From the NCBI GenBank assembly GCA_964016885.1, contig OZ024751.1, positions 1,116,001 to 1,180,000 of the forward strand: DNA of 64,000 bases. Direction: 5' to 3'. This document shows, piece after piece, positions 1-64,000 of the stretch. Below the pieces are notes generated by a model. That model saw only the letters and a list, made by a program, of their open reading frames with translations, searched no databases and had not been told where the DNA came from. The position numbers and the translations under genes are program-made. Numbering within the stretch: the stretch's first letter is position 1; each line of letters starts with the position of its first letter. This DNA is from Eledone cirrhosa. Lineage: Eukaryota.

Positions 1-569
1 CGTTGTTAATTCTAACCTTGCTGACTGTTTCTTTATACATGGCTTGTATAGCCCTCACAAGCCATTCGTCAACGCCTAGTTTTCTAAGAGCCCACCAGAT
101 AATGGAGCGGGGGACTCTGTCGAAGGCTTTCTCCAAGTCGACAAAAGCTAAGTAGAGGGGTTTACCTTTAGCTAGGTACTTCTCCTGTAGTTGTCGTACT
201 ATGAAAAGAGCGTCTGTGGTACTTTTGCCTGACACAAACCCGAACTGCATTTCATCTAGGTCAATTCTCTCTCTGATTAGTTGCGCTATTACTTTTTCCG
301 TGACCTTCATGACCTGGTCGATTAATTTAATGCCTCTATAGTTACTCCTATCTAGGGCGTCTCCTTTACCCTTATAACAGTTAACGATGATGCTGCTATG
401 CCAGTCCTTCGGAACAACCCCATTCTGTACGACTTGGTTAACTATGCGGGTGACCATGGTGTGTCCCACCGTGCCAGATGCCTTCAGCATCTCAGCAACT
501 ATTTCCGAAGGCCCAGCCGCCTTACCCGTCTTCATATCCTTGATTGCCTTACTTATTATACTCCCCTCG
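1..569 (-). mobile_element. RTE-clade LINE reverse transcriptase fragment
   Basis: Minus strand reads [25 protein letters not shown]...[14 protein letters not shown]; homologous to 34768-34962. Confidence 0.85.
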
Positions 570-570
570 A

Positions 571-638
<68 letters not shown>

Positions 639-732
639 AAGTATTTCCGTGGAAAAGGTAAAGGAAAGAAGAGTGCTCTGTGTATAGTACAGAGCTATTT
701 CATTATGTAATAAACAATGTTTATTACATAAT

Positions 733-766
<34 letters not shown>

Positions 767-943
767 AATATGAATATATATATATGAATATGAATGTACA
801 AGTTCCAATGTCTGCATATATACGATGGGCAGGTGGGTGTGAGGATACTGGGGTGGTGTGGATGGTGGGGGTAGTGAGGGTGTTGGTGTAGTGGGAATAA
901 GTAAAGAATATAAAGTGATGTAGTTTAAAATTAACTCCTTAGT

Positions 944-1159
944 ATTTACATTACTCTATATATACTATTGTATGTTCATGGTAAAGGCTTTACCTCACAT
1001 AACATTTACATTACTCTATATATACTATTGTATGTTCATGGTAAAGGCTTTACCTCACATAACATTTACATTACTCTATATATACTATTGTATGTTCATG
1101 GTAAAGGCTTTACCTCACATAACATTTACATTACTCTATATATACTATTGTATGTTCAT
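944..1159. repeat. 60-bp tandem repeat, about 3.6 identical copies
   Basis: Lines 961, 1021 and 1081 are identical. Confidence 0.95.
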
Positions 1160-1854
1160 AATTATCTCACATAATTATCTCACATTTCGAATCTATGAGA
1201 TTTTGATATTATTTAATTTGAGAATAATACCTTAACATCAGTATGAGTGGCCAGTTACATCCAGTTTGAACAGAAAGGGGTGAGAGAATTCTGGCTGGAT
1301 ACGGCCAGTTTAAATGTTAAAGGGTTAAAGAATTAAATATGATGAAGATTATGGGAATATAAAATTATAGAATATGTCGTATAGAGCTGTGATATCTAAG
1401 GGTAGTGTAATGTATGATATGGTGATGGTGGAAGGTATGATGGGTGAACGTGTGAGTGGTGGCAGGGTGGTATTGGTATTAAGTAAATATGTGAAATATA
1501 TAAAATATATGAAGGTAACTACAATGGAGATAACTACAATGAATACTATGAATATATAAATATTATGGAATTATATATGATAATGATAGTGGTGGTGGTG
1601 GGGTGGTGTGGGTGTCAGGCACATATAAGATATAAGGTTTGAGGAATAAATGAAAAAACAAATGAAAGTGGAAATGAAAGATGAAAAGATGAAAAGTTAG
1701 AAAGGTGATAAAAATGACAAAGTGGTAGAAAAGAAAGTAAAAATTAAAGAATTTAAAATAAAAAAAATAGCAAGATGAAAAAATGAAAAAAAAAAAAAAT
1801 TGTGAAAAATTGAAATATTAAAAAATGTTTAAATGAAAAAGCTCGATGATTGAA

Positions 1855-2357
1855 AACTGTCTGTAACTGTCTTGTATGAAAGGTCAGTTGTATGATGCCT
1901 GTGTTAGATGCGCAATACTGCATGGTAGTGAGACATGGGCAGCAACTGTGAAGGATATGCAAAGGCTGGAGAGAAATGAAGCAAGTATGCTCCGATGGAT
2001 GTGCAATGTGCAATGTGTGTGAATGACCAAGCATGGATGAGTTGAGAGTGAAACTGTATATAAGAGGGATAAACTGTAGTGTGTGGGAGAGAAAACTGTG
2101 TTGGTATGGCCATGTGATGCACATGGAAGATGACAGCTGGGTGAAGAAGAGCCAAGAAATCACAGTGGAAGGAAGACGCAGTCGAGAAAGACCACAAAAA
2201 ATATGGGCAGAGGTGGTGAGAGCTGACTTCAGATCACTGAAGCTCACAGAGGAGATGACGAAGGACTGTGACGAATAGAAAGATACTATGCTGAAGAGGA
2301 CCCCTTCTCACCCTTGCAAGCAAGGAAAAGTGGACATAAAATGGTGATGATGATGAT
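1855..2357 (+). mobile_element. RTE LINE 3' fragment with (GAT)n tail
   Basis: HGSETW, WYGHVMHMEDDSWVKK...GRR.R.RP.K.W, ends atgatgatgat. Confidence 0.85.
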
Positions 2358-2900
2358 CTGCGTTATTCAACTTTTGATGCTAACTTACTTGAATATATCC
2401 TTTGCTCTATGATAGAAAACTGTTTGTATATCTATATATAAATTTCTGCAATTCTGTCACAACGCGTAATGAGAGAGTAGTTTGACTACCTCATACTTTT
2501 CCTTTCTCTTTATGTCTGCTGCCTGCGTGAATGTATGTGTGGGTAAAAGGAAGGTAGGGGTTGTTGAAAAAACTGTAGCAAAATAGTGGCTGGCGTTCTA
2601 TTTGTTATGCTGTGCATGTGGTTGTATAAATGTATGTCTGTGTTTGTATAAATGTATGTGTGTGTTTGTCTGAATGTATGTGTTTGTCTGAATGTATGTA
2701 TGTGTTTGTCTGAATGTATGTATGTGTTGGTGTGAATGTATGTCTGTGAATGTGTATTTTTGTAAGTGTGTCTGTGTTTGCACGTTTATATGTATGCTTA
2801 TGCACTTACAGACATGCACATACATATACACAAATGCGTCAGTGTGTTGAAAAAAATTCTAGTAATAAACAGATTAATATTTCTTTTCTTTCTATTTCAG

Positions 2901-5900
2901 GAATGGGCAAAATTCTTCAGTTTTTGCAACTTTTCCTTGTCCCAGGAGTTTTGTCTTTATTACAATGCAAGCTTAAAGAAGAGTATGAGAGTAAAAATAA
3001 AATTCTGATTGATATCAATATATTTGACCAAAAGGATGATTTCGAAACTTTTCATTATTCTGGCCCCATGTCTGACAAAAATAAGGTAACAGAATTTTTC
3101 TTTCTTTTTCTACGTTTGGTGGCGAATTAGTAGATTCCTCAGAACATCAGATAGAATGATTTGTGATATTTGTTCCAGTTTTCTGTGCTCTAAGGTCAGC
3201 TTTGCCATTCATAATACCAGTTAAATATTGGGGTAATTTCTTCCTCTATATCTCTTTCTCATTTTATCTCTCTCTCTCTCTTGAGACTACCTAAAACCAA
3301 AGAAGCTCACAAAACTGGCAGGTCCAGGGTAAACTACAGGATAAAGTGGGAAGGTTTGATGGATAAGGAAGTCAGGACCAAGTATGCAGATACTATTGCA
3401 TCCAAATTCTGAGAACTCCCTGAGAAAACTGAGGACATTAAGATTGAGTGGTGATTGTTCAGCTCAGCAGTTTCTGCTTCAGCTGTTAAATGCTGTGGGT
3501 GAAAGAGGCATGGTGTGGCACCAGATGGCAAAAGGACCCCGTGTTTCAATCAAGAGGTCAAAGTTGCCATCCGAGCAAAGAACGAGGCCTACAAGCTTGG
3601 CTTGGAAATAAGTCCTCCTTCTTGCACTTGCGGTATAAGCAGGCACGAAAAATTACAACAGCAACAGTAAAGGCGTCCAAAGGAGAACTTTTGGGTTAAG
3701 CTGGAATCCGTCTTCAAATCAACAAATAAAGTGTTCTGACCATCCAACGACTTCGTAATAAGAAGTCCTCCTCCACACCTGCTATTAGGAATGTTTCTGG
3801 GGTTCTCTCCTCTGAGAGGTGCATCTTCACAAGGTGAAGAGAATATTTTGCTGATCTCCTAAATTCGATCACAATAGCATCTTCTGATGTACATGAAGTG
3901 CATCTAGGAGTGGTGACTAATCTCTCAAAGGCTGAGGTCACAAGAGCAGTTAAAGAGCTCAAATGTGGCAAGGCTGCTGGGGAAGATGAAATCCGGCCTG
4001 AGATGTTAAAAGCCTTAATAGAGAAGGTATTCTATGGTTGACTTGTGTATGCCAGGTGGCCTGAATCTCTGGAAGATTAATATTAACTCTTTTAATATCA
4101 AACCATTTGAAATTAACTCTCGTTCTACCACACATAATAGAAGGATAATACACATCATTGTTGTAAATAAATTACTGAATTACTTTAACAGTTGAAGTTG
4201 CAGCTTTTTGTATAAGAGAGAGAGCTGAAAAGCTCCAGGCTTTGGGTAAAAGAAAATACAGGAGGATCAGTTAATTATGATTTTATTCAACATATTCCCC
4301 TCTCAGATTGACACACTTATTGCAGCAGTCCTTCAGTTTTTCTAAGCCCTGTAAAAAGAACTTGGAAGGTTGGGCCTTCAACCAGGCCTCTGTAGCAGCG
4401 ATCACTTCCAAATCGAAGTGAAATTTCATTCCCATGATATTGCTCTATAGTAACCAGTTATGACTGGCTTGAACAGAAAGATGTGAGAGAATTCTGGCCG
4501 GATATGGCCGGTTTAAATGCTAAAAGGTTAAACCTGGCACAGCCCATCTCTTCCCCAAGTCTGCATACAATCAATTTCTTCTAGAGAGAGTGATAGAGAG
4601 AAAGTGAGAAAGTGATATAAAGGAAGAATCAACCCCACTACTGAATTGGTACTTTTTTTAACAACTTCAAAATATATATAAGGCAAAGTTGACCTCTTTG
4701 TATATATACAGGGTAGCCCCAAAGCAACTAGACCATTTTAATTTATAATATACTAGTTCATTCTCCTTTGGAGATACATACACTCACAGAGAACATAGTT
4801 TTTTACACCATCTCACTTCTTTCCATTTACACACACACATGCACACAGACACACATATCTACTGACACAGCTTTGTGCAAAAATAGAAACTCTGTTTGAT
4901 TTTTTTTTTTGCTGTAGAATTTTCACCATCCCACTTCTTTCATTTTAACTCATTCATCTCACAAGTGTGTTTAGTGAGGAATTCAAGGTTTAAGTAGGAG
5001 TCAATTAGGGTTCAGTTCTTAGCCCACTGCTATTCATTGTAGTTCTTCAGTCCATAATAGAGGAGTTTAAAACTGGCTGTCCATGGGGGCCTCTCTATGC
5101 AGATGATTTGGTCCTTATAGCTGAATCCATAAAAGAACTAGAAAATAAGTTCCAACTATAGCAACAGAACTTGGAATCAAAAGGTGTTAGAGTAACCTTA
5201 GCCAAAACTAAAGTGCTGGTAAGTAGGAAAGAAAACAGGACTCTGATTCTCTTAGGGAAGTGGCCCTGCTCAATATGTCAAAAAGGAGTAGGCATAAACT
5301 CCATACAATATACACAAAGTAAACCTTGGGTACATAAGAGATGTGGGATAACAGATAGACTAACAGGAAAGGAAGACTTTGTATGTAGAAGATGCACCGG
5401 GGAAATCAAGGGAAGTGTGCCAGTGATTTAAATCTTTTCAATTCACAGGAAGGATCCATAGAAATGGTTGATAGCTTCTGCTATGAAGGTGACTAAGTTA
5501 GCAGTGGAGGAGGATGTTCAGAGAGCATAATAGCTAGAATAAGGATAAGATGGAAGAGGTTTAAGGATCTACTCCTATTGTTGGCAACAAAAGGTTTCTC
5601 CTTATGTAGAAAAGGATGGCTGTATCATGCCTGTGTGTGAAGTGTGATGCTGCATGACAGTGAAATGGCAGTGATTGCAGAGGAAATGTCTAGACTTGAG
5701 AGCAATGAAGCAAAAATGATTTGTTGGATGTGCAATGTAAATGTGAGAGAAAAACAGAGCTTGGATGAAATGAGAGAGAAACTGGGTTTAAGAGGAGATC
5801 CAAGGTGGTGTGTAGGAGAGAAGACTGCATTGGTATGGGCAAGTGATGTGCATGGATAATGATTGCTGGGTGAAGAAATGCCAGGAAATCCCAATGAAAG

Positions 5901-6110
5901 AAAACCACAGTAGAGGTAGACCAAGTAAAACTTGGGCAGAGGTGGTGAGAGCTGATATCAGATCGCTGAGACTCACAGTGAAGAGGAGATGACATGGAGA
6001 GATGCTATGCTGAAAAGGACCTGTCCAATCCATGTAAGTATGAAAAGGTGGATGAAAAAATGATGATGCAAATATATATATATATATATATATACATATA
6101 TATGTATATA

Positions 6111-6148
<38 letters not shown>

Positions 6149-8232
6149 TTTGGAATAGAATAGAAAGAACTAGGAATAAGGTTAATAGAATAAACTCATG
6201 GTATGATAGCAATAAATACCAGAGTGTAATGTTCATCAATACAACCCCTAGAGGTGAATTAGCTTACAAATTTAGAAGGGCCCTAGATAAACATAAACTC
6301 AATATTAAGATAGTAGAAAGACCAGGTACCGCCATAAAAACACTTATTAGCAATACATACCCTTTTCAAAGACCTCCCTGTATAGATAAGAAATGTATAC
6401 TCTGTAAACTAAGCCCCCATATTAACTGTAAAACTGGAAATGAAGTATATAGCATAAGATGTACTGAAGGACAATGTAGAGATACGAATATAGTATACAT
6501 AGGTGAGACAGCTCGTAGTATAGGAGAACGGATAAATGAACATTGGCGAGAGCTTCAAGATAGAAAAGAATCATCTGTACTCCACCAACATGCTAAAATA
6601 GAACATAAGGGCAAATTAGAGAACATAGAAATAAAAATAGAATCCAAACACAGAAAAGACGCAATGTTTAGACAAATCACAGAGGCAATAAACATAAATG
6701 AACTCCAACAAAAATTAAATAGAAAACATGAATGGAATAACAACATCACAACTTACAATTAAGGTCAAAATGAAAACACACACACACATAGAACAAACAA
6801 CCAACCAGTAATATGTAAATAAACAAATAAATAAACAAACAAAAACACACACAGACACCCGGATGTAACACATGCGCAAATTAAGCACACAACACACACA
6901 AAAACAAGATGGCGTAGGACAGAACAAAGGAGAGGCACAAAACAAAGAAAAGAATCCCCAGTCACCGAAGAGGTCACAGAATGTGTGACGAAAGAACTTT
7001 GACAATATATGAACAACCGTCCGGTTGAGGAACCAACCAACCAACCGGAAATTTATAAATTCTTAAATTTATAAATTTAATTTATAATAAATTGGAGTGA
7101 AGCAACTGGTGCGTGTGTTTCTTATTGGCAACATGACCCTCCCAAAGCATAACAATATCGGTTTCAACACACGTTTTCAGATAAAGAATCTTGCTAAACA
7201 AATTCAGAAACGAAATATATATATATATATGTATATTAGGATTGGTGCTCTGAAATAGCGATGTATACATGAATGTATGTATAGTATATATACATACATT
7301 CATGTATACATCGCTATTTCAGAGCATCAATCCTAATACCTAATTTTTGCTGGACCGGCCATCGCTCTGATTATTACTGGAATTCTATAAGAATCCAGCT
7401 TCTATAATTTTCGGCAGAAGCAGGCTCTCATGAACGCCAACCAGCGTGAAACAGACTGTAAGCTTCTCTCCCTTCTTTCGTCGAAAAGAAGTAAGTGGCA
7501 TAGACACTACTTTAAAACTGATAGTGTATGGTCTTCTAAATGTTTTTAATTAAACATATGGAATATGGCCAAATATACTTTACATACATTCATATATATA
7601 TATATAGACATTGTAACTTCCCCAGACACACACAACACATACATATACATACACACACGCATACACACACAATCACAGTACGTTTTGTGTGAAAGAGAGA
7701 GAGAAAGAGACGTAAGGTTGAGGAAAGGTGAGAGCTAAACAGTGTGTAAAGAATGAATAAATAAAAGTTAAAATTATCCAACGCTGGTATCATCTTCTCC
7801 TCTCCCCAAGCCCGCTCACTCTCTTTCTTGCTTTCTCAACCCCTCTCTCTCTTTTTTATCATACCCCCCCCCTCTCTCTCTCTCAAACCCTCTCTCTCTT
7901 TCTCTACAGAATGGAGAAAATTGAAGAACGCACATTGTCGTATGCTTTGTTGAAATTTTTTTAATGTATATTAATAATAAGTTGTTGCCTCGTTTTGGAA
8001 GACTGAGTTGTGGGAGGAGGAAGGGGAGTAGTGGTACTGAAACGTCTTCTCTTTCCTCTTCCATTGTAGAGATGCTCCCAGGGGTTCCATTATTGAAATC
8101 TAATTAGCCAGTCCTGTTTCTGAATATAAGCTTAACATGTGTGTAAAGTTTCATCAGGATCGCATCACTCGTGTAGGTGCCAACTGGTTATAAACACAGA
8201 TACACAGACAGACAGAAATTGCCATTTATATA

Positions 8233-8270
<38 letters not shown>

Positions 8271-11200
8271 GAAGTATTTCGTACGGAAATACTTCATTTA
8301 TATGTATAAAACCACAAACCCTCCATCCTAATTCTACTTTTGAAAAGCATAAGAACTGTGAAACCGGTAAAGAAAACAAATAAATATTTTTAAAAAGACT
8401 CCAGTTGCATTTTCGATTTCATTTTTTTTCTTATATTGGACTGTAGCCATGTTGGGGCACTGTTTTATGAGGTACTAGTGTCACAATACAGGACTGTAGC
8501 TACAGTGGGGGACTGTTGTTTGAGGTACTAGTGTCACAATATAGGACTGTAGCTACAGTGGGGGACTGTTGTTTGAGGTACTAGTGTCACAATATAGGAC
8601 TGTAGCTACAGTGAGGCACTGTTGTATGAGGTACTGGTGTCACAATATAGGACTGTAGCTATTGTGGGGGACTGTTGTATGAGGTACTAGTGTTACAATA
8701 CAGGACTGTAGCTACAGTGGGGGACTGTTGTATGAGGTACTGGTGTCACAATATAGGACTGTAGCTATTGTGGGGGAGTGTAGTATGAGGTACTGGTGTC
8801 ACAATATAGGACTGTAGCTACAGTGGGGGACTGTTTTATGAGGTACTAGTGTCACAATATAGGACTGTAGCTACAGTGGGGGACTGTTGTATGAGGTACT
8901 GGTGTCACAATATAGGATCGTAGCTACAGTGGGGGAGTGTAGTATGAGGTACTAGTTTCACAATATAGGACTGTAGCTACAGTGGGGGACTGTTTTATGA
9001 GGTACTAGTGTCACAATACAGGACTGTAGCTACAGTGGGGGACTGTTGTATGAGGTACTGGTGTCACAATACAGGACTGTAGCTACAGTGGGGGACTGTT
9101 TTATGAGGTACTAGTGTCACAATACAGGACTGTAGCTACAGTGGGGGAGTGTTGTATGAGGTACTGGTGTCACAATACAGGACTGTAGCTACAGTGGGGC
9201 ACTGTTTTATGAGGTACTAGTGTCACAATACAGGACTGTAGCTATTGTGGGGGAGTGTTGTACGAGGTACTAGTGTCACAATATAGGACTGTAGCTACAG
9301 TGGGGGACTGTTTTATGAGGTTCTGGTGTCACAATATAGGACTGTAGCTACAGTGGGGGACTGTTGTATGAGGTACTGGTGTCTCAATACAGGACTGTAG
9401 CTACAGTGGGGGACTGTTGTATGAGGTACTGGTGTCACAATACAAGACTGTAGCTACAGTGGTGGACTGTTGTATGAGGTACTGGTGTCACAATACAGGA
9501 CTGTAGCTACAGTGGGGGACTGTTGTATGAGGTACTGGTGTCACAATACAAGACTGTAGCTACAGTGGTGGACTGTTGTATGAGGTACTGGTGTCACAAT
9601 ATAGGACCGTAGCTACAGTGGGGGACTGTTGTATGAGGTACTAGTGTCACAATATAGGACTGTAGCTACAGTGGGGGAGTGTAGTATGAGGTACTAGTGT
9701 CACAATACAGGACTATCTACAGTGGGGCACTGTTTTATGAGGTACTAGTGTCACAATATAGGACTGTAGCTACAGTGGGGGAGTGTAGTATGAGGTACTA
9801 GTGTCACAATACAAGACTGTAGCTACAGTGGTGGACTGTTGTATGAGGTACTGGTGTCACAATACAGGACTGTAGCTACAGTGGGGCACTGTTTTATGAG
9901 GTACTAGTGTCACAATATAGGACTGTAGCTACAGTGGGGGAGTGTAGTATGAGGTACTAGTTTCACAATATAGGACTGTAGCTACAGTGGGGGACTTTTT
10001 ATGAGGTACTAGTGTCACAATATAGGACTGTAGCTATTGTAGGGGACTGTTGTATGAGGTACTAGTGTCACAATACAGGACTGTCGCTACAGTGGGGGAC
10101 TGTTGTATGAGGTACTAGTGTCACAATATAGGACTGTAGCTACAGTGGGGGACTGTTGTATGAGGTACTAGTGTCACAATATAGGACTAGCTACAGTGGG
10201 GGACTGTTTTATGAGGTACTAGTGTCACAATATAGGACTGTAGCTACAGTGGGGGACTGTCGTATGAGGTACTAGTGTCACAATACAGGATTGTAGCTAC
10301 AGTGGGGGACTGTTTTATGAGGTACTAGTGTCACAATACAGGACTGTAGCTACAGTGGTGGACTGTTGTATGAGGTACTAGTGTCACAATACAGGATTGT
10401 AGCTACAGTGGGGGACTGTTTTATGAGGTACTAGTGTCACAATACAGGACTGTAGCTACAGTGGTGGACTGTTGTATGAGGTACTAGTGTCACAATACAG
10501 GATTGTAGCTACAGTGGGGGACTGTTTTATGAGGTACTAGTGTCACAATACAGGACTGTAGCTACAGTGGGGGACTGTTTTATGAGGTACTAGTGTCACA
10601 ATACAGGACTGTAGCTACAGTAGGGGACTGTTGTATGAGGTACTAGTGTCACAATACATGACTGTAGCTATTGTGGGGGAGTGTTGTATGAGGTACTGGT
10701 GTCACAATACAGGACTGTAGCTACAGTGGGGGACTGTTTTATGAGGTACTAGTGTCACAATATAGGATTGTAGCTACAGTGGGGGACTGTTGTATGAGGT
10801 ACTAGTGTCACAATATAGGACTGTAGCTACAGTGAGGCACTGTTGTATGAGGTACTAATGTCACAATATAGGACAGTAGCTACAGTAGGGGACTGTTTTA
10901 TGAGGTTCTGGTGTCACAATATAGGACTAGCTACAGTGGGGGACTGTTGTATGAGGTACTAGTGTCACAATACAGGACTGTAGCTACAGTGAGGGACTGT
11001 TGTATGAGGTACTAGTGTCACAATACAGGACTGTAGCTACAGTGGGGGACTGTTGTATGAGGTACTGGTGTCACAATACAGGACTGTAGCTATTGTGGGG
11101 GACTGTTGTATGAGGTACTAGTGTCACAATATAGGACTGTAGCTACAGTGGGGGACTGTTTTATGAGGTTCTGGTGTCACAATATAGGACTGTAGCTACA

Positions 11201-14200
11201 GTGAGGGACTGTTGTATGGGGTACTAGTGTCACAATACAGGACTGTAGCTACAGTGGGGGACTGTTGTATGAGGTACTGGTGTCACAATACAAGACTGTA
11301 GCTACAGTGAGGGACTGTTGTATGAGGTACTGGTGTCACAATACAGGACTGTAGCTACAGTGGGGGACTGTTGTATGAGGTACTGGTGTCACAATACAGG
11401 ACTGTAGCTACTGTGGGGGACTGTTGTATGAGGTACTGGTGTCACAATACAGGACTGTAGCTATTGTGTGGGACTGTTTTATGAATGAGAAAGAAAAAAG
11501 TGTAAAGGAAAATCCTTAATGAAACATACAAATTCAATTATTACAGATTCCTCCCAATACTGTTAATGGAACAAATTATATGTTTAAGCTTGGCAAAATA
11601 ACAGAATATGTAAGTATTAAATTCTTGTTCAGTATATCATGTGTGTTTTACATTAGCAATAATATTTTTATATAACAATTATGTAGCTATATAATATTCT
11701 TAGTATTAAATAGCATTGATGTCATGTTTTAGATAGACTGTATGCCATTCAAATCTGACCATAACATCTATGTGTTGTCTTTGGATAGTACTAAAGTCTT
11801 AATACTGATATCTTAGATAGTACTGAAGTCTTAATACTGATATCTTAGATAGTAGTGATGTCTTAGTAGTGATGTCTTAGTAGTGATGTCTTAGTACTGA
11901 TGTCTTAGAAACTAGAGATGTCTTAGTACTGATGTCTTAGAAACTAGCTAGAGATGTCTTAGATAGTACTGATGTCTTAGTACAGTTGTCTTGTAAACCA
12001 GTGATGTCTTAGTATTTATGTCTTAGATAGTAGTGATGTATTAGATAGTACTGATGTCTTAGAAATCAGTGATGTCTTAGATACTAGTGATGTCTAGAAT
12101 CAATGTTTTTAGACAGTATTCATATATTCCACTCTTTCTCTTTTCACAGAATGATACTGAGGAAGGCTTGTTGATGGACGGCTGTCTTGTTTCCGTGAAG
12201 GATGTGCATTTGTTTCTACCAAACACCACAGTAAGTATAGTGACTGCTAGTGAACATATACCAGAATATCTGATTGCTAGTGAACATATACCAGAATATC
12301 TGATTGCTAGTGAACATATACCAGAATATCTGATTGTTAGTGAACATATACCAGAATACCTGATTGCTAGTGAACATATACCAGAATATCTGATTGTTAG
12401 TGAACATATACCAGAATATCTGATTGTTAGTGAACATATACCAGAATACCTGATTGTTAGTGAACATATACCAGAATACCTGATTGTTAGTGAACATACA
12501 ACCGAATATTTGATTGTTAGTGTACACATACCAGAATATTTGATTGTTAGTGAACATACAACAGAATATTTGATTGTTAATGAACATACAACAGAATATT
12601 TGATTGTTAGTGAACATAGAAGAGAATATCTGATTTCTAGTGAACACATACCAGACTATCTGATTGTTAATGAACATATACCAGACTATTTGATTGTTAG
12701 TGAACATACAACAGATTATTTGATTGTTAGTGAACATATACCAGACTATTTGATTGTTAGTGAACATACAACAGATTATTTGATTGCTAGTGAACATACA
12801 ACAGAATATTTGATTGTTAATGAACATATACCAGACTATCTGATCGTTAGTGAACATAGAACAGAATATTTGATTGTTAGTGAACATATACCAGACTATC
12901 TGATTGTTAGTGAACATATACCAGACTATTTGATTGTTAGTGAACATACAACAGAATATTTGATTGTTAGTGAACATATACCAGACTATCTGATTGTTAG
13001 TGAACATATACCAGACTATTTGATTGTTAGTGAACATATACCAGACTATTTGATTGTTAGTGAACATATACCAGACTATTTGATTGTTAGTGAACATACA
13101 ACAGAATATCTGATTGCTAGCAATTGAAAGAATAACAACCTCTCCCTTCACTTGTCTTCCATTTTCTCATCGCCCCTATTGCTGCCTCACATCTGGTCAA
13201 CTTCACCTTGCTGCCCCACATCTGGTCAACTTCATCTTGCTGCCCCACATCTAGTCAACTTCACCTTGCTGCCCCACATCTGGTCAACTTCATCTTGCTG
13301 CCCCACATCTAGTCAACTTCACCTTGCTGCCCCACATCTGGTCAACTTCATCTTGCTGCCCCACATCTAGTCAACTTCACCTTGCTGCCCCACATCTAGT
13401 CAACTTCATCTTGCTGCCTCACATCTGGTCAACTTCATCTTGCTGCCCCACATCTGGTCAACTTCATCTTGCTGCCCCACATCTAGTCAACTTCATCTTG
13501 CTGCCCCACACTAGTCAACTTCACCTTGCTGCCCCACATCTAGTCAACTTCACCTTGCTGCCCCACATCTAGTCAACTTCATCTTGCTGCCCCACATCTA
13601 GTCAACTTCACCTTGCTGCCCCACATCTGGTCAACTTCATCTTGCTGCCCCACATCTAGTCAACTTCACCTTGCTGCCCCACATCTAGTCAACTTCATCT
13701 TGCTGCCCCACATCTAGTCAACTTCATCTTGCTGCCCCACATCTGGTCAACTTCATCTTGCTGCCCCACATCTGGTCAACTTCACCTTGCTGCCCCACAT
13801 CTAGTCAACTTCATCTTGCTGCCCCACATCTAGTCAACTTCACCTTGCTGCCCCACATCTAGTCAACTTCACCTTGCTGCCCCACATCTAGTCAACTTCA
13901 CCTTGCTGCCCCACATCTAGTCAACTTCACCTTGCTGCCCCACATCTGGTCAACTTCATCTTGCTGCCCCACATCTAGTCAACTTCATCTTGCTGCCCCA
14001 CATCTGGTCAACTTCATCTTGCTGCCCCACATCTGGTCAACTTCATCTTGCTGCCCCACATCTGGTCAACTTCATCTTGCTGCCCCACATCTGGTCAGCT
14101 TCACCTTGCTGCCCCACATCTAGTCAACTTCATCTTGCTGCCTCACATCTGGTCAACTTCATCTTGCTGCCCCACATCTGGTCAACTTCACCTTGCTTCC

Positions 14201-17200
14201 CCACATCTGGTCAACTTCACCTTGCTACCCCACATCTGGTCAACTTCACCTTGCTGCCCCACATCTAGTCAACTTCATCTTGCTGCCCCACATCTGGTCA
14301 ACTTCACCTTGCTGCCCCACATCTGGTCAACTTCATCTTGCTGCCCCACATCTAGTCAACTTCACCTTGCTGCCCCACATCTGGTCAACTTCACCTTATT
14401 GAAAACACCTTACTTCATGTTATCCCAATCCACTCAGCTAGCACAAATGACTTGTACCTGTAATTCAAATGGCCAACCTTATTAAACACTTTGTGACTTT
14501 GAATCTCCCTGAGAACTACGTTAAGGTACCTATAGAATGCTCAGCCACCCACACTATAAAGTAATATGGACATTGGTATCCTCAATAAGAAACATAAGAA
14601 AAAAAATTGTGTAAAAATGCTTCATTCTTTCATTTTCTTCTAGGGCGACCTACAGATCACTGGTATCAATAAAACCAAATTGTATCTTCTTTCAGTGATT
14701 GACAAAAGTACACAGTATATTATTAAAAAGGTTAGTTTCTTCAACTATCATTTGTATTACTAAATAGAGCAGATGTTCTCAAAGTCGGCGCTACCACCTC
14801 CTGGAGCGGGAGGGGGGGGGGGCTTGAGAAAGTCCTGGGGCCTAAGAGGGCAGGTGTGTGTGTATGTAGGGTGGTGGTGGTGGTGGTAGAGCTGATATAA
14901 TATTATATTAAATATCAAATGATACATACATACATATATATAAATATAGTAAAATAAAAAATATAAAATATTTATTTATACATAGTATATATTATATTTA
15001 TTATATATCAATTGATGATTTTATTTATTATATATTATTTACAATTTGCATGTAGGTAGGTCTCTCTGGAAATAGGGTTTGAGAACCTCTGAAATAGAGG
15101 ATGAGAGGTGAATTGGCAGTATCGGTAGAGCGTCGAAAAAACATGCTTTAAGGTATATAGTTATGTTCCCTTTATGTTCTGAGTTCAAATCCTGCTGAGG
15201 TTAGCTTTGCTTTTCATCCTTACGGGGGCGATAAAATAAAGTACCAGTAACGTACTGGGGTTGATTTAATCGATTACCCCTTCCATTTAAATTATTCCAA
15301 ATGTAGAAACAATTATTAAATAGAGGGCAGGGTAGTGGATTAGCAGGAACGTCAGACATAGGTTCTAGGTTCAAAACCCACAGAGGTCAACTTTGCCTTT
15401 GATCCTTCCTGAGGTCGATAAAATACCAGTTAAACACCAGGGTCGATGTAATTGGTCTATTCCCCCCACCAAAGTCCAAACTTGTATCTAAATTAGAAAG
15501 CATTTATTCTTTTACTAGTTTAAGTCATTAGACTATGCTGTCACAACACCTTCAAGGGACTTAGTCAATCATATCTATCCCCTGTACTTCAGCCATGCTG
15601 GTAACAACACCTTAAAGGAAATTAGTCAATCATATCTATCCTCTGTACTTCAGCCATGCTGGTAACAACACCTTAAAGGAAATTAGTCAATCATATCTAT
15701 CCTCTGTACTTCAGCCATGCTGGTAACAACACCTTAAAGGAAATTAGTCAATCATATCTATCCCCTGTACTTCAGCCATGCTGGTAACAACACCTTAAAG
15801 GAAATTAGTCAATCATATCTATCCTCTGTACTTCAGCCATGCTGGTAACAACACCTTAAAGGAAATTAGTCAATCATATCTATCCTCTGTACTTCAGCCA
15901 TGCTGGTAACAACACCTTAAAGGAAATTAGTCAATCATATCTATCCCCTGTACTTCAGCCATGCTGGTAACAACACCTTAAAGGAAATTAGTCAATCATA
16001 TCTATCCCCTGTACTTCAGCCATGCTGGTAACAACACCTTAAAGGAAATTAGTCAATCATATCTATCCCCTGTACTTCAGCCATGCTGGTAACAACACCT
16101 TAAAGGAAATTAGTCAATCATATCTATCCCCTGTACTTCAGCCATGCTGGTAACAACACCTTAAAGGAAATTAGTCAATCATATCTATCCCCTGTACTTC
16201 AGACATGCTGGTAACAACACCTTAAAGGAAATTAGTCAATCATATCTATCCTCTGTACTTCAGCCATGCTGGTAACAACACCTTAAAGGAAATTAGTCAA
16301 TCATATCTATCCCCTGTACTTCAGCCATGCTGGTAACAACACCTTAAAGGAAATTAGTCAATCATATCTATCCTCTGTACTTCAGCCATGCTGGTAACAA
16401 CACCTTAAAGGAAATTAGTCAATCATATCTATCCTCTGTACTTCAGCCATGCTGGTAACAACACCTTAAAGGAAATTAGTCAATCATATCTATCCTCTGT
16501 ACTTCAGCCATGCTGGTAACAACACCTTAAAGGAAATTAGTCAATCATATCTATCCTCTGTACTTCAGCCATGCTGGTAACAACACCTTAAAGGAAATTA
16601 GTCAATCATATCTATCCTCTGTACTTCTGCTATGCTGGTAACAACACCTTAAAGGAAATTAGTCAATCATATCTATCCTCTGTACTTCAGCCATGCTGGT
16701 AACAACACCTTAAAGGAAATTAGTCAATCATATCTATCCTCTGTACTTCAGCCATGCTGGTAACAACACCTTAAAGGAAATTAGTCAATCATATCTATCC
16801 CCTGTACTTCAGCCATGCTGGTAACAACACCTTAAAGGAAATTAGTCAATCATATCTATCCCCTGTACTTCAGCCATGCTGGTAACAACACCTTAAAGGA
16901 AATTAGTCAATCATATCTATCCCCTGTACTTCAGACATGCTGGTATCAACACCTTAAAGGAAATTAGTCAATCATATCTATCCCCTGTACTTCAGCCATG
17001 CTGGTAACAACACCTTAAAGGAAATTAGTCAATCATATCCATCCCCTGTACTTCAGCTATGCTGGCAACAACACCTTAAAGGAAATTAGTCAATCATATC
17101 CATCCCCTGTACTTCAGCTATGCTGGCAACAACACCTTAAAGGAAATTAGTCAATCATATCTATCCCCTGTACTTCAGCCATGCTGGTAACAACACCTTA

Positions 17201-20200
17201 AAGGAAATTAGTCAATCATATCCATCCCCTGTACTTCAGCTATGCTGGCAACAACACCTTAAAGGAAATTAGTCAATCATATCTATCCCCTGTACTTCAG
17301 CCATGCTGGTAACAACACCTTAAAGGAAATTAGTCAATCATATCTATCCCCTGTACTTCAGCTATGCTGGCAACAACACCTTAAAGGAAATTAGTCAATC
17401 ATATCTATCCCCTGTACATCAGACATGCTGGCAACAACACCTTTAAGGGATTAGTCAATCACATCTATCCCCTGTACTTCAGCCATGCTGGCAACAACAC
17501 CTTCAAGGGACTTAGTCAATCATATCCATCCCCTGTACTTCAGCCATGCTGGCAACAACACCTTTAAGGGATTAGTCAATCATATCTATCCCCTGTATTT
17601 CAGCCATGCTGGCAACAACACCTTCAAGGGACTTAGTCAATCATATCTATCCCCTGTACTTCAGCCATGCTGGCAACAACACCTTTAAGGGATTAGTCAA
17701 TCATATCCATCCCCTGTACTTCAGCTATGCTGGCAACAACACCTTCAAGGGACTTAGTCAATCATATCCATCCCCTGTACTTCTGCTATGCTGGCAACAA
17801 CACCTTCAAGGGACTTAGTCAATCATATCTATCCCCTGTACTTCAGCCATGCTGGCAACAACACCTTTAAGGGATTAGTCAATCATATCCATCCCCTGTA
17901 CTTCAGCTATGCTGGCAACAACACCTTCAAGGGACTTAGTCAATCATATCCATCCCCTGTACTTCAGCTATGCTGGCAACAACACCATCAAGGGACTTAG
18001 TCAATCATATCTATCCCCTGTACTTCAGCTATACTGGAAACAACAACTTCAAGGGACTTAGTCAAGCATATATATCCCCTGTACTTCAGCCATGCTGGCA
18101 ACAACACCATCAAGGGACTTAGTCAATCATATCTATCCCTGTACTTCAGCCATGCTGGCAACAACACCTTCAAGGGACTTAGTCAAGCATATATATCCCC
18201 TGTACTTCAGCCATGCTGGCAACAACACCTTCAAGGGACTTAGTCAATCACATCTATCCCCTGTACTTCAGCCATGCTGGCAACAACAACTTCAAGGGAC
18301 TTAGTCAATCACATCTATCCCCTGTACTTCAGCCATGCTGGCAACAACACCTTCAAGGGACTTAGTCAATCATATCCAGCCCCTGTACTTCTGCTATGCT
18401 GGCAACAACACCTTCAAGGGATTAGTCAATCATATCTATCCCCTGTATTTCAGCCATGCTGGCAACAACACCTTCAAGGGACTTAGTCAAGCATATATAT
18501 CCCCTGTACTTCAGCTATACTGGCAACAACACCATCAAGGGACTTAGTCAATCATATCTATCCCCTGTACTTCAGCTATGCTGGCAACAACATCTTCAAG
18601 GGACTTAGTCAATCATATCTATCCCCTGTACTTCAGCCATGCTGGCAACAACACCATCAAGGGACTTAGTCAATCATATCTATCCCTGTACTTCAGCCAT
18701 GCTGGCAACAACACCTTCAAGGGACTTAGTCAAGCATATATATCCCCTGTACTTCAGCTATACTGGCAACAACACCATCAAGGGACTTAGTCAATCCTAT
18801 CTATCCCCTGTACTTCAGCCATGCTGGCAACAACACCTTCAAGGGACTTAGTCAAGCATATATATCCCCTGTACTTCAGCCATGCTGGCAACAACACCAT
18901 CAAGGGACTTAGTCAATCATATCTATCCCTGTACTTCAGCCATGCTGGCAACAACACCATCAAGGGACTTAGTCAATCATATCTATCCCCTGTACTTCAG
19001 ACATGCTGGCAACAACACCTTCAAGGGACTTAGTCAAGCATATCCCCTGGAGTTATTTTATTAATTTCTGTTCGTCAGACACAAACAAACAGTAAACCTA
19101 AATTCGAAATGGTAATTTTTGTTAGCTATTTCCTGAGAAGTAGAAATACTACATCCATAAAAGCTAAAGACCCCTTCAGTCGCGAATGACCATGGGATTT
19201 ACACGTAGAAATTTCCCCACTAGTCTGGGCAAGGTTGTTTGTGGAAGACCAGCAGTTTCCCCTCTCCATACCACCGAAGTTATCCAAGGGAAAGGCAATG
19301 GCCAATACAACTTGGCACCAGTGACATCACAATTCATTTCTTCAACTGAGTAAACTGGAGCAACGTGAAAGAAAGTGTCTTGCTCAAGAACACAACACAA
19401 AGCCTGGTCCGAGAATCGAACTCACAACCTTGTGATTGTAAGCCTGATGCTCTAACCACTAAGTTATGTGCCTTCATGTATACACATAAGCTACTAAAGT
19501 TTTTGATAGCAAGCTGTCTGAAACCACACCTGCTTCTATGATACTAAGCTATTTTAAAGGGTTTATATCTAAATTTAAACCTTTCATCATAATTTTATGT
19601 AAAAATCTTTCTTAAGTTATGTTCCAAACACCATCTCAGTAATGAAAAAGTTAGTTATATTAGTAAATCCTTCTATAATCCTGATTAATTTAAAAATCAT
19701 TTGAAAATTATAGGCCGTATCTTTCATGAGAAAGAAGGTAATGAAAAAGTGAAAGTGTTTATATATTTAGCCAAAAACGTTCCATCCCATCGCACCAGTC
19801 ACTGTTGATTCTTCAGGCGTACTTGGACCCCATACTGCCTCCACAAGATCAGAATGTCAGCAGCCCATCTGAGGAAGGAGCCCTGTTAGGTGGGGTGGCT
19901 GTTGCAGCGGGTGTCGCTGGCAATTGTCCGCGGGAAGGCTTTTGCAGTCTTGTCTGTGGGGCACAGCCCCATTACTACTGTACCCTCGGCCCATAGCACA
20001 ATCACCCTCACCCACCCATCACCCCATTCTTCTGTGACACTAGAGCCGTGGCCTTTCCATTCCTTTTCCATTTATTTAAAACCCTTTTTAAACTTACATC
20101 AGATGTTAATCAGAAAGTTAGTTATATTATTAAATCCTATAATCATGATTAATTTAAAAAATCATTTGAAAGTTATAGGCAGTGTTTGGTGTCCTTGGAC

Positions 20201-22196
20201 CTAGAGCTACCTCCATACTCACCACCATAGGCGCTGAGCTGGTTAGCACAAGTCTGAGCCTTGCGAGATGGAATGGCTCTTCTAGTACACCTCCCTCACC
20301 ATTCTCCAGGAAAATGCCTTCTCCATTGGGTCTGCAAGGCCTTGGGGCAACCAGCGTGTGGGACCCCATTTGCTCATAATAGTGAGATGGGGAGGGTGAG
20401 AGAGATGGAGGCGATGACAGTGGGAGTTCGGCTCCCCTGTATTCGGACCTGGTGTATGCGTGTGTGTATGTTTGCTTCTATTCATTCGATATAGCAGTAA
20501 GATGTTCTCTTTTAGACTAAAATTATTCCAGTTAAGATAGTAATGAAAGAGGTACTAAGAAGTTCTTTCTTAATCTTATTCAAATATCTAATTAGTATCT
20601 GTTTTATTCAAAAAAGGTTTCAACTTCTAACAATTGGGAGACATTGAATATGAGCAGATTCAGCGAACATTTGGAAATAATTCATTCAAACAAGACCGTA
20701 CTACTGAAAGGGAAAAATAAGGTGAGTGTTGAGTAGAAACTACAGCCTTAGTCTGTGTGTGTGTATATGGATGTCGATGTGTGTATGTGTGTGTGTGTGT
20801 ATATGTGTGTGTGTATGTGTGTGTATGTGTGTGTGTATGTGGATGTGTGTCTATGTGGATGTCGATGTGTGTGTATGTGTTTGTGTGTGTGTATGTGTGT
20901 GTATCAGGATGCGTGTTTATGTGTGTGTGTATGTGTGCATGTGAGGGTTTGTGTATATGTGTGTGTTCTAGTTCTTTTCACAACGGAACAATTTGCTCAT
21001 GAAATTAATATGCAAGTGGCTGAGCATTCCACCGCCAAGTGTACTCTAAGCATAGTTCTGAGGGAGATTCGCCATGATACAGTATGTATGTATGTATGTA
21101 TGTATGTATGTATGTATGTATGTATGTATGTATGAGAGAGTGGGATTGGCTCAGTGCACAGTCTTTCCTCACTTTAAAAAATATCTTCACGCACAGGCAT
21201 TGCACGATAGAATTAATTAATAATTATTAATAATGGTATATCGTGCAATGGCCATACTGAAACGAGGAGGCAGCCATCATGTATATATGTATGTTCTTCT
21301 GGTTTTATAATTTCACAAATTTTTACCAATAGAGTCGGTTTCTAACATAGACACAAGACTCTCTCATTGGAATTTACACAACGTCAACTAGGTAGAGATG
21401 TATGTATGCATGCATGTGTAGATATGGATGTTATTGTATGTGTGGATGTGTATGTTTTAAGTTGTATGAGTGCATATGCTTTGTATCTGTACAAGTGTAT
21501 ATGTAGTTATTTTTGGAATGTTTTACATATTTTTACTGTTCCATTAATGGATTGTTATAGTAATTTCCTAACTAGTTGTGTTCTATCTGTTTCTGTGAAG
21601 CCCAGCTTCTCAAGATTTGTATCGAGGCAGTTACTAACATAGCCCAGTGCCCTAATAATCACAGGCATAAATCTGAAGGTATAGTCATATATATACAGAA
21701 TAAGAAGAACAAAAGAGTCAATATACTATCAAACTAACACGTTTCAACTGATAAAGATTCATCCCGAAGATGCAAGATTATAAGATCAGAAATTTTATAA
21801 TATTCTTAAGAAAAAAAATTTATATCTAAATTTCCTTATGTTTTTATACATTGACTAGTAGAAAATGTTTTACAAAACAAACACTTAAATTATCAATCAA
21901 TGACATTTCTTTTTTTTTCCATTTCATATCTTCTTCCAGGTGTACAATTTTACTGAACCTTGGGACTTATGTATTCATTTAAGGTGAGAACAGTACTGCT
22001 GTCTTTTTTCGTTGAGTTTATTCAGTTTAAATTGCTGGAGAAAATTCCAGGCAGTTGACGGTCTGTGGAGGCAAGACTGGGCATAGTGGTTTGTGTGGGG
22101 TATGGGGATTTGTACACAATAGGCGTGATGAGGGGGAGAAGAGATGAGTGACTCAGGAGGTGGTATGAGGTCAGTCATTTCCGAGGAGTGGAAGCC

Positions 22197-22238
<42 letters not shown>

Positions 22239-22529
22239 AGAGAGAGAGAGAGAGAGTGAGAGGAAGTGGTAGTTCCACAACACCATTTTGGATCATCAGC
22301 TCAGTTTAAACCGAGCTGATGATCCTTTGAGGTGAAACAAATTGTTCTCAGAAATGGTGTACGAATTGTTGTGGAACTGCTTCTACCAAAATCATCCCAT
22401 GGACTGAGTGCTCTGCTACTGCTGATGTAACCCACCAGTGTTCTGCTACTATATATATATATGAAAAGATTCAGGACACCGATAGCTGAGCTCCAGCCGT
22501 TTTGACAGCTGGTTCTTAACCACACCCTA

Positions 22530-22565
<36 letters not shown>

Positions 22566-25500
22566 GGTAAAGACCCCTATTGGTCATGAGTAACCATGGG
22601 ATTTGCACCTAAAAAGTTGCCCTCCGAGGCACAAGTACAGAAGTTTGTGGAAGACCATACAGAAGATGTATACTTAAAACCGTTTCTCTTCTTTATAATA
22701 TTGACACTCCGTTTGATACTTTGGTGGGATTTAATAAAAAAAAAAGAACCAAAGAGGTGTAACTAAACATTGCAAGATGTTTAATACTCCCCACCTTCTA
22801 TTGATTCTGTCTACTCAGAGTCCTTTAATTAAAACATCTTCGCCCACTTATTCCTGCGAGGGTTGTGGGGGCAGAGTCCTCCAACACTTCTTCCAGTGGG
22901 TCCTGTCAGAAACAACCATCTCCAACTGATCCGGTTGGATCCCCAAGCATCACCAGCCAAGCTCATGGATGTTATCCAACCATCTTGCTCGGGGTTTACC
23001 CCTAAGTCTCCTGTCAGTTGGTTTTACCCATAAAATCGGAGCTGTGATCTCTCAATTCGGAGAAGTAGCGGCTCTACCTGGAGTGACTCTCTCATCTCCG
23101 AGCTACAAATCTGTCCAGTGATTCTTTTCTGAGACATTCTAACACATTAACTATTAATTGCTCATTTCAATTTTGTTATTTCTAGTTCTCAACCTTGGTA
23201 TCAATGTTCAGAGGATAAGGTGAGTAAACAAATCCAACGAATTAGTCGATTTTGACGAAGACTAACCTAGTTGTTTTGTCGTAGGAACAACATGCTCGTT
23301 AAATTAATGTGTTGGTTGGGTATTTTCTAAGGGAGATCCAGTGTGTCCCATGACTGGCTCTTTGAGTTACAGGTACAATCCATCTTGTGTTATAGTGTAT
23401 GTGATTGAGAATTCCACAAACACGGGTATCGTTAACGTAATTCTCAGGGAGTTTCAACGTGACACAATATGTGACAAGGCTGGCTCTTTGAATTACATAT
23501 ATACGACAGCCTTCCAAATAGTTTTCCTCTACTCAACAGACCCAAGATGCCACGGTGTGGGATTGAACCCGACACTTCATAATTGTAAAGTGACCTTCAT
23601 ATCTATAAGGCCATGCTGTGGCTATATGTAAAGTGATCTCAGCTATAACGCCATGCTGTGGCTATATTCTACCAACACCACCACCCCAACCACCACCACA
23701 ACCACAACCACCACCACCACCACATTCATCACAATCCTCCACTACCACCTCCACCTCCACCATCACCACCACTACTACCACCACCACTATCATTACTACC
23801 ATCACCACCATGCATTCTCCCACACTCTCCGGGTCGTATCTTTCTAGGTGGTGCTGGTATAGTTTGTTGACATCTATATTTTTATCAACAATAATTTCAA
23901 AGATGACATCATGAAACCGATTAGCACTTCTCAGAATATTCATATTTGATAATTACTCAATATTTCAATAGGTAGTCCCAGCCAGTCGAAACTCTAGCAT
24001 TCTCAAAGGCCATGTGAAAACAGAAATTTCCAGTGAACTACTCCAATCCTCAGAGGAGGGAGACATTAAAACCGTCCTGTATTCTATGCGTAATAATAAT
24101 TCTACGCGTAAGTGTATCAAAACAACACCAATCAAGTAAGTGTGCTTCATCTTATGTACATTATTGTTTGTAAGGGCGGTGGATTGGCAGTATCGGTAGA
24201 GGGGTCGGACGCCATGCTTTGCAGCATAGAGTTACGGCCCTTTATAGCCTGAGTTCAAATCCCACTGAGGTTAACTTTGCCTTTCATCCTTATGGGGTCA
24301 ATAAAATAAAGTACCAGTAATGCACTGGGGTAATTGCTGGCCTTGTGCCACATGTAGAAACAATTATTTGTCATTTGTTGTTTAATATTATAGTAAAAGT
24401 GCATAGTTTACTGGTTAGAGCGTCAGGCTTACAATTACGAGGTTGTGAGTTCAATTCTTGGGCCAGGGTTTGCGCAAAACACTTTATTTCACGTTGCTCC
24501 AGTTCATTCAGCTGTAGAAATGAGTCTACCCAGCTATGGGTTAAATAGCCTCACCAACCCATAATTGGCCAAGCATGGTGAGTATGGCTACACCACTGAC
24601 ATGACCAAAGCCAAAACAGAAAACGGTGGAGGTCAATCCGGTAGGAGTGAAAAGGCCCTGGGTTAAATTGGTTTGATGTTAATACTATCTCTTACAACAT
24701 ATTCTACTTTATACCAATATCTACCAGTTTCTACCACTTTATATCGGTCTCTACCAGTTTCTACTACCTTTTATCGGTCTCTACCAGTTTCTACCACCTT
24801 TTATCGATCTCTACCAGTCTCTACTGACCTCTCAGTGAAAGTATAATTGAAATTGTCAAGATTAAACATTAATATGATATTTTGTAGGAATATGACCATT
24901 CAATGTTTGCTGCCATCTTGGCCAGAAGTGGAGAATATTACGTTTCTCATCCTTAAGAAAGGTATACTATTGAGAAGCAAGATATCCTACTTGAACAACC
25001 CCAAAATCTACAATATTTCTCCAACAGATTTTTCCAATTGGTAAGTCTTCTTCTTCTTCTTCTTCTTCTTCTTCTTCTTCTTCTTCTTCTTCTTCTTCTT
25101 CTTCTTCTTCTCCTCCTCCTCCTCCTCCTCCTCCTCCTTTGGAGGGTAGTGGGGGCAGAGTCCTTAAACACTCGTTCCAGTGGCTCCCATTAGAAGCAAC
25201 CTGGACAGATTTTATGCACAAAACCAACTGACAGTCAGATATCCAAGAGTAGACTCCGAGCAAGATGATTGGATACAATCGATGAGTCTGGCTAGTCTTG
25301 CTTGAGTAATTCAGCCGGATCAATTGGAGACAGTTGCAATGGACATAGCGTTATCTCATGTTCCTTTGACAATAAAATGAAATGATTTGAGTCCCAGTTT
25401 CAGTTGGCTCTGGTTGACCGTGCCTCCTAAAATGGGCTTCCTATCGAGGTAAAAGAGGGAAAGAGTACATGTGCAGGCTGAAGTTTATTAGATGAGTGGA

Positions 25501-28500
25501 ATGAGGATGTTGATTGTTGATTTCTCTAAATAACACTGTCCATAGCTCTTATATTAAATTGCTGTTGTCTCATTCCGACTTGATGAATATAGTTACCATG
25601 TCAAGGACAGCTCCATGGGTGATACACATGGGTGATACACCCATAACAGCCTGACCATCGCAAGTAAGTCTCCCTGTCCATGCCAGCAATGTTGTCCAAT
25701 GCTTGGCACCACTGACATCACTGCAACTTATTTATACACAATATATACATTATATAAACTATATATTATTATATATTCATTATACACACTGTATACAGTG
25801 ATACCTTGCAGTATGAGTTTAATTTGTTCCATGGCCGAGCTCATTTTACGATTTACTCGTTTTACAAATTAATTTCCCCCATTGAAATTAATCAAAATAT
25901 AAATAATCCGTTCCAGCCCCACAAACCACCCAAAAATCAGTTTTATCGATTTTAAAACAGAAAAGGTACAGTTATAAGATAATAGCAAAAAATGCACAGA
26001 ACTAAAAAAAAAAAACACTGGGAAAACACAATAGAGATACTGCCACAATGTGATAAACATGTGAACTTAGTGAGCGTGTGTGAGCTCAGCGCCGACTAGT
26101 GGTCGCTTATATGAAACTTGCTCGTACTGCAGATTTCCACTCAATTTCCACAAAAATTTACACAAGCCTTGGCTTGTAGAGCAAATTACTCATACAATGG
26201 GGAACTGTGAGGTTTTCCTATATATATACACTAATTGTACACTGCATATGATGTTTTTTCCAAGGAAAAGATGAAAGCCAATACAGCTTGGCACCAGTGA
26301 TGTGGCAAAATCAACAGGTAGGAAACCCAGGGGTAGACCCCCGATCAAGATGGTTGGATAACATCGATGGGCTTGGCTGGACACGCTTGGGGATCCAGCA
26401 GGATCAGTTGGAGGCAGTTGCTTCCAACATGACCCACTGGAGGGAGTGTTTGAGGACTCCTCTCCCACGACCCTCTCAGGAATAAGTAGGCAAAGAAGAA
26501 GAAGGAAGAGGAGGAGAAGAAGAAGAAGAAGAAGAAGAAGAAGAAGAAAAAGAAGAGTGGACTGGAGCAACATGAAATAAAGTGTTCTTGCTTAAGTACA
26601 CAACACACTGACTTTACGGTCTTGAGTTCCCCCCCACTACCATTGTCCAACTTCAGTCCTCATATACAGTTTCTCCACACCCTTTCCTGATACCGTAAAT
26701 AAGATATCTTAATTATTTTTTCAACAACTTATGTGGCCATGTCTTACAGTTAAACACTGTTGTTAATATCTTAAAGAAGGTATCTTAAAATTTAAACTGA
26801 TGCTAGCCATGTTCTACAGTTAGAAACCTGATCTTGGTACTGTAAGGAATCGGTATGGTGTCAGACAGCATGCTTAGTGGCATATAGTTACGGCCCTTTA
26901 CGTTCTGAGTTCAAATCCTGTTGAGGTTAGCTTTGCATTTCTTCCTTACAGGGTCGATAGAATAAAGCACCAGTAATGTACTGAGGTCTATTTAATTGAC
27001 CCCCCCCCCCAAATTGCTTGCCTTGTGCCTAAAGTAGAAACAACTATTAAATAAAGGGCAGGGTAGTAGATTAGCAGGATTGGTAGAGCATCGGACAATA
27101 TGCTTAACGGTGTTTAGTTACGACTTTCTACGTTCTGAGTTCAAAACCTGCAGAGGTCAACTTTGCCTTTGATTCTTCCTGGGGGTCGGTAAAGTACCAG
27201 TAACGCACTGGGGTTGACTTAATCCCCCCCCCCAAAAAAAAATGTTGGCTTTGTGCCTAAATCAGAAATCAGGTCCTAACACAAAGGAACCAAACTCCCA
27301 ATGTCGGCCCACGCGCTGGCCACACTGGAGTCCTGGTGGACAGAATAGAGAAGGCGTTTCCCCACAGGATGGTGAGGGAGATACGCTGGAAGAGCCATTC
27401 CAGTTCGAGAGGCTCACACCTGTGGGTAGCCAACTCCTTGCCGATGATGGTGATTAGGGAGGTGACCCTAGGGCCAAGAACACCAGAAGTCTCTGTAGAT
27501 GTATTGATAACAACATTATTTTCTATCATGTTTCAGCAACGAAACCCTGATCTTTACTGGCGAATACTTCAACAATGATTTATCCATATCAATAAAACCA
27601 GACGGGGTAAGATATTTTCTCATGATGATTGGTGTCTATATTTCATATTTTAATTCTTGATCAGAGAGTCACTCCAGGTAGAGTTGCTACTTCTCCGAAT
27701 GAGAGATTACAGCTCCGATACTATGGGCATGTGGTTAGAATGTCTCAGGAAAGAATCACTGGACAGATCTTACAGGCAAACCAACTGGCAGAAGACCTAG
27801 GGGTAGACCCCGAGCAAGATGGTTGGATAAAATCCATGAGTTTGGCTGGTTGGGCTTGGGGATCCAGCCAGATCAGTTGGAGATGGTTGCTGCTTACAGG
27901 ACCTGCTAGAAGAGGTGTTGGAGGACATCCCCCCACGTCATTCTCAGGAATAAGTGGGCGAGGAAGAAGAATTCCTGTTTAGCAACCAACATCAGACAAA
28001 CTGTTGGTGTAGAAATGGAAATATTGCATGGAAGAATGCCTTTTAAAAATTTTAATTGGAGGAGTCAAAAGTGCATCATTAATGTTTAGAGGTTGCTGCA
28101 GACTTCTGCACAAAACAAAGTAGTGTCATTACACCCTAGACATTGTGCCATTGTCCCAGAATATTGTGGAAGTAATGTGGTGGCTTTAAAATTTAGAGAC
28201 TATCACAAAGTCTACCGAGTCACACTATCTCAGTGTCTCACTTCCCCAGAATATTGTAGAAATAATGTCATGGCTTAAAAATTTGGAGGCTATCACATTG
28301 TCCAAATGTCCCACTCACTATAGAGACTGTCTCATTATAGAGGCTGTCACACTGTCCCACTCACCCTCTGCCTAACTGTATCATTATAGAGACTGTCCCA
28401 CTGTCCCCTGTCCCACAACCTCTCTACCTCACCATAGAGACTGTCCCACTGTCACACTGTCCCACTCTCCCATTGCCTGACTGCTTCAATGTCCCATTAT

Positions 28501-31500
28501 AGAGACTGTCCCACTGTTCCACTGCCTCGCTGCTTCACTGTCTTATTACAGAGACAGATCCCCACTTTCCACTGCCTCACTGCATCACTGTCTCATTATA
28601 GAGACTGTCCCACTGCTTCACTACCTCACTGTCTCATTATAGAGACTGTCGCACTCCCACGGCTTCACTGTCTCATTATAGAGACTGTCCTACTTTCCAC
28701 TGTCCCACTGCCTCACTGTCTCATTATAGAAGCTGTTCAACTGTCACATTGTCCTAACAGCTCACTGTCTCATTATAAAGACTGTCACACTCTTCCTTTG
28801 CCTCACTGCCTCACTATCTCATTATACTGACAATTCCACTGTCACACTGTCCCACTGCCTCACTCCCTCACTGATTCCCTGTCTCATTATAGAGACTGAC
28901 CCACAGTCCCACTATTACACCGTCCCACTGCCTCACTGTCTCATTATAGAGACTGTCCCACTTTCCATAGTCCGAGGTTGCTGGCGTCAATGAATTTATG
29001 ATCAACCTGAATTACTTTGAGAAGTGTTGACATAGGTTAATGTGGTAGGTATAGATGGTGGTGGTGGTGGTGGGGTAATGTGGTAGGTATAGATGGTGGT
29101 GGTGGTGGTGGGGTAATGTGGTAGGTATAGATGGTGGTGGTGGTGGTGGGGTAATGTGGTAGGTATAGATGGTGGTGGTGGTGGTGGGGTAATGTGGTAG
29201 GTATAGATGGTGGTGGTGGTGGTGGGGTAATGTGGTAGGTATAGATGGTGGTGGTGGGGTAATAAGGTAGGTATAGATGGTGGTGGTGGTGGTGGGGTAA
29301 GGTGGTAGGTATAGATGGTGGTGGTGGTGGAGGAGGGTTAATGTGGTAGGTATAGATGGTGGAGGTGGTGGTGGTGGAGGTGGGGTAATGTTGTAGGTAT
29401 AGATGGTGGAGGTGGTGGTGGTGGTGGAGGTGGGGTAAAGTGGTAGGTATAGATGGTGGTGGTGGTGGTGGTGGTGGTGGTGGTGGTGGAGGTGGGGTAA
29501 TGAGGTAGGTATAGATGGTGGTGGTGGTGGAGGTGGGGTAATGTAGGTATAGATGGTGGTGGTGGTGGTGGTGGTGGTGGTGGTGGTGGTGGAGGTGGGG
29601 TAATGAGGTAGGTATAGATGGTGGTGGTGGTGGAGGTGCGGTAATGTAGGTATAGATGGTGGTGGTGGGGGGAGGGTAATGTGGTAGGTATAGATGGTGG
29701 TGGTGGTGGTGGTGGGGTAATGTGGTAGGTATAGATGGAGGTGGTGGTGGTGGTGGTGGTGGTGGGGTAATGTGGTAGGTATAGATGGTGGTGGTGGTGG
29801 TGGTGGAGGTGGGGGTAATGTGGTAGGTGAGTGTGATTTGGGGATGGATTCTGTTTTGTAAATTCAATTTCTATTTGTTTTCATGTTTATGTTTCAGTTG
29901 TTCAATTGCTCCATATATCCTACCAGCCCCACCACCAACTTCACCATACAGTGTCAGTTGGTAGGACCCCGCCAACACGCTGGTGGTGAAGCCGTTCTGC
30001 ATCTGGACAGCATCGCACAACCATTCAACTACACAATTTACGATTATCCCGTTTATAATTTTTCTGAGGTGCACATCAGTTCAAAAACTGTTGTGGTTTA
30101 TGTAAGTATTTCACGCATGAATGCAGGTTGAGTTAAGGTTGGGGTTGCTAACTTGCCCCCTAACCAGTGACCACATAATATCCAAAGAATTTCAAATTAA
30201 TATTTTTGCTTCCATATATTATATTCTATGAAATTTTCAGTTCGGTGTCCCACACCGACACCTCCACCCCTCCCATATATATATATATGTCTGTATACAT
30301 AGGTATATGTATGTATAGATAATATATATTTATATATACTATATACATGCATTCGAATTCTGTATTTCTAAAGGAATACTGTATGTTTATAAATAAACAT
30401 TTAGAAAGCCATAGCTATGAAAAATACTGGCAGCTAATACCATCCACGGTTGTCCAGCAGAAGCAAGGGGGACAATCGCAGATGCATTTCGAACTCAACT
30501 GGTTCTCGTCAGGACGATATCTCCTGCTCTTGCAACTGCTGGACTTGTTCAAAGCCAAATTCTAATTCTATTCTATTATAAGTTGAGCCAAACAGTGTTG
30601 GTATTAGGTTCCCGCTGGAAAAAGTAGGGAAAAGCGGACGTAAAATGATGATGATGATGATGATGATATAATAATAATTATATATATATATATATGTTCT
30701 GAAAGTACAGTAGCTAGAGTCAGAACGGGATGGAAAAAGTTCAGAGAGCTTATACCACTATTGGCCGCTAAAGGGTTCTCTCTAAAAATGAAAGGCAGGC
30801 TGTATGATGCCTGCATACGAACAGCAATGTTACATGGCAGTGAGACCTGGGCATTGTGTGCAGAGGATATATGCAGACTGGAGAGAAACAAAGCTTGCAT
30901 GCTCCGCTGGATGTATAATAGTAATATACGTGTACGGCAAAGCATAAACAAACTAAGGGATTAGAAATAAGAGGGATCAGATGTTGTTTACTCGAGAGAA
31001 GACTACGTTGGTATGGTCACGTGATGCGCATGAAAGACGACAGCTGTATAAAAAAGTGCAGGGCAATAAAGATAGACGGTAGCCACGGAGTAGGCAGACC
31101 CAGAAAAACCTGGGACGACTTGATAAATTCCGACCTCACACACTTACACCTCTCCAAGACAATGTCACTGGACCGAGATCTTTGGCGCTACACAGTAATA
31201 GAGAAGACCCGCCTTACCTAAGTGCAAAGTGAAACCTACCACAGTCAGTAGGCACCTCTAACAAAATACACCCCCGTCCCACTACCACACCCCATCAACA
31301 CCACCCCTTTCAATGTAAAGTTATGTTGGTACCACAACATCCAGCCCGAAACAAATGAGGTCGTGTAGGTGTCACGACAAAAAAAAACACACAGTCCACG
31401 CTGTAATGTGGCCGTGTAGGTAACACGGTAAAAACCTCACAGTTCCATACTGTAAATGTGGTTGGTGTTAGGAAGGGCATCCAGCCGTAGAAAACCCGCC

Positions 31501-31613
31501 AGACAGTCCTATGCGAGCAAGACAACCACTCTTGCCTCAAGTGGGAAAACTCCCGTCCAAACCCATGCGAGCGTGGAATATGGACGTTAAACGAAGATGA
31601 TGAGATGATGATG

Positions 31614-31680
<67 letters not shown>

Positions 31681-32661
31681 GAAAAATAAGAAGTTAGAAG
31701 TTGGGATTATCCATCATCAGTTGTCTACTAGGCGCCATAGGCATTTATTCGCATTAAAGACATGATTCCTCGGCCTAGGGCGAAATAATAACTATAATAA
31801 GTTATTGGGATAAAGAGAAGTGGACGGAGAAAGAGAAGGACACATATATATATATATATATATACACAATATATTAACAAATGGAAACTATATTTATAAA
31901 ACCATATTTATTTCATTATACATATTTCAAGGACACCAAGTTAAATTATGGTGTGCTTTCATCAGATAAAATATAATATAGAGCAGTTTTATAAATAAAT
32001 ATTGACATACCCTTAAAGAATGCGACCATTTCTATCCGGAAGCTTCCAACAGAAATGGTCGCATTCTTTAAGGGTATGTCAATATTTATTTATAAAACTG
32101 CTCTATATTATATTTTATCTGATGAAAGCACACCATAATTTAACTTGGTGTCCTTGAAATATGTATAATGAAATAAATATGGTTTTATAAATATAGTTTA
32201 CATTTGTCAATATATCGTATTTTTACTCCAATAATTTGTTGAGTGCTTTATATCAGTTATAATAATATTTGCTTGTTGTATCCCAACAATTTAAATAGAA
32301 CTTCTACATATATATATATATATATATATTGGGTTTAGGAAGGGCATCCAGCTATAGAAATCAAGCCAAAATCAGTTCCTGTATGAGCAAGGCATGGTCA
32401 GCCGACCAGACACTGCCCACAACAGGACAACCCGTCTAACCCATGTTAGCATGGAAGAACGGACGTAAAACTGTGATGATGATGATGATATATATATATA
32501 TACAGACACACATAATGCACTGTGGTAAGATGTACTGTCTTTAATGCGTCAAAACATCAGTGACCCGCAGCAGACAGCCGAAGAGGAGGAAGTATCCTTA
32601 TGTTTGTGTTTCTCTTACATTTTCTAAACTACACACACACACACACATATATATATATATG

Positions 32662-32758
<97 letters not shown>

Positions 32759-33099
32759 CTGTTGCTTCACCATTTTGTTTGTTTACACTCGCGTCCCCTT
32801 TATTTACGTGTCCCAACGACTTTTTTTAGCCGTTACTCGCACCAACCGGAGGTATATGGTCTTTAAAGCGATGAAATGCATATGATGGTTGGAAGATCAC
32901 TGATGAAGGACAAACTTTTTTGTATATATATATATAATAAATACAATATCGAAGAAAGCTTTTTAGCGATACTCCATATATATACACATATATATGTATA
33001 TATATGAACCAGTTGGTTCCTATTACCCACTCTACTACCCAAAGTATTAAGTACTTTGGTGCGTTATGGTCCACCTGGTTCCTTACCACATTTCCTTCG

Positions 33100-33158
<59 letters not shown>

Positions 33159-33437
33159 CATAATTGTTTCTACTTTAGGCACAAGGCCAGCAATCACCCA
33201 GTGCATTACTGGTACTTTATTTTATCGACCTCGTAAGGATGAAACCTTAATATCATTATGTATATATATATACACAATGATATTAAATAAATGGAAACTA
33301 TATTTATAAAACCATATTTATTTTATTATATATATTTCAAGGGTAACCAAGACTAATAAAATAAATATGGTTTTATAAATATAGTTTCCATTTATTTAAT
33401 ATCATTGTATATATAATATATATATATATATATAGAA

Positions 33438-33469
<32 letters not shown>

Positions 33470-33489
33470 ATATACATATCCATATACAA

Positions 33490-33581
<92 letters not shown>

Positions 33582-36500
33582 ATATATACATATGCATATA
33601 CAAACACATATATATATGTACATATATATCATCATCATCATCATTTTACGTCCGTTTTCCCTGCTTGCAAGGGTTGGATGGGTCCCATTCAGCATCTTTC
33701 CACTTGCCACGGTCCTTCGTCATCTCCTCGGTTAGTTTCAGCCATCTGAGGTCTGCTCTCACCACATCCGCCCATGTTTTACGTGGTCTACCTCTTCTGC
33801 GTCTTCCTTCTACTGGGATTTCTTGGCACTTCTTTACCCACCGGTTATCCTCAGCCTTCTCTCCTGCACACCACAACTTATCCCTCTTATACCCAGCTTC
33901 TTTCTCAACTCATCCATGCTTGGTCGTTAATGCACATTGACATTGCACATCCAAGGGAGCATACTTGCTTCATTTCTCTCCAGCTGTCGGTATCCTCTGC
34001 AGTTGCCGCCCATGTCTCACTACCATGCAGCATCGCGCATCTCACACAGGCATCATATAACCGTCCTTTCGTATGCAGGGAGAAACCCTTTGTCAACAAA
34101 GGAAGCAGCTCCCTAAACTTCTTCCAACCCGTTCTTATTCTCGATACTATGGCCTCGGAACATTGGAACATACCCCTCTCATGCTCACCTAGGTACCGGA
34201 AGCTATCAACCACTTCTATAGAACCCACCTGCATTGGAAAAATGTGTCTATCACTGCGATTAATATTGCCAACTTTCCCTGTACATCTACTGCATATGTA
34301 TTTCTCCCTACCTGTTAGTTTGCCTGCTATCCCACTACATCTCTTGTGTACCCAAGATCTGCATTGCGTACATTTTATGGAATTTATGCCAGTTCCTTTT
34401 CTACATATCGAACATGGCTATTTCCCTGATGGAATCGGAGTACTATCTTCTCTTCTACTTATCAACACTTTTGTCTTAGTTATGTTCACTCTCAGTCCTC
34501 TTGATTCCAACTGCTGTTTCCATAGCCAGAATTTATTCTCTAGCTCCTCTACTGATTCTGCTATAAGTGCCAGATCATCAGCATAGAGAAGTTCCCATGG
34601 GCAGCCAGTCTTAAACTCCTCTGTTATGGCTTGGAGGACTATAATGAACAAGAGCGGGCTGAGGACCGAACCTTGATGTACACCTACTTGTATCTGGAAT
34701 TTCTCACTAAACTCCATTCCTACCCTGACTTTACTGACAGCACCCCTGTACATGGCTTACACTGTCCTCACAAGCATTCCTCTACACCTAGTTTCCTTAG
34801 GGACCACCAGATGACAGATCGGGGTACTCTATCAAAGGCCTTCTCTAGGTCAACAAAGGCTAAGTATAATGGCTTATTCTTCTCTAAGAACATCTCTTGT
34901 AGTTGCCTCACCAAGAAGAGGGCATCTGTTGTACTTTTCCCAGGTACAAAACCAAACTGCATCTCATCTAATTTGACCCTTTCTCAGTTGCTCTAATATT
35001 CTCTCTGCCACTTTCATAACCTGATCCATCACCTATAATTTCTCCTCTCTAGAGCATCCCCTTTACATTTGTAGCAATTTATGAGAATACTGCTGCACCA
35101 GTTTTTGGGTATGACACCACCAGATATAACTTGATTGATGATGCTTGCAACCAGTTTCACCTGATGCCTTCAGCATCTCAGCAACTATCCCCGATGGTCC
35201 TGCAGCCTTACCACTATTCATTTCCTTAATTGCCTCTTGTACCCTATATTCATCAATCTCAATAGCTGGCCCCTCTGTTGGGTTTACTGGGGCTAATTTC
35301 TCTGTCCCATTCATTCTCCACATTCATCAGCCTCTCATAATGACATTTCCAGGCGTCCTTTTTGGGATCATTCGTAATACTAAGTACACCGGTATCATTC
35401 TGGACACACTTATCTCCAACAACATCCTGATTTGCACTGACACATTGCCTTGCAATGTGGAATACCGTACGCCTCTGATCTTCCCGTCGCAGAACATTGG
35501 CAAACCTCCTACTCTCAGCCCCCTGCGTGCTAAGTACACCTGACGTCTAGCTTCTCTCTTAGCAGCTGTATATCCTTCTCTACTCCCACCATTTTTCCAA
35601 CCCTTCCATGCCAGTCTTTTGTCTCTAATGGGCCTATTTACCATGCTGTCCACCACCAGGTCACTCTCTGTCTGGTTGAAGCTCTGCCCCAAGTACAAGT
35701 GTCTTCCGTAGCCTGCAGTAAGTTGTCACGTAAGAAATTCCAGTTATTATCTATGTCATACAACTCTAAATCGTCTTCTTTTTCGACGTACTCGTCTTGA
35801 AGGGCTTTGCTAAATTTATATTTTAATGAAAGGTCTTTTAGCTTCCAGACTTTTCTTTTCCTCACCTTCCTGTATGTCTCATTCTTTCTCATGCTTACTG
35901 AGATGTCACTAACGACTAACCTATGCTGTGGGGTACATTCTTCCCCAGGGTATGCCTTAGTATTTAACACCATCTGTTTGTCTCGCTGTCTAACTAGCAG
36001 GAAGTCAATCTGGCTTATGTGCTCGCCTGATTTGTAGGTTATTAGGTGGTTGGTAGGCTTCTGTAACCAAAACCGTGCCCAACATGTACCCCAGTATATC
36101 CATCCTGTAACTGTCCAACATGACCATTGAAGTCCCCTGCTAGCATAACGATGTCTCTGTTCTCTGTCATTGAGGCTGTTTGTAAAAGTTGCTCGTAAAA
36201 GCAGTCTTTCTCTTCTTTGCCTAGGCCTGCCTGGGGAGCATAGGCAGAGATGATTGTCAGTAGTCTCTTGCCTACAACTAATCTAGGCTTAATTATTCTA
36301 TTACTAGCTCTAACTAACTCCATTGTCTTATTGATCCACCTCTCAGCCAGTAAAATGTCCACACCAGCTAACCCATCATCATTACCCACCCAGAAAAGCT
36401 TATAACTAAGATGTTTGCCTGCGATTAGTCTTGCAGATGCACCTCTCCATCTCACCTCTTGCAGACAGCACACATCCACATGCCTTCTCTCCAGCATCTC

Positions 36501-38482
36501 CGCTATCTCACCAGATCTACCTGTTAGAGTGCCAACATTAAGTGTGGCAACTCTGAGATGCGCGTCTCTTTTTTTTCCTGTTATGCGATTGCTTGATGAC
36601 AGTCGTGGGGTTCTCGCACATGGCCGCACTAGCCACCCCACTACCGTGCGCAGCTCTAACATGGTTAGTGTTATTGCTGTTTATGCAGTTATTGCAAATT
36701 TCAATCGTTGTGTTCATAGTGTTTGGCAGTAGTATATATACTGGTTGGATGCTCTTCCTAACACCAGCACCACTTTACAACATGGACTGGGTGCTTTTAT
36801 TTGTGCAACCAGCACTAGAGAGGTTGTCTTACTGGACTCAGGAACCTTATCCACCTCTCCATTTTACAGCATGGACTGGGTGCTTTTATTCGTGCCACCA
36901 GCACTAGAGAGATCGTCTTACTGGACCCAGGAGCTCTATCTCCCCCTCCATTTTACAGCATGAACTGAGTGCTTTTATTCATGTCACCAGCACTAGGGAA
37001 GTTGTCTTACTGGACTTAAGGGACTTCTCTACCCCGCACCAATTTATTCGGAGTGGTAGCTCTCCTAGACGGGTTGCCTACACTACGGCCTACGTAGCCT
37101 CCGTCCACCCCTTGTCTGCTCGATAATATATTCACAAGGGAACGGTTATCATACAGAGTCGGGCATGTATACCAAACATGGTGGAGGTTGGGCGGGTGGA
37201 TGGGAAATGAGAACGAAATATGGCTATACGCACAAATTTAAATATTAACATTCACATCACATAAACATACACATATACACACATATATATTTTTATACAT
37301 ACATATATACATGTCACATATCTACATAAATATATAAATATGTACAAATCTCATGCGAACCAAAAGATTTGGACATACGAATAATAATAATAAACTTGAA
37401 CTTATGTCAATGGATTCTCCAAATTATGTATCATATTCAACCAAGAGGTCTTACTCCGTTTTAGACCGTTAGCGAATACACTTCCGCTCCATCAGAACAA
37501 ACTTAAATATGGCTATACGCACAAATTTAAATATTAACATTCACATCACATATACATACACATATATACATATATATATATATATACATATATATATACA
37601 TACATATATATATACATTTCACATACCTACATATATATATATATACTTGCGTTGCCCTCCTGACTGAGGGCAGTGAGCGCCTGGCAACATTCCAGGTGCT
37701 ATTTGCCAGGTCTCAGTCAAAATGACGAGCTGCTGAACGGTGACCACACCTGCCCTTCATTGTTGCTGTTGCCATTAGTGTTGTTATTGTTGGTGGTGTT
37801 GTCGTTGTTGTTGTTGTTGGTGTTGTTGTTGTTGGTGTTGTTGTTGTTGGTGTTGTTGTTGTTGGTATTGTTGTTGTTGGTGTTGTTGTTGTTGGTATTG
37901 TTGTTGTTGGTGTTGTTGTTGTTGGTGTTGTTGTTGTTGGTGTTGTTGGTGTTGTTGTTGTTGGTGGTGTTGGTGTTGTTGTTGTTGTTATTGGTGTCGT
38001 CATCGTTGTTGTTGCTACGCACGTCATAGTTGCAGTTGTTTTTCTCATTTTTTTCGTCATTCTCTCTATTGATGTTGTCGTTGCTATTGTTGTCTTCCTT
38101 ATTGCAGTTATCACTGCCTCCTGTTTTGTTGTTGTTGGTGCAGTTGTTGTTGTTGCTGGCGATGTTGCCTGCAATGGTGGTTGTGTTTACACAAGTAACA
38201 ATTGTAGGAATTGGCGTGGTGTCACTCCTCTCAATGTTTCAGCTTCTGTCACATGACAGCTGACTGGACGGGATGTGCTGCACTTCGTTCATACTTTTTT
38301 CGCTTGAAAGCGAATAACAAATAACAAATATTTGGGCTGAGGGCCCCAATATTATTGGGGTTCCGTTCCTTAGGGCAAGGTGGATGCTTTATAACAAAAT
38401 ACCAATTTAAACAACTTAAATTCACCAACCTATTGCAGCCCAGAATTTCACATCTCATACTTTCGTTGCCAGAAACAACAAC

Positions 38483-38543
<61 letters not shown>

Positions 38544-41500
38544 GGGAATGATACCTAAGGGGTCTAATGACTACTTATCGAAAATCCCAGGAAACCCGCG
38601 TATAGGAGAAATTCAAAAGATAGTACTAATGGGAACTGCCCATATACTAAGGAAGATTCTGTCAATATAAGTACACCACAAGTCTAAACACTAAAGATGC
38701 ATGTGTGAATATGTATGTTCTTTCTTGAACATGGCGGACCTTGTTGTCTCTTGAGGTCACTGGTTGTGACTTGATGATAACTCGTATGAACATAAAGCAA
38801 GATAAATGCAACTGTAATAATAATAATAATAACTTGATACACCACCTATCCCATCACACTAAATATAACAGCCAGATAACGGCAATTTCACCAGCATCAT
38901 AATAATAATTACTATTATTATTGTCTCAAATTAAAAAAAAAAAAAATGTTTAATTCCGATTTTACGGGAATATGTCAACACAATATATAATAAAAATATA
39001 TAATAAACATACGAACACAAACTCATAGATACTACATATCAGTAACCACAACGCCACCGCTGCCACCACCCACCCCATCCATCATTGCTACCACTATCCT
39101 ATCGCCGCCGCCACCACTCCTTCATTGCTACCACCACTATTCCCCTGTTAACTTGAGAGAGAAAGGGGAAGATGGCGGTATCACTAGACAAGGGAGAGGC
39201 TAGCAAAATATATAAATAGATTGACTTAGTGACCTGGCCACCGGCCAAACGTCAACATCAACAACTATGGGACTGCTGGCTCACCCCTTCCTCACCAACA
39301 ATATAAAAAGCCCCGGCACCACCACCACCGACATAGCCAACAACAATAACAGCCAACTACAACAAAAAGTATATTATATTATTGTAATGCACTGGGTGAT
39401 TGCTGGCCTTGTGCCTGGAGTGGAGACAATTATTAATAATTTAATTCTTAAGCCACGCAATGCTCACATTAAGGAACCACTCATGATAATAACAATTTAA
39501 AAAAACAACAAAAAGAAAACCCCGTGACCAAGAAATACCGGGATGGCGGCCGGCGGGGAATAGCCGTGTCTCTAGGGGAGAACGACCCCTCTAGTCTTGG
39601 TTGACACTCGTTCTAGAAGTGGTAACACGAAATGATTACCCCGTGGCGGATAAGGATAAAACGCGACAAAATAAAGTAAATGTCTAATGATAAAATCTCA
39701 TACCGGATCGGTCGTCACCCGGGTAAAAAAGGGCCGCGTCCCTCAGAGAGGAACCAGACTGGGGTCGAAAAATCAGCTAATGGTTCAAACCTTCCCATCA
39801 CTTCGGAGCTGGAAACCTCCCATAACCGGAATACTCCTACTGTTGGCCCTCCATGCTCACCACCAAGAAATCCAAAGAAAAAGAGAGAAAAATGGTCAAG
39901 GGAAGATAATAAAGAAGTCCTTGAGGCTTTCTACACTGCCATGTACTACCCATCAAATACATCGAATACAGAACAGACATATATCAACTGGAAAAAGAAA
40001 CATCCCGAAAACAGAGGCTATATTGACAGTAACAAACTAGCCAATATACGAAGAAATATTGTAAGAAAAAAGTTACTAACTGATATAGAAATTGATCAGA
40101 TCAAGCTATTAGCACAAAGTCAGCGAAGGGAAAATGAAACATGTGTCAGTGAAAACGAGGTAAACTGTAACACTTCGAATCCCAGGGTTGGGGCGGAATC
40201 ACTGGCAACAGAACAAATTAAAGAAAGGATCGAAAAAGTGGAGGGAGTGCATGCTCAGGATGAAACTCCAAATGAAAATAATGAGATCGTAAATGATAGA
40301 GAAATGAATGAGAATGAACTTGCCAACTTGAAGGATGAAATTATGATCGAATGGATGAAAATGAAAGAATCTGACATGGGGCAACGAGACACCCTCCCTA
40401 AGATCCAGAACTCCAAACAGAACCAAAAGATAATACACAAGACTAACATAATTCTCAAAAACATTATCATCACAAACAAACTAAACATTACTGATTTAAA
40501 TCATCTCTATTATGCATCGGCTAAAGTCACCACTCACTTATGTGGAGTGAAGATGAAAAAACAAAGGAATTCCCACAAGAAATCTACTTGGCAAGAGAAC
40601 ATCAATCGCCAAATAAACCTTCTCCGATCTGACATAGAAATTTTAACAAACTATAAAGTAGGTGAACATGTTAAACAAACTAAACTTAGAAAATTGAAAA
40701 AAAGTACAGTATAAAATCAACATGTGACATAGACATGCTGATAGAAATAATCAAGCAAAAAGTGTCGGCCAAAGCTGCTCGTATAAGGCGCTTTGAAAAA
40801 CGATCTAGATTCTATAAGGACAATAATATGTTCAAAAACAACCAAAGAAACTTCTACAGAAAAATTGGTAAGTCAACAATAACTGCTAAATAAATACCAC
40901 CCAAGGAGGAAGTGCAAGAATTCTGGGAAAAGATCTGGGCCGAAGAAAAAGTTCATAACATACATGCCCCATGGATAGACAGACAAATGAAAGATACAGC
41001 TCACCTTGAGGAACAAACATGGGAAAATATAACAGTTGAACAGTTGCGCTTGGCTCTAAGAAAAACCAGCAAATGGAAATCCCCAGGAAAAGACAAAATA
41101 CAAAACTTTTGGATAAATGCCTTCACAGAGTCTCATGAGCTGTTAGCCCAACTTTACAATGAAATAGTTAAGGAGCCAGAACAGATACCATCATGGCTAG
41201 TTAAAGGCATTACATTCCTGCTTCCGAAGAATGATGAGACAAACAATCCCAAAAATTACAGACCGATAACTTGCTTGACCACAATATATAAAATTTTAAC
41301 ATCAGTCCTAACTGAATACACATATGACCACCTGATAACAAATGACCTATTTCCCATTGAGCAGAAAGGGTGTAAACGAGGCTCATATGGCTGTAAGGAT
41401 CAGCTTCTGGTTAACAAAATTATACTGGAAGATTGTCATAATAGACACAAAAATCTATCGATGGTTTGGATAGATTATAAAAAAGCATTCGATAGTTTGC

Positions 41501-44500
41501 CACACAGTTGGATTGAAAAATGTTTAGAGATTTTCAAAATATCCCCCGTTGTCAGGAGGTTTTTGTCATTCAGTATGAAGACATGGAAAACGACACTCCT
41601 TTTGAATAGTGAAACAAAATCACTGGAAGCTGGAGAAGTTAATATTAATTGTAGAATTTTTCAGGGTGACTCTTTATCACCGCTTTTATTCTGCATCGCA
41701 CTTATACCATTAAGTAAAATGCTCAATGAAACAAAACATGTATATAAAGTCTATGACAAAACCATTAATCACCTGTTCTACATGGATGACCTGAAACTAT
41801 TTGCAAAAAATGATGAACAATTGCAAGGGCTATTATCCACTGTGAAGCAGTTCAGTGATGACATTAAAATGGAGTTTGGACTAGATAAATGCGCCCAAGC
41901 AACGTTCACCAGAGGAAAGCTGCTGAAGAGTTCAGACATTAATCTTGATCGGAGGAACGTGATAAGAGAACTTGATCAAGAAAAAACTTACAAATATCTA
42001 GGTGTTTGTGAAGGAGACGGAATCAAGCACTCGACAATGAGGGAAAGGATAAGGAAGGAATGTTACCGCAGAGTAAGAGCAATCTTAAGAACGGAATTGA
42101 ATGCAAGGAATAGGATCGATGCCATAAACACGCTTGCCATACCAGTAGTAACCTACAGTTACAATGTCATCAACTGGTCAAGCACAGAGATCCGTAGGCT
42201 CGATACAAAAATTCGAAAATTCTTAACCATGCACAGAATGCATCACCCTAAGGCAGATATAGATAGAATATATCTCCCTAGGAAAGAAGGAGGACGTGGG
42301 TTAATCCAGTTAGACATTGCGTTGAAAACTGCAACAATTGGATTATCTACATATCTAAGGGAATCACATGATTGGATGATCAAACTCGTTTTGAAACACG
42401 AAAGCATCAAAAGATCATATTCCATTACAAAAGATGCACAAAGATACAGTAATGGACTACAAATTTCAGAAGTCCCATTTACTGCTGAAATGGAAAACAC
42501 AGAAAAAGCAAAGCAGGTAAAAGTAACTGCAAAGAAAGAACTGCTACAGAAACTGGCTAAGAAATGGCACGAAAAGCCTCTGTATGGAAAATACCCAGAG
42601 CGAGCTAACAATCCTGATGTTGACAAAACTTTAACCCATCAGTGGTTGGCATCCTCTGGACTGAAATCGGAGACTGAAGGACTGATTATATCGGCACAAG
42701 ATCAGTGTCTGCCAACAAAAAATTACCAAGCCAACATAATAAAAAATGGGTGCAGCCCATTATGCCGTGTATGCAAAAAACAACCAGAGACCATTGACCA
42801 TATAATTTCAATGTGCAGTCCTATAGCTCCAACCGAATACCTAAACAGGCATGACAGAGCTGCACAATACATACATTGGATAATGTGTAAGCATTTTGAC
42901 CTGCCCCATCAAAAGAATTGGTGGGAGCCTCAACCACCTCCCATACTTGAAAAAGATCACATCTCAATCTTGTGGAACTTTAGCATCCAAACAGACCGAA
43001 AAATAGATGCAAATAGACCTGATATAATATTGAAGGACTTTCAAAAGAGGGTATGCCTGCTAATTGATATGTCTGTTCCAATAGACAAGAATGTATCTAT
43101 AAAAACATTTGAAAAATTGAGCAAGTATAAGGACCTGGAGATAGAAATTGGAAAAATGTGGAAATTGAGAACTAAAACAATACCAGTGGTTGTAGGCGCT
43201 CTGGGAATGATACCTAAGGGGTCTAATGATTACTTATCGCAAATCCCAGGAAACCCGCGTATAGGAGAAATACAAAAGATAGTACTAATGGGAACTGCCC
43301 ATATACTAAGGAAGATTCTGTCAATGTAAGTACATCACAAGTCTAAACACTAAAGATGCATGTGTGAATATGTATGTTCTTTCTTGAACATGGCGGACCT
43401 TGTTGTCTCTTGAGGTCTCTGGTTGTGACTTGGTGATAACTCGTATGAACATAAAGCAAGATAAACGGCGACCACACCTGATCACCGTCGAGGAAGAGGT
43501 GGAGATGTCGTAGCCTGAGCGCGTGCCTGCGCATCATCAGCCACGGCATGCCCAGCCCTCCACGTAGCGGGTGTTGACAACAGATGGACCGCCTGACCAT
43601 CGGAGCGCGTCCCTTCCACAAGAAGCGAAAGAACAAACGCTCCAGCGCAGTCAGGCGAGCCTTAGGACAAGGTACGACGGTCAGGCGGTAGCAGATGACA
43701 GACGCGATGTACGCGTTAGCCACCTCCGCTCGACCTTTCAGGGATAGCTTCCTCTCCGCCCATTTCTGGGTGAGAGAAGCCACCCTGCTCGTCACCTCGT
43801 CCCAGTTTTTGTCCGTCTGGAGGTCCGGACCGAACCAGACCCCTAGCAATTTAACCGGTCCGCCCAGCGTCCGACGACGCTGTTGGACGGCATGGACCTG
43901 CCTCTCCAGGTGCCGAGCTGCAGGCCCACTGACTTTTCCTGGTTGATCATTGCTCCTGTTACCGCTTCGTATTCTCTTAGTGTAGTGCCGATCGCTTCGA
44001 TGTGTTTGGCGTTCGACACCACTACGGTGACATCGTCGGCATATGCTGACACGGATCTTCCGCATCCTAGTTCTCGAGAGTCAATACGTACAAGAGGGAC
44101 GAGAGGGGACATCCTTGGCGGACCGAGCGCATGTTGAACGGTTCCGACAGGTGACCGTTCACTCTCACCACAGAGCAGATGTCGCTGTGCATGGCAGCGA
44201 TCCAGCCTCTGAAGACGGGCCCAAAGCCAGCCGCCCTCAGGACTGCCGCTAGGTAACGATAGTCGACCCTATCGAAAGCTTTCGACTGATCTAAATTGAT
44301 CAAGGACCCACCCGTGCCAGGTTCCCTAGCTACCCTCTCTACGATATATCGCATGAGGTGGAGGTTGTCGTGGATGGATCTGTCGGGAATGGCGCATGTC
44401 TGCGCCTCTCCCACCAGACCAACAACGACAAGCGCCAACCTCTTTGCTAGCACCTTGGCCAAAATCTTGAACTCTGTGTTTAGCAGAGTTATTGGCCGGA

Positions 44501-47500
44501 AATTATCTATGTTATCCCTCTTGTTCGGATCCTTTCTCAGCAGTGCCACCGCTCCTCGGCTCACAGAACTGGGAATTCTCCCGTTCTGTTGCCAGTTGCA
44601 GTAGACGTCCGCCAAGAGGCCTCCGAACAAGTCTGGCATCTGTACGTAAAGTTCATAGGGCAGACCATCCAAACCAGGCGATTTACCCCTTGTGCAGCCA
44701 GTCATTGCCTCCCTTACTTCAGCGGCTGTTATCGGCTTTTCGCAACACTTCGCCTCAGTGGCCGAGAGCCGCGGCAGTCCGTCGATGTAGACACTAAAGT
44801 CCATCCCTCGACCCGGCCCACCGCTGCCCCCGAACAGCTGAGCGAAGTGTCGCTGAAAAGCTTCACACATTTTCCCGGGATCGAGTAGCATGCGCCCGTC
44901 GTGTCCACCAAAGACCGGATCGTGGCTTTGTTGCCACGACGCGCCTCCGCCACTCGGGCCCATTGAACGGCTTTCGTCCCCTCGTGTCTGAGAGCACGCA
45001 CCCTTGCTCTGACAACGCAGCCTTCGTGCTTTGCATTGAAGAATTGGTCAAGGGCCAATTTCGCCGCAAGCACGTCGGTCGCAATGCCTTTGCTAAGCGC
45101 CTCCTCTAATTTTCTAACTAGTTCTCCCTCTGCTCTATTTTTCTCTATTGCTAAAGCCTTACTAAACCTAATGGATTCTATTCTAATCGCTCTTTTCAGA
45201 GCAAACCACCACTTGTTGTTGACGATGGCCCCCGTCAACGCCCGCTTAACTAGTTCGCTAATCCGGTCTCTGTAGGCCTTGCGCGCTGGTAAGGACGCGT
45301 TTAGCTTCCAGTAGCCGGGTCCTCGTCTATGAAGCCTATCTAAGTCAAGCACACAGATCACGAATTTGTGGTCCTTGTAGCTGACTATCTTGAATTGTGG
45401 ACAGCCTATGCTAGACCTATCTATTTCCCTACAAAATACTCTATCTAGATATGATCTGGATGACCCTATGCGATTTGTCCAAGTCCACATTGGTACATTC
45501 GGGAAATCCAATCGGTACCTGTCAGACAGTTCAAAACGCCTGAGCAGGTTGGTGAGGCTCTTGCACCCTCCACCCCTATCCGCTAATCCCACACAGTCCC
45601 AGCGTGCATCTAAGATCCCGTTCCAGTCGCCCACTAACACTAAAGAGCAGGACGTTCCAAGAAAGGTCTCCAGACGCCGGAAGAAATCAGGCCGCCCGGC
45701 TCCTGTCGGGGCATAGACGGCCACTAGCCCGAAAGCTTGCCCGTCTCCGCTGGTCACGTCCAGCACCACCAGCTTACCCTCTGGGTCCAGGAAGATGGCC
45801 CGTATGGCGAGATCCAAACCTCTCCGAAAAAGCACAGCAACTCCTTCCCCGATCCAGGACGGCTGGGAGATGCGTACACATCGTAGCCGCCGAAGATCGG
45901 TGCGAAGGCCCGTGCTTCGGAGATTCTGGTCTCGCTGATGACCACTACATCTATGTTTAGTGACCTGAGGTCGTTGAGCAGGTGACCCTGCTTCCATGAC
46001 GACCCCAAGCCACGCGCATTTATGCTGCCTATTCTGAGTGAGGTCATGTTTAAAATAGAGTGGAAAAGATGGGAAAGACCACTTACCGTACTTTTCGTAG
46101 AGGAGGGATGGTTTTACATCCCTTTTCACTTGATCGTCTGGTGAAGGGACCGTTGAATCGTCCCTTCGGCTGGTCGTCGGCTCTTCTATGAGTATGTCCG
46201 AATATACTCTTCGATTTATAGTTCCTCCTAGGTCCCTGAAATCACCAACTGCGTTGGTGTAATGTTTGTGTATTGTTTCTGTATCGTTTTAATGTTTGTG
46301 TATTGTTTCTGTGCTATTTTTAGCAGTCTTATGTTAGTTGGCGTTTTGATTGGTGCTGGTATTATGTAGTCGTGTTGTGAAATGTCTGTGTGTTCAATTA
46401 TGTAAGTCATTAGTTTCTTGTGTGTATTTATTGCCGTGCATTTGTTTTTCTGGGGGTGGGGTGTGGTTCTGCTATTTTCTTGTCGTTGTTGCTGGGTGTG
46501 TGTGTTTTGTTGTTGTGTTTGCGATGTTGGTGCTTGTGGTGGTGGTGTTGAAGGTGTTGTTGGCGGTGGGGTTGTCGCCGGTGGTGATGGTGGTGCTAGT
46601 GTGGGTGGTGATGGTGTTGGTGGTGTTGCTGCTGTGAGTCTCTTTGCAGTAGACTTTACCCTTTTCTCATTTCTTTCCTCCCTTTTCAAAGGCGACGATG
46701 CGCTGCTTCTGCGTTTGTGCCTTCTTACGACCTTTTGCCATCCCTCTCCCACGATACAAAATGCGTTTTGGTCGTGTAAACAGGTTTTAACAAGAAGATA
46801 GAAATGTGGAAAAACAAATAAAAAAAAATTCAAGCAACAAAAATTCCCCCGAAAGGGGAAACCTCCGAGGGTCACTTGTGGCGAAAACCACACAAAAGAT
46901 CATGGACACCCTGACCACCAGGGCAAGTGCCCTCTCTCAGTTTTCCCACTCCTCAGTCTACAGGCACATACTCAGAGCGGGCCCGTTTCGGACCAGACTC
47001 GCCACTTTCACCCACCTTTCAACAAACTTACCAGATGATAGCACTTGCCTCTCTACCCTGATTTTCTTCTTCAAGTGAAATTTGAAAACGTTAATCAGGG
47101 ATTTACCGAAGAGGAAAGTGTCTGTCTTTTCAATCCTTTCAACCTTGTCCACCATACAATCTCTTTCGCCATGGTCACCAGGCAGATGAAAACTGCCCGC
47201 CCTTCCTCCCCTTTAAAGGAGGATGGCGGGTTTATCTGCACAATGGACTCAGTCGATAACTGAATCCGTCCTACACATGACAGCAACTGTTTGAAATAGC
47301 TCCACAAGTCAGCAATGCTCGGACACTGAACGAGTGCGAGCACAATGGTTTCGTCACCCTGCGTGCATCTTGGACAGGTTCGGCTGACAGCACCTTCGTG
47401 CCTCTACAGCTTATTTCGAACCGGCAACGCTCTCCAGTAGCACTGCCAGGCCAGGGATTTCTGGAAGTTGTCCATGGGCCCCGGCCCGAAAGTTCTCCCG

Positions 47501-50500
47501 AAGAGATTGGCTAGTTGGTTTTCATCGACGCCTAGAGTCTCCCCAAGGACGTCGTTGCTCTTTCCCTCCACTAACCCTCTATAGAAAGCCAAGGTGGAGT
47601 TTCCAGCGATTGTATTGCTTGACTGGTCGAAGTTTGTAAGTGACTGAAGACATTCCAGTCTCCAAGCACTTCCTCTCGGTCTTCGCTTAACCCAGGACTG
47701 CAGCTCCACCAAGAAGACAAGCTGGGGAAACATGTGTCTAGCAAAGGACGACCACACCTGATCACCGTCGAGGAAGAGGTGGAGATGTCGTAGCCTGAGC
47801 ACATGTCTGCGCATCATCAGCCATGGCATGCCCAGCCCTCCGCGTAGCGCGTGTTGACAGCAGATAGACCGCCTGACCATCAGAGCATGTTCCTGCCACA
47901 AAAAGCGAAAGAGCAAGTTAGGCGAGGCTTAGGACAAGGCACGACGGTCAGGTCGTAGTAGATGACGGACGCGATGTACGCATTCGCCACCTCTGCTCGA
48001 CCTTTCAGGGATAGCTTCCTCTCAGTCCATTTCTGGGTGAGAGAAGCCACCTTGCTCGTGACCTCCCAGTTTTTGTCCGTCTGGAGGTCGGACTGAACCA
48101 GACCCTAGCAATTTACCCGGTCCGTCGGTCCAGCGCCCGATGACGCTGTTGGACGGCATGGACCTGCCTCTCCAGGTGTCGAGTTGCAGGCCTACTGAAT
48201 TTTCCTGGTTGATTATTGCTCCTGTCACTACCTTGTATTCTCTTAGTGTAGTGCCAATCGCCTCGATGTGTTTGGCATTCGACACCACTATGGTGACGTC
48301 GTCTGCATATGCTGACATGGTTCTTCTGCATTCTAGTTTGCGTGGGATCCCCCTCAATGTCTCCAGTTTGTGAAATAATGGCTCGAAAGTCAATATGTAC
48401 AACAAGGACGAGAGGGGACATCCTTGGCAGATAGAATGCATGATGTTGAATGGTTCCGAGAGGTGACCATTCACTCTCACCACAGAGCAGATGTCGCTGT
48501 GCATGGCAGCAATCCAGCCTCTGAAGACAGGGCCAAAGCCAGCTGCTCTTAGGACTGCTGCCAGATAATGATGGTCGACCCTATCGAAAGCTTTTGACTG
48601 ATCTAAATTGATCAAAGACCCACCTATGCAGGTTCCATAGCTACCCTCTCTACGATGTATCACATGAAGTGGAGGTTGTCGTGGATGGATCTATTTGGAA
48701 CGACAAGCGCCAACCTCTTTGCTAGTACCTTAGCCAAAATCTTGAAGTCTGTGTTTAGCAGAGTTATGGGCCTGAAATTTTCTGTTATCCCCCTTGTTCA
48801 GATCTTTTCTTAGCAGCGCCACCGCTCCTCGGCTCACAGAACTGGGAATTCTCCCATTCTGCTGCCAGTTGCAGTAGATGTTCGCCAAGAGGTCTTCGAA
48901 CAAGTCTGGCATATGTATGTAAAATTCGTAGGGCAGACCATCCAAACCAGGTGATTTACCCATTGTGCAGCTAGTCATTGCCTCCCGTACTTCAGCAGCT
49001 GTTATCAGCCTTTCGCAACACTTCGCCTCAGTGGCCGAGAACCGCAGCAGTCTGTCGAGGTAGGCACTGAAGGCCATTCAGCGATACGGCCCGCCACTGC
49101 CCCTGAACAGCTGATCAAAATGCTGCTGAAAAGCCGCACACATCTACCCAGGATCAAGGAGCATGCGCCCGTCATGGTTCACCAAAGACCGGATCGTGGC
49201 TTTGTTGCCACAACGCGCCTCCGCCACTCGGGCCCATTGAACGGCTTTCGCCCTCTCGTGTCTGAGACACGCACCTAGCTCTGACAACGCAGCCTTTGTG
49301 CTTAGCATTGAAAAATTGGACGAGAGATAATTTCGCCGCAAGCAGGTCGGTCATGATGCCTTTACTAAGCGCCTCATCTAATTTGCTAACTAGATTTCCT
49401 TCTGCTATATTTTTCTCTGTTACTAACGCCTTACTAAACCTAATGGGCTCTATTCTAATCGCTCTTTTGAGGGAAAACCACATTTGTTGTTGGCGATGGC
49501 CCCCGTCAACGCCCGCTTAACTAATTTGCTAATCCAGTCTCTGTAAGCCTTGCGCGCTGTTAACGATGCGTTTAGTTTCCAGTAGCTGGGTCCCTGTCTA
49601 TGAAATCTATCTAAGTCAACCACACACATCACGAATTTGTGGTCCGTGTAGACAACTATCTTTTATTGTGGACAGCCTATGCTAGACCTATCTATTTCCC
49701 TACAAAATACCCTATCTAGATATGATCTGGATGACCTGATGCGGTTTGTCCAAGTCCACATTGGCACATTCGGGAAATCCAACCGGTACCTGTCAGACAG
49801 GAAAACAAGTGAGAGGGGAAAAGTACAAAAATTACTTGGGGCTCTTTTTTAGGAAGGGAGTGGGTGATCCATCCCTCCGACCAGTGGCTGGTTTCTCCGT
49901 GAATATTATTTTAGTGATGTTCCCTCGGTAGTCTCCAATTGATGTGGAGAACATTTTTTTTAATGTCATGTAATTTTTTTGTGTGATTTGTATTATTTTT
50001 ATGTGTGTGAGGTGTGCAATTTTGGTGGACTGTACGTAATTTGTTTCTGTGGTGTTGAATGTAATTTAAAAGCTTTGTGTTGTCTGCTGTTGGGGTGTTG
50101 GTGCTTTCTGTGTTTTCTGTGGTGTTGTTGGAGGTGACGATGGGGTAGATGCTAATGGTGGTGGTGTTGGTGGTGGTGATGGTGCTGGTGTAGGTGGTTG
50201 TGGGGGTGTGGCTGTTGATGGTGGTGGAGGTGGGGTAGTTTTCATTTTTTTGGAGGGGGGGGGGGTTCTTTCTTCCTCTTTTTTTTTGAGGACGAAGGTA
50301 GGGAGTTCTTCCTTTTTTTGCTGGGATAGTTTTCCATTCTTCGGCCTCATCGCATTCCTTGTCCGATTTAGCTATATCAGGAAGGGGCATGCTTTCCATT
50401 GGTTCTGTGGGTGGTGGAAGAGATGGTGCTTTTGTTGTTGTGGATAGTGATTTCTTTTCTGCCACTGTGTTCTAGGTTTCTTTGTCCACTCCAGTCGCGG

Positions 50501-52456
50501 GGCACGGCGTGGGGAGAAGGGGCGGGTGCATGCCCGTTTTGGTGAGTTTGGTGCAGAATGCTTTAAGGTGCGTCTTGTCACTGCATCCATGACACCTTGG
50601 GCGCCTACCTTCGACAGTCACGGGTAGATGGCTGCCGTCGTCAAGGTCTATTACATCGGGGATGGCCTCGATGCTCTCATGGTTTGCTTGGATGATTAGC
50701 TCCAACCCCGACCCTGTCCAATTTTCCTGTCTTATTCGCGTTGAGCATAGTTGTTGAATCCTCAACGTCAGCGAGGACGGCCGCCGTCAACCACGCCATC
50801 TCCACTAAGGGCGGAACCTAGGCCACTCGAACCCTCACGACTCTCTGGCCGCAGTATCTGGGCATCATTATGATTTTGTCACTGCGGAGTGGCGCAATGG
50901 AGTGTGCTCTGGCTTCTTCTGGTGTAGCGAAGAGCACATCCACACTGCCATACCTCGATCCCCGGGCTATGTATGTTTTCTGTGCTCAGACGGCACCCAT
51001 AGCTCTTTGGACCTGTGACACCGTTGCGCGTTCGATTCGACACGATTTTGTTCCGATCGTGTGATAACTGACCAAACACAAAAGCTTGTTTCTTATTATA
51101 TCAGCTGGGCGGGTGAGACTTACCCTGTGTCCCGTCTTTTTAACCAAGACCTTTGCTTGTTTTATCTCTTCGTTAGTGATGTGTACTTGCTCAAAATTGT
51201 TTGTCGCTTTAGCGAAAGACGTGTTTGTTTTGATTTGTGTTGACTCTCACTAGTTTTGCCTTTGTTGTTGTTGCCGTCGTTGGTGTTTTTGTTTGTTCTT
51301 TTTTCCTCTGTGTTGCTGCTGTTATAGTTGTTGCTCCTTGGCTTCTTTATGGCTGTTGCTGTTGCTGTTGTTATTGTTGTTATTGGGGTGGCGGTGGTGT
51401 TTGACTTTTCTAACATAAGGGAAGTTTTTGTTGTAATTTGCACTACTGCTGCTACTGTTCCAGTGGCTGCTGTTGCTGTTGTCACCACCACTATCACTGT
51501 CGATGCTGCTGCTGTTTCTCTTGTTTTTTACTTTGCCTTGTGATTGGATGGAATCGGCTGTTCCACCCTCTGAACAACCCGCTGTTCCTCCCCGTGGACA
51601 ATTTTTTTTGTCCGCCATGTTTTTTTAAAAAACAAAATTTGGGGGGTACGATTGTAAATAAATACAAATTCAGCCCTCAAGGGCGCGAGATACAGTTAAA
51701 AAACCACCTCCTTTGAAAGGGTTCTTTAACTACACACCGATGTAAAAAATAACTATATAGAAATTTCGATAACTCATAAAAATTCAACTAAATTACTCTG
51801 CCATAATTACAGCCGTCTTGGAATAATAATAATAATTGTTTTTTTATTGGCCACAGATGGCACAGCATGGGACAGGATGATATAAAGTGGGTTTTGGCCA
51901 TGTAAAAAGGTTGTAACAAGAAGATAGAAATGTGTAAAAACAAATTAAAAAATTCAAGCAACAAAAATTCCCCAAAAAGAGGGAAACCTCCAGAGGTCAC
52001 TCTTGGCGAAGACCACACAAGAGACCATGGCCACCCTGACCACCAAGGCAAGCGTCCTCTCTCAGTTCCCCCACTCAGTCTACAGGCGCATACTCAGAGA
52101 AGGCCCGTTCACTCGGACCAGACTTGCCACTTTCACCCACCTTTCAGCAAACTTACTAGAAGACAGCACTTGCCTGATTTTCTTCTTCAAGTTTCAATTG
52201 AAGAAGTTAATCAGGGATTCGCTGGAGAGGAAAGTGTCCGTCTTTAATCCTTTCAACCTTGTCCACCACACAATCTATTTCTCCATTGCAACCAGGTAGA
52301 TGAAATCTGCCTGCCTTTCCTCCTCCTTAAAGGAGGATGGCGGGTCTATCTGCACAATGGACTCAGTCGATAACTGGATACGTCCTACATGCGACAGCAA
52401 CTGTTCGACATAATCCAACAAGTCAGTAATGCTGATAATAATAATTATTTCTACTG

Positions 52457-52511
<55 letters not shown>

Positions 52512-55500
52512 GCAATTGAGCAAGAATAAAGACCTGGAGATAGAGATTGGAAAAATGTGGAAGTTGAGAACTAAAATAATACCAGTGGTTGTAGGCGCTC
52601 TAAAGGGTCTGATGATTTCTTATCCCAAATCCCAGGAAATCCGCGTATAGAAGAAATACAAAACATAGGACTAATGGGCACAGCCCATATACTAAGGAAG
52701 ATTCTGTCAATATAAATACATCACAAGTGTTCTTTCTTGAACATGGTGGACCTTGTTATCTCTTGAGGTCACTGGTTGTGAGTTGGTGAACATAAAGCAA
52801 GATAAAAGAAAAAATAATAATGCTAATGATAATCATAATTACTATTATTATTGTGCAGGGTGAAAGACTGAACTTGTTAGCTACAAAGGAGGACTACAAC
52901 GTCACAGTGAATAGGCAAACATGCACGATTGTTTCCTTAAGCATCAACCAGCTTGAGTGCCGTTGGGATAGCGGAGATGTCGATTATGAAGCAGATTACA
53001 ATATCATGGTAAGACAATAAGATCAAACATATATAGGTTCAAATCCCATGGTCAATAATATATATATATATTTATATATATATATATATATATATGAGAC
53101 ATGGGCCTTGTGTGCAGAGGATCTGCGCAGACTGGAGAGGAACGAAGCTTGCATGCTCCGTCGGATGTGTCATAGTAATATACGTGAACGGCAAAGCATA
53201 AATGAACTAAGTGAGAAATTAGGAATAAGATGCTGTTTACTCAAGAGAAGACTACGTTGGTATGGTCACGTGATGCGCATGAAAGACGACAGCTGCATAA
53301 AAAAGTGCAAAGCGATCAAAATAGATGGAAGTTATGGAGTAGGTAGACCCAGAAAAACCTGGGACGATTTGATAAATTCCGACCTTACACACTTACACCT
53401 CTCCAAGACAATGTCACTGGACCGAGATCTTTGGCACTACGCAGTAATACAGAAGACCTGCCTTGCCTAAGTACAAAGCGAAACCTACAGTCAGTAGGCA
53501 CCTCCTAACCAAAAATACACCCCATCCCACTAACCCCCACCCCCATCTACACCACCCCTTTCTCTGTAAAGTTATGTTGGTGCCACAACATCCAGTCCTA
53601 AATAAATGAGGTCGTGTAGGTGTCAGGACAAAAAAACACAGTCCACGCTGTAATATGGCCGTGTAGGTAACATGGTAAAAACCTCCCAGTCCACACTGTA
53701 AATGTGGTTGGTGTTAGGAAGGGCATCCAGCCGTAGAAAACCCGCCAGACAGTCCTATACGAGCAAGACAGCCAATCTTGCTTAACGTGGGACAATTCCT
53801 GTCTAAACCCATGCTAGCGTGGAAGATAGACGTTAAACGATGATGATGATGATGATGATATATAGTAAAACACTTTCACACCCACCCACATATGGCGGAT
53901 TAAACAGGGATTTCGAGACTAGAAATAGATAGTAACTTAACCAATACCATGCTAGTCGCTCTGCAACGATCAATTGACTCTCTGAAACGATTGTAAAACA
54001 ATGAACTAACTATCTTAGCAATATATCTGTATTAGCAATATATATATATATATATATCAGTGGAAAGCAGGGCATGCAGTCTAATCGTCATGGCGGAATG
54101 TGGGGCTGTGCAGCCTTATGCCCCCTCCAAATTCCCTCTAAATGACCCTCCCGGTCAAAGCCGCATGTAGTGTTATCTTGTGTGTGTGTGTGTGTTATCT
54201 TTTTATGTGTCTACAATTTAGTAAGCAGTCAAAATTCTGCTTGCTTCAACCGACGCAATTGATCAACTCAAGATTCTATAACGCATGCACTACATGCGTT
54301 GCATGCACGGATCCTTCGCCCCTGATATATATATATATTCATTGTTTTGCGATCGTTTCAGAGGGTCGATTGATTGTTGAAGATCGACTAGCATGGTATT
54401 AGTTAAGTTACTATCTATTTCTAATCTTGAAATCCCTGTTTAATCCACCATATGTGGGTGTGTGTGAAAGTGTTTTATTATATATATCATATATATATAT
54501 ATATTATTGACTGACGTAAGAAAGAGTACTCAATACTGAAGTAGCATTTAAATATTCTTTATTATGGCTATACTGGAGTTTTACCCATGCACAGGTAAAA
54601 CTTAGTCATAATAAAGGATATATATATATATACACAGACAGACACATATGGTAATGTAATAATAAATGTGAGGACTAAAACCCGTAGAGCAAATATTTAT
54701 TATAAGTACAGATTAAAATTTAAGCAAAGAATCGCTACTTTTACCTTTTACAGGATCTTCTGAAATACACACACACACACACATATACATATACATATAT
54801 ATATATATATATATATTATATATACCCATGCATATTGAGATATGGCCTGTCTTTATACATTGAAACATATGTAGAATGTTGTAAGTCTTGATTACTCTCT
54901 CTCAATTTACTAACTATATATATATATGTATATGTGTATGTATGTGTATAATATATATGTATATATATTATATATACATATATATAAATAAAGTGAAATG
55001 ACAGGAGGCCAAATATGCTGAATTTCCTTAATTTTTAATTATTGTAAACACTATGCACATTACAGTAGCCAGGTTGTGTAATAACGCGGTGATCTCATCA
55101 GATGTAAATTGCGTAATATATATATAATCTATCACAATTTCATTAATGTTTGCTTTACGTTTCTCTGTTTCACAGATCACTCTTCAATGTCTACCATCTC
55201 CCCTTGAAGGACAACCAATACTAGCGATGAAATCAACATTACATATCATTGCAATATTCCTTATTGGTATATTGATCATATTCATAGTCAGTTTGGTGTT
55301 CATCAAATATAGGGAGATCCAGAAAAAAATATATCCAATCGACTCTTATCTTTTGGAAAATGGTAAAGGATTATAATTTTATTTTTATTGGGGTGGCGGA
55401 TAATATTTATTTCATTTAAGTTCTTCCTCTCGAAGGTGATGGAGCAGTATACTGAATGCTTTACAATAGATAGAGCCATTGTACAAACGGCTGCACTACA

Positions 55501-57356
55501 GTGTTAGGTCCTCAATGTTCCGAGTTCAATTCCCATTACGTTTCATAAGCTAAATACCATTAATTTATTTGGGTCGATTAATTCGACTAAACCGCCCCAC
55601 TACATACCTGTGGACTTGCTTTAATGTAAAATGATGAACTCTCCGTTGAGAATCACATATGAGTGTCCAACTGTTTGATCAATGAAACAACCTTTTCATT
55701 GCATTGGCATGTAAAGTGGCTGAATATTCCACAGTATCGTGTAACATTAACGTAATCCTTAGGTAGAATCATGTGACATCCATATGGCATTGTGGCAGCC
55801 TTCGAATAACATGCTACATGTTACAATATCCATACATTTATATTTCAGCGCAAAAGTGTTCAACTGATGTAACGGAAATTGATGTTCCATTCCAGAAAAT
55901 AACCCAATATATCGAACGAATATTATTGATAGAAAAACCACGTGGATACAAGAAAAATCCTGGAGGAAAAGTATGTTGTTTTCTTCCTAAAGGTTTGCAT
56001 GAAAGTTTTTGAGGGCTTGGTTGAAAATATAAATACAGGTCATGTTAGTATATACATGGACTATCTTAGACACTGTGACCCCGAATGGACGAGCAATACT
56101 GTCACCAGTGTTATTCTATTACCGACAGCTGATGGCCATGGAGATGATTTGTCCTGTTCATGTAACCATCTTTGAGGTGTCTGTGTCTACACATCTACGT
56201 TTTTTGTTCGTCTAACCTTCCCCGTTCCTGTATTTTTTTTACTGTATCTGTTGCCATATTTGAGTACACACACACTTATATATAAAATTATAAGTTTGGG
56301 GAACAGTTACATAAAATTTATCCAGTTTTTCTTCTTAGTCCATAGAAGTCAACTAAGTTTAAAATGTAACTTTGAAGAAATAACAGATATAAGTTATCAA
56401 TATTCCTTTATGAGGAACAGTCAGATAAAATATTTCTTCTTAGTCCGTAGAAATTTACTAAACAATTAATCATTTAAATGGAGCTAATTCTAAGATGTAA
56501 GTTTGAACAAAAAATAGGTTGTGAGTTCAATTCTCAGACCGGGTGATGTGTTGTTTCCTATCATTCCACTGCAAAGTGGTTGTGGAGGTGCCACGGAAAA
56601 AAGCACCCAGCCCACACTGTAAAGTGGACGTGTAGGTGCCACGGTAAAAAAGCACCCAGCATTCACTGTAAATGAGGTTGGTGTTAGGAAGGGCATCCAG
56701 CTGTAGAAATCAAGCCAAATCAGTTCCTGTATGAGCAAGCCAAGGTCAGCCGACCGGACACTGCTCACAACAGGACAACCCGTCTAACCCATGCTAGCGT
56801 GGAAGAACGGACGTAAAACGGTGATGATGATGATGATGATGATTACCAAAACATCTCCTAGTCCCGACTGTCGACAGTTTCGCACGTACTTTGTGGAAAT
56901 GTCTAATCATTGCATTATCCATGAGGCTCCGAGCTTATCAAGAGACACACACACATATGTATGTGTGAGTGTGTGTGTGTGAGAGTGTGTGTGTACGTCT
57001 TTCTCTCTCTCTCTCTCTGTATATGTATGAATGTTTTTCTTTGAAAGATGTTAGATTGAAAACTCGAATGTGTTCAATTTTGATCTTTCTTTTATTATAT
57101 ATATATCTTATATACCTATTAGGTTTTTAACATGGTAGTCGATATGGTCTTTAAAGTGATGCTTTGTTATTTTATTTACGTCATCAATGGATTATTTATC
57201 TTCAAATGTCTTTTGCTTTGTTTTTTTTTTGCAGAAATTACCATTTGATATTCAAGGGAAACTCGGCCATTTTGAAGTTTTGTTAAAAAATAAGTTTTTT
57301 ATATTGAATGTTATAAAAGCAATGGAGAGGAAAAAAAACATTTGTTACAATGAAAA
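2901..57356 (+). CDS. Spliced gene, 15 coding exons in window, 3' incomplete: divergent plexin-like type I membrane receptor
   Basis: Fifteen AG/GT-flanked exons with matching phases give 1769 coding nt without a stop. Signal peptide, IPT-like motifs, TM helix, then [15 protein letters not shown] and [22 protein letters not shown], which resemble recalled plexin IPFLDYRTYAMRVLF and LKLFAQLINNKVFLLSFIRTLE. Confidence 0.85.
2903..3085 (+). CDS. Plexin-like exon 1 (signal peptide [18 protein letters not shown]...SDKNK)
   Basis: Acceptor ttcttttctttctatttcag|GA at 2900/2901, ATG 2903, hydrophobic N-terminus, donor AAG|gtaac at 3086, phase 0. The acceptor implies an upstream exon. Confidence 0.75.
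3285..4075 (+). mobile_element. Decayed RTE-type LINE internal fragment
   Basis: [28 protein letters not shown] upstream-of-RT motif near 3930-4020. Confidence 0.7.
4083..4531. mobile_element. Putative piggyBac-like MITE with an inserted fragment; its right end recurs at about 1245-1328
   Basis: TTAA-bounded ends (ttaactcttt ... aaaaggttaa); about 80 bp similar to 1245-1328, which ends aaagggttaa. Confidence 0.4.
4960..6068 (+). mobile_element. RTE LINE 3' half, decayed
   Basis: [15 protein letters not shown], Cys-rich insert, 3' (GAT) tail. Confidence 0.85.
6146..7050 (+). mobile_element. Penelope-like element 3' fragment with GIY-YIG endonuclease (ORF 6229-6762)
   Basis: VYSIRC...C...[16 protein letters not shown]...HQH...H...R.ITEAINI...LNRKHE; preceded by (TA)n. 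Confidence 0.9.
6961..7003 (+). ncRNA. Minimal type I hammerhead ribozyme motif (U4C variant) in the Penelope 3' region
   Basis: gtca-CCGAAGA-g-gtcaca(gaatg)tgtgac-GAA-AG(aa)CT-T-tgac: stems I, II and III all pair. Confidence 0.6.
7234..7338. repeat. Fold-back palindrome, about 50-bp arms
   Basis: tattaggattggtgctctgaaatagcgatgtatacatgaatgtatgtata and its near-perfect reverse complement. Confidence 0.9.
8438..11484. repeat. 53-bp minisatellite, about 57 copies
   Basis: Unit ggactgtagctacagtgggggactgttgtatgaggtactagtgtcacaatata; starts at 8438, 8491, 8544. Confidence 0.97.
11547..11609 (+). CDS. Plexin-like exon 2 ([21 protein letters not shown])
   Basis: ttattacag| ... |gtaagt, 63 nt, phase 0-0, open frame. 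Confidence 0.7.
11780..12110. repeat. Degenerate short tandem repeat (gatgtcttagatagtact-like, 14-18 bp)
   Basis: Recurrent gatgtcttag core. Confidence 0.85.
12150..12230 (+). CDS. Plexin-like exon 3 ([27 protein letters not shown])
   Basis: ctctttctcttttcacag| ... |gtaagt, 81 nt, phase 0-0. Confidence 0.8.
12240..13120. repeat. 30-bp minisatellite, about 29 copies
   Basis: Unit tgattgttagtgaacatataccagaatatc. Confidence 0.97.
13179..14397. repeat. 29-bp minisatellite, about 42 copies
   Basis: Unit cacatctggtcaacttcatcttgctgccc. Confidence 0.97.
14644..14730 (+). CDS. Plexin-like exon 4 ([29 protein letters not shown])
   Basis: cattttcttctag| ... AAG|gttagt, 87 nt, phase 0-0. Confidence 0.75.
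14770..15091. mobile_element. hAT-type MITE with 8-bp target site duplication
   Basis: TIRs cagatgttctcaaa / tttgagaacctctg; aaatagag at both 14762-14769 and 15092-15099. Confidence 0.85.
15105..15505 (+). mobile_element. Two tandem tRNA-derived SINEs
   Basis: A-box tggcagtatcgg, B-box gagttcaaatcc, body gaggttagctttgc...gataaaataaagtaccag...tactgggg; similar copies elsewhere in window. Confidence 0.8.
15535..19047. repeat. 61-bp minisatellite, about 57 copies
   Basis: Unit atgctggtaacaacaccttaaaggaaattagtcaatcatatctatcccctgtacttcagcc. Confidence 0.97.
19167..19476 (-). mobile_element. tRNA-derived SINE, second family
   Basis: Minus strand reads tagtggttagagcatcaggcttacaatcacaaggttgtgagttcgattctc (A/B boxes); related to 24400-24530 and 58187-58430. 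Confidence 0.75.
20183..20450. mobile_element. Unclassified interspersed repeat; inverted homolog at 27271-27487
   Basis: tggtgtccttggacctag...gggagttcggctcccctgtattcggacct resembles the reverse complement of aggtcctaacacaaaggaaccaaactccca...ctagggccaagaacacca. Confidence 0.6.
20617..20721 (+). CDS. Plexin-like exon 5 ([35 protein letters not shown])
   Basis: Weak acceptor gttttattcaaaaaag|, strong donor AAG|gtgagt, 105 nt, phase 0-0. Confidence 0.65.
21282..21686 (-). mobile_element. 3' fragment of the R4-like LINE family at 60385-63960
   Basis: Strongly similar to 60388-60785. Confidence 0.85.
21940..21983 (+). CDS. Plexin-like exon 6 ([14 protein letters not shown])
   Basis: Long polypyrimidine tract ttcttccag| ... 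AAG|gtgag, 44 nt, phase 0-2. Confidence 0.8.
22311..22351 (+). ncRNA. Minimal hammerhead ribozyme motif in a short fold-back element (22261-22450)
   Basis: gag-CTGATGA-t-cct(ttg)agg-t-GAA-AC(aaatt)GT-T-ctc. Confidence 0.6.
22836..23095 (-). mobile_element. RTE-like 3'-end repeat; copies at about 25140-25340, 26310-26495 and 27665-27970
   Basis: Shared ggggtagaccccgagcaagatggttggataa...ggaataagtgggcg motifs (GRPRARW.D). Confidence 0.7.
23186..23219 (+). CDS. Plexin-like exon 7 ([12 protein letters not shown])
   Basis: ttgttatttctag| ... AAG|gtgagt, 34 nt, phase 2-0; restores the frame after exon 6. Confidence 0.8.
23675..23810. repeat. (CAC/CCA)n low-complexity tract
   Basis: Direct reading. 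Confidence 0.9.
23972..24135 (+). CDS. Plexin-like exon 8 ([13 protein letters not shown]...RKCIKTTPI)
   Basis: tatttcaatag| ... AA|gtaagt, 164 nt, phase 0-2. Confidence 0.75.
24175..24368 (+). mobile_element. tRNA-derived SINE
   Basis: ggcggtggattggcagtatcgg...gagttcaaatcc; very similar to 57596-57810. Confidence 0.8.
24888..25040 (+). CDS. Plexin-like exon 9 (NMTIQCLLP...[20 protein letters not shown]; IPT boundary)
   Basis: ttttgtag| ... TG|gtaagt, 153 nt, phase 2-2; [10 protein letters not shown] is a typical IPT/TIG junction. Confidence 0.85.
25047..25138. repeat. (CTT)n(CCT)n microsatellite directly after the exon 9 donor
   Basis: Direct reading. Confidence 0.95.
26845..27268 (+). 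mobile_element. Two tandem tRNA-derived SINEs
   Basis: Same motifs and junction as 15105-15505. Confidence 0.8.
27537..27606 (+). CDS. Plexin-like exon 10 ([24 protein letters not shown])
   Basis: ttctatcatgtttcag| ... GGG|gtaaga, 70 nt, phase 2-0; [10 protein letters not shown] fits the IPT T.LTITG.NF motif. Confidence 0.85.
28310..28968. repeat. Degenerate minisatellite (cactgcctcactgtctcattatagagactgtcc core)
   Basis: Recurrent cattatagagactgtcc and cactg subunits. Confidence 0.9.
29038..29828. repeat. G-rich minisatellite taatgtggtaggtatagat(ggt)n gggg, about 38-60 bp units
   Basis: Direct reading; variable GGT count per unit. Confidence 0.95.
29898..30101 (+). CDS. Plexin-like exon 11 (LFNCSIYP...TIQCQL...FNYTIYDYP...TVVVY)
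   Basis: tttatgtttcag| ... |gtaagt, 204 nt, phase 0-0, IPT Cys pair. Confidence 0.85.
30695..31615 (+). mobile_element. RTE LINE 3' end with 3' UTR and (GAT)n tail
   Basis: KGRLYDAC...HGSETWAL...GRPRKTW; near-identical family copy at 53096-53858. Confidence 0.85.
31909..31973 (-). ncRNA. Mirror-image hammerhead ribozyme on the left arm
   Basis: Reverse complement of 32111-32175. Confidence 0.75.
32111..32175 (+). ncRNA. Type I hammerhead ribozyme, predicted cleavage after AUA at 32167
   Basis: tattttat-CTGATGA-aag(c)acacca[loop]tggtgt(c)ctt-GAA-ATA(tg)TAT-A-atgaaata; intact core, 8-bp stem I. Confidence 0.75.
33274..33408. repeat. Shorter palindrome of the same family (55-bp arms) in (TA)n
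   Basis: Shares aaatggaaactatatttataaaaccatatttattt...tttcaagg with 31879-31932. Confidence 0.9.
33628..37125 (-). mobile_element. Near full-length decayed RTE LINE (APE endonuclease + RT)
   Basis: ATLNVGTL...CLQEVRW...AYAP...AGDFNGH; [12 protein letters not shown]; HQGSVLSP...YADD; several frameshifts; (GAT)n tail. Confidence 0.92.
37670..38475 (-). mobile_element. Probable L1/Tx1 5'/ORF1 fragment with (AAC)n expansion
   Basis: Thr/Asn-rich low-complexity frame resembling the ORF1 N-terminus at 51160-51620. Confidence 0.45.
38544..38832 (+). mobile_element. 5'-truncated R4/Dong copy inside (AAT)n
   Basis: Near-identical to 43203-43465, flanked by (AAT)n on both sides. Confidence 0.9.
39520..43465 (+). 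mobile_element. Near-intact R4/Dong-type non-LTR retrotransposon (RT + CCHC + restriction-like endonuclease)
   Basis: ORFs 39680-40714 and 40912-43329: [45 protein letters not shown]...IDMSVP...KLSKY. Confidence 0.92.
43466..46755 (-). mobile_element. L1/Tx1-clade LINE copy A (ORF1 end, ORF2 from 46047 with APE and RT, frameshifted)
   Basis: [56 protein letters not shown]. Confidence 0.9.
46756..51760 (-). mobile_element. L1/Tx1-clade LINE copy B (ORF1 with CCHC knuckle, ORF2 with internal deletion near 49800)
   Basis: [14 protein letters not shown] (CX2CX4HX4C); RT motifs at 48022-49077; homologous to copy A. Confidence 0.88.
51838..52432 (-). mobile_element. L1/Tx1 copy C, 3' end with AATAAA and A-rich tail
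   Basis: Homologous to 46760-47318; minus strand ends gccaataaaaaaac. Confidence 0.85.
52511..52820 (+). mobile_element. 5'-truncated R4/Dong copy inside (AAT)n
   Basis: [16 protein letters not shown]; homologous to 43115-43465. Confidence 0.9.
52859..53008 (+). CDS. Plexin-like exon 12 ([34 protein letters not shown]...; membrane-proximal IPT)
   Basis: ttattgtgcag| ... ATG|gtaaga, 150 nt, phase 0-0; G..LN...Y.V.V....C.I..LS.NQL.C resembles the last plexin IPT. Confidence 0.85.
53096..53858 (+). mobile_element. RTE LINE 3' end, same family as 30695-31615
   Basis: [19 protein letters not shown]...GRPRKTW, shared 3' UTR. Confidence 0.85.
53861..54482. repeat. Inverted repeat (about 145-bp arms) enclosing a possible MITE at 54058-54324
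   Basis: 53861-54005 is approximately the reverse complement of 54338-54482; inner element begins cagtgg and ends cccctg between TA runs. Confidence 0.85.
55176..55362 (+). CDS. Plexin-like exon 13 (TM helix [22 protein letters not shown] followed by KYR)
   Basis: ttctctgtttcacag| ... G|gtaaag, 187 nt, phase 0-1; about 22 hydrophobic residues then basic stop-transfer residues. Confidence 0.9.
55849..55970 (+). CDS. Plexin-like exon 14 ([27 protein letters not shown]...)
   Basis: ttatatttcag| ... |gtatgt, 122 nt, phase 1-0; plexin IPF..Y..Y..R.L motif. Confidence 0.85.
57235..57356 (+). CDS. Plexin-like exon 15 ([34 protein letters not shown]...; start of GAP region)
   Basis: (t)n gcag| ... 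AA|gtaagt, 122 nt, phase 0-2; F..LL.NK.F...I..E plexin motif. Confidence 0.85.
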
Positions 57357-57364
57357 GTAAGTGA

Positions 57365-58072
57365 ACCGTTATTGGCAGTATTGTTAGAGTATAGTATTTG
57401 TCTTGGATCTTTACGTTCTGAGATCAAATTCCGCCGAGGTTAATTTTGCTCTTTACCTTTCTGGTTTTGATATAATAAGTTACCAGTAAAGTACTGGTAA
57501 TTTAGTATATCTCCACCTTCCCATCTAAATAAAGTTGGCCTTGTACCTAAATTAGAAACATTACATGTACTAAATCAATATAATGTTTAAAATGAAGGCG
57601 GTGGATTGGCAGAATCGGTAGAGTTGGACAACATGCTTTGCAGCATAGAGTTACGGCCCTTTACGTTATGAGTTAAAATCCCTGAGGTTAGCTTTGCCTT
57701 TCATCCCTACGGAGTCGATAAAATAAAGCACCAGTAATGCACTGGGGTTGATTTAATCAACATTACTCTCCCCACATTCTGATTTATGCCTAAATCAAAA
57801 CCTATTATTGTTGTGAGGGCGGTGAATTAGCAGAATATAATGTCTTACGGCATGGGCTCCTAGTCTCTATATGTCCTTCTGATAAAATTAAGTACTAGTC
57901 AAATACTGGTGTCGATGTGATCAACTTTCCCCTTCTTCTTAATTGCTAGCCTTGTGCCTATGTTAGAAATAGAGAGAGTCTGCGGACCTGAGACCGGGGA
58001 GACCACTAACCATTGGAGTACTCAATGCATGCAGAGATGCGGTTTCGACTAGGTGCCGCAGTCAGGATTATA

Positions 58073-58107
<35 letters not shown>

Positions 58108-58430
58108 ATACACAAGTCCAACACCCTTACCACTTGGCTACGCGATTCTACACACACACATACATATATATATATATGTATGGAAGCGCGTAGCCTAGTG
58201 GTAAGGGTGTTGGACTTATCACCGTAACATCGTGGGTTCAATTCCTGGGTTGTGTGTTGTGGTTTTGTTCATGTTGCTCCAGTATACTCAACTGCAAATA
58301 AATAACCATGTGATGGACTGGCGTCTAGGGGTGAGTGTTGCATTTTGAGTCACTTAACGGCATTGAAACTGGAATAAGCAGCGGCCTGATGAACCTGCAG
58401 GCTTGAGACAGACTTTATACTTAGTTATAT
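57365..58430 (+). mobile_element. Cluster of about four tRNA-derived SINEs
   Basis: Repeated A/B boxes and SINE body motifs at about 57370, 57596, 57816 and 58187. Confidence 0.75.
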
Positions 58431-58859
58431 GTATATGTATGATGGGGTCCATAGGTTTGAGGACAGTCGCACGAGAAGATCAAATGTGCGTAAGCAATGC
58501 CCATTGAATTGGTGAGCCCTGAGTGTGGAAAGATTTGCTTGAGCAAAACTGGTCTCAGGAGCCACAGTCGCAGCCATGTTCAGAGAGAACCAGTGAACTA
58601 CGATCTCCACAGTAATGTGAAGGTTCACAGGCAACCTGTACAAGATCTGAGGCCAGGGAGATCCATAGTTGTCGTCAATGTGTGAAGGAGTGCAAATCTT
58701 TAGTAGGCTTGAAAAGTCATATTTGAGTATCACACATTTGAATCTGCCAAACGTTTGCAAAACACTTAGCAGCCATCATACATGTATGCACGCATGCATG
58801 TATGTATGCAAGTATATATGTATGTATGTTTCTCTTTCTCTTAAATTCGAGTACATTTT

Positions 58860-60382
58860 TGACCGGCCACCTTCCTGGTGGCAAGGTTGTAAAAGAAAAG
58901 AAATTGTCATCCCTTGAATCGCAAGAATGTTTTGCAAATTTTGAAGGTGCCAGTTATTGCAGCCATTTGTAGTCTGTGAATTAGGGAGCTGCGCTCTTTG
59001 TCCACAAATACAAGTTCAGTTATACTTTGGTCCAAGCGGGTTGGTATATAACCCGTAGCTCCAATAATGATGGGTATCAAGCTAAAGGTGTATCTTGGAT
59101 ACTGGATCTGTAAACTCCTCATCAATGGTCCGTAGTTGTCCTCCTTCTCTTGTATTTTTCTGACAACGTTTACATCAAGTGGGCAGCTGATCTCTACAAC
59201 AGAGCACATGTTCAATGTGTGGTCCCAAATAACAATATCAGGCCGGTTGTGCTTTAATTTGGAGGCAGTTTTTATTTTCAGGTTCCACCAGTATTCCTTA
59301 GTGCCACCTATCTCAACATATTCCTCCTCATTGGTTCTAGCTATCCCATCGTGTCGCATGTGCAGGTAGTAGTGAGATGACATTCTTTCACAGTTGGCAA
59401 CAGTGTGGCTTACATCTATGATCTTTGTTTTACGAAGCCTACATTTATTGTTGACTGATGGCCCTCCTCTTTTGTTTAGCAGATATTTAGTAGGGATTTC
59501 TTGTTCCAGTATTGCATAGAGACATCCTTCAAGGTGGGATGTCATAAACTTGTTGGAACTCCATGCCAGGTTTTTGAATGATTTATCCGCTCTATGGTTT
59601 GTGTTTTTTGTCTCAGATACCCATGCACAACTTTCTCTGTAAGTTGGTCCATTTTTCTATCTTGTTCGAGCATTAAATATGATCTTCCAATTTCCCAGGG
59701 AGAGAGATTTATATCAGGCCTTATTCCCTATCTTTCATCCAGATCAGTGGCTATCCTAATGATATCATTTCCTTCATGCTCATAGACCCGGCAAGATGGT
59801 TGCTCACCTTTTTCTTCTGTTGAAAATGTTGCTTCAGTGTTACTATTGGGGTCTCAAATTATGTTAATATGGATTTTAGACCCCGGCCACCTTCCTTGCG
59901 TGAGAAGTATAGCCTATCAACATCATCATTCATGTTAAAGTTTCCAGTAACACTGAGAAGCTTGTGAGTTCTTACATCCATCTTACTTAGTTATTGCAAT
60001 GACCAGTTCAGCAGACCAAATGTTGGTGTTAGGATTCGCATAGCATACTTATTGTGGGCAATGTATTTGTTGTATGCTGATAGTTCCGTTGACCATATTT
60101 TCTTTACTCTCCTGAGGTATTCAGTTATGGGTCCACCATATCTGACATTCTCATCCTGTCCAAGATATCTGTAGAGGTTGTATTGTCGAACCGTTCATCT
60201 CTATATTTCCAGAGAAGGGCACAACCCTTCCACGTTTTACTGTCAAATATGCACCTTTGGACTCACCTAATTTCATTCTGATGTCTGCAGAAAATTGTGT
60301 GATGAGGTCCAATTGTTTTTTTAATATAGTTGATATTTGGCCCATACAACTTTAGGTCATCAACAAAGAAAAGATGGGAGAT
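58860..60382 (-). mobile_element. Decayed R4-like RLE LINE, 3' half
   Basis: QEIPTKY, RHD, HNRPDIVIWD...VEISCP...KEDNY; FFVDDL near 60360. Confidence 0.85.
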
Positions 60383-60384
60383 AT

Positions 60385-63300
60385 GTATGTATATATGTTC
60401 TTCTGGTTTTATAATTTCACAAATGTTTGCCAATAGAGAGAGTCGGTTTCTAACATAGATACAAGATTCTCTTATTGGAATTTACACATCAGCTAGGTAG
60501 ATATGTCTGCATGTCTGTATGCATGCATGTGTGTGCAGGTATGGATGTGGTTGTATGTGTCTATGTGTATGTTTTGAGTTATATGTGTATCTGTACAAGT
60601 GTATATGCAATTAGATGCAGAATTTTTGGAATGTTTTACATATTTTTAGTGTTCCATTAATGGATTGTACTTGTAATTTCCTAACTAATTGTGTTCTTTC
60701 TGTTTCTGTGATGCCCAACTTCTCAAGATTTATATTGAGGCAGTTACTAACACATCCCAGTGCCCCAATAAATCTGAAGGTATAGTGAGGGTGGAGTATC
60801 TGCAGATTTCTCATTAGTTCTGCATAGATATTCTCCTTTTCGCCAATCTTTAATATTATATTCCACTACTACTAAATTCCACTACTGTGTATGCCTTCTT
60901 TTCCCTGTCCCATATCATTATATCTGGTCTGTTATGTCTGCATTTTATTGGGGTTTTTACTGGAACATTCCACCAATACTCTTTCATATTGTATATATGT
61001 ATGTCTTCCACATTGCTGTAGCTTTTAATGCGTTTATTGTCAGGGCTATCTTTTCTATGGATTGCATTGTACAGTGTTTTGGATAATGCTTCATAGGTAG
61101 ATAGTACCATCATGACAACTTTGGACAGCTGCTTATGACGTGGGTGACATCTTCAATGTTAATTCTGAAGAGTCTGCACTTGTCACATCTAGGTGTGTTG
61201 CCTGCATCCCTATCTCGTTTGTGAATCAGGTATTTTGTGTTGATTTCTTGTTCTTGGATTGCAAAAGCGTATCCTTCAAAGTGAGAGATAATATAGCGGT
61301 TGTTGGTCCAAGTTAGACTACTTTCCTTATCTATATTACTCTCACTCTGGAGCTTCCTGGCAACATATCCATGCATGAATTTTTGCTGATAAGCATGCAG
61401 TTTTTCATCCATGGATTCACTGCGATATTGCTGAGCAATTTCTCTGGGTTTAAGTTTTTGATTATCACACAGGGAATATCTCTCGAGGAGTTGCTTCCCA
61501 ACTCTCATGATCTTATGTGTGTCATGCAGATAGACTTTCTTAATAAATGGGTTTTCAGGTTTGTAAATCTTGTCAATGAGACACTCAAATGTTGTCTGGA
61601 CTGATGTTAGGCCTCTGCCTCTCTGCTTACGTTCCAAGTAAAGGAGGCCTATGTCACTGTTGATGTGGAAGTTTCCGGTGTTGTTTAGAACTTTTTGAGT
61701 TTTAACATCAATTGCGCTGATTTCGTCTATCATCCAATTGAGTATTCCAAACGTTGGTGTTAGGACAGGCACAGCAAACACATTGTGAGCCACTGTTTTA
61801 TTGTGCGCAGAGAGTTCTGATAACCATATTTTTCTTAATTAGGTGTAATATTCCCTGGTTACGTGTTCCTTATTACAAATATCATTATAGGATATGTTCT
61901 CATCTATCCCCAGGTATCTGTAGCAGTCCTTGTCAGATATCGGTGAAACAGTTAGGCCATTGATAAAAATGTTGCTAGATTGGGTTGTTGTTTTTCCCCA
62001 CTTTACAATCCTTTGAGAATGTTGTAACCAGGACAAGATTTTTCTTCATCCCATCTATGTTCTTGGCATAGAGTTTCAGGTCACCCACAAAGAAATGATG
62101 GGTTAAGTTCGTATTTCTGTCCTCCTGTGAGCCAGTGATGTATCCTTTACATTTATTGAGCAGAAAGGACAAGGGGTTTAACGACAGCATAAATAGTAGC
62201 ATAGAGAGACTGTCTCCTTGAAATATACCTCTATGAAATTCTATTTTATCAGTGATCTTTTTAACTTTAGGATAGTAGCCCAAGAAGATAGCTTCTCTAT
62301 GGCCCTGATAATAATGTCTGGGACTTTAGCAAGTCGGAGGGCCTCTATCATCCAAGAGTAGGAAACAGAATCAAAAGTTTTCCTGTTGTCCAGCCAGACT
62401 GTAACCATATTCTTCCCAAGTTGTCACACCTCCAACATCGCAGTTTTGTTGATTAGGAGTTGTTCAGCACACCCTCAAACACCTTTCTTTCCAGCTGCTT
62501 GTTCATCTGTGATGATGTTATTATTTTCACAGGGATCTTGGAGAAATACGTTCAGGAAGGCTGTATACCTCTTATATATCAGGTTCTGGCATGCAATGCG
62601 TCGGTAGTTTTTTGCCAGTGGATGTCTTTGTTCTTGGGGACCAGTATTGTTTGTGCCAATGTCAACCATTCTGGTATATGTGTATCTCCCTAGAGAACTT
62701 GTTGGTAGAAGTCGATAAGATACATCCGATAGAATATCAGAATTTTGTACCAGTAGCCGACAATCATATCTCTTCCTGGTGGTTTCTTATCTTGGAGTTT
62801 TCCTATCACAGTCTCAAGGGTATCCTCATTTATTTCGTATGTTTTTGTTGTAGTGTAGGGGCAATAGTTCTTTTGTATTTCTTTTAGTCACACTGCATCT
62901 TGGCTGAAATTCTTCTTTTCACCCCATATTTTTCTCCAAAAGGAATCTGTCTTTCTGGGATGGGGCCTCAATGACATTTATTACTTTGCCCTTCATATCT
63001 CTATAGACTGATGTTTGGTTTCATCTGAATCTTTTATTAAGTACTTTTCTTAGGTATTGGCGTTTCTCGCTGACAGCTCTCAATTCTTGTTTGAAGAGTT
63101 CTGGTTGTACTGTCACAAACATCGTTTCTATTTTATTTTTCACTCTTTGTTGGTAAGGAGTGAGGTTTTTTTGTGTTTGTTTGCATGTCACATATCCTAT
63201 AGTTTTTCGTAGGTCAGCAACCTTTTTTTCTATTTTAGTTATATATGATGGTATTTCTTGTGGTGTTTTGGTCTTGTTAATATCTTGTTAATATCCAAGA

Positions 63301-63960
63301 TAATGCTTCACAGTCGTTGCTAGGGAATATAAACAGGCGTTGATTTGCCAAAATGTGGGGGTTTTAATCCGTCGTAAATATTAATCCCCTATTTCGTCAA
63401 TAGCACGTAAGATTTCATTATTTGGTTTTATTTTATTTAGTATTGTTGTTTTATTACGTTCAGCAAGAGAAATGTTTATATATGAATTAATTTCTCTCTG
63501 GTAGATTTCGTTGAGGGAAAATTTCAGTTGTTTATACCTTTGATTATTATTAGCGATAATGTTTTCCACAACAGTCGAGGCAGACTTAGATTGTACACAT
63601 GGTGTCAAATTTCTTACGGGCATAGTTGTTTCAAGACGCTGTTCAACCTGGCTATGAGGAAGTCTAGTAGCATGGCGACCTGTAGCACGTGTTGTTGATA
63701 ACATGTTTGTTCTGGGGGTCTTACAATTAATAATATTTATCTTATTTTTACGTTCAACAGACGTCGCTTGTTGGTGTAATTGTTTCGCTGTGAAGTGATT
63801 TAGCTCTGGGTGCATTTCGTCCCAGTGTAGCTTCATTCTGTTCATATAGCCAACGGAGGGATTTTTTTCACCATTTTATAGCAATTAAATAAATCATCAT
63901 TAAGTTCGCAACTCCAAGAGAAATGCGCTTTATAATTTCGGTTTCTTCTGTAGCTACAAC
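60385..63960 (-). mobile_element. Decayed near full-length R4-like RLE LINE
   Basis: [35 protein letters not shown]...EDVTHVISSC, HNRPDIMIWD; many frameshifts. Confidence 0.88.
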
Positions 63961-64000
63961 TGAATAAACTTTGTTTACCTTTCTCATTGATTTTCTCACT

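Follow-up and report, generated by a model that had tools for sequence, protein, structure and literature searches.

A gene of coleoid cephalopods appears to encode a pseudo-plexin that lacks both a full Sema domain and the catalytic residues of its family, and on the reading that we narrowly favor it would act as a scaffold rather than as a semaphorin-triggered Rap GAP. The coding region of the gene begins in the window, by which we mean the whole 64,000-nucleotide stretch analyzed (G000:C11:1,116,001-1,180,000 of a 3.0-Gb genome), which has the repeat-rich intron landscape of an animal. That the locus is a spliced and intact coleoid gene derived from a plexin of the B type we hold with high confidence.

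Within the window the gene comprises 15 exons running from the first ATG at 2903 to the end of the final in-window exon at 57356. Together they make 589 codons with no stop, and all introns are GT-AG with compatible phases. This chain was rebuilt independently from the raw sequence, with splice sites picked by eye and exons then joined by script, and it is the same plexin-like coding sequence that a preliminary description had proposed for 2903..57356. The encoded protein consists of a signal peptide (called because the N-terminus is hydrophobic and homologous to those of relatives), about 175 Cys-poor residues, three IPT domains, one transmembrane (TM) helix and a plexin cytoplasm. The ectodomain of roughly 465 aa described earlier was borne out when the signal peptide is included, the TM helix occupying residues 469-489; where two to three IPT-like domains had been suggested, three are present and equal IPT4-6 of a canonical plexin. 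The gene runs past the window for 13 further coding exons, which were placed by means of full-length relatives, and reaches its stop at G000:C11:1,252,095. No stop interrupts any of the 28 coding exons, and the whole protein is about 1,036 aa long (1,026 aa plus a 10-aa mini-exon). The features are as follows, where P0001 to P0005 are the five full-length relatives and C106 carries the canonical B-like plexin of the same genome.

5' partner of exon 1: a short exon that lies 192 kb upstream and has its donor at G000:C11:926,645.
Exon 1, 2901..3085, + strand: ATG at 2903; signal peptide and about 40 aa; N-terminus homologous to P0001 and P0002.
Exon 2, 11547..11609, + strand: aa 62-82, N-terminal Cys-poor region; placed by frame, splice sites and colinearity.
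Exon 3, 12150..12230, + strand: aa 83-109, probable Sema remnant; by eye it resembles the Sema exon that comes second in the C106 plexin.
Exon 4, 14644..14730, + strand: aa 110-138, probable remnant of a late Sema blade; phase-0 end as in the canonical exon.
Exon 5, 20617..20721, + strand: aa 139-173, probable remnant of the last Sema blade, phase 0-0.
Exon 6, 21940..21983, + strand: aa 174-188, putative PSI1 vestige, one Cys, phase 0-2.
Exon 7, 23186..23219, + strand: aa 188-199, putative PSI1 vestige, one Cys, phase 2-0; IPT4 adjoins directly.
Exon 8, 23972..24135, + strand: first half of the IPT4 equivalent.
Exon 9, 24888..25040, + strand: remaining half of IPT4, then the beginning of IPT5.
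Exon 10, 27537..27606, + strand: IPT5.
Exon 11, 29898..30101, + strand: end of IPT5 and start of IPT6.
Exon 12, 52859..53008, + strand: IPT6; Pfam TIG E 0.0014, under the cut-off; in the spliced contig.
Exon 13, 55176..55362, + strand: TM helix (aa 469-489) and shortened juxtamembrane segment.
Exon 14, 55849..55970, + strand: end of the juxtamembrane segment and start of GAP homology; 82.5% to P0002.
Exon 15, 57235..57356, + strand: GAP-homology region; Plexin_cytopl E 0.024, under the cut-off.
Thirteen exons beyond the window, to G000:C11:1,252,095, + strand: remainder of the pseudo-GAP, and the RBD.

A Pfam scan of ten single exons gave matches only for exons 12 and 15, both under the cut-offs noted above.

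The splicing of four exons of the chain and of its 5' end is directly visible in one of four sequence runs from one study (X1-X4, none of them on record as RNA), which bears out part of the junctions that the preliminary description had marked for confirmation. Contig 25 of X4 (1,182 nt) joins exons 12-15 base for base in four abutting pieces, and contigs of X1-X3 cross the same introns unspliced. The contig carries 570 more letters upstream, a length that fits exons 11, 10, 9 and most of 8 (591 nt). A second X4 contig of 151 nt covers 2900-3035 and begins with 15 loose letters, which occur at a single site within the 464 kb searched; the site lies 192 kb upstream and is followed by a GTGAGT donor. 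The upstream exon has an in-frame TGA before the junction and no in-frame ATG after it, so that position 2903 is the start of the X4 transcript; and because exon 1 is spliced to this stop-bearing exon, that transcript has no Sema exons 5' of it. The RNA-type support comes from one run, X4, at a contig depth of 2-7, and covers the junctions among exons 12-15 and that of the 5' exon with exon 1. The junctions between exons 1 and 12 are supported by the open reading frame, by phase and by the fact that the sequence runs colinear with orthologues; the X4 contig over exon 1 ends at 3035.

We regard it as extremely improbable that the short layout is an artefact of missed Sema exons or misassembly, or that the locus is a decaying pseudogene. 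A very divergent Sema exon could escape tblastn, which barely finds even the cytoplasmic exons of this locus, and junctions 1-11 have their support from sources other than RNA. Yet the 5' splice leads to an exon with an in-frame stop, and the 192-kb first intron that it spans is mostly satellite (a 148.5-kb array of a 52-bp repeat) together with mobile-element fragments. Scanning ten introns, including all of the long ones in the N-terminal region, yielded only repeat-derived or unmatched candidates for extra exons and none that fit. The N-terminal region is about 25 aa shorter than that of the Octopus sinensis protein, and 16 aa are missing relative to it before IPT5; no convincing candidate for an extra small exon was found for these gaps. 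Six Sema matches were obtained in the genome, none of them on C11. A canonical plexin query of the 464 kb, insensitive for so divergent a gene, returned one weak cytoplasmic match, and in the C106 gene that query picks up the Sema exon at 7e-37; the Pfam plexin model, searched against the genome, recovered the two canonical genes only and missed the window locus. The claim that the receptor has no full Sema domain thus held when Sema-coding exons were sought upstream and between the exons. The same short length recurs in RefSeq, GenBank and transcript-contig proteins, and a decaying pseudogene would hardly keep 28 exons free of stops.

Exon 15 had a single match among 1.84 billion representatives, the Argonauta hians protein GAB1605053.1, which is 92% identical, 1,092 aa long and named ‘plexin-B2-like’. 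Querying with the cytoplasmic part of the Argonauta protein gave six proteins among 7,994 scored candidates: Argonauta itself, O. sinensis XP_029646225.1, three unnamed proteins and Xenopus plexin-B2. XP_029646225.1 clusters with Octopus vulgaris CAI9734224.1, and the three (A. hians, O. sinensis and O. vulgaris) are orthologues with the same layout. The unnamed relatives, which are of decapodiform type and 970-992 aa long, lie on contigs of 3.2-3.4 kb, from which we infer that they come from transcript contigs. The cluster of P0004 includes a fragment from Sepia pharaonis, whose best match in the genome is the window locus (E 0.15). Full-length relatives span 960-1,092 aa and have the short layout in common. 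As to close paralogues in the genome, two queries gave one match each, both to the window locus, a search that very distant copies could escape. Queries with exon 11 alone (no relative among seven candidates) and with words from the first 500 residues of P0001 (matching only itself) found no further relatives, but the ectodomain is too divergent for such absence to count.

The profile searches named in the preliminary description separate the two halves of the protein. Plexin_cytopl is significant in all five full-length relatives (E 6.9e-26 to 2.6e-31), with PF08337 over its cut-off in five of five and PF20170 in four of five, P0001 falling just under. Neither Sema nor PSI appears in P0001-P0005 at E<=1, and the control plexin-B2, P0006, matches both (PF01403 at 1.8e-23). 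In a tree of nine rows, drawn with a midpoint root for display only, with two partial rows from the window's own genome and the parent unresolved, the window protein and P0001-P0005 group as a single clade (100/100), separated from the three canonical plexins by a long branch, and this clade splits into octopods and decapodiform-type members. The cytoplasmic exons are accordingly those of a plexin, and the proposal of a divergent, lineage-specific mini-plexin gains support for coleoid cephalopods. The octopod-decapodiform split is about 270-300 million years old.

What remains of the ectodomain is the membrane-proximal stalk. Colinearity of the family profile with plexin-B2 begins only at residue 899 and then extends to the end (E 2.5e-33), through IPT4, IPT5, IPT6, TM and cytoplasm; three membrane-proximal IPT domains and one TM helix are thus canonical features still in place. 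When the O. sinensis ectodomain was modeled from eight rows, pLDDT reached about 80 for the two C-terminal IPT domains and stayed below 50 for residues 1-284; folding of P0001 from its single sequence gave a mean pLDDT of 34 and no confident fold. The modeled IPT pair matches MET and plexin IPT tandems by Foldseek (1.2e-6, MET first) and superimposes on them with Z 8.6-8.8 and an rmsd of 3.5-4.9 over 132-169 residues. The interval between signal peptide and IPT4 is about 175 aa, versus the seven-blade Sema of about 500 aa in canonical plexins. It is as Cys-poor as had been claimed, the first 199 aa of the window protein containing four cysteines, and the CxWC motif is found in none of the six ectodomains, versus two copies in the control. 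N-glycosylation sequons are denser in the ectodomains than in the control (2.0-4.3 versus 1.2 per 100 aa).

We think it probable, from exon structure and sequence likeness, that the Cys-poor region is the degenerate end of a Sema propeller followed by a PSI1 vestige, not a new domain. Exons 4-7 end in phases 0, 0, 2, 0, and the C106 exons that encode the last part of Sema and then PSI1 show an identical series. When three octopod and two canonical proteins were compared with exons as anchors, 6 of 2,000 shuffles reached the score, mainly via exon 4; the test was designed after the likeness had been noticed, and a sliding control ranked it 25 of 1,075. Taken singly, exon 4 has its score against the canonical exon reached by 7 of 2,000 shuffles, and exons 5 (378/2,000) and 6 (406/2,000) are not significant. 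Free local alignment, HMM and profile-profile comparison of the region with Sema were not significant, and among 18 unanchored pairings one reached z 3.0 and two z 2.3-2.6, the latter two against IPT1-3 instead. As a lead only, the ten best-scoring language-model neighbors of the N-terminal part of the O. sinensis protein are all Sema/PSI rows, the top one at 0.84.

The same language-model neighbors and anchored score could also favor a remnant that still folds as a partial propeller and binds a semaphorin, or completes a propeller by oligomerizing, so that the protein serves as a non-signaling sink for semaphorin. We consider this very unlikely, because the remnant retains about 150 of about 480 aa, is 11-27% identical between members and shorter still in decapodiform-type ones, and lies in the low-confidence part of the model; about 150 aa are unable to form a seven-blade propeller of 500 aa. 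Such a sink would, moreover, have no need of so conserved a cytoplasm.

That cytoplasm has the canonical split RasGAP fold with an RBD insert, and the best PDB sequence match of P0001 is the cytoplasm of Plexin-B2 (E 6.9e-23). In the structural literature Arg711 is the arginine finger, Arg1001, Asn1005 and Asn1009 contact switch II, Gln1032, Pro1050, Asn1052 and Lys1053 contact switch I, and a juxtamembrane helix forms the core of the active dimer (PMC3787391). We mapped Arg711 to the first Arg of LRRT from the chain positions of 4M8N/4M8M and the construct limits, assuming an N-terminal tag. The position of the finger is Leu in the window protein and P0003, Ser in P0001 and P0002, and Trp in P0004 and P0005, and is Arg in none of the six. 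Arg1001 is replaced by Gln in five of six (P0003 keeps Arg), Asn1005 by Gln in all six and Asn1009 by His or Glu in all six; Gln1032 is Leu in the window protein, and the Pro-x-Asn-Lys motif of the activation segment is absent from the family alignments. By this sequence test the full catalytic set (finger, Arg1001/Asn1005/Asn1009 and activation segment) is kept by none of the six proteins. The GAP residues that the preliminary description had asked to have checked are thus lost from the sequence, the protein is likely not a ligand-independent active plexin, and we predict that GAP activity has very probably been lost.

The changes extend beyond the catalytic center. From the TM helix to the conserved proline motif there are 30-40 aa, versus 50 in canonical plexins, and the juxtamembrane segment is 10-20 aa shorter than the canonical one and unlike it in sequence. 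In the RBD, the position of Trp1807 and the loop that follows are changed, and that of Leu1815 stays Leu or Ile. Plexin-C1, whose RBD is non-binding, likewise has a non-Trp residue and a short loop at the Rnd1 site (PMC3138255), and, as the shortest canonical plexin, it shares a shortened ectodomain as well. Judged from these alignments, all known plexin interfaces appear altered in the pseudo-plexin family. Conservation is nonetheless concentrated here: between the window protein and the other two octopods, identity is 74-86% in GAP-N, 57-59% in RBD and 69-76% in GAP-C, versus 17-53% in four ectodomain blocks, a comparison made without a canonical cephalopod plexin as control.

This conservation could instead point to a ligand-independent or atypical GAP, left switched on by loss of the autoinhibiting Sema domain, one that uses the second Arg of the pair as its finger, perhaps toward a GTPase other than Rap, or that binds Rap-GTP without hydrolyzing it. 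Deletion of Sema makes plexin-A1 constitutively active (PMC8350011), GAP-N is the best-conserved part of the protein, and the second Arg is invariant in the three octopods and sits at an exon junction. Octopod Arg634 corresponds to it in an ungapped alignment, and an intron splits its codon as in C106. The second Arg is Ser in decapodiform-type members, however, leaving them with no Arg at either position, and the residues that hold switches I and II of Rap, together with the activation segment, are changed or absent, so that we consider this reading improbable. A register shift of one residue could place the octopod second Arg in the finger position.

The canonical plexins of this genome lie on C15 and C106 and are presumably A-like and B-like, respectively, labels that we base on sequence likeness. 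The two genes differ in four introns within the region compared, and the window gene agrees with C106 in all four; most other intron positions and phases from IPT4 onward are common to the window gene and both canonical genes, the exception being the introns just before the second GAP half, which differ from C106. PSI1 ends in phase 0 and the exon that opens the canonical IPT4 begins in the same phase, so that loss of the block IPT1-IPT3 would keep the frame. We infer that a B-like plexin was duplicated, would have lost the exons for IPT1-IPT3 by an in-frame deletion, and had its Sema propeller decay to the remnant of about 150 aa, the duplication probably preceding the octopod-decapodiform split. 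The best match of the ectodomain profile is to the IPT domains of MET (E 1.2e-14). A chimera with Met was rejected, since beginning at IPT4 and continuing into the cytoplasm the intron positions run colinear with those of the B-like plexin. The Met and Met-LP receptor tyrosine kinases likewise have a plexin-derived, truncated ectodomain, but Met retains the Sema and PSI domains and carries a kinase, whereas the pseudo-plexin has a plexin cytoplasm, and no kinase family occurs among the Pfam matches of P0001-P0005.

By descent, then, the protein is a plexin paralogue, plexin-derived but not canonical with respect to Sema, PSI and the catalytic set. It shares with B-like plexins (the C106 gene and Plexin-B2) the series IPT4-IPT5-IPT6, the TM helix, the cytoplasmic fold and most intron positions and phases; it differs in having no full Sema, CxWC PSI or IPT1-3, in its changed catalytic and Rap-binding residues and short juxtamembrane segment, and in an overall identity of about 22%. 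The VTDL-type C-terminal motif, which has a PDZ role, is likewise missing from the pseudo-plexin and present in P0006.

Semaphorin-plexin contacts run through the Sema domains of both partners (PMC10084454), and on that ground the pseudo-plexin is not expected to bind semaphorin. With neither GAP nor semaphorin function and yet a conserved cytoplasm, the simplest reason for the conservation would be a binding partner on a new surface. One attractive possibility is that the fast-changing, heavily N-glycosylated stalk of three IPT domains binds a partner other than semaphorin at the cell surface, while the conserved cytoplasm of GAP/RBD fold recruits a partner via a surface distinct from the sites canonically used by Rap, Rho and the dimer. 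We give a non-enzymatic scaffold receptor of this kind an even chance. More tentatively, the protein may be a coleoid receptor that combines a glycosylated ectodomain that diversifies rapidly, in the manner of immune or recognition receptors, with a conserved pseudo-GAP scaffold, and so provides a new plexin output.

Alternatively, the pseudo-plexin may pair with a canonical B-like plexin through its IPT4-6 stalk, its TM helix or its cytoplasm, and thereby damp or tune semaphorin signaling. Plexin-A4 engineered to lack its Sema domain forms strong pairs with wild-type plexin-A2 (PMC8350011), the Sema domain of plexins touches the C-terminal IPT domains within the ring (PMC10084454), which are the IPT domains kept here, and both canonical plexins are present in the genome. 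But the pseudo-plexin has no PSI2-IPT2 stalk of the sort used in the plexin-A4/A2 pairing; it has lost most of its juxtamembrane helix and lacks the activation segment, two parts from which the active dimer is built; and its ectodomain evolves much faster than would be expected of a surface that touches a conserved plexin. We therefore view a decoy or modulator as rather unlikely. The protein also differs from the engineered delta-Sema plexin-A1 and -A4, which likewise have no Sema head (PMC8350011): those constructs keep the stalk and an intact GAP and are constitutively active, whereas here the GAP is degenerate and the deletion natural and old.

Retention in both main coleoid lineages of a plexin without Sema and GAP residues would mean that the plexin cytoplasmic fold can be selected apart from Rap hydrolysis, and the protein would offer a natural separation of function for finding that other plexin activity. 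Relative to the preliminary description, the loss of GAP residues alongside that of Sema, in a gene kept across coleoids, would be new, and it would probably surprise plexin specialists. The database names of the orthologues are automatic and mention neither the missing Sema nor the changed GAP, so that a candidate cephalopod-specific surface receptor may have been hidden under the label ‘plexin-B2-like’.

Plexin domain structure is described as conserved in all clades (PMC6374515), with minor exceptions only (PMC6374515, PMC10084454), and the pseudo-plexin would break with a receptor plan that has been reported as invariant among animals. The survey in PMC6374515 was based on Sema-containing proteins and counts two plexins in Aplysia, with Octopus not mentioned in the parts available to us; surveys that start from such proteins miss a Sema-less paralogue by design. 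Nothing like it appears in the accessible portions of PMC8011033 and PMC9815951, and we found no description in the literature searched, a scope outside which lie most subscription journals and supplements; gene tables in cephalopod genome and single-cell papers may list it. The phrase ‘lacks the sema domain’ led only to an engineered construct, and ‘plexin’ with ‘coleoid’ only to an optic-lobe atlas. Sponge plexins have been reported with truncated intracellular domains (PMC6374515), a loss opposite to that of Sema in the pseudo-plexin.

In the 5' intron of the putative pseudo-plexin gene, a 52-bp unit is repeated in tandem over 148.5 kb (G000:C11:947,587-1,096,137; L034-L049), giving an array of ~2,868 copies with a 93% match, and the intron that contains it is removed by splicing in sequencing run X4. 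Immediately upstream of this array lies a second satellite of 3.2 kb, also with a 52-bp period. The exon upstream of the intron is:

G000:C11:926,600-926,645, upstream 5' exon of the putative pseudo-plexin (L032)

This exon carries an out-of-frame upstream ORF of five codons. The O. sinensis gene models begin 13 codons earlier, at a start that may sit in the same exon.

Repeats are also prominent within the window. Ten bases past the exon 3 donor begins a 30-bp minisatellite, through which the exon 3 frame stays open for 348 codons (region 12081-13124, +); retention of this intron would yield a secreted product with a tail of 10-residue repeats. Other large intronic minisatellites adjoin the small ectodomain exons:

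8438-11484, 53-bp unit
13179-14397, 29-bp unit
15535-19044, 61-bp unit
29038-29828, 38-bp unit

Intron 11 (22.7 kb) contains non-LTR elements on both strands, labelled by eye:

39680-43326, +, non-LTR retroelement whose reverse-transcriptase-like reading frame spans 811 aa
43346-51700, -, two broken copies of a different non-LTR element

Within IPT5, the Argonauta hians orthologue (P0001) has a mucin-like, threonine-rich insertion at residues ~340-385 that is absent from the other family members.

Elsewhere in the genome are genes of small-GTPase type:

G000:C9:52,321,977-52,322,462, intronless gene, presumably Rap2-like (L086)
G000:C14:30.22-30.23 Mb, two adjacent genes, presumably RhoA-like (L092 and L093)

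Follow-up and report, generated by a model that had tools for sequence, protein, structure and literature searches.

Insertions of EN+ Penelope-like elements (PLEs) show strong 5′ truncation, frequently have an adjacent inverted copy, bear a tail of 30–40 bp on one side and favour microsatellites as targets, according to the excerpts of PMC8557442 on which we draw, in which the role of the hammerhead in PLEs is termed unclear; short palindromes at PLE head-to-head junctions are described in excerpts of PMC3846280. In the portion of PMC11167929 used here, two RT start sites delimit the tail, both strands of the target are cut and then extended by the protein, and hammerhead cleavage is dispensable in vitro. 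PLE hammerheads have a small palindromic helix III and usually a G10.1-C11.1 closing pair, and in Schistosoma mansoni they form opposite-strand pairs 100–700 bp apart that were mostly attributed to truncated PLEs (excerpts of PMC4209133). The triplet AUA is naturally cleavable and relatively slow (excerpts of PMC1636495).

The locus described here lies in a 64-kb window (the whole stretch of DNA that was analysed; all coordinates are window positions) and consists, in order, of (TA)n, an inverted arm, a junction, a sense arm, a tail and (TA)n. We interpret it with good confidence as a heavily 5′-truncated Penelope-like insertion, in which only the hammerhead-bearing end of an element, its pseudo-LTR with the tail, was copied into (TA)n and the inverted second copy likely stems from the same insertion. 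The features are as follows.

31844–31864, no strand: (TA)n tract, left flank.
31866–32033, minus strand: left arm, an inverted, tail-less copy of the element end with a full hammerhead motif (arm alignment).
31909–31973, minus strand: mirror-copy hammerhead motif, core start 31965, predicted cut 31917/31916 (descriptor scan; mirrors 32111–32175).
32034–32050, no strand: inversion junction of 17 nt with short palindromes of 10 bp at 32038–32047 and 6 bp at 32035–32040 (sequence).
32051–32218, plus strand: right arm, a non-coding sense copy of the element end and putative pseudo-LTR segment.
32111–32175, plus strand: type I hammerhead motif, predicted cut 32167/32168 (descriptor, fold prediction, covariation).
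32219–32307, plus strand: one-sided extension (‘tail’) of ~89 nt with a small hairpin at about 32273–32289 (read depth, contigs).
32308–32329, no strand: (TA)n tract, right flank.
33274–33408, no strand: shorter head-to-head family copy with a different centre and no tail, between (TA)n tracts.

The two arms (31866–32033 and 32051–32218) are identical at 165 of 168 positions and separated by a 17-nt spacer. The palindrome is real and bears one complete hammerhead motif per arm, the two ribozymes being a single sequence duplicated in mirror image. All three mismatches (32200, 32208 and 32216) fall within the outer 19 bp (P about 0.001), leaving the inner 149 bp free of any difference; this clustering could be explained by arm–arm conversion, a mixed template or polishing of the assembly. 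The deviation from the family at 32200 and 32208 is in the right arm, the left arm keeping the family letter at both positions. Near-perfect inverted arms of about 168 bp beside (TA)n had been claimed in the original prediction, and they are found as described, with (TA)n in fact flanking both ends; its extent of 31866–32218 holds for the palindrome, but the unit runs on rightward to about 32307. The tail is present beyond the right arm only, the left arm abutting (TA)n directly, and all three sense frames contain stops across 32034–32310. A 23-nt direct repeat between the flanks (31842–31864 and 32306–32328), considered as a target-site duplication, is indistinguishable from microsatellite chance, since 14 of the 45 (AT)n tracts of the window start alike. 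No contig among those listed crosses the exact centre of the palindrome at 31866–32218 (31-nt rule), so that independent proof extends to the head-to-head junctions of the family and not to this particular palindrome.

PLE terminal repeats can harbour introns. At 32075–32080 on the plus strand, some 40 nt before the core of the hammerhead, a GTATGT resembles a 5′ splice site.

In the right arm, the hammerhead core comprises CUGAUGA (32119–32125), GAAA (32156–32159) and AUA (32165–32167). Stem I (32111–32118 with 32168–32175) has 8 bp including one G-U and can be lengthened to about 30 bp if bulges are allowed. Stem II (32126–32155) comprises nine pairs and a C.C mismatch under a loop of 10 nt, and is closed by A-U, not G10.1-C11.1; stem III (32159–32166) is near-palindromic, with three pairs and a 2-nt loop. 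The motif thus has the conserved core and three stems of a type I hammerhead, the third of which requires a partner. A hammerhead descriptor run over the whole 64 kb matched twice only, once in each of these arms, against a mean of 0.1 (loose) or 0 (strict) in 60 dinucleotide-shuffled windows, and the loose form matched none of 20,000 shuffled arms. The original prediction thus correctly placed a complete core in the right arm and the same on the minus strand of the left arm, and it described all three stems accurately, as an 8-bp stem I, a long stem II and a short near-palindromic stem III. A search with Rfam models was negative: there was no match at gathering score in the 64 kb, and at E ≤ 10 the segment 31800–32300 yielded 15 sub-threshold matches, mostly generic hairpins and no hammerhead.

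Folding predictions depend on how much of the locus is transcribed. For the isolated ribozyme region, pairing probabilities of 0.54–0.62 for stem I and 0.93–1.0 for stem II (C.C step excluded) are predicted, with 0.0 for stem III as a monomer. For a transcript of the whole palindrome, a hairpin of −259 or −271 kcal/mol is predicted and the probability of hammerhead stems I and II is 0.0. The arms are head-to-head and both ribozymes point away from the centre; an RNA reading through from either flank therefore contains the antisense arm first and then the sole sense ribozyme, and with one sense ribozyme per strand, stem III lacks a partner in cis and no monomer is flanked by two cuts. A transcript entering from either side is thus predicted to close up as a 168-bp hairpin in which the ribozyme fold is lost, and only transcripts begun inside the centre would expose the hammerhead motif. 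On these models the hammerhead is a passenger in the copy at 31866–32218, which runs counter to the suggestion in the original prediction that self-cleaving RNA arises from either strand.

To place this copy within its family, four public sequencing runs, X1, X5, X6 and X11, were compared with 31740–32300, the shares in X8–X10 being small; of the four, X1 is possibly the window’s own sample and hence not independent. In X1, 5,907 contigs match, and in X11 (organism A, RAD) 30,759 of 12.47 million reads do so, 29,269 of these only partially; two further organisms (B and C) hold 55 and 23 contigs of the family. The hammerhead-arm family is very abundant and of high copy number, in agreement with the copy-number check of the original prediction. 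Read depth remains high across 32219–32290, and single records link arm and tail in three organisms (32111–32262 in X1, 32201–32262 in X5 and 32179–32277 in X6). In 22 X1 contigs the sequence passes from 32220 directly into (TA)n, which shows that tail-less ends are common. At 32040, within the junction, a G replaces the local A in 98% of X1 depth and the other letter is found in 686 of 706 X11 reads, so the family continues past the centre of the copy at 31866–32218, and X5 contains a 255-nt loose end upstream of 32072. The letters of this copy at 32040, 32200, 32208 and 32263 are absent from 96–99.6% of X1 depth; the description of the element as young is therefore borne out by arms that are 98% alike but not by these four letters.

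Head-to-head joints were recognized in the listed rows (15 of 20 joints and 12 of 26 with intervening letters), from which 13 were retained and eight dropped (three confined to a single arm, two with an end in the tail, two on opposite strands and one going back). There are thus at least 13 antisense-to-sense joints, each with a different centre and with asymmetries of −126 to +90 nt. Because the centres vary among copies, the palindrome is not a fixed unit, and the dedicated element of the original prediction is not upheld; nor is the locus a tandem retrozyme. Two of the dropped rows read as head-to-tail junctions, from 32200 back to 32067 and from 32030 to 32229 (X1, one contig each), and may correspond to partial tandems of the kind expected of EN+ PLEs. 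The combined depth of the two arms declines from 3.15 million near 32186 through 1.1 million at the core to 0.64 million near 32072, and is steeply lower upstream of about 32060; summed depth is not copy number and is distorted by diverged subfamilies that drop out at stem II and by a reference that ends at the centre. The gradient toward the centre fits 5′ truncation, although variable centres and a depth gradient could also be obtained from later central deletions in a long palindrome. Among the arm ends listed, 6 of 26 lie within 32088–32114 and 11 of 26 within 32152–32181. Peaks of X11 read ends at 32137 and 32291 were considered as element ends and rejected, as both lie at AATT sites and are taken to be RAD restriction ends.

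The second copy in the window (33274–33408) differs in how its arms end: one extends into stem II and the other starts 2 nt before the predicted cut site. It also carries 32163 G>A, which turns stem III into a perfect palindrome, and replaces the stem I wobble by A-U. The palindromic, dimer-type stem III of a type I hammerhead that had been proposed is thus a near-palindrome in the first copy and a perfect one in the second, and 32163 G>A makes up 37% of X1 depth at the mirror position. Stem II covaries among copies, as the original prediction had asked of a functional stem: among 40 of the 139 variant rows, 32131 C>U occurs with 32150 G>A, converting a C-G pair to U-A, and in the loose-end consensus 32154 U>C accompanies a G at 32127. 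A subfamily (4,766 X11 reads at 31933; also X6) has a different, longer stem II, read by eye as 12 pairs in 14 steps, and retains the C.C step. This covariation points to selection on the RNA. No variant falls on the 12 core positions among the same 40 of 139 variant rows, a depletion that is not significant (P 0.3). The hammerhead is a real, selected feature of the parent RNA, in which it would probably act as a dimer in tandem transcripts.

One X6 contig has a loose end at 32145 and keeps the 3′ part of the arm, giving a hammerhead of minimal form whose stem II is very short. The family may include short-stem-II forms.

The interpretation as a truncated Penelope-like insertion draws on several features that occur together. 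The locus has a terminal-repeat hammerhead with a short palindromic helix III and an adjacent inverted, 5′-truncated head-to-head copy with a junction palindrome, and each of the two window copies sits between (TA)n tracts, as expected of an AT-rich or microsatellite target. These features, together with the one-sided tail, support the link to PLEs that had been drawn originally. Against this reading stand the tail of ~89 nt, which is long and encodes no ORF start, the absence of G10.1-C11.1, and the lack of an Rfam match and of a recognizable target-site duplication. Among the window ORFs, none with RT/GIY-YIG lies in or next to the insertion; Pfam searches of 176 window ORFs (32 + 144, excluding eight short ORFs of a tandem array at 17.4–19.0 kb) gave no GIY-YIG match and only LINE-type RT and AP-endonuclease pieces, and exact-pattern scans returned zero matches in metagenome contigs, prokaryote genomes and viral contigs. 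With no parent RT/GIY-YIG ORF linked to the family, we infer PLE membership from structure. A PLE protein encoded elsewhere would cut the (TA)n target, and reverse transcription would begin from a start site at the tail end and halt after about 260 nt; the mirror arm might then result either from fold-back at the 10-bp palindrome of the junction or from a second round of priming, on the other strand, at a nearer start site (32218).

A more specific version of this proposal holds that the shortest arms start at the cut site, so that thousands of genomic copies would record cleavage of the template RNA in vivo, and that the two arms are separate cDNAs, primed on either strand of a single (TA)n break and begun at two different RT start sites. 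We regard this as speculative and rather unlikely. Hints in its direction are the short arm of 33274–33408, which begins 2 nt before the cut, and the 11 of 26 listed ends within 32152–32181. Summed depth rises 2.4-fold across 32152–32181, but this stretch was picked post hoc and diverged stem II subfamilies could mimic the step.

Several other explanations were weighed against the truncated-PLE reading. The nearest to it, which we hold to be possible though doubtful, is that the family is non-autonomous, a short PLE derivative that has a master RNA of its own, a few hundred bases long, and is mobilized in trans by the same insertion chemistry; it differs in the template alone, as no copy would then have an upstream ORF. 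That the unit and its tail are without a coding frame, and that depth is steeply lower upstream of about 32060, would both suit such a derivative, and non-autonomous PLE derivatives are known (excerpts of PMC8557442 and bioRxiv 10.64898/2026.07.22.740005), but the drop in depth can be a reference edge effect, and the letter at 32040 and the 255-nt loose end in X5 indicate that the family extends past the centre. At the far end of the scale is an assembly or library fold-back artefact at 31866–32218, an idea invited by the 149 bp of perfect identity and by a centre left unbridged among the listed contigs. We consider it extremely improbable because each side has distinct flanks, the arms differ at three positions, the left arm carries the family letter at 32200 and 32208, the window holds a second copy with another centre, and many head-to-head joints occur in the public runs.

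The palindromic form itself suggests two further possibilities. A DNA transposon of foldback or MITE-like type, bounded by long terminal inverted repeats, carrying a captured PLE hammerhead and inserting at TA, would account for long inverted arms, TA-rich flanks and the tail-less symmetric second copy at 33274–33408, its centres varying by internal deletion; it is very improbable in view of a tail that is one-sided and arm-linked in three organisms (X1, X5 and X6), where symmetric fixed termini are expected, and of the apparent head-to-tail junctions and the stem II covariation, which points to RNA selection. A purpose-built palindromic ribozyme retroelement or retrozyme, releasing self-cleaving or circular RNA from both strands, is in our judgement very improbable. 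Both motifs are intact, stems I and II are predicted to fold in the isolated region, AUA is naturally cleavable, and transcripts diverging from the centre would leave both motifs exposed; yet the read-through hairpin is predicted to leave the hammerhead stems a probability of 0.0, each strand has one sense ribozyme, the centres are not conserved, and the retrozymes described in excerpts of PMC7229834 are head-to-tail. We retain the truncated Penelope-like insertion as the best explanation.

Other repeats in the window provide context for this locus. Within 6148–7010 on the plus strand, the end of a 5′-truncated PLE-type ORF follows a (TA)n tract, with a cysteine-rich linker and GIY-YIG-like motifs recognized by eye and no Pfam match. 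We take 6148–6762, on these motifs, to be the PLE-type endonuclease end of another family; it has no DNA likeness to the palindrome arms, and its presence means that such elements exist in this genome. A decayed hammerhead-like motif lies near 6965–7005, ~200 nt after the end of this ORF, and an unrelated 105-bp palindrome (7234–7338; 96%) with a one-sided continuation lies beside (TA)n and is possibly a second PLE-type stump. Flanking the palindrome at 31866–32218 in opposite orientations are two copies of another repeat, 69% alike (31681–31830, minus strand, and 32811–32913, plus strand), both of which have CTGATGA shortly before (TA)n and may be decayed hammerhead-bearing ends. A nearly intact non-LTR retrotransposon occupies 39680–43329 on the plus strand, with RT, CCHC finger and restriction-like endonuclease motifs seen by eye; its 811-aa RT ORF (40894–43329; CCHC and restriction-like C-terminus by eye) has no DNA likeness to the palindrome arms. 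A decayed relative of this retrotransposon lies at about 61100–63900 on the minus strand, and a 147-bp inverted pair, 91% alike (53858–54004 and 54339–54485), encloses nested (TA)n and other inserts.

That each strand carries a hammerhead is, in this case, a by-product of inversion. The family is nevertheless usable as a resource, being abundant and small and having an intact ribozyme motif with covariation, and a map of its many centres could show if the 5′ ends track the cut site and by what route the mirror arm is built. Copies in head-to-head arrangement would, in addition, naturally supply long hairpin RNA that could silence the family. We found no description of this particular family in the literature covered, which was the main text of mostly non-subscription papers.

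Compared with known systems, the family is like metazoan non-LTR retrozymes (Cervera and de la Pena 2020, excerpts of PMC7229834) in being short, non-coding and AT-rich with a type I hammerhead, but retrozymes are head-to-tail repeats of 150–450 bp that release monomers and circles, whereas the arrangement here is head-to-head. A tandem retrozyme was rejected on this ground, the window having one sense hammerhead per strand where excerpts of PMC7229834 and bioRxiv 10.64898/2026.07.22.740005 describe head-to-tail repeats. The likeness to Poseidon PAc of Anolis carolinensis (Frangieh et al. 2024, excerpts of PMC11167929) lies in two end points downstream of the hammerhead that bound a tail and in an AT-rich target, and the cutting and extension of both target strands by PAc in vitro could yield two head-to-head cDNAs. 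The ORF of PAc begins at stem II, and its RT starts 85–92 nt past the cut (same excerpts), whereas the two ends at this locus are 51 and ~140 nt beyond the predicted cut and no ORF is present; unlike in Pen2a and PAc, the tail is without an ORF start. The hammerhead is like those of PLEs (Cervera and de la Pena 2014, excerpts of PMC4209133) in its type I design with a long helix II and a small palindromic, dimer-type helix III, and its opposite-strand pairing is like the S. mansoni pairs 100–700 bp apart (same excerpts). It is unlike them in its longer stem I (8 bp, extendable to ~30), in A-U for G10.1-C11.1 and in the conserved C.C step. Overall, the insertion is like 5′-truncated EN+ PLEs (Arkhipova et al. 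2013, PMC3846280, and Craig et al. 2021, PMC8557442, both in excerpt) in its inverted head-to-head copy, junction palindrome, one-end extension, microsatellite target, terminal-repeat hammerhead and high copy number, and unlike published EN+ PLE insertions in that no ORF is in or linked to this copy and the tail is ~89 rather than 30–40 nt. Its anatomy is thus already known from truncated PLE insertions, and opposite-strand hammerhead pairs have been published previously (excerpts of PMC4209133).
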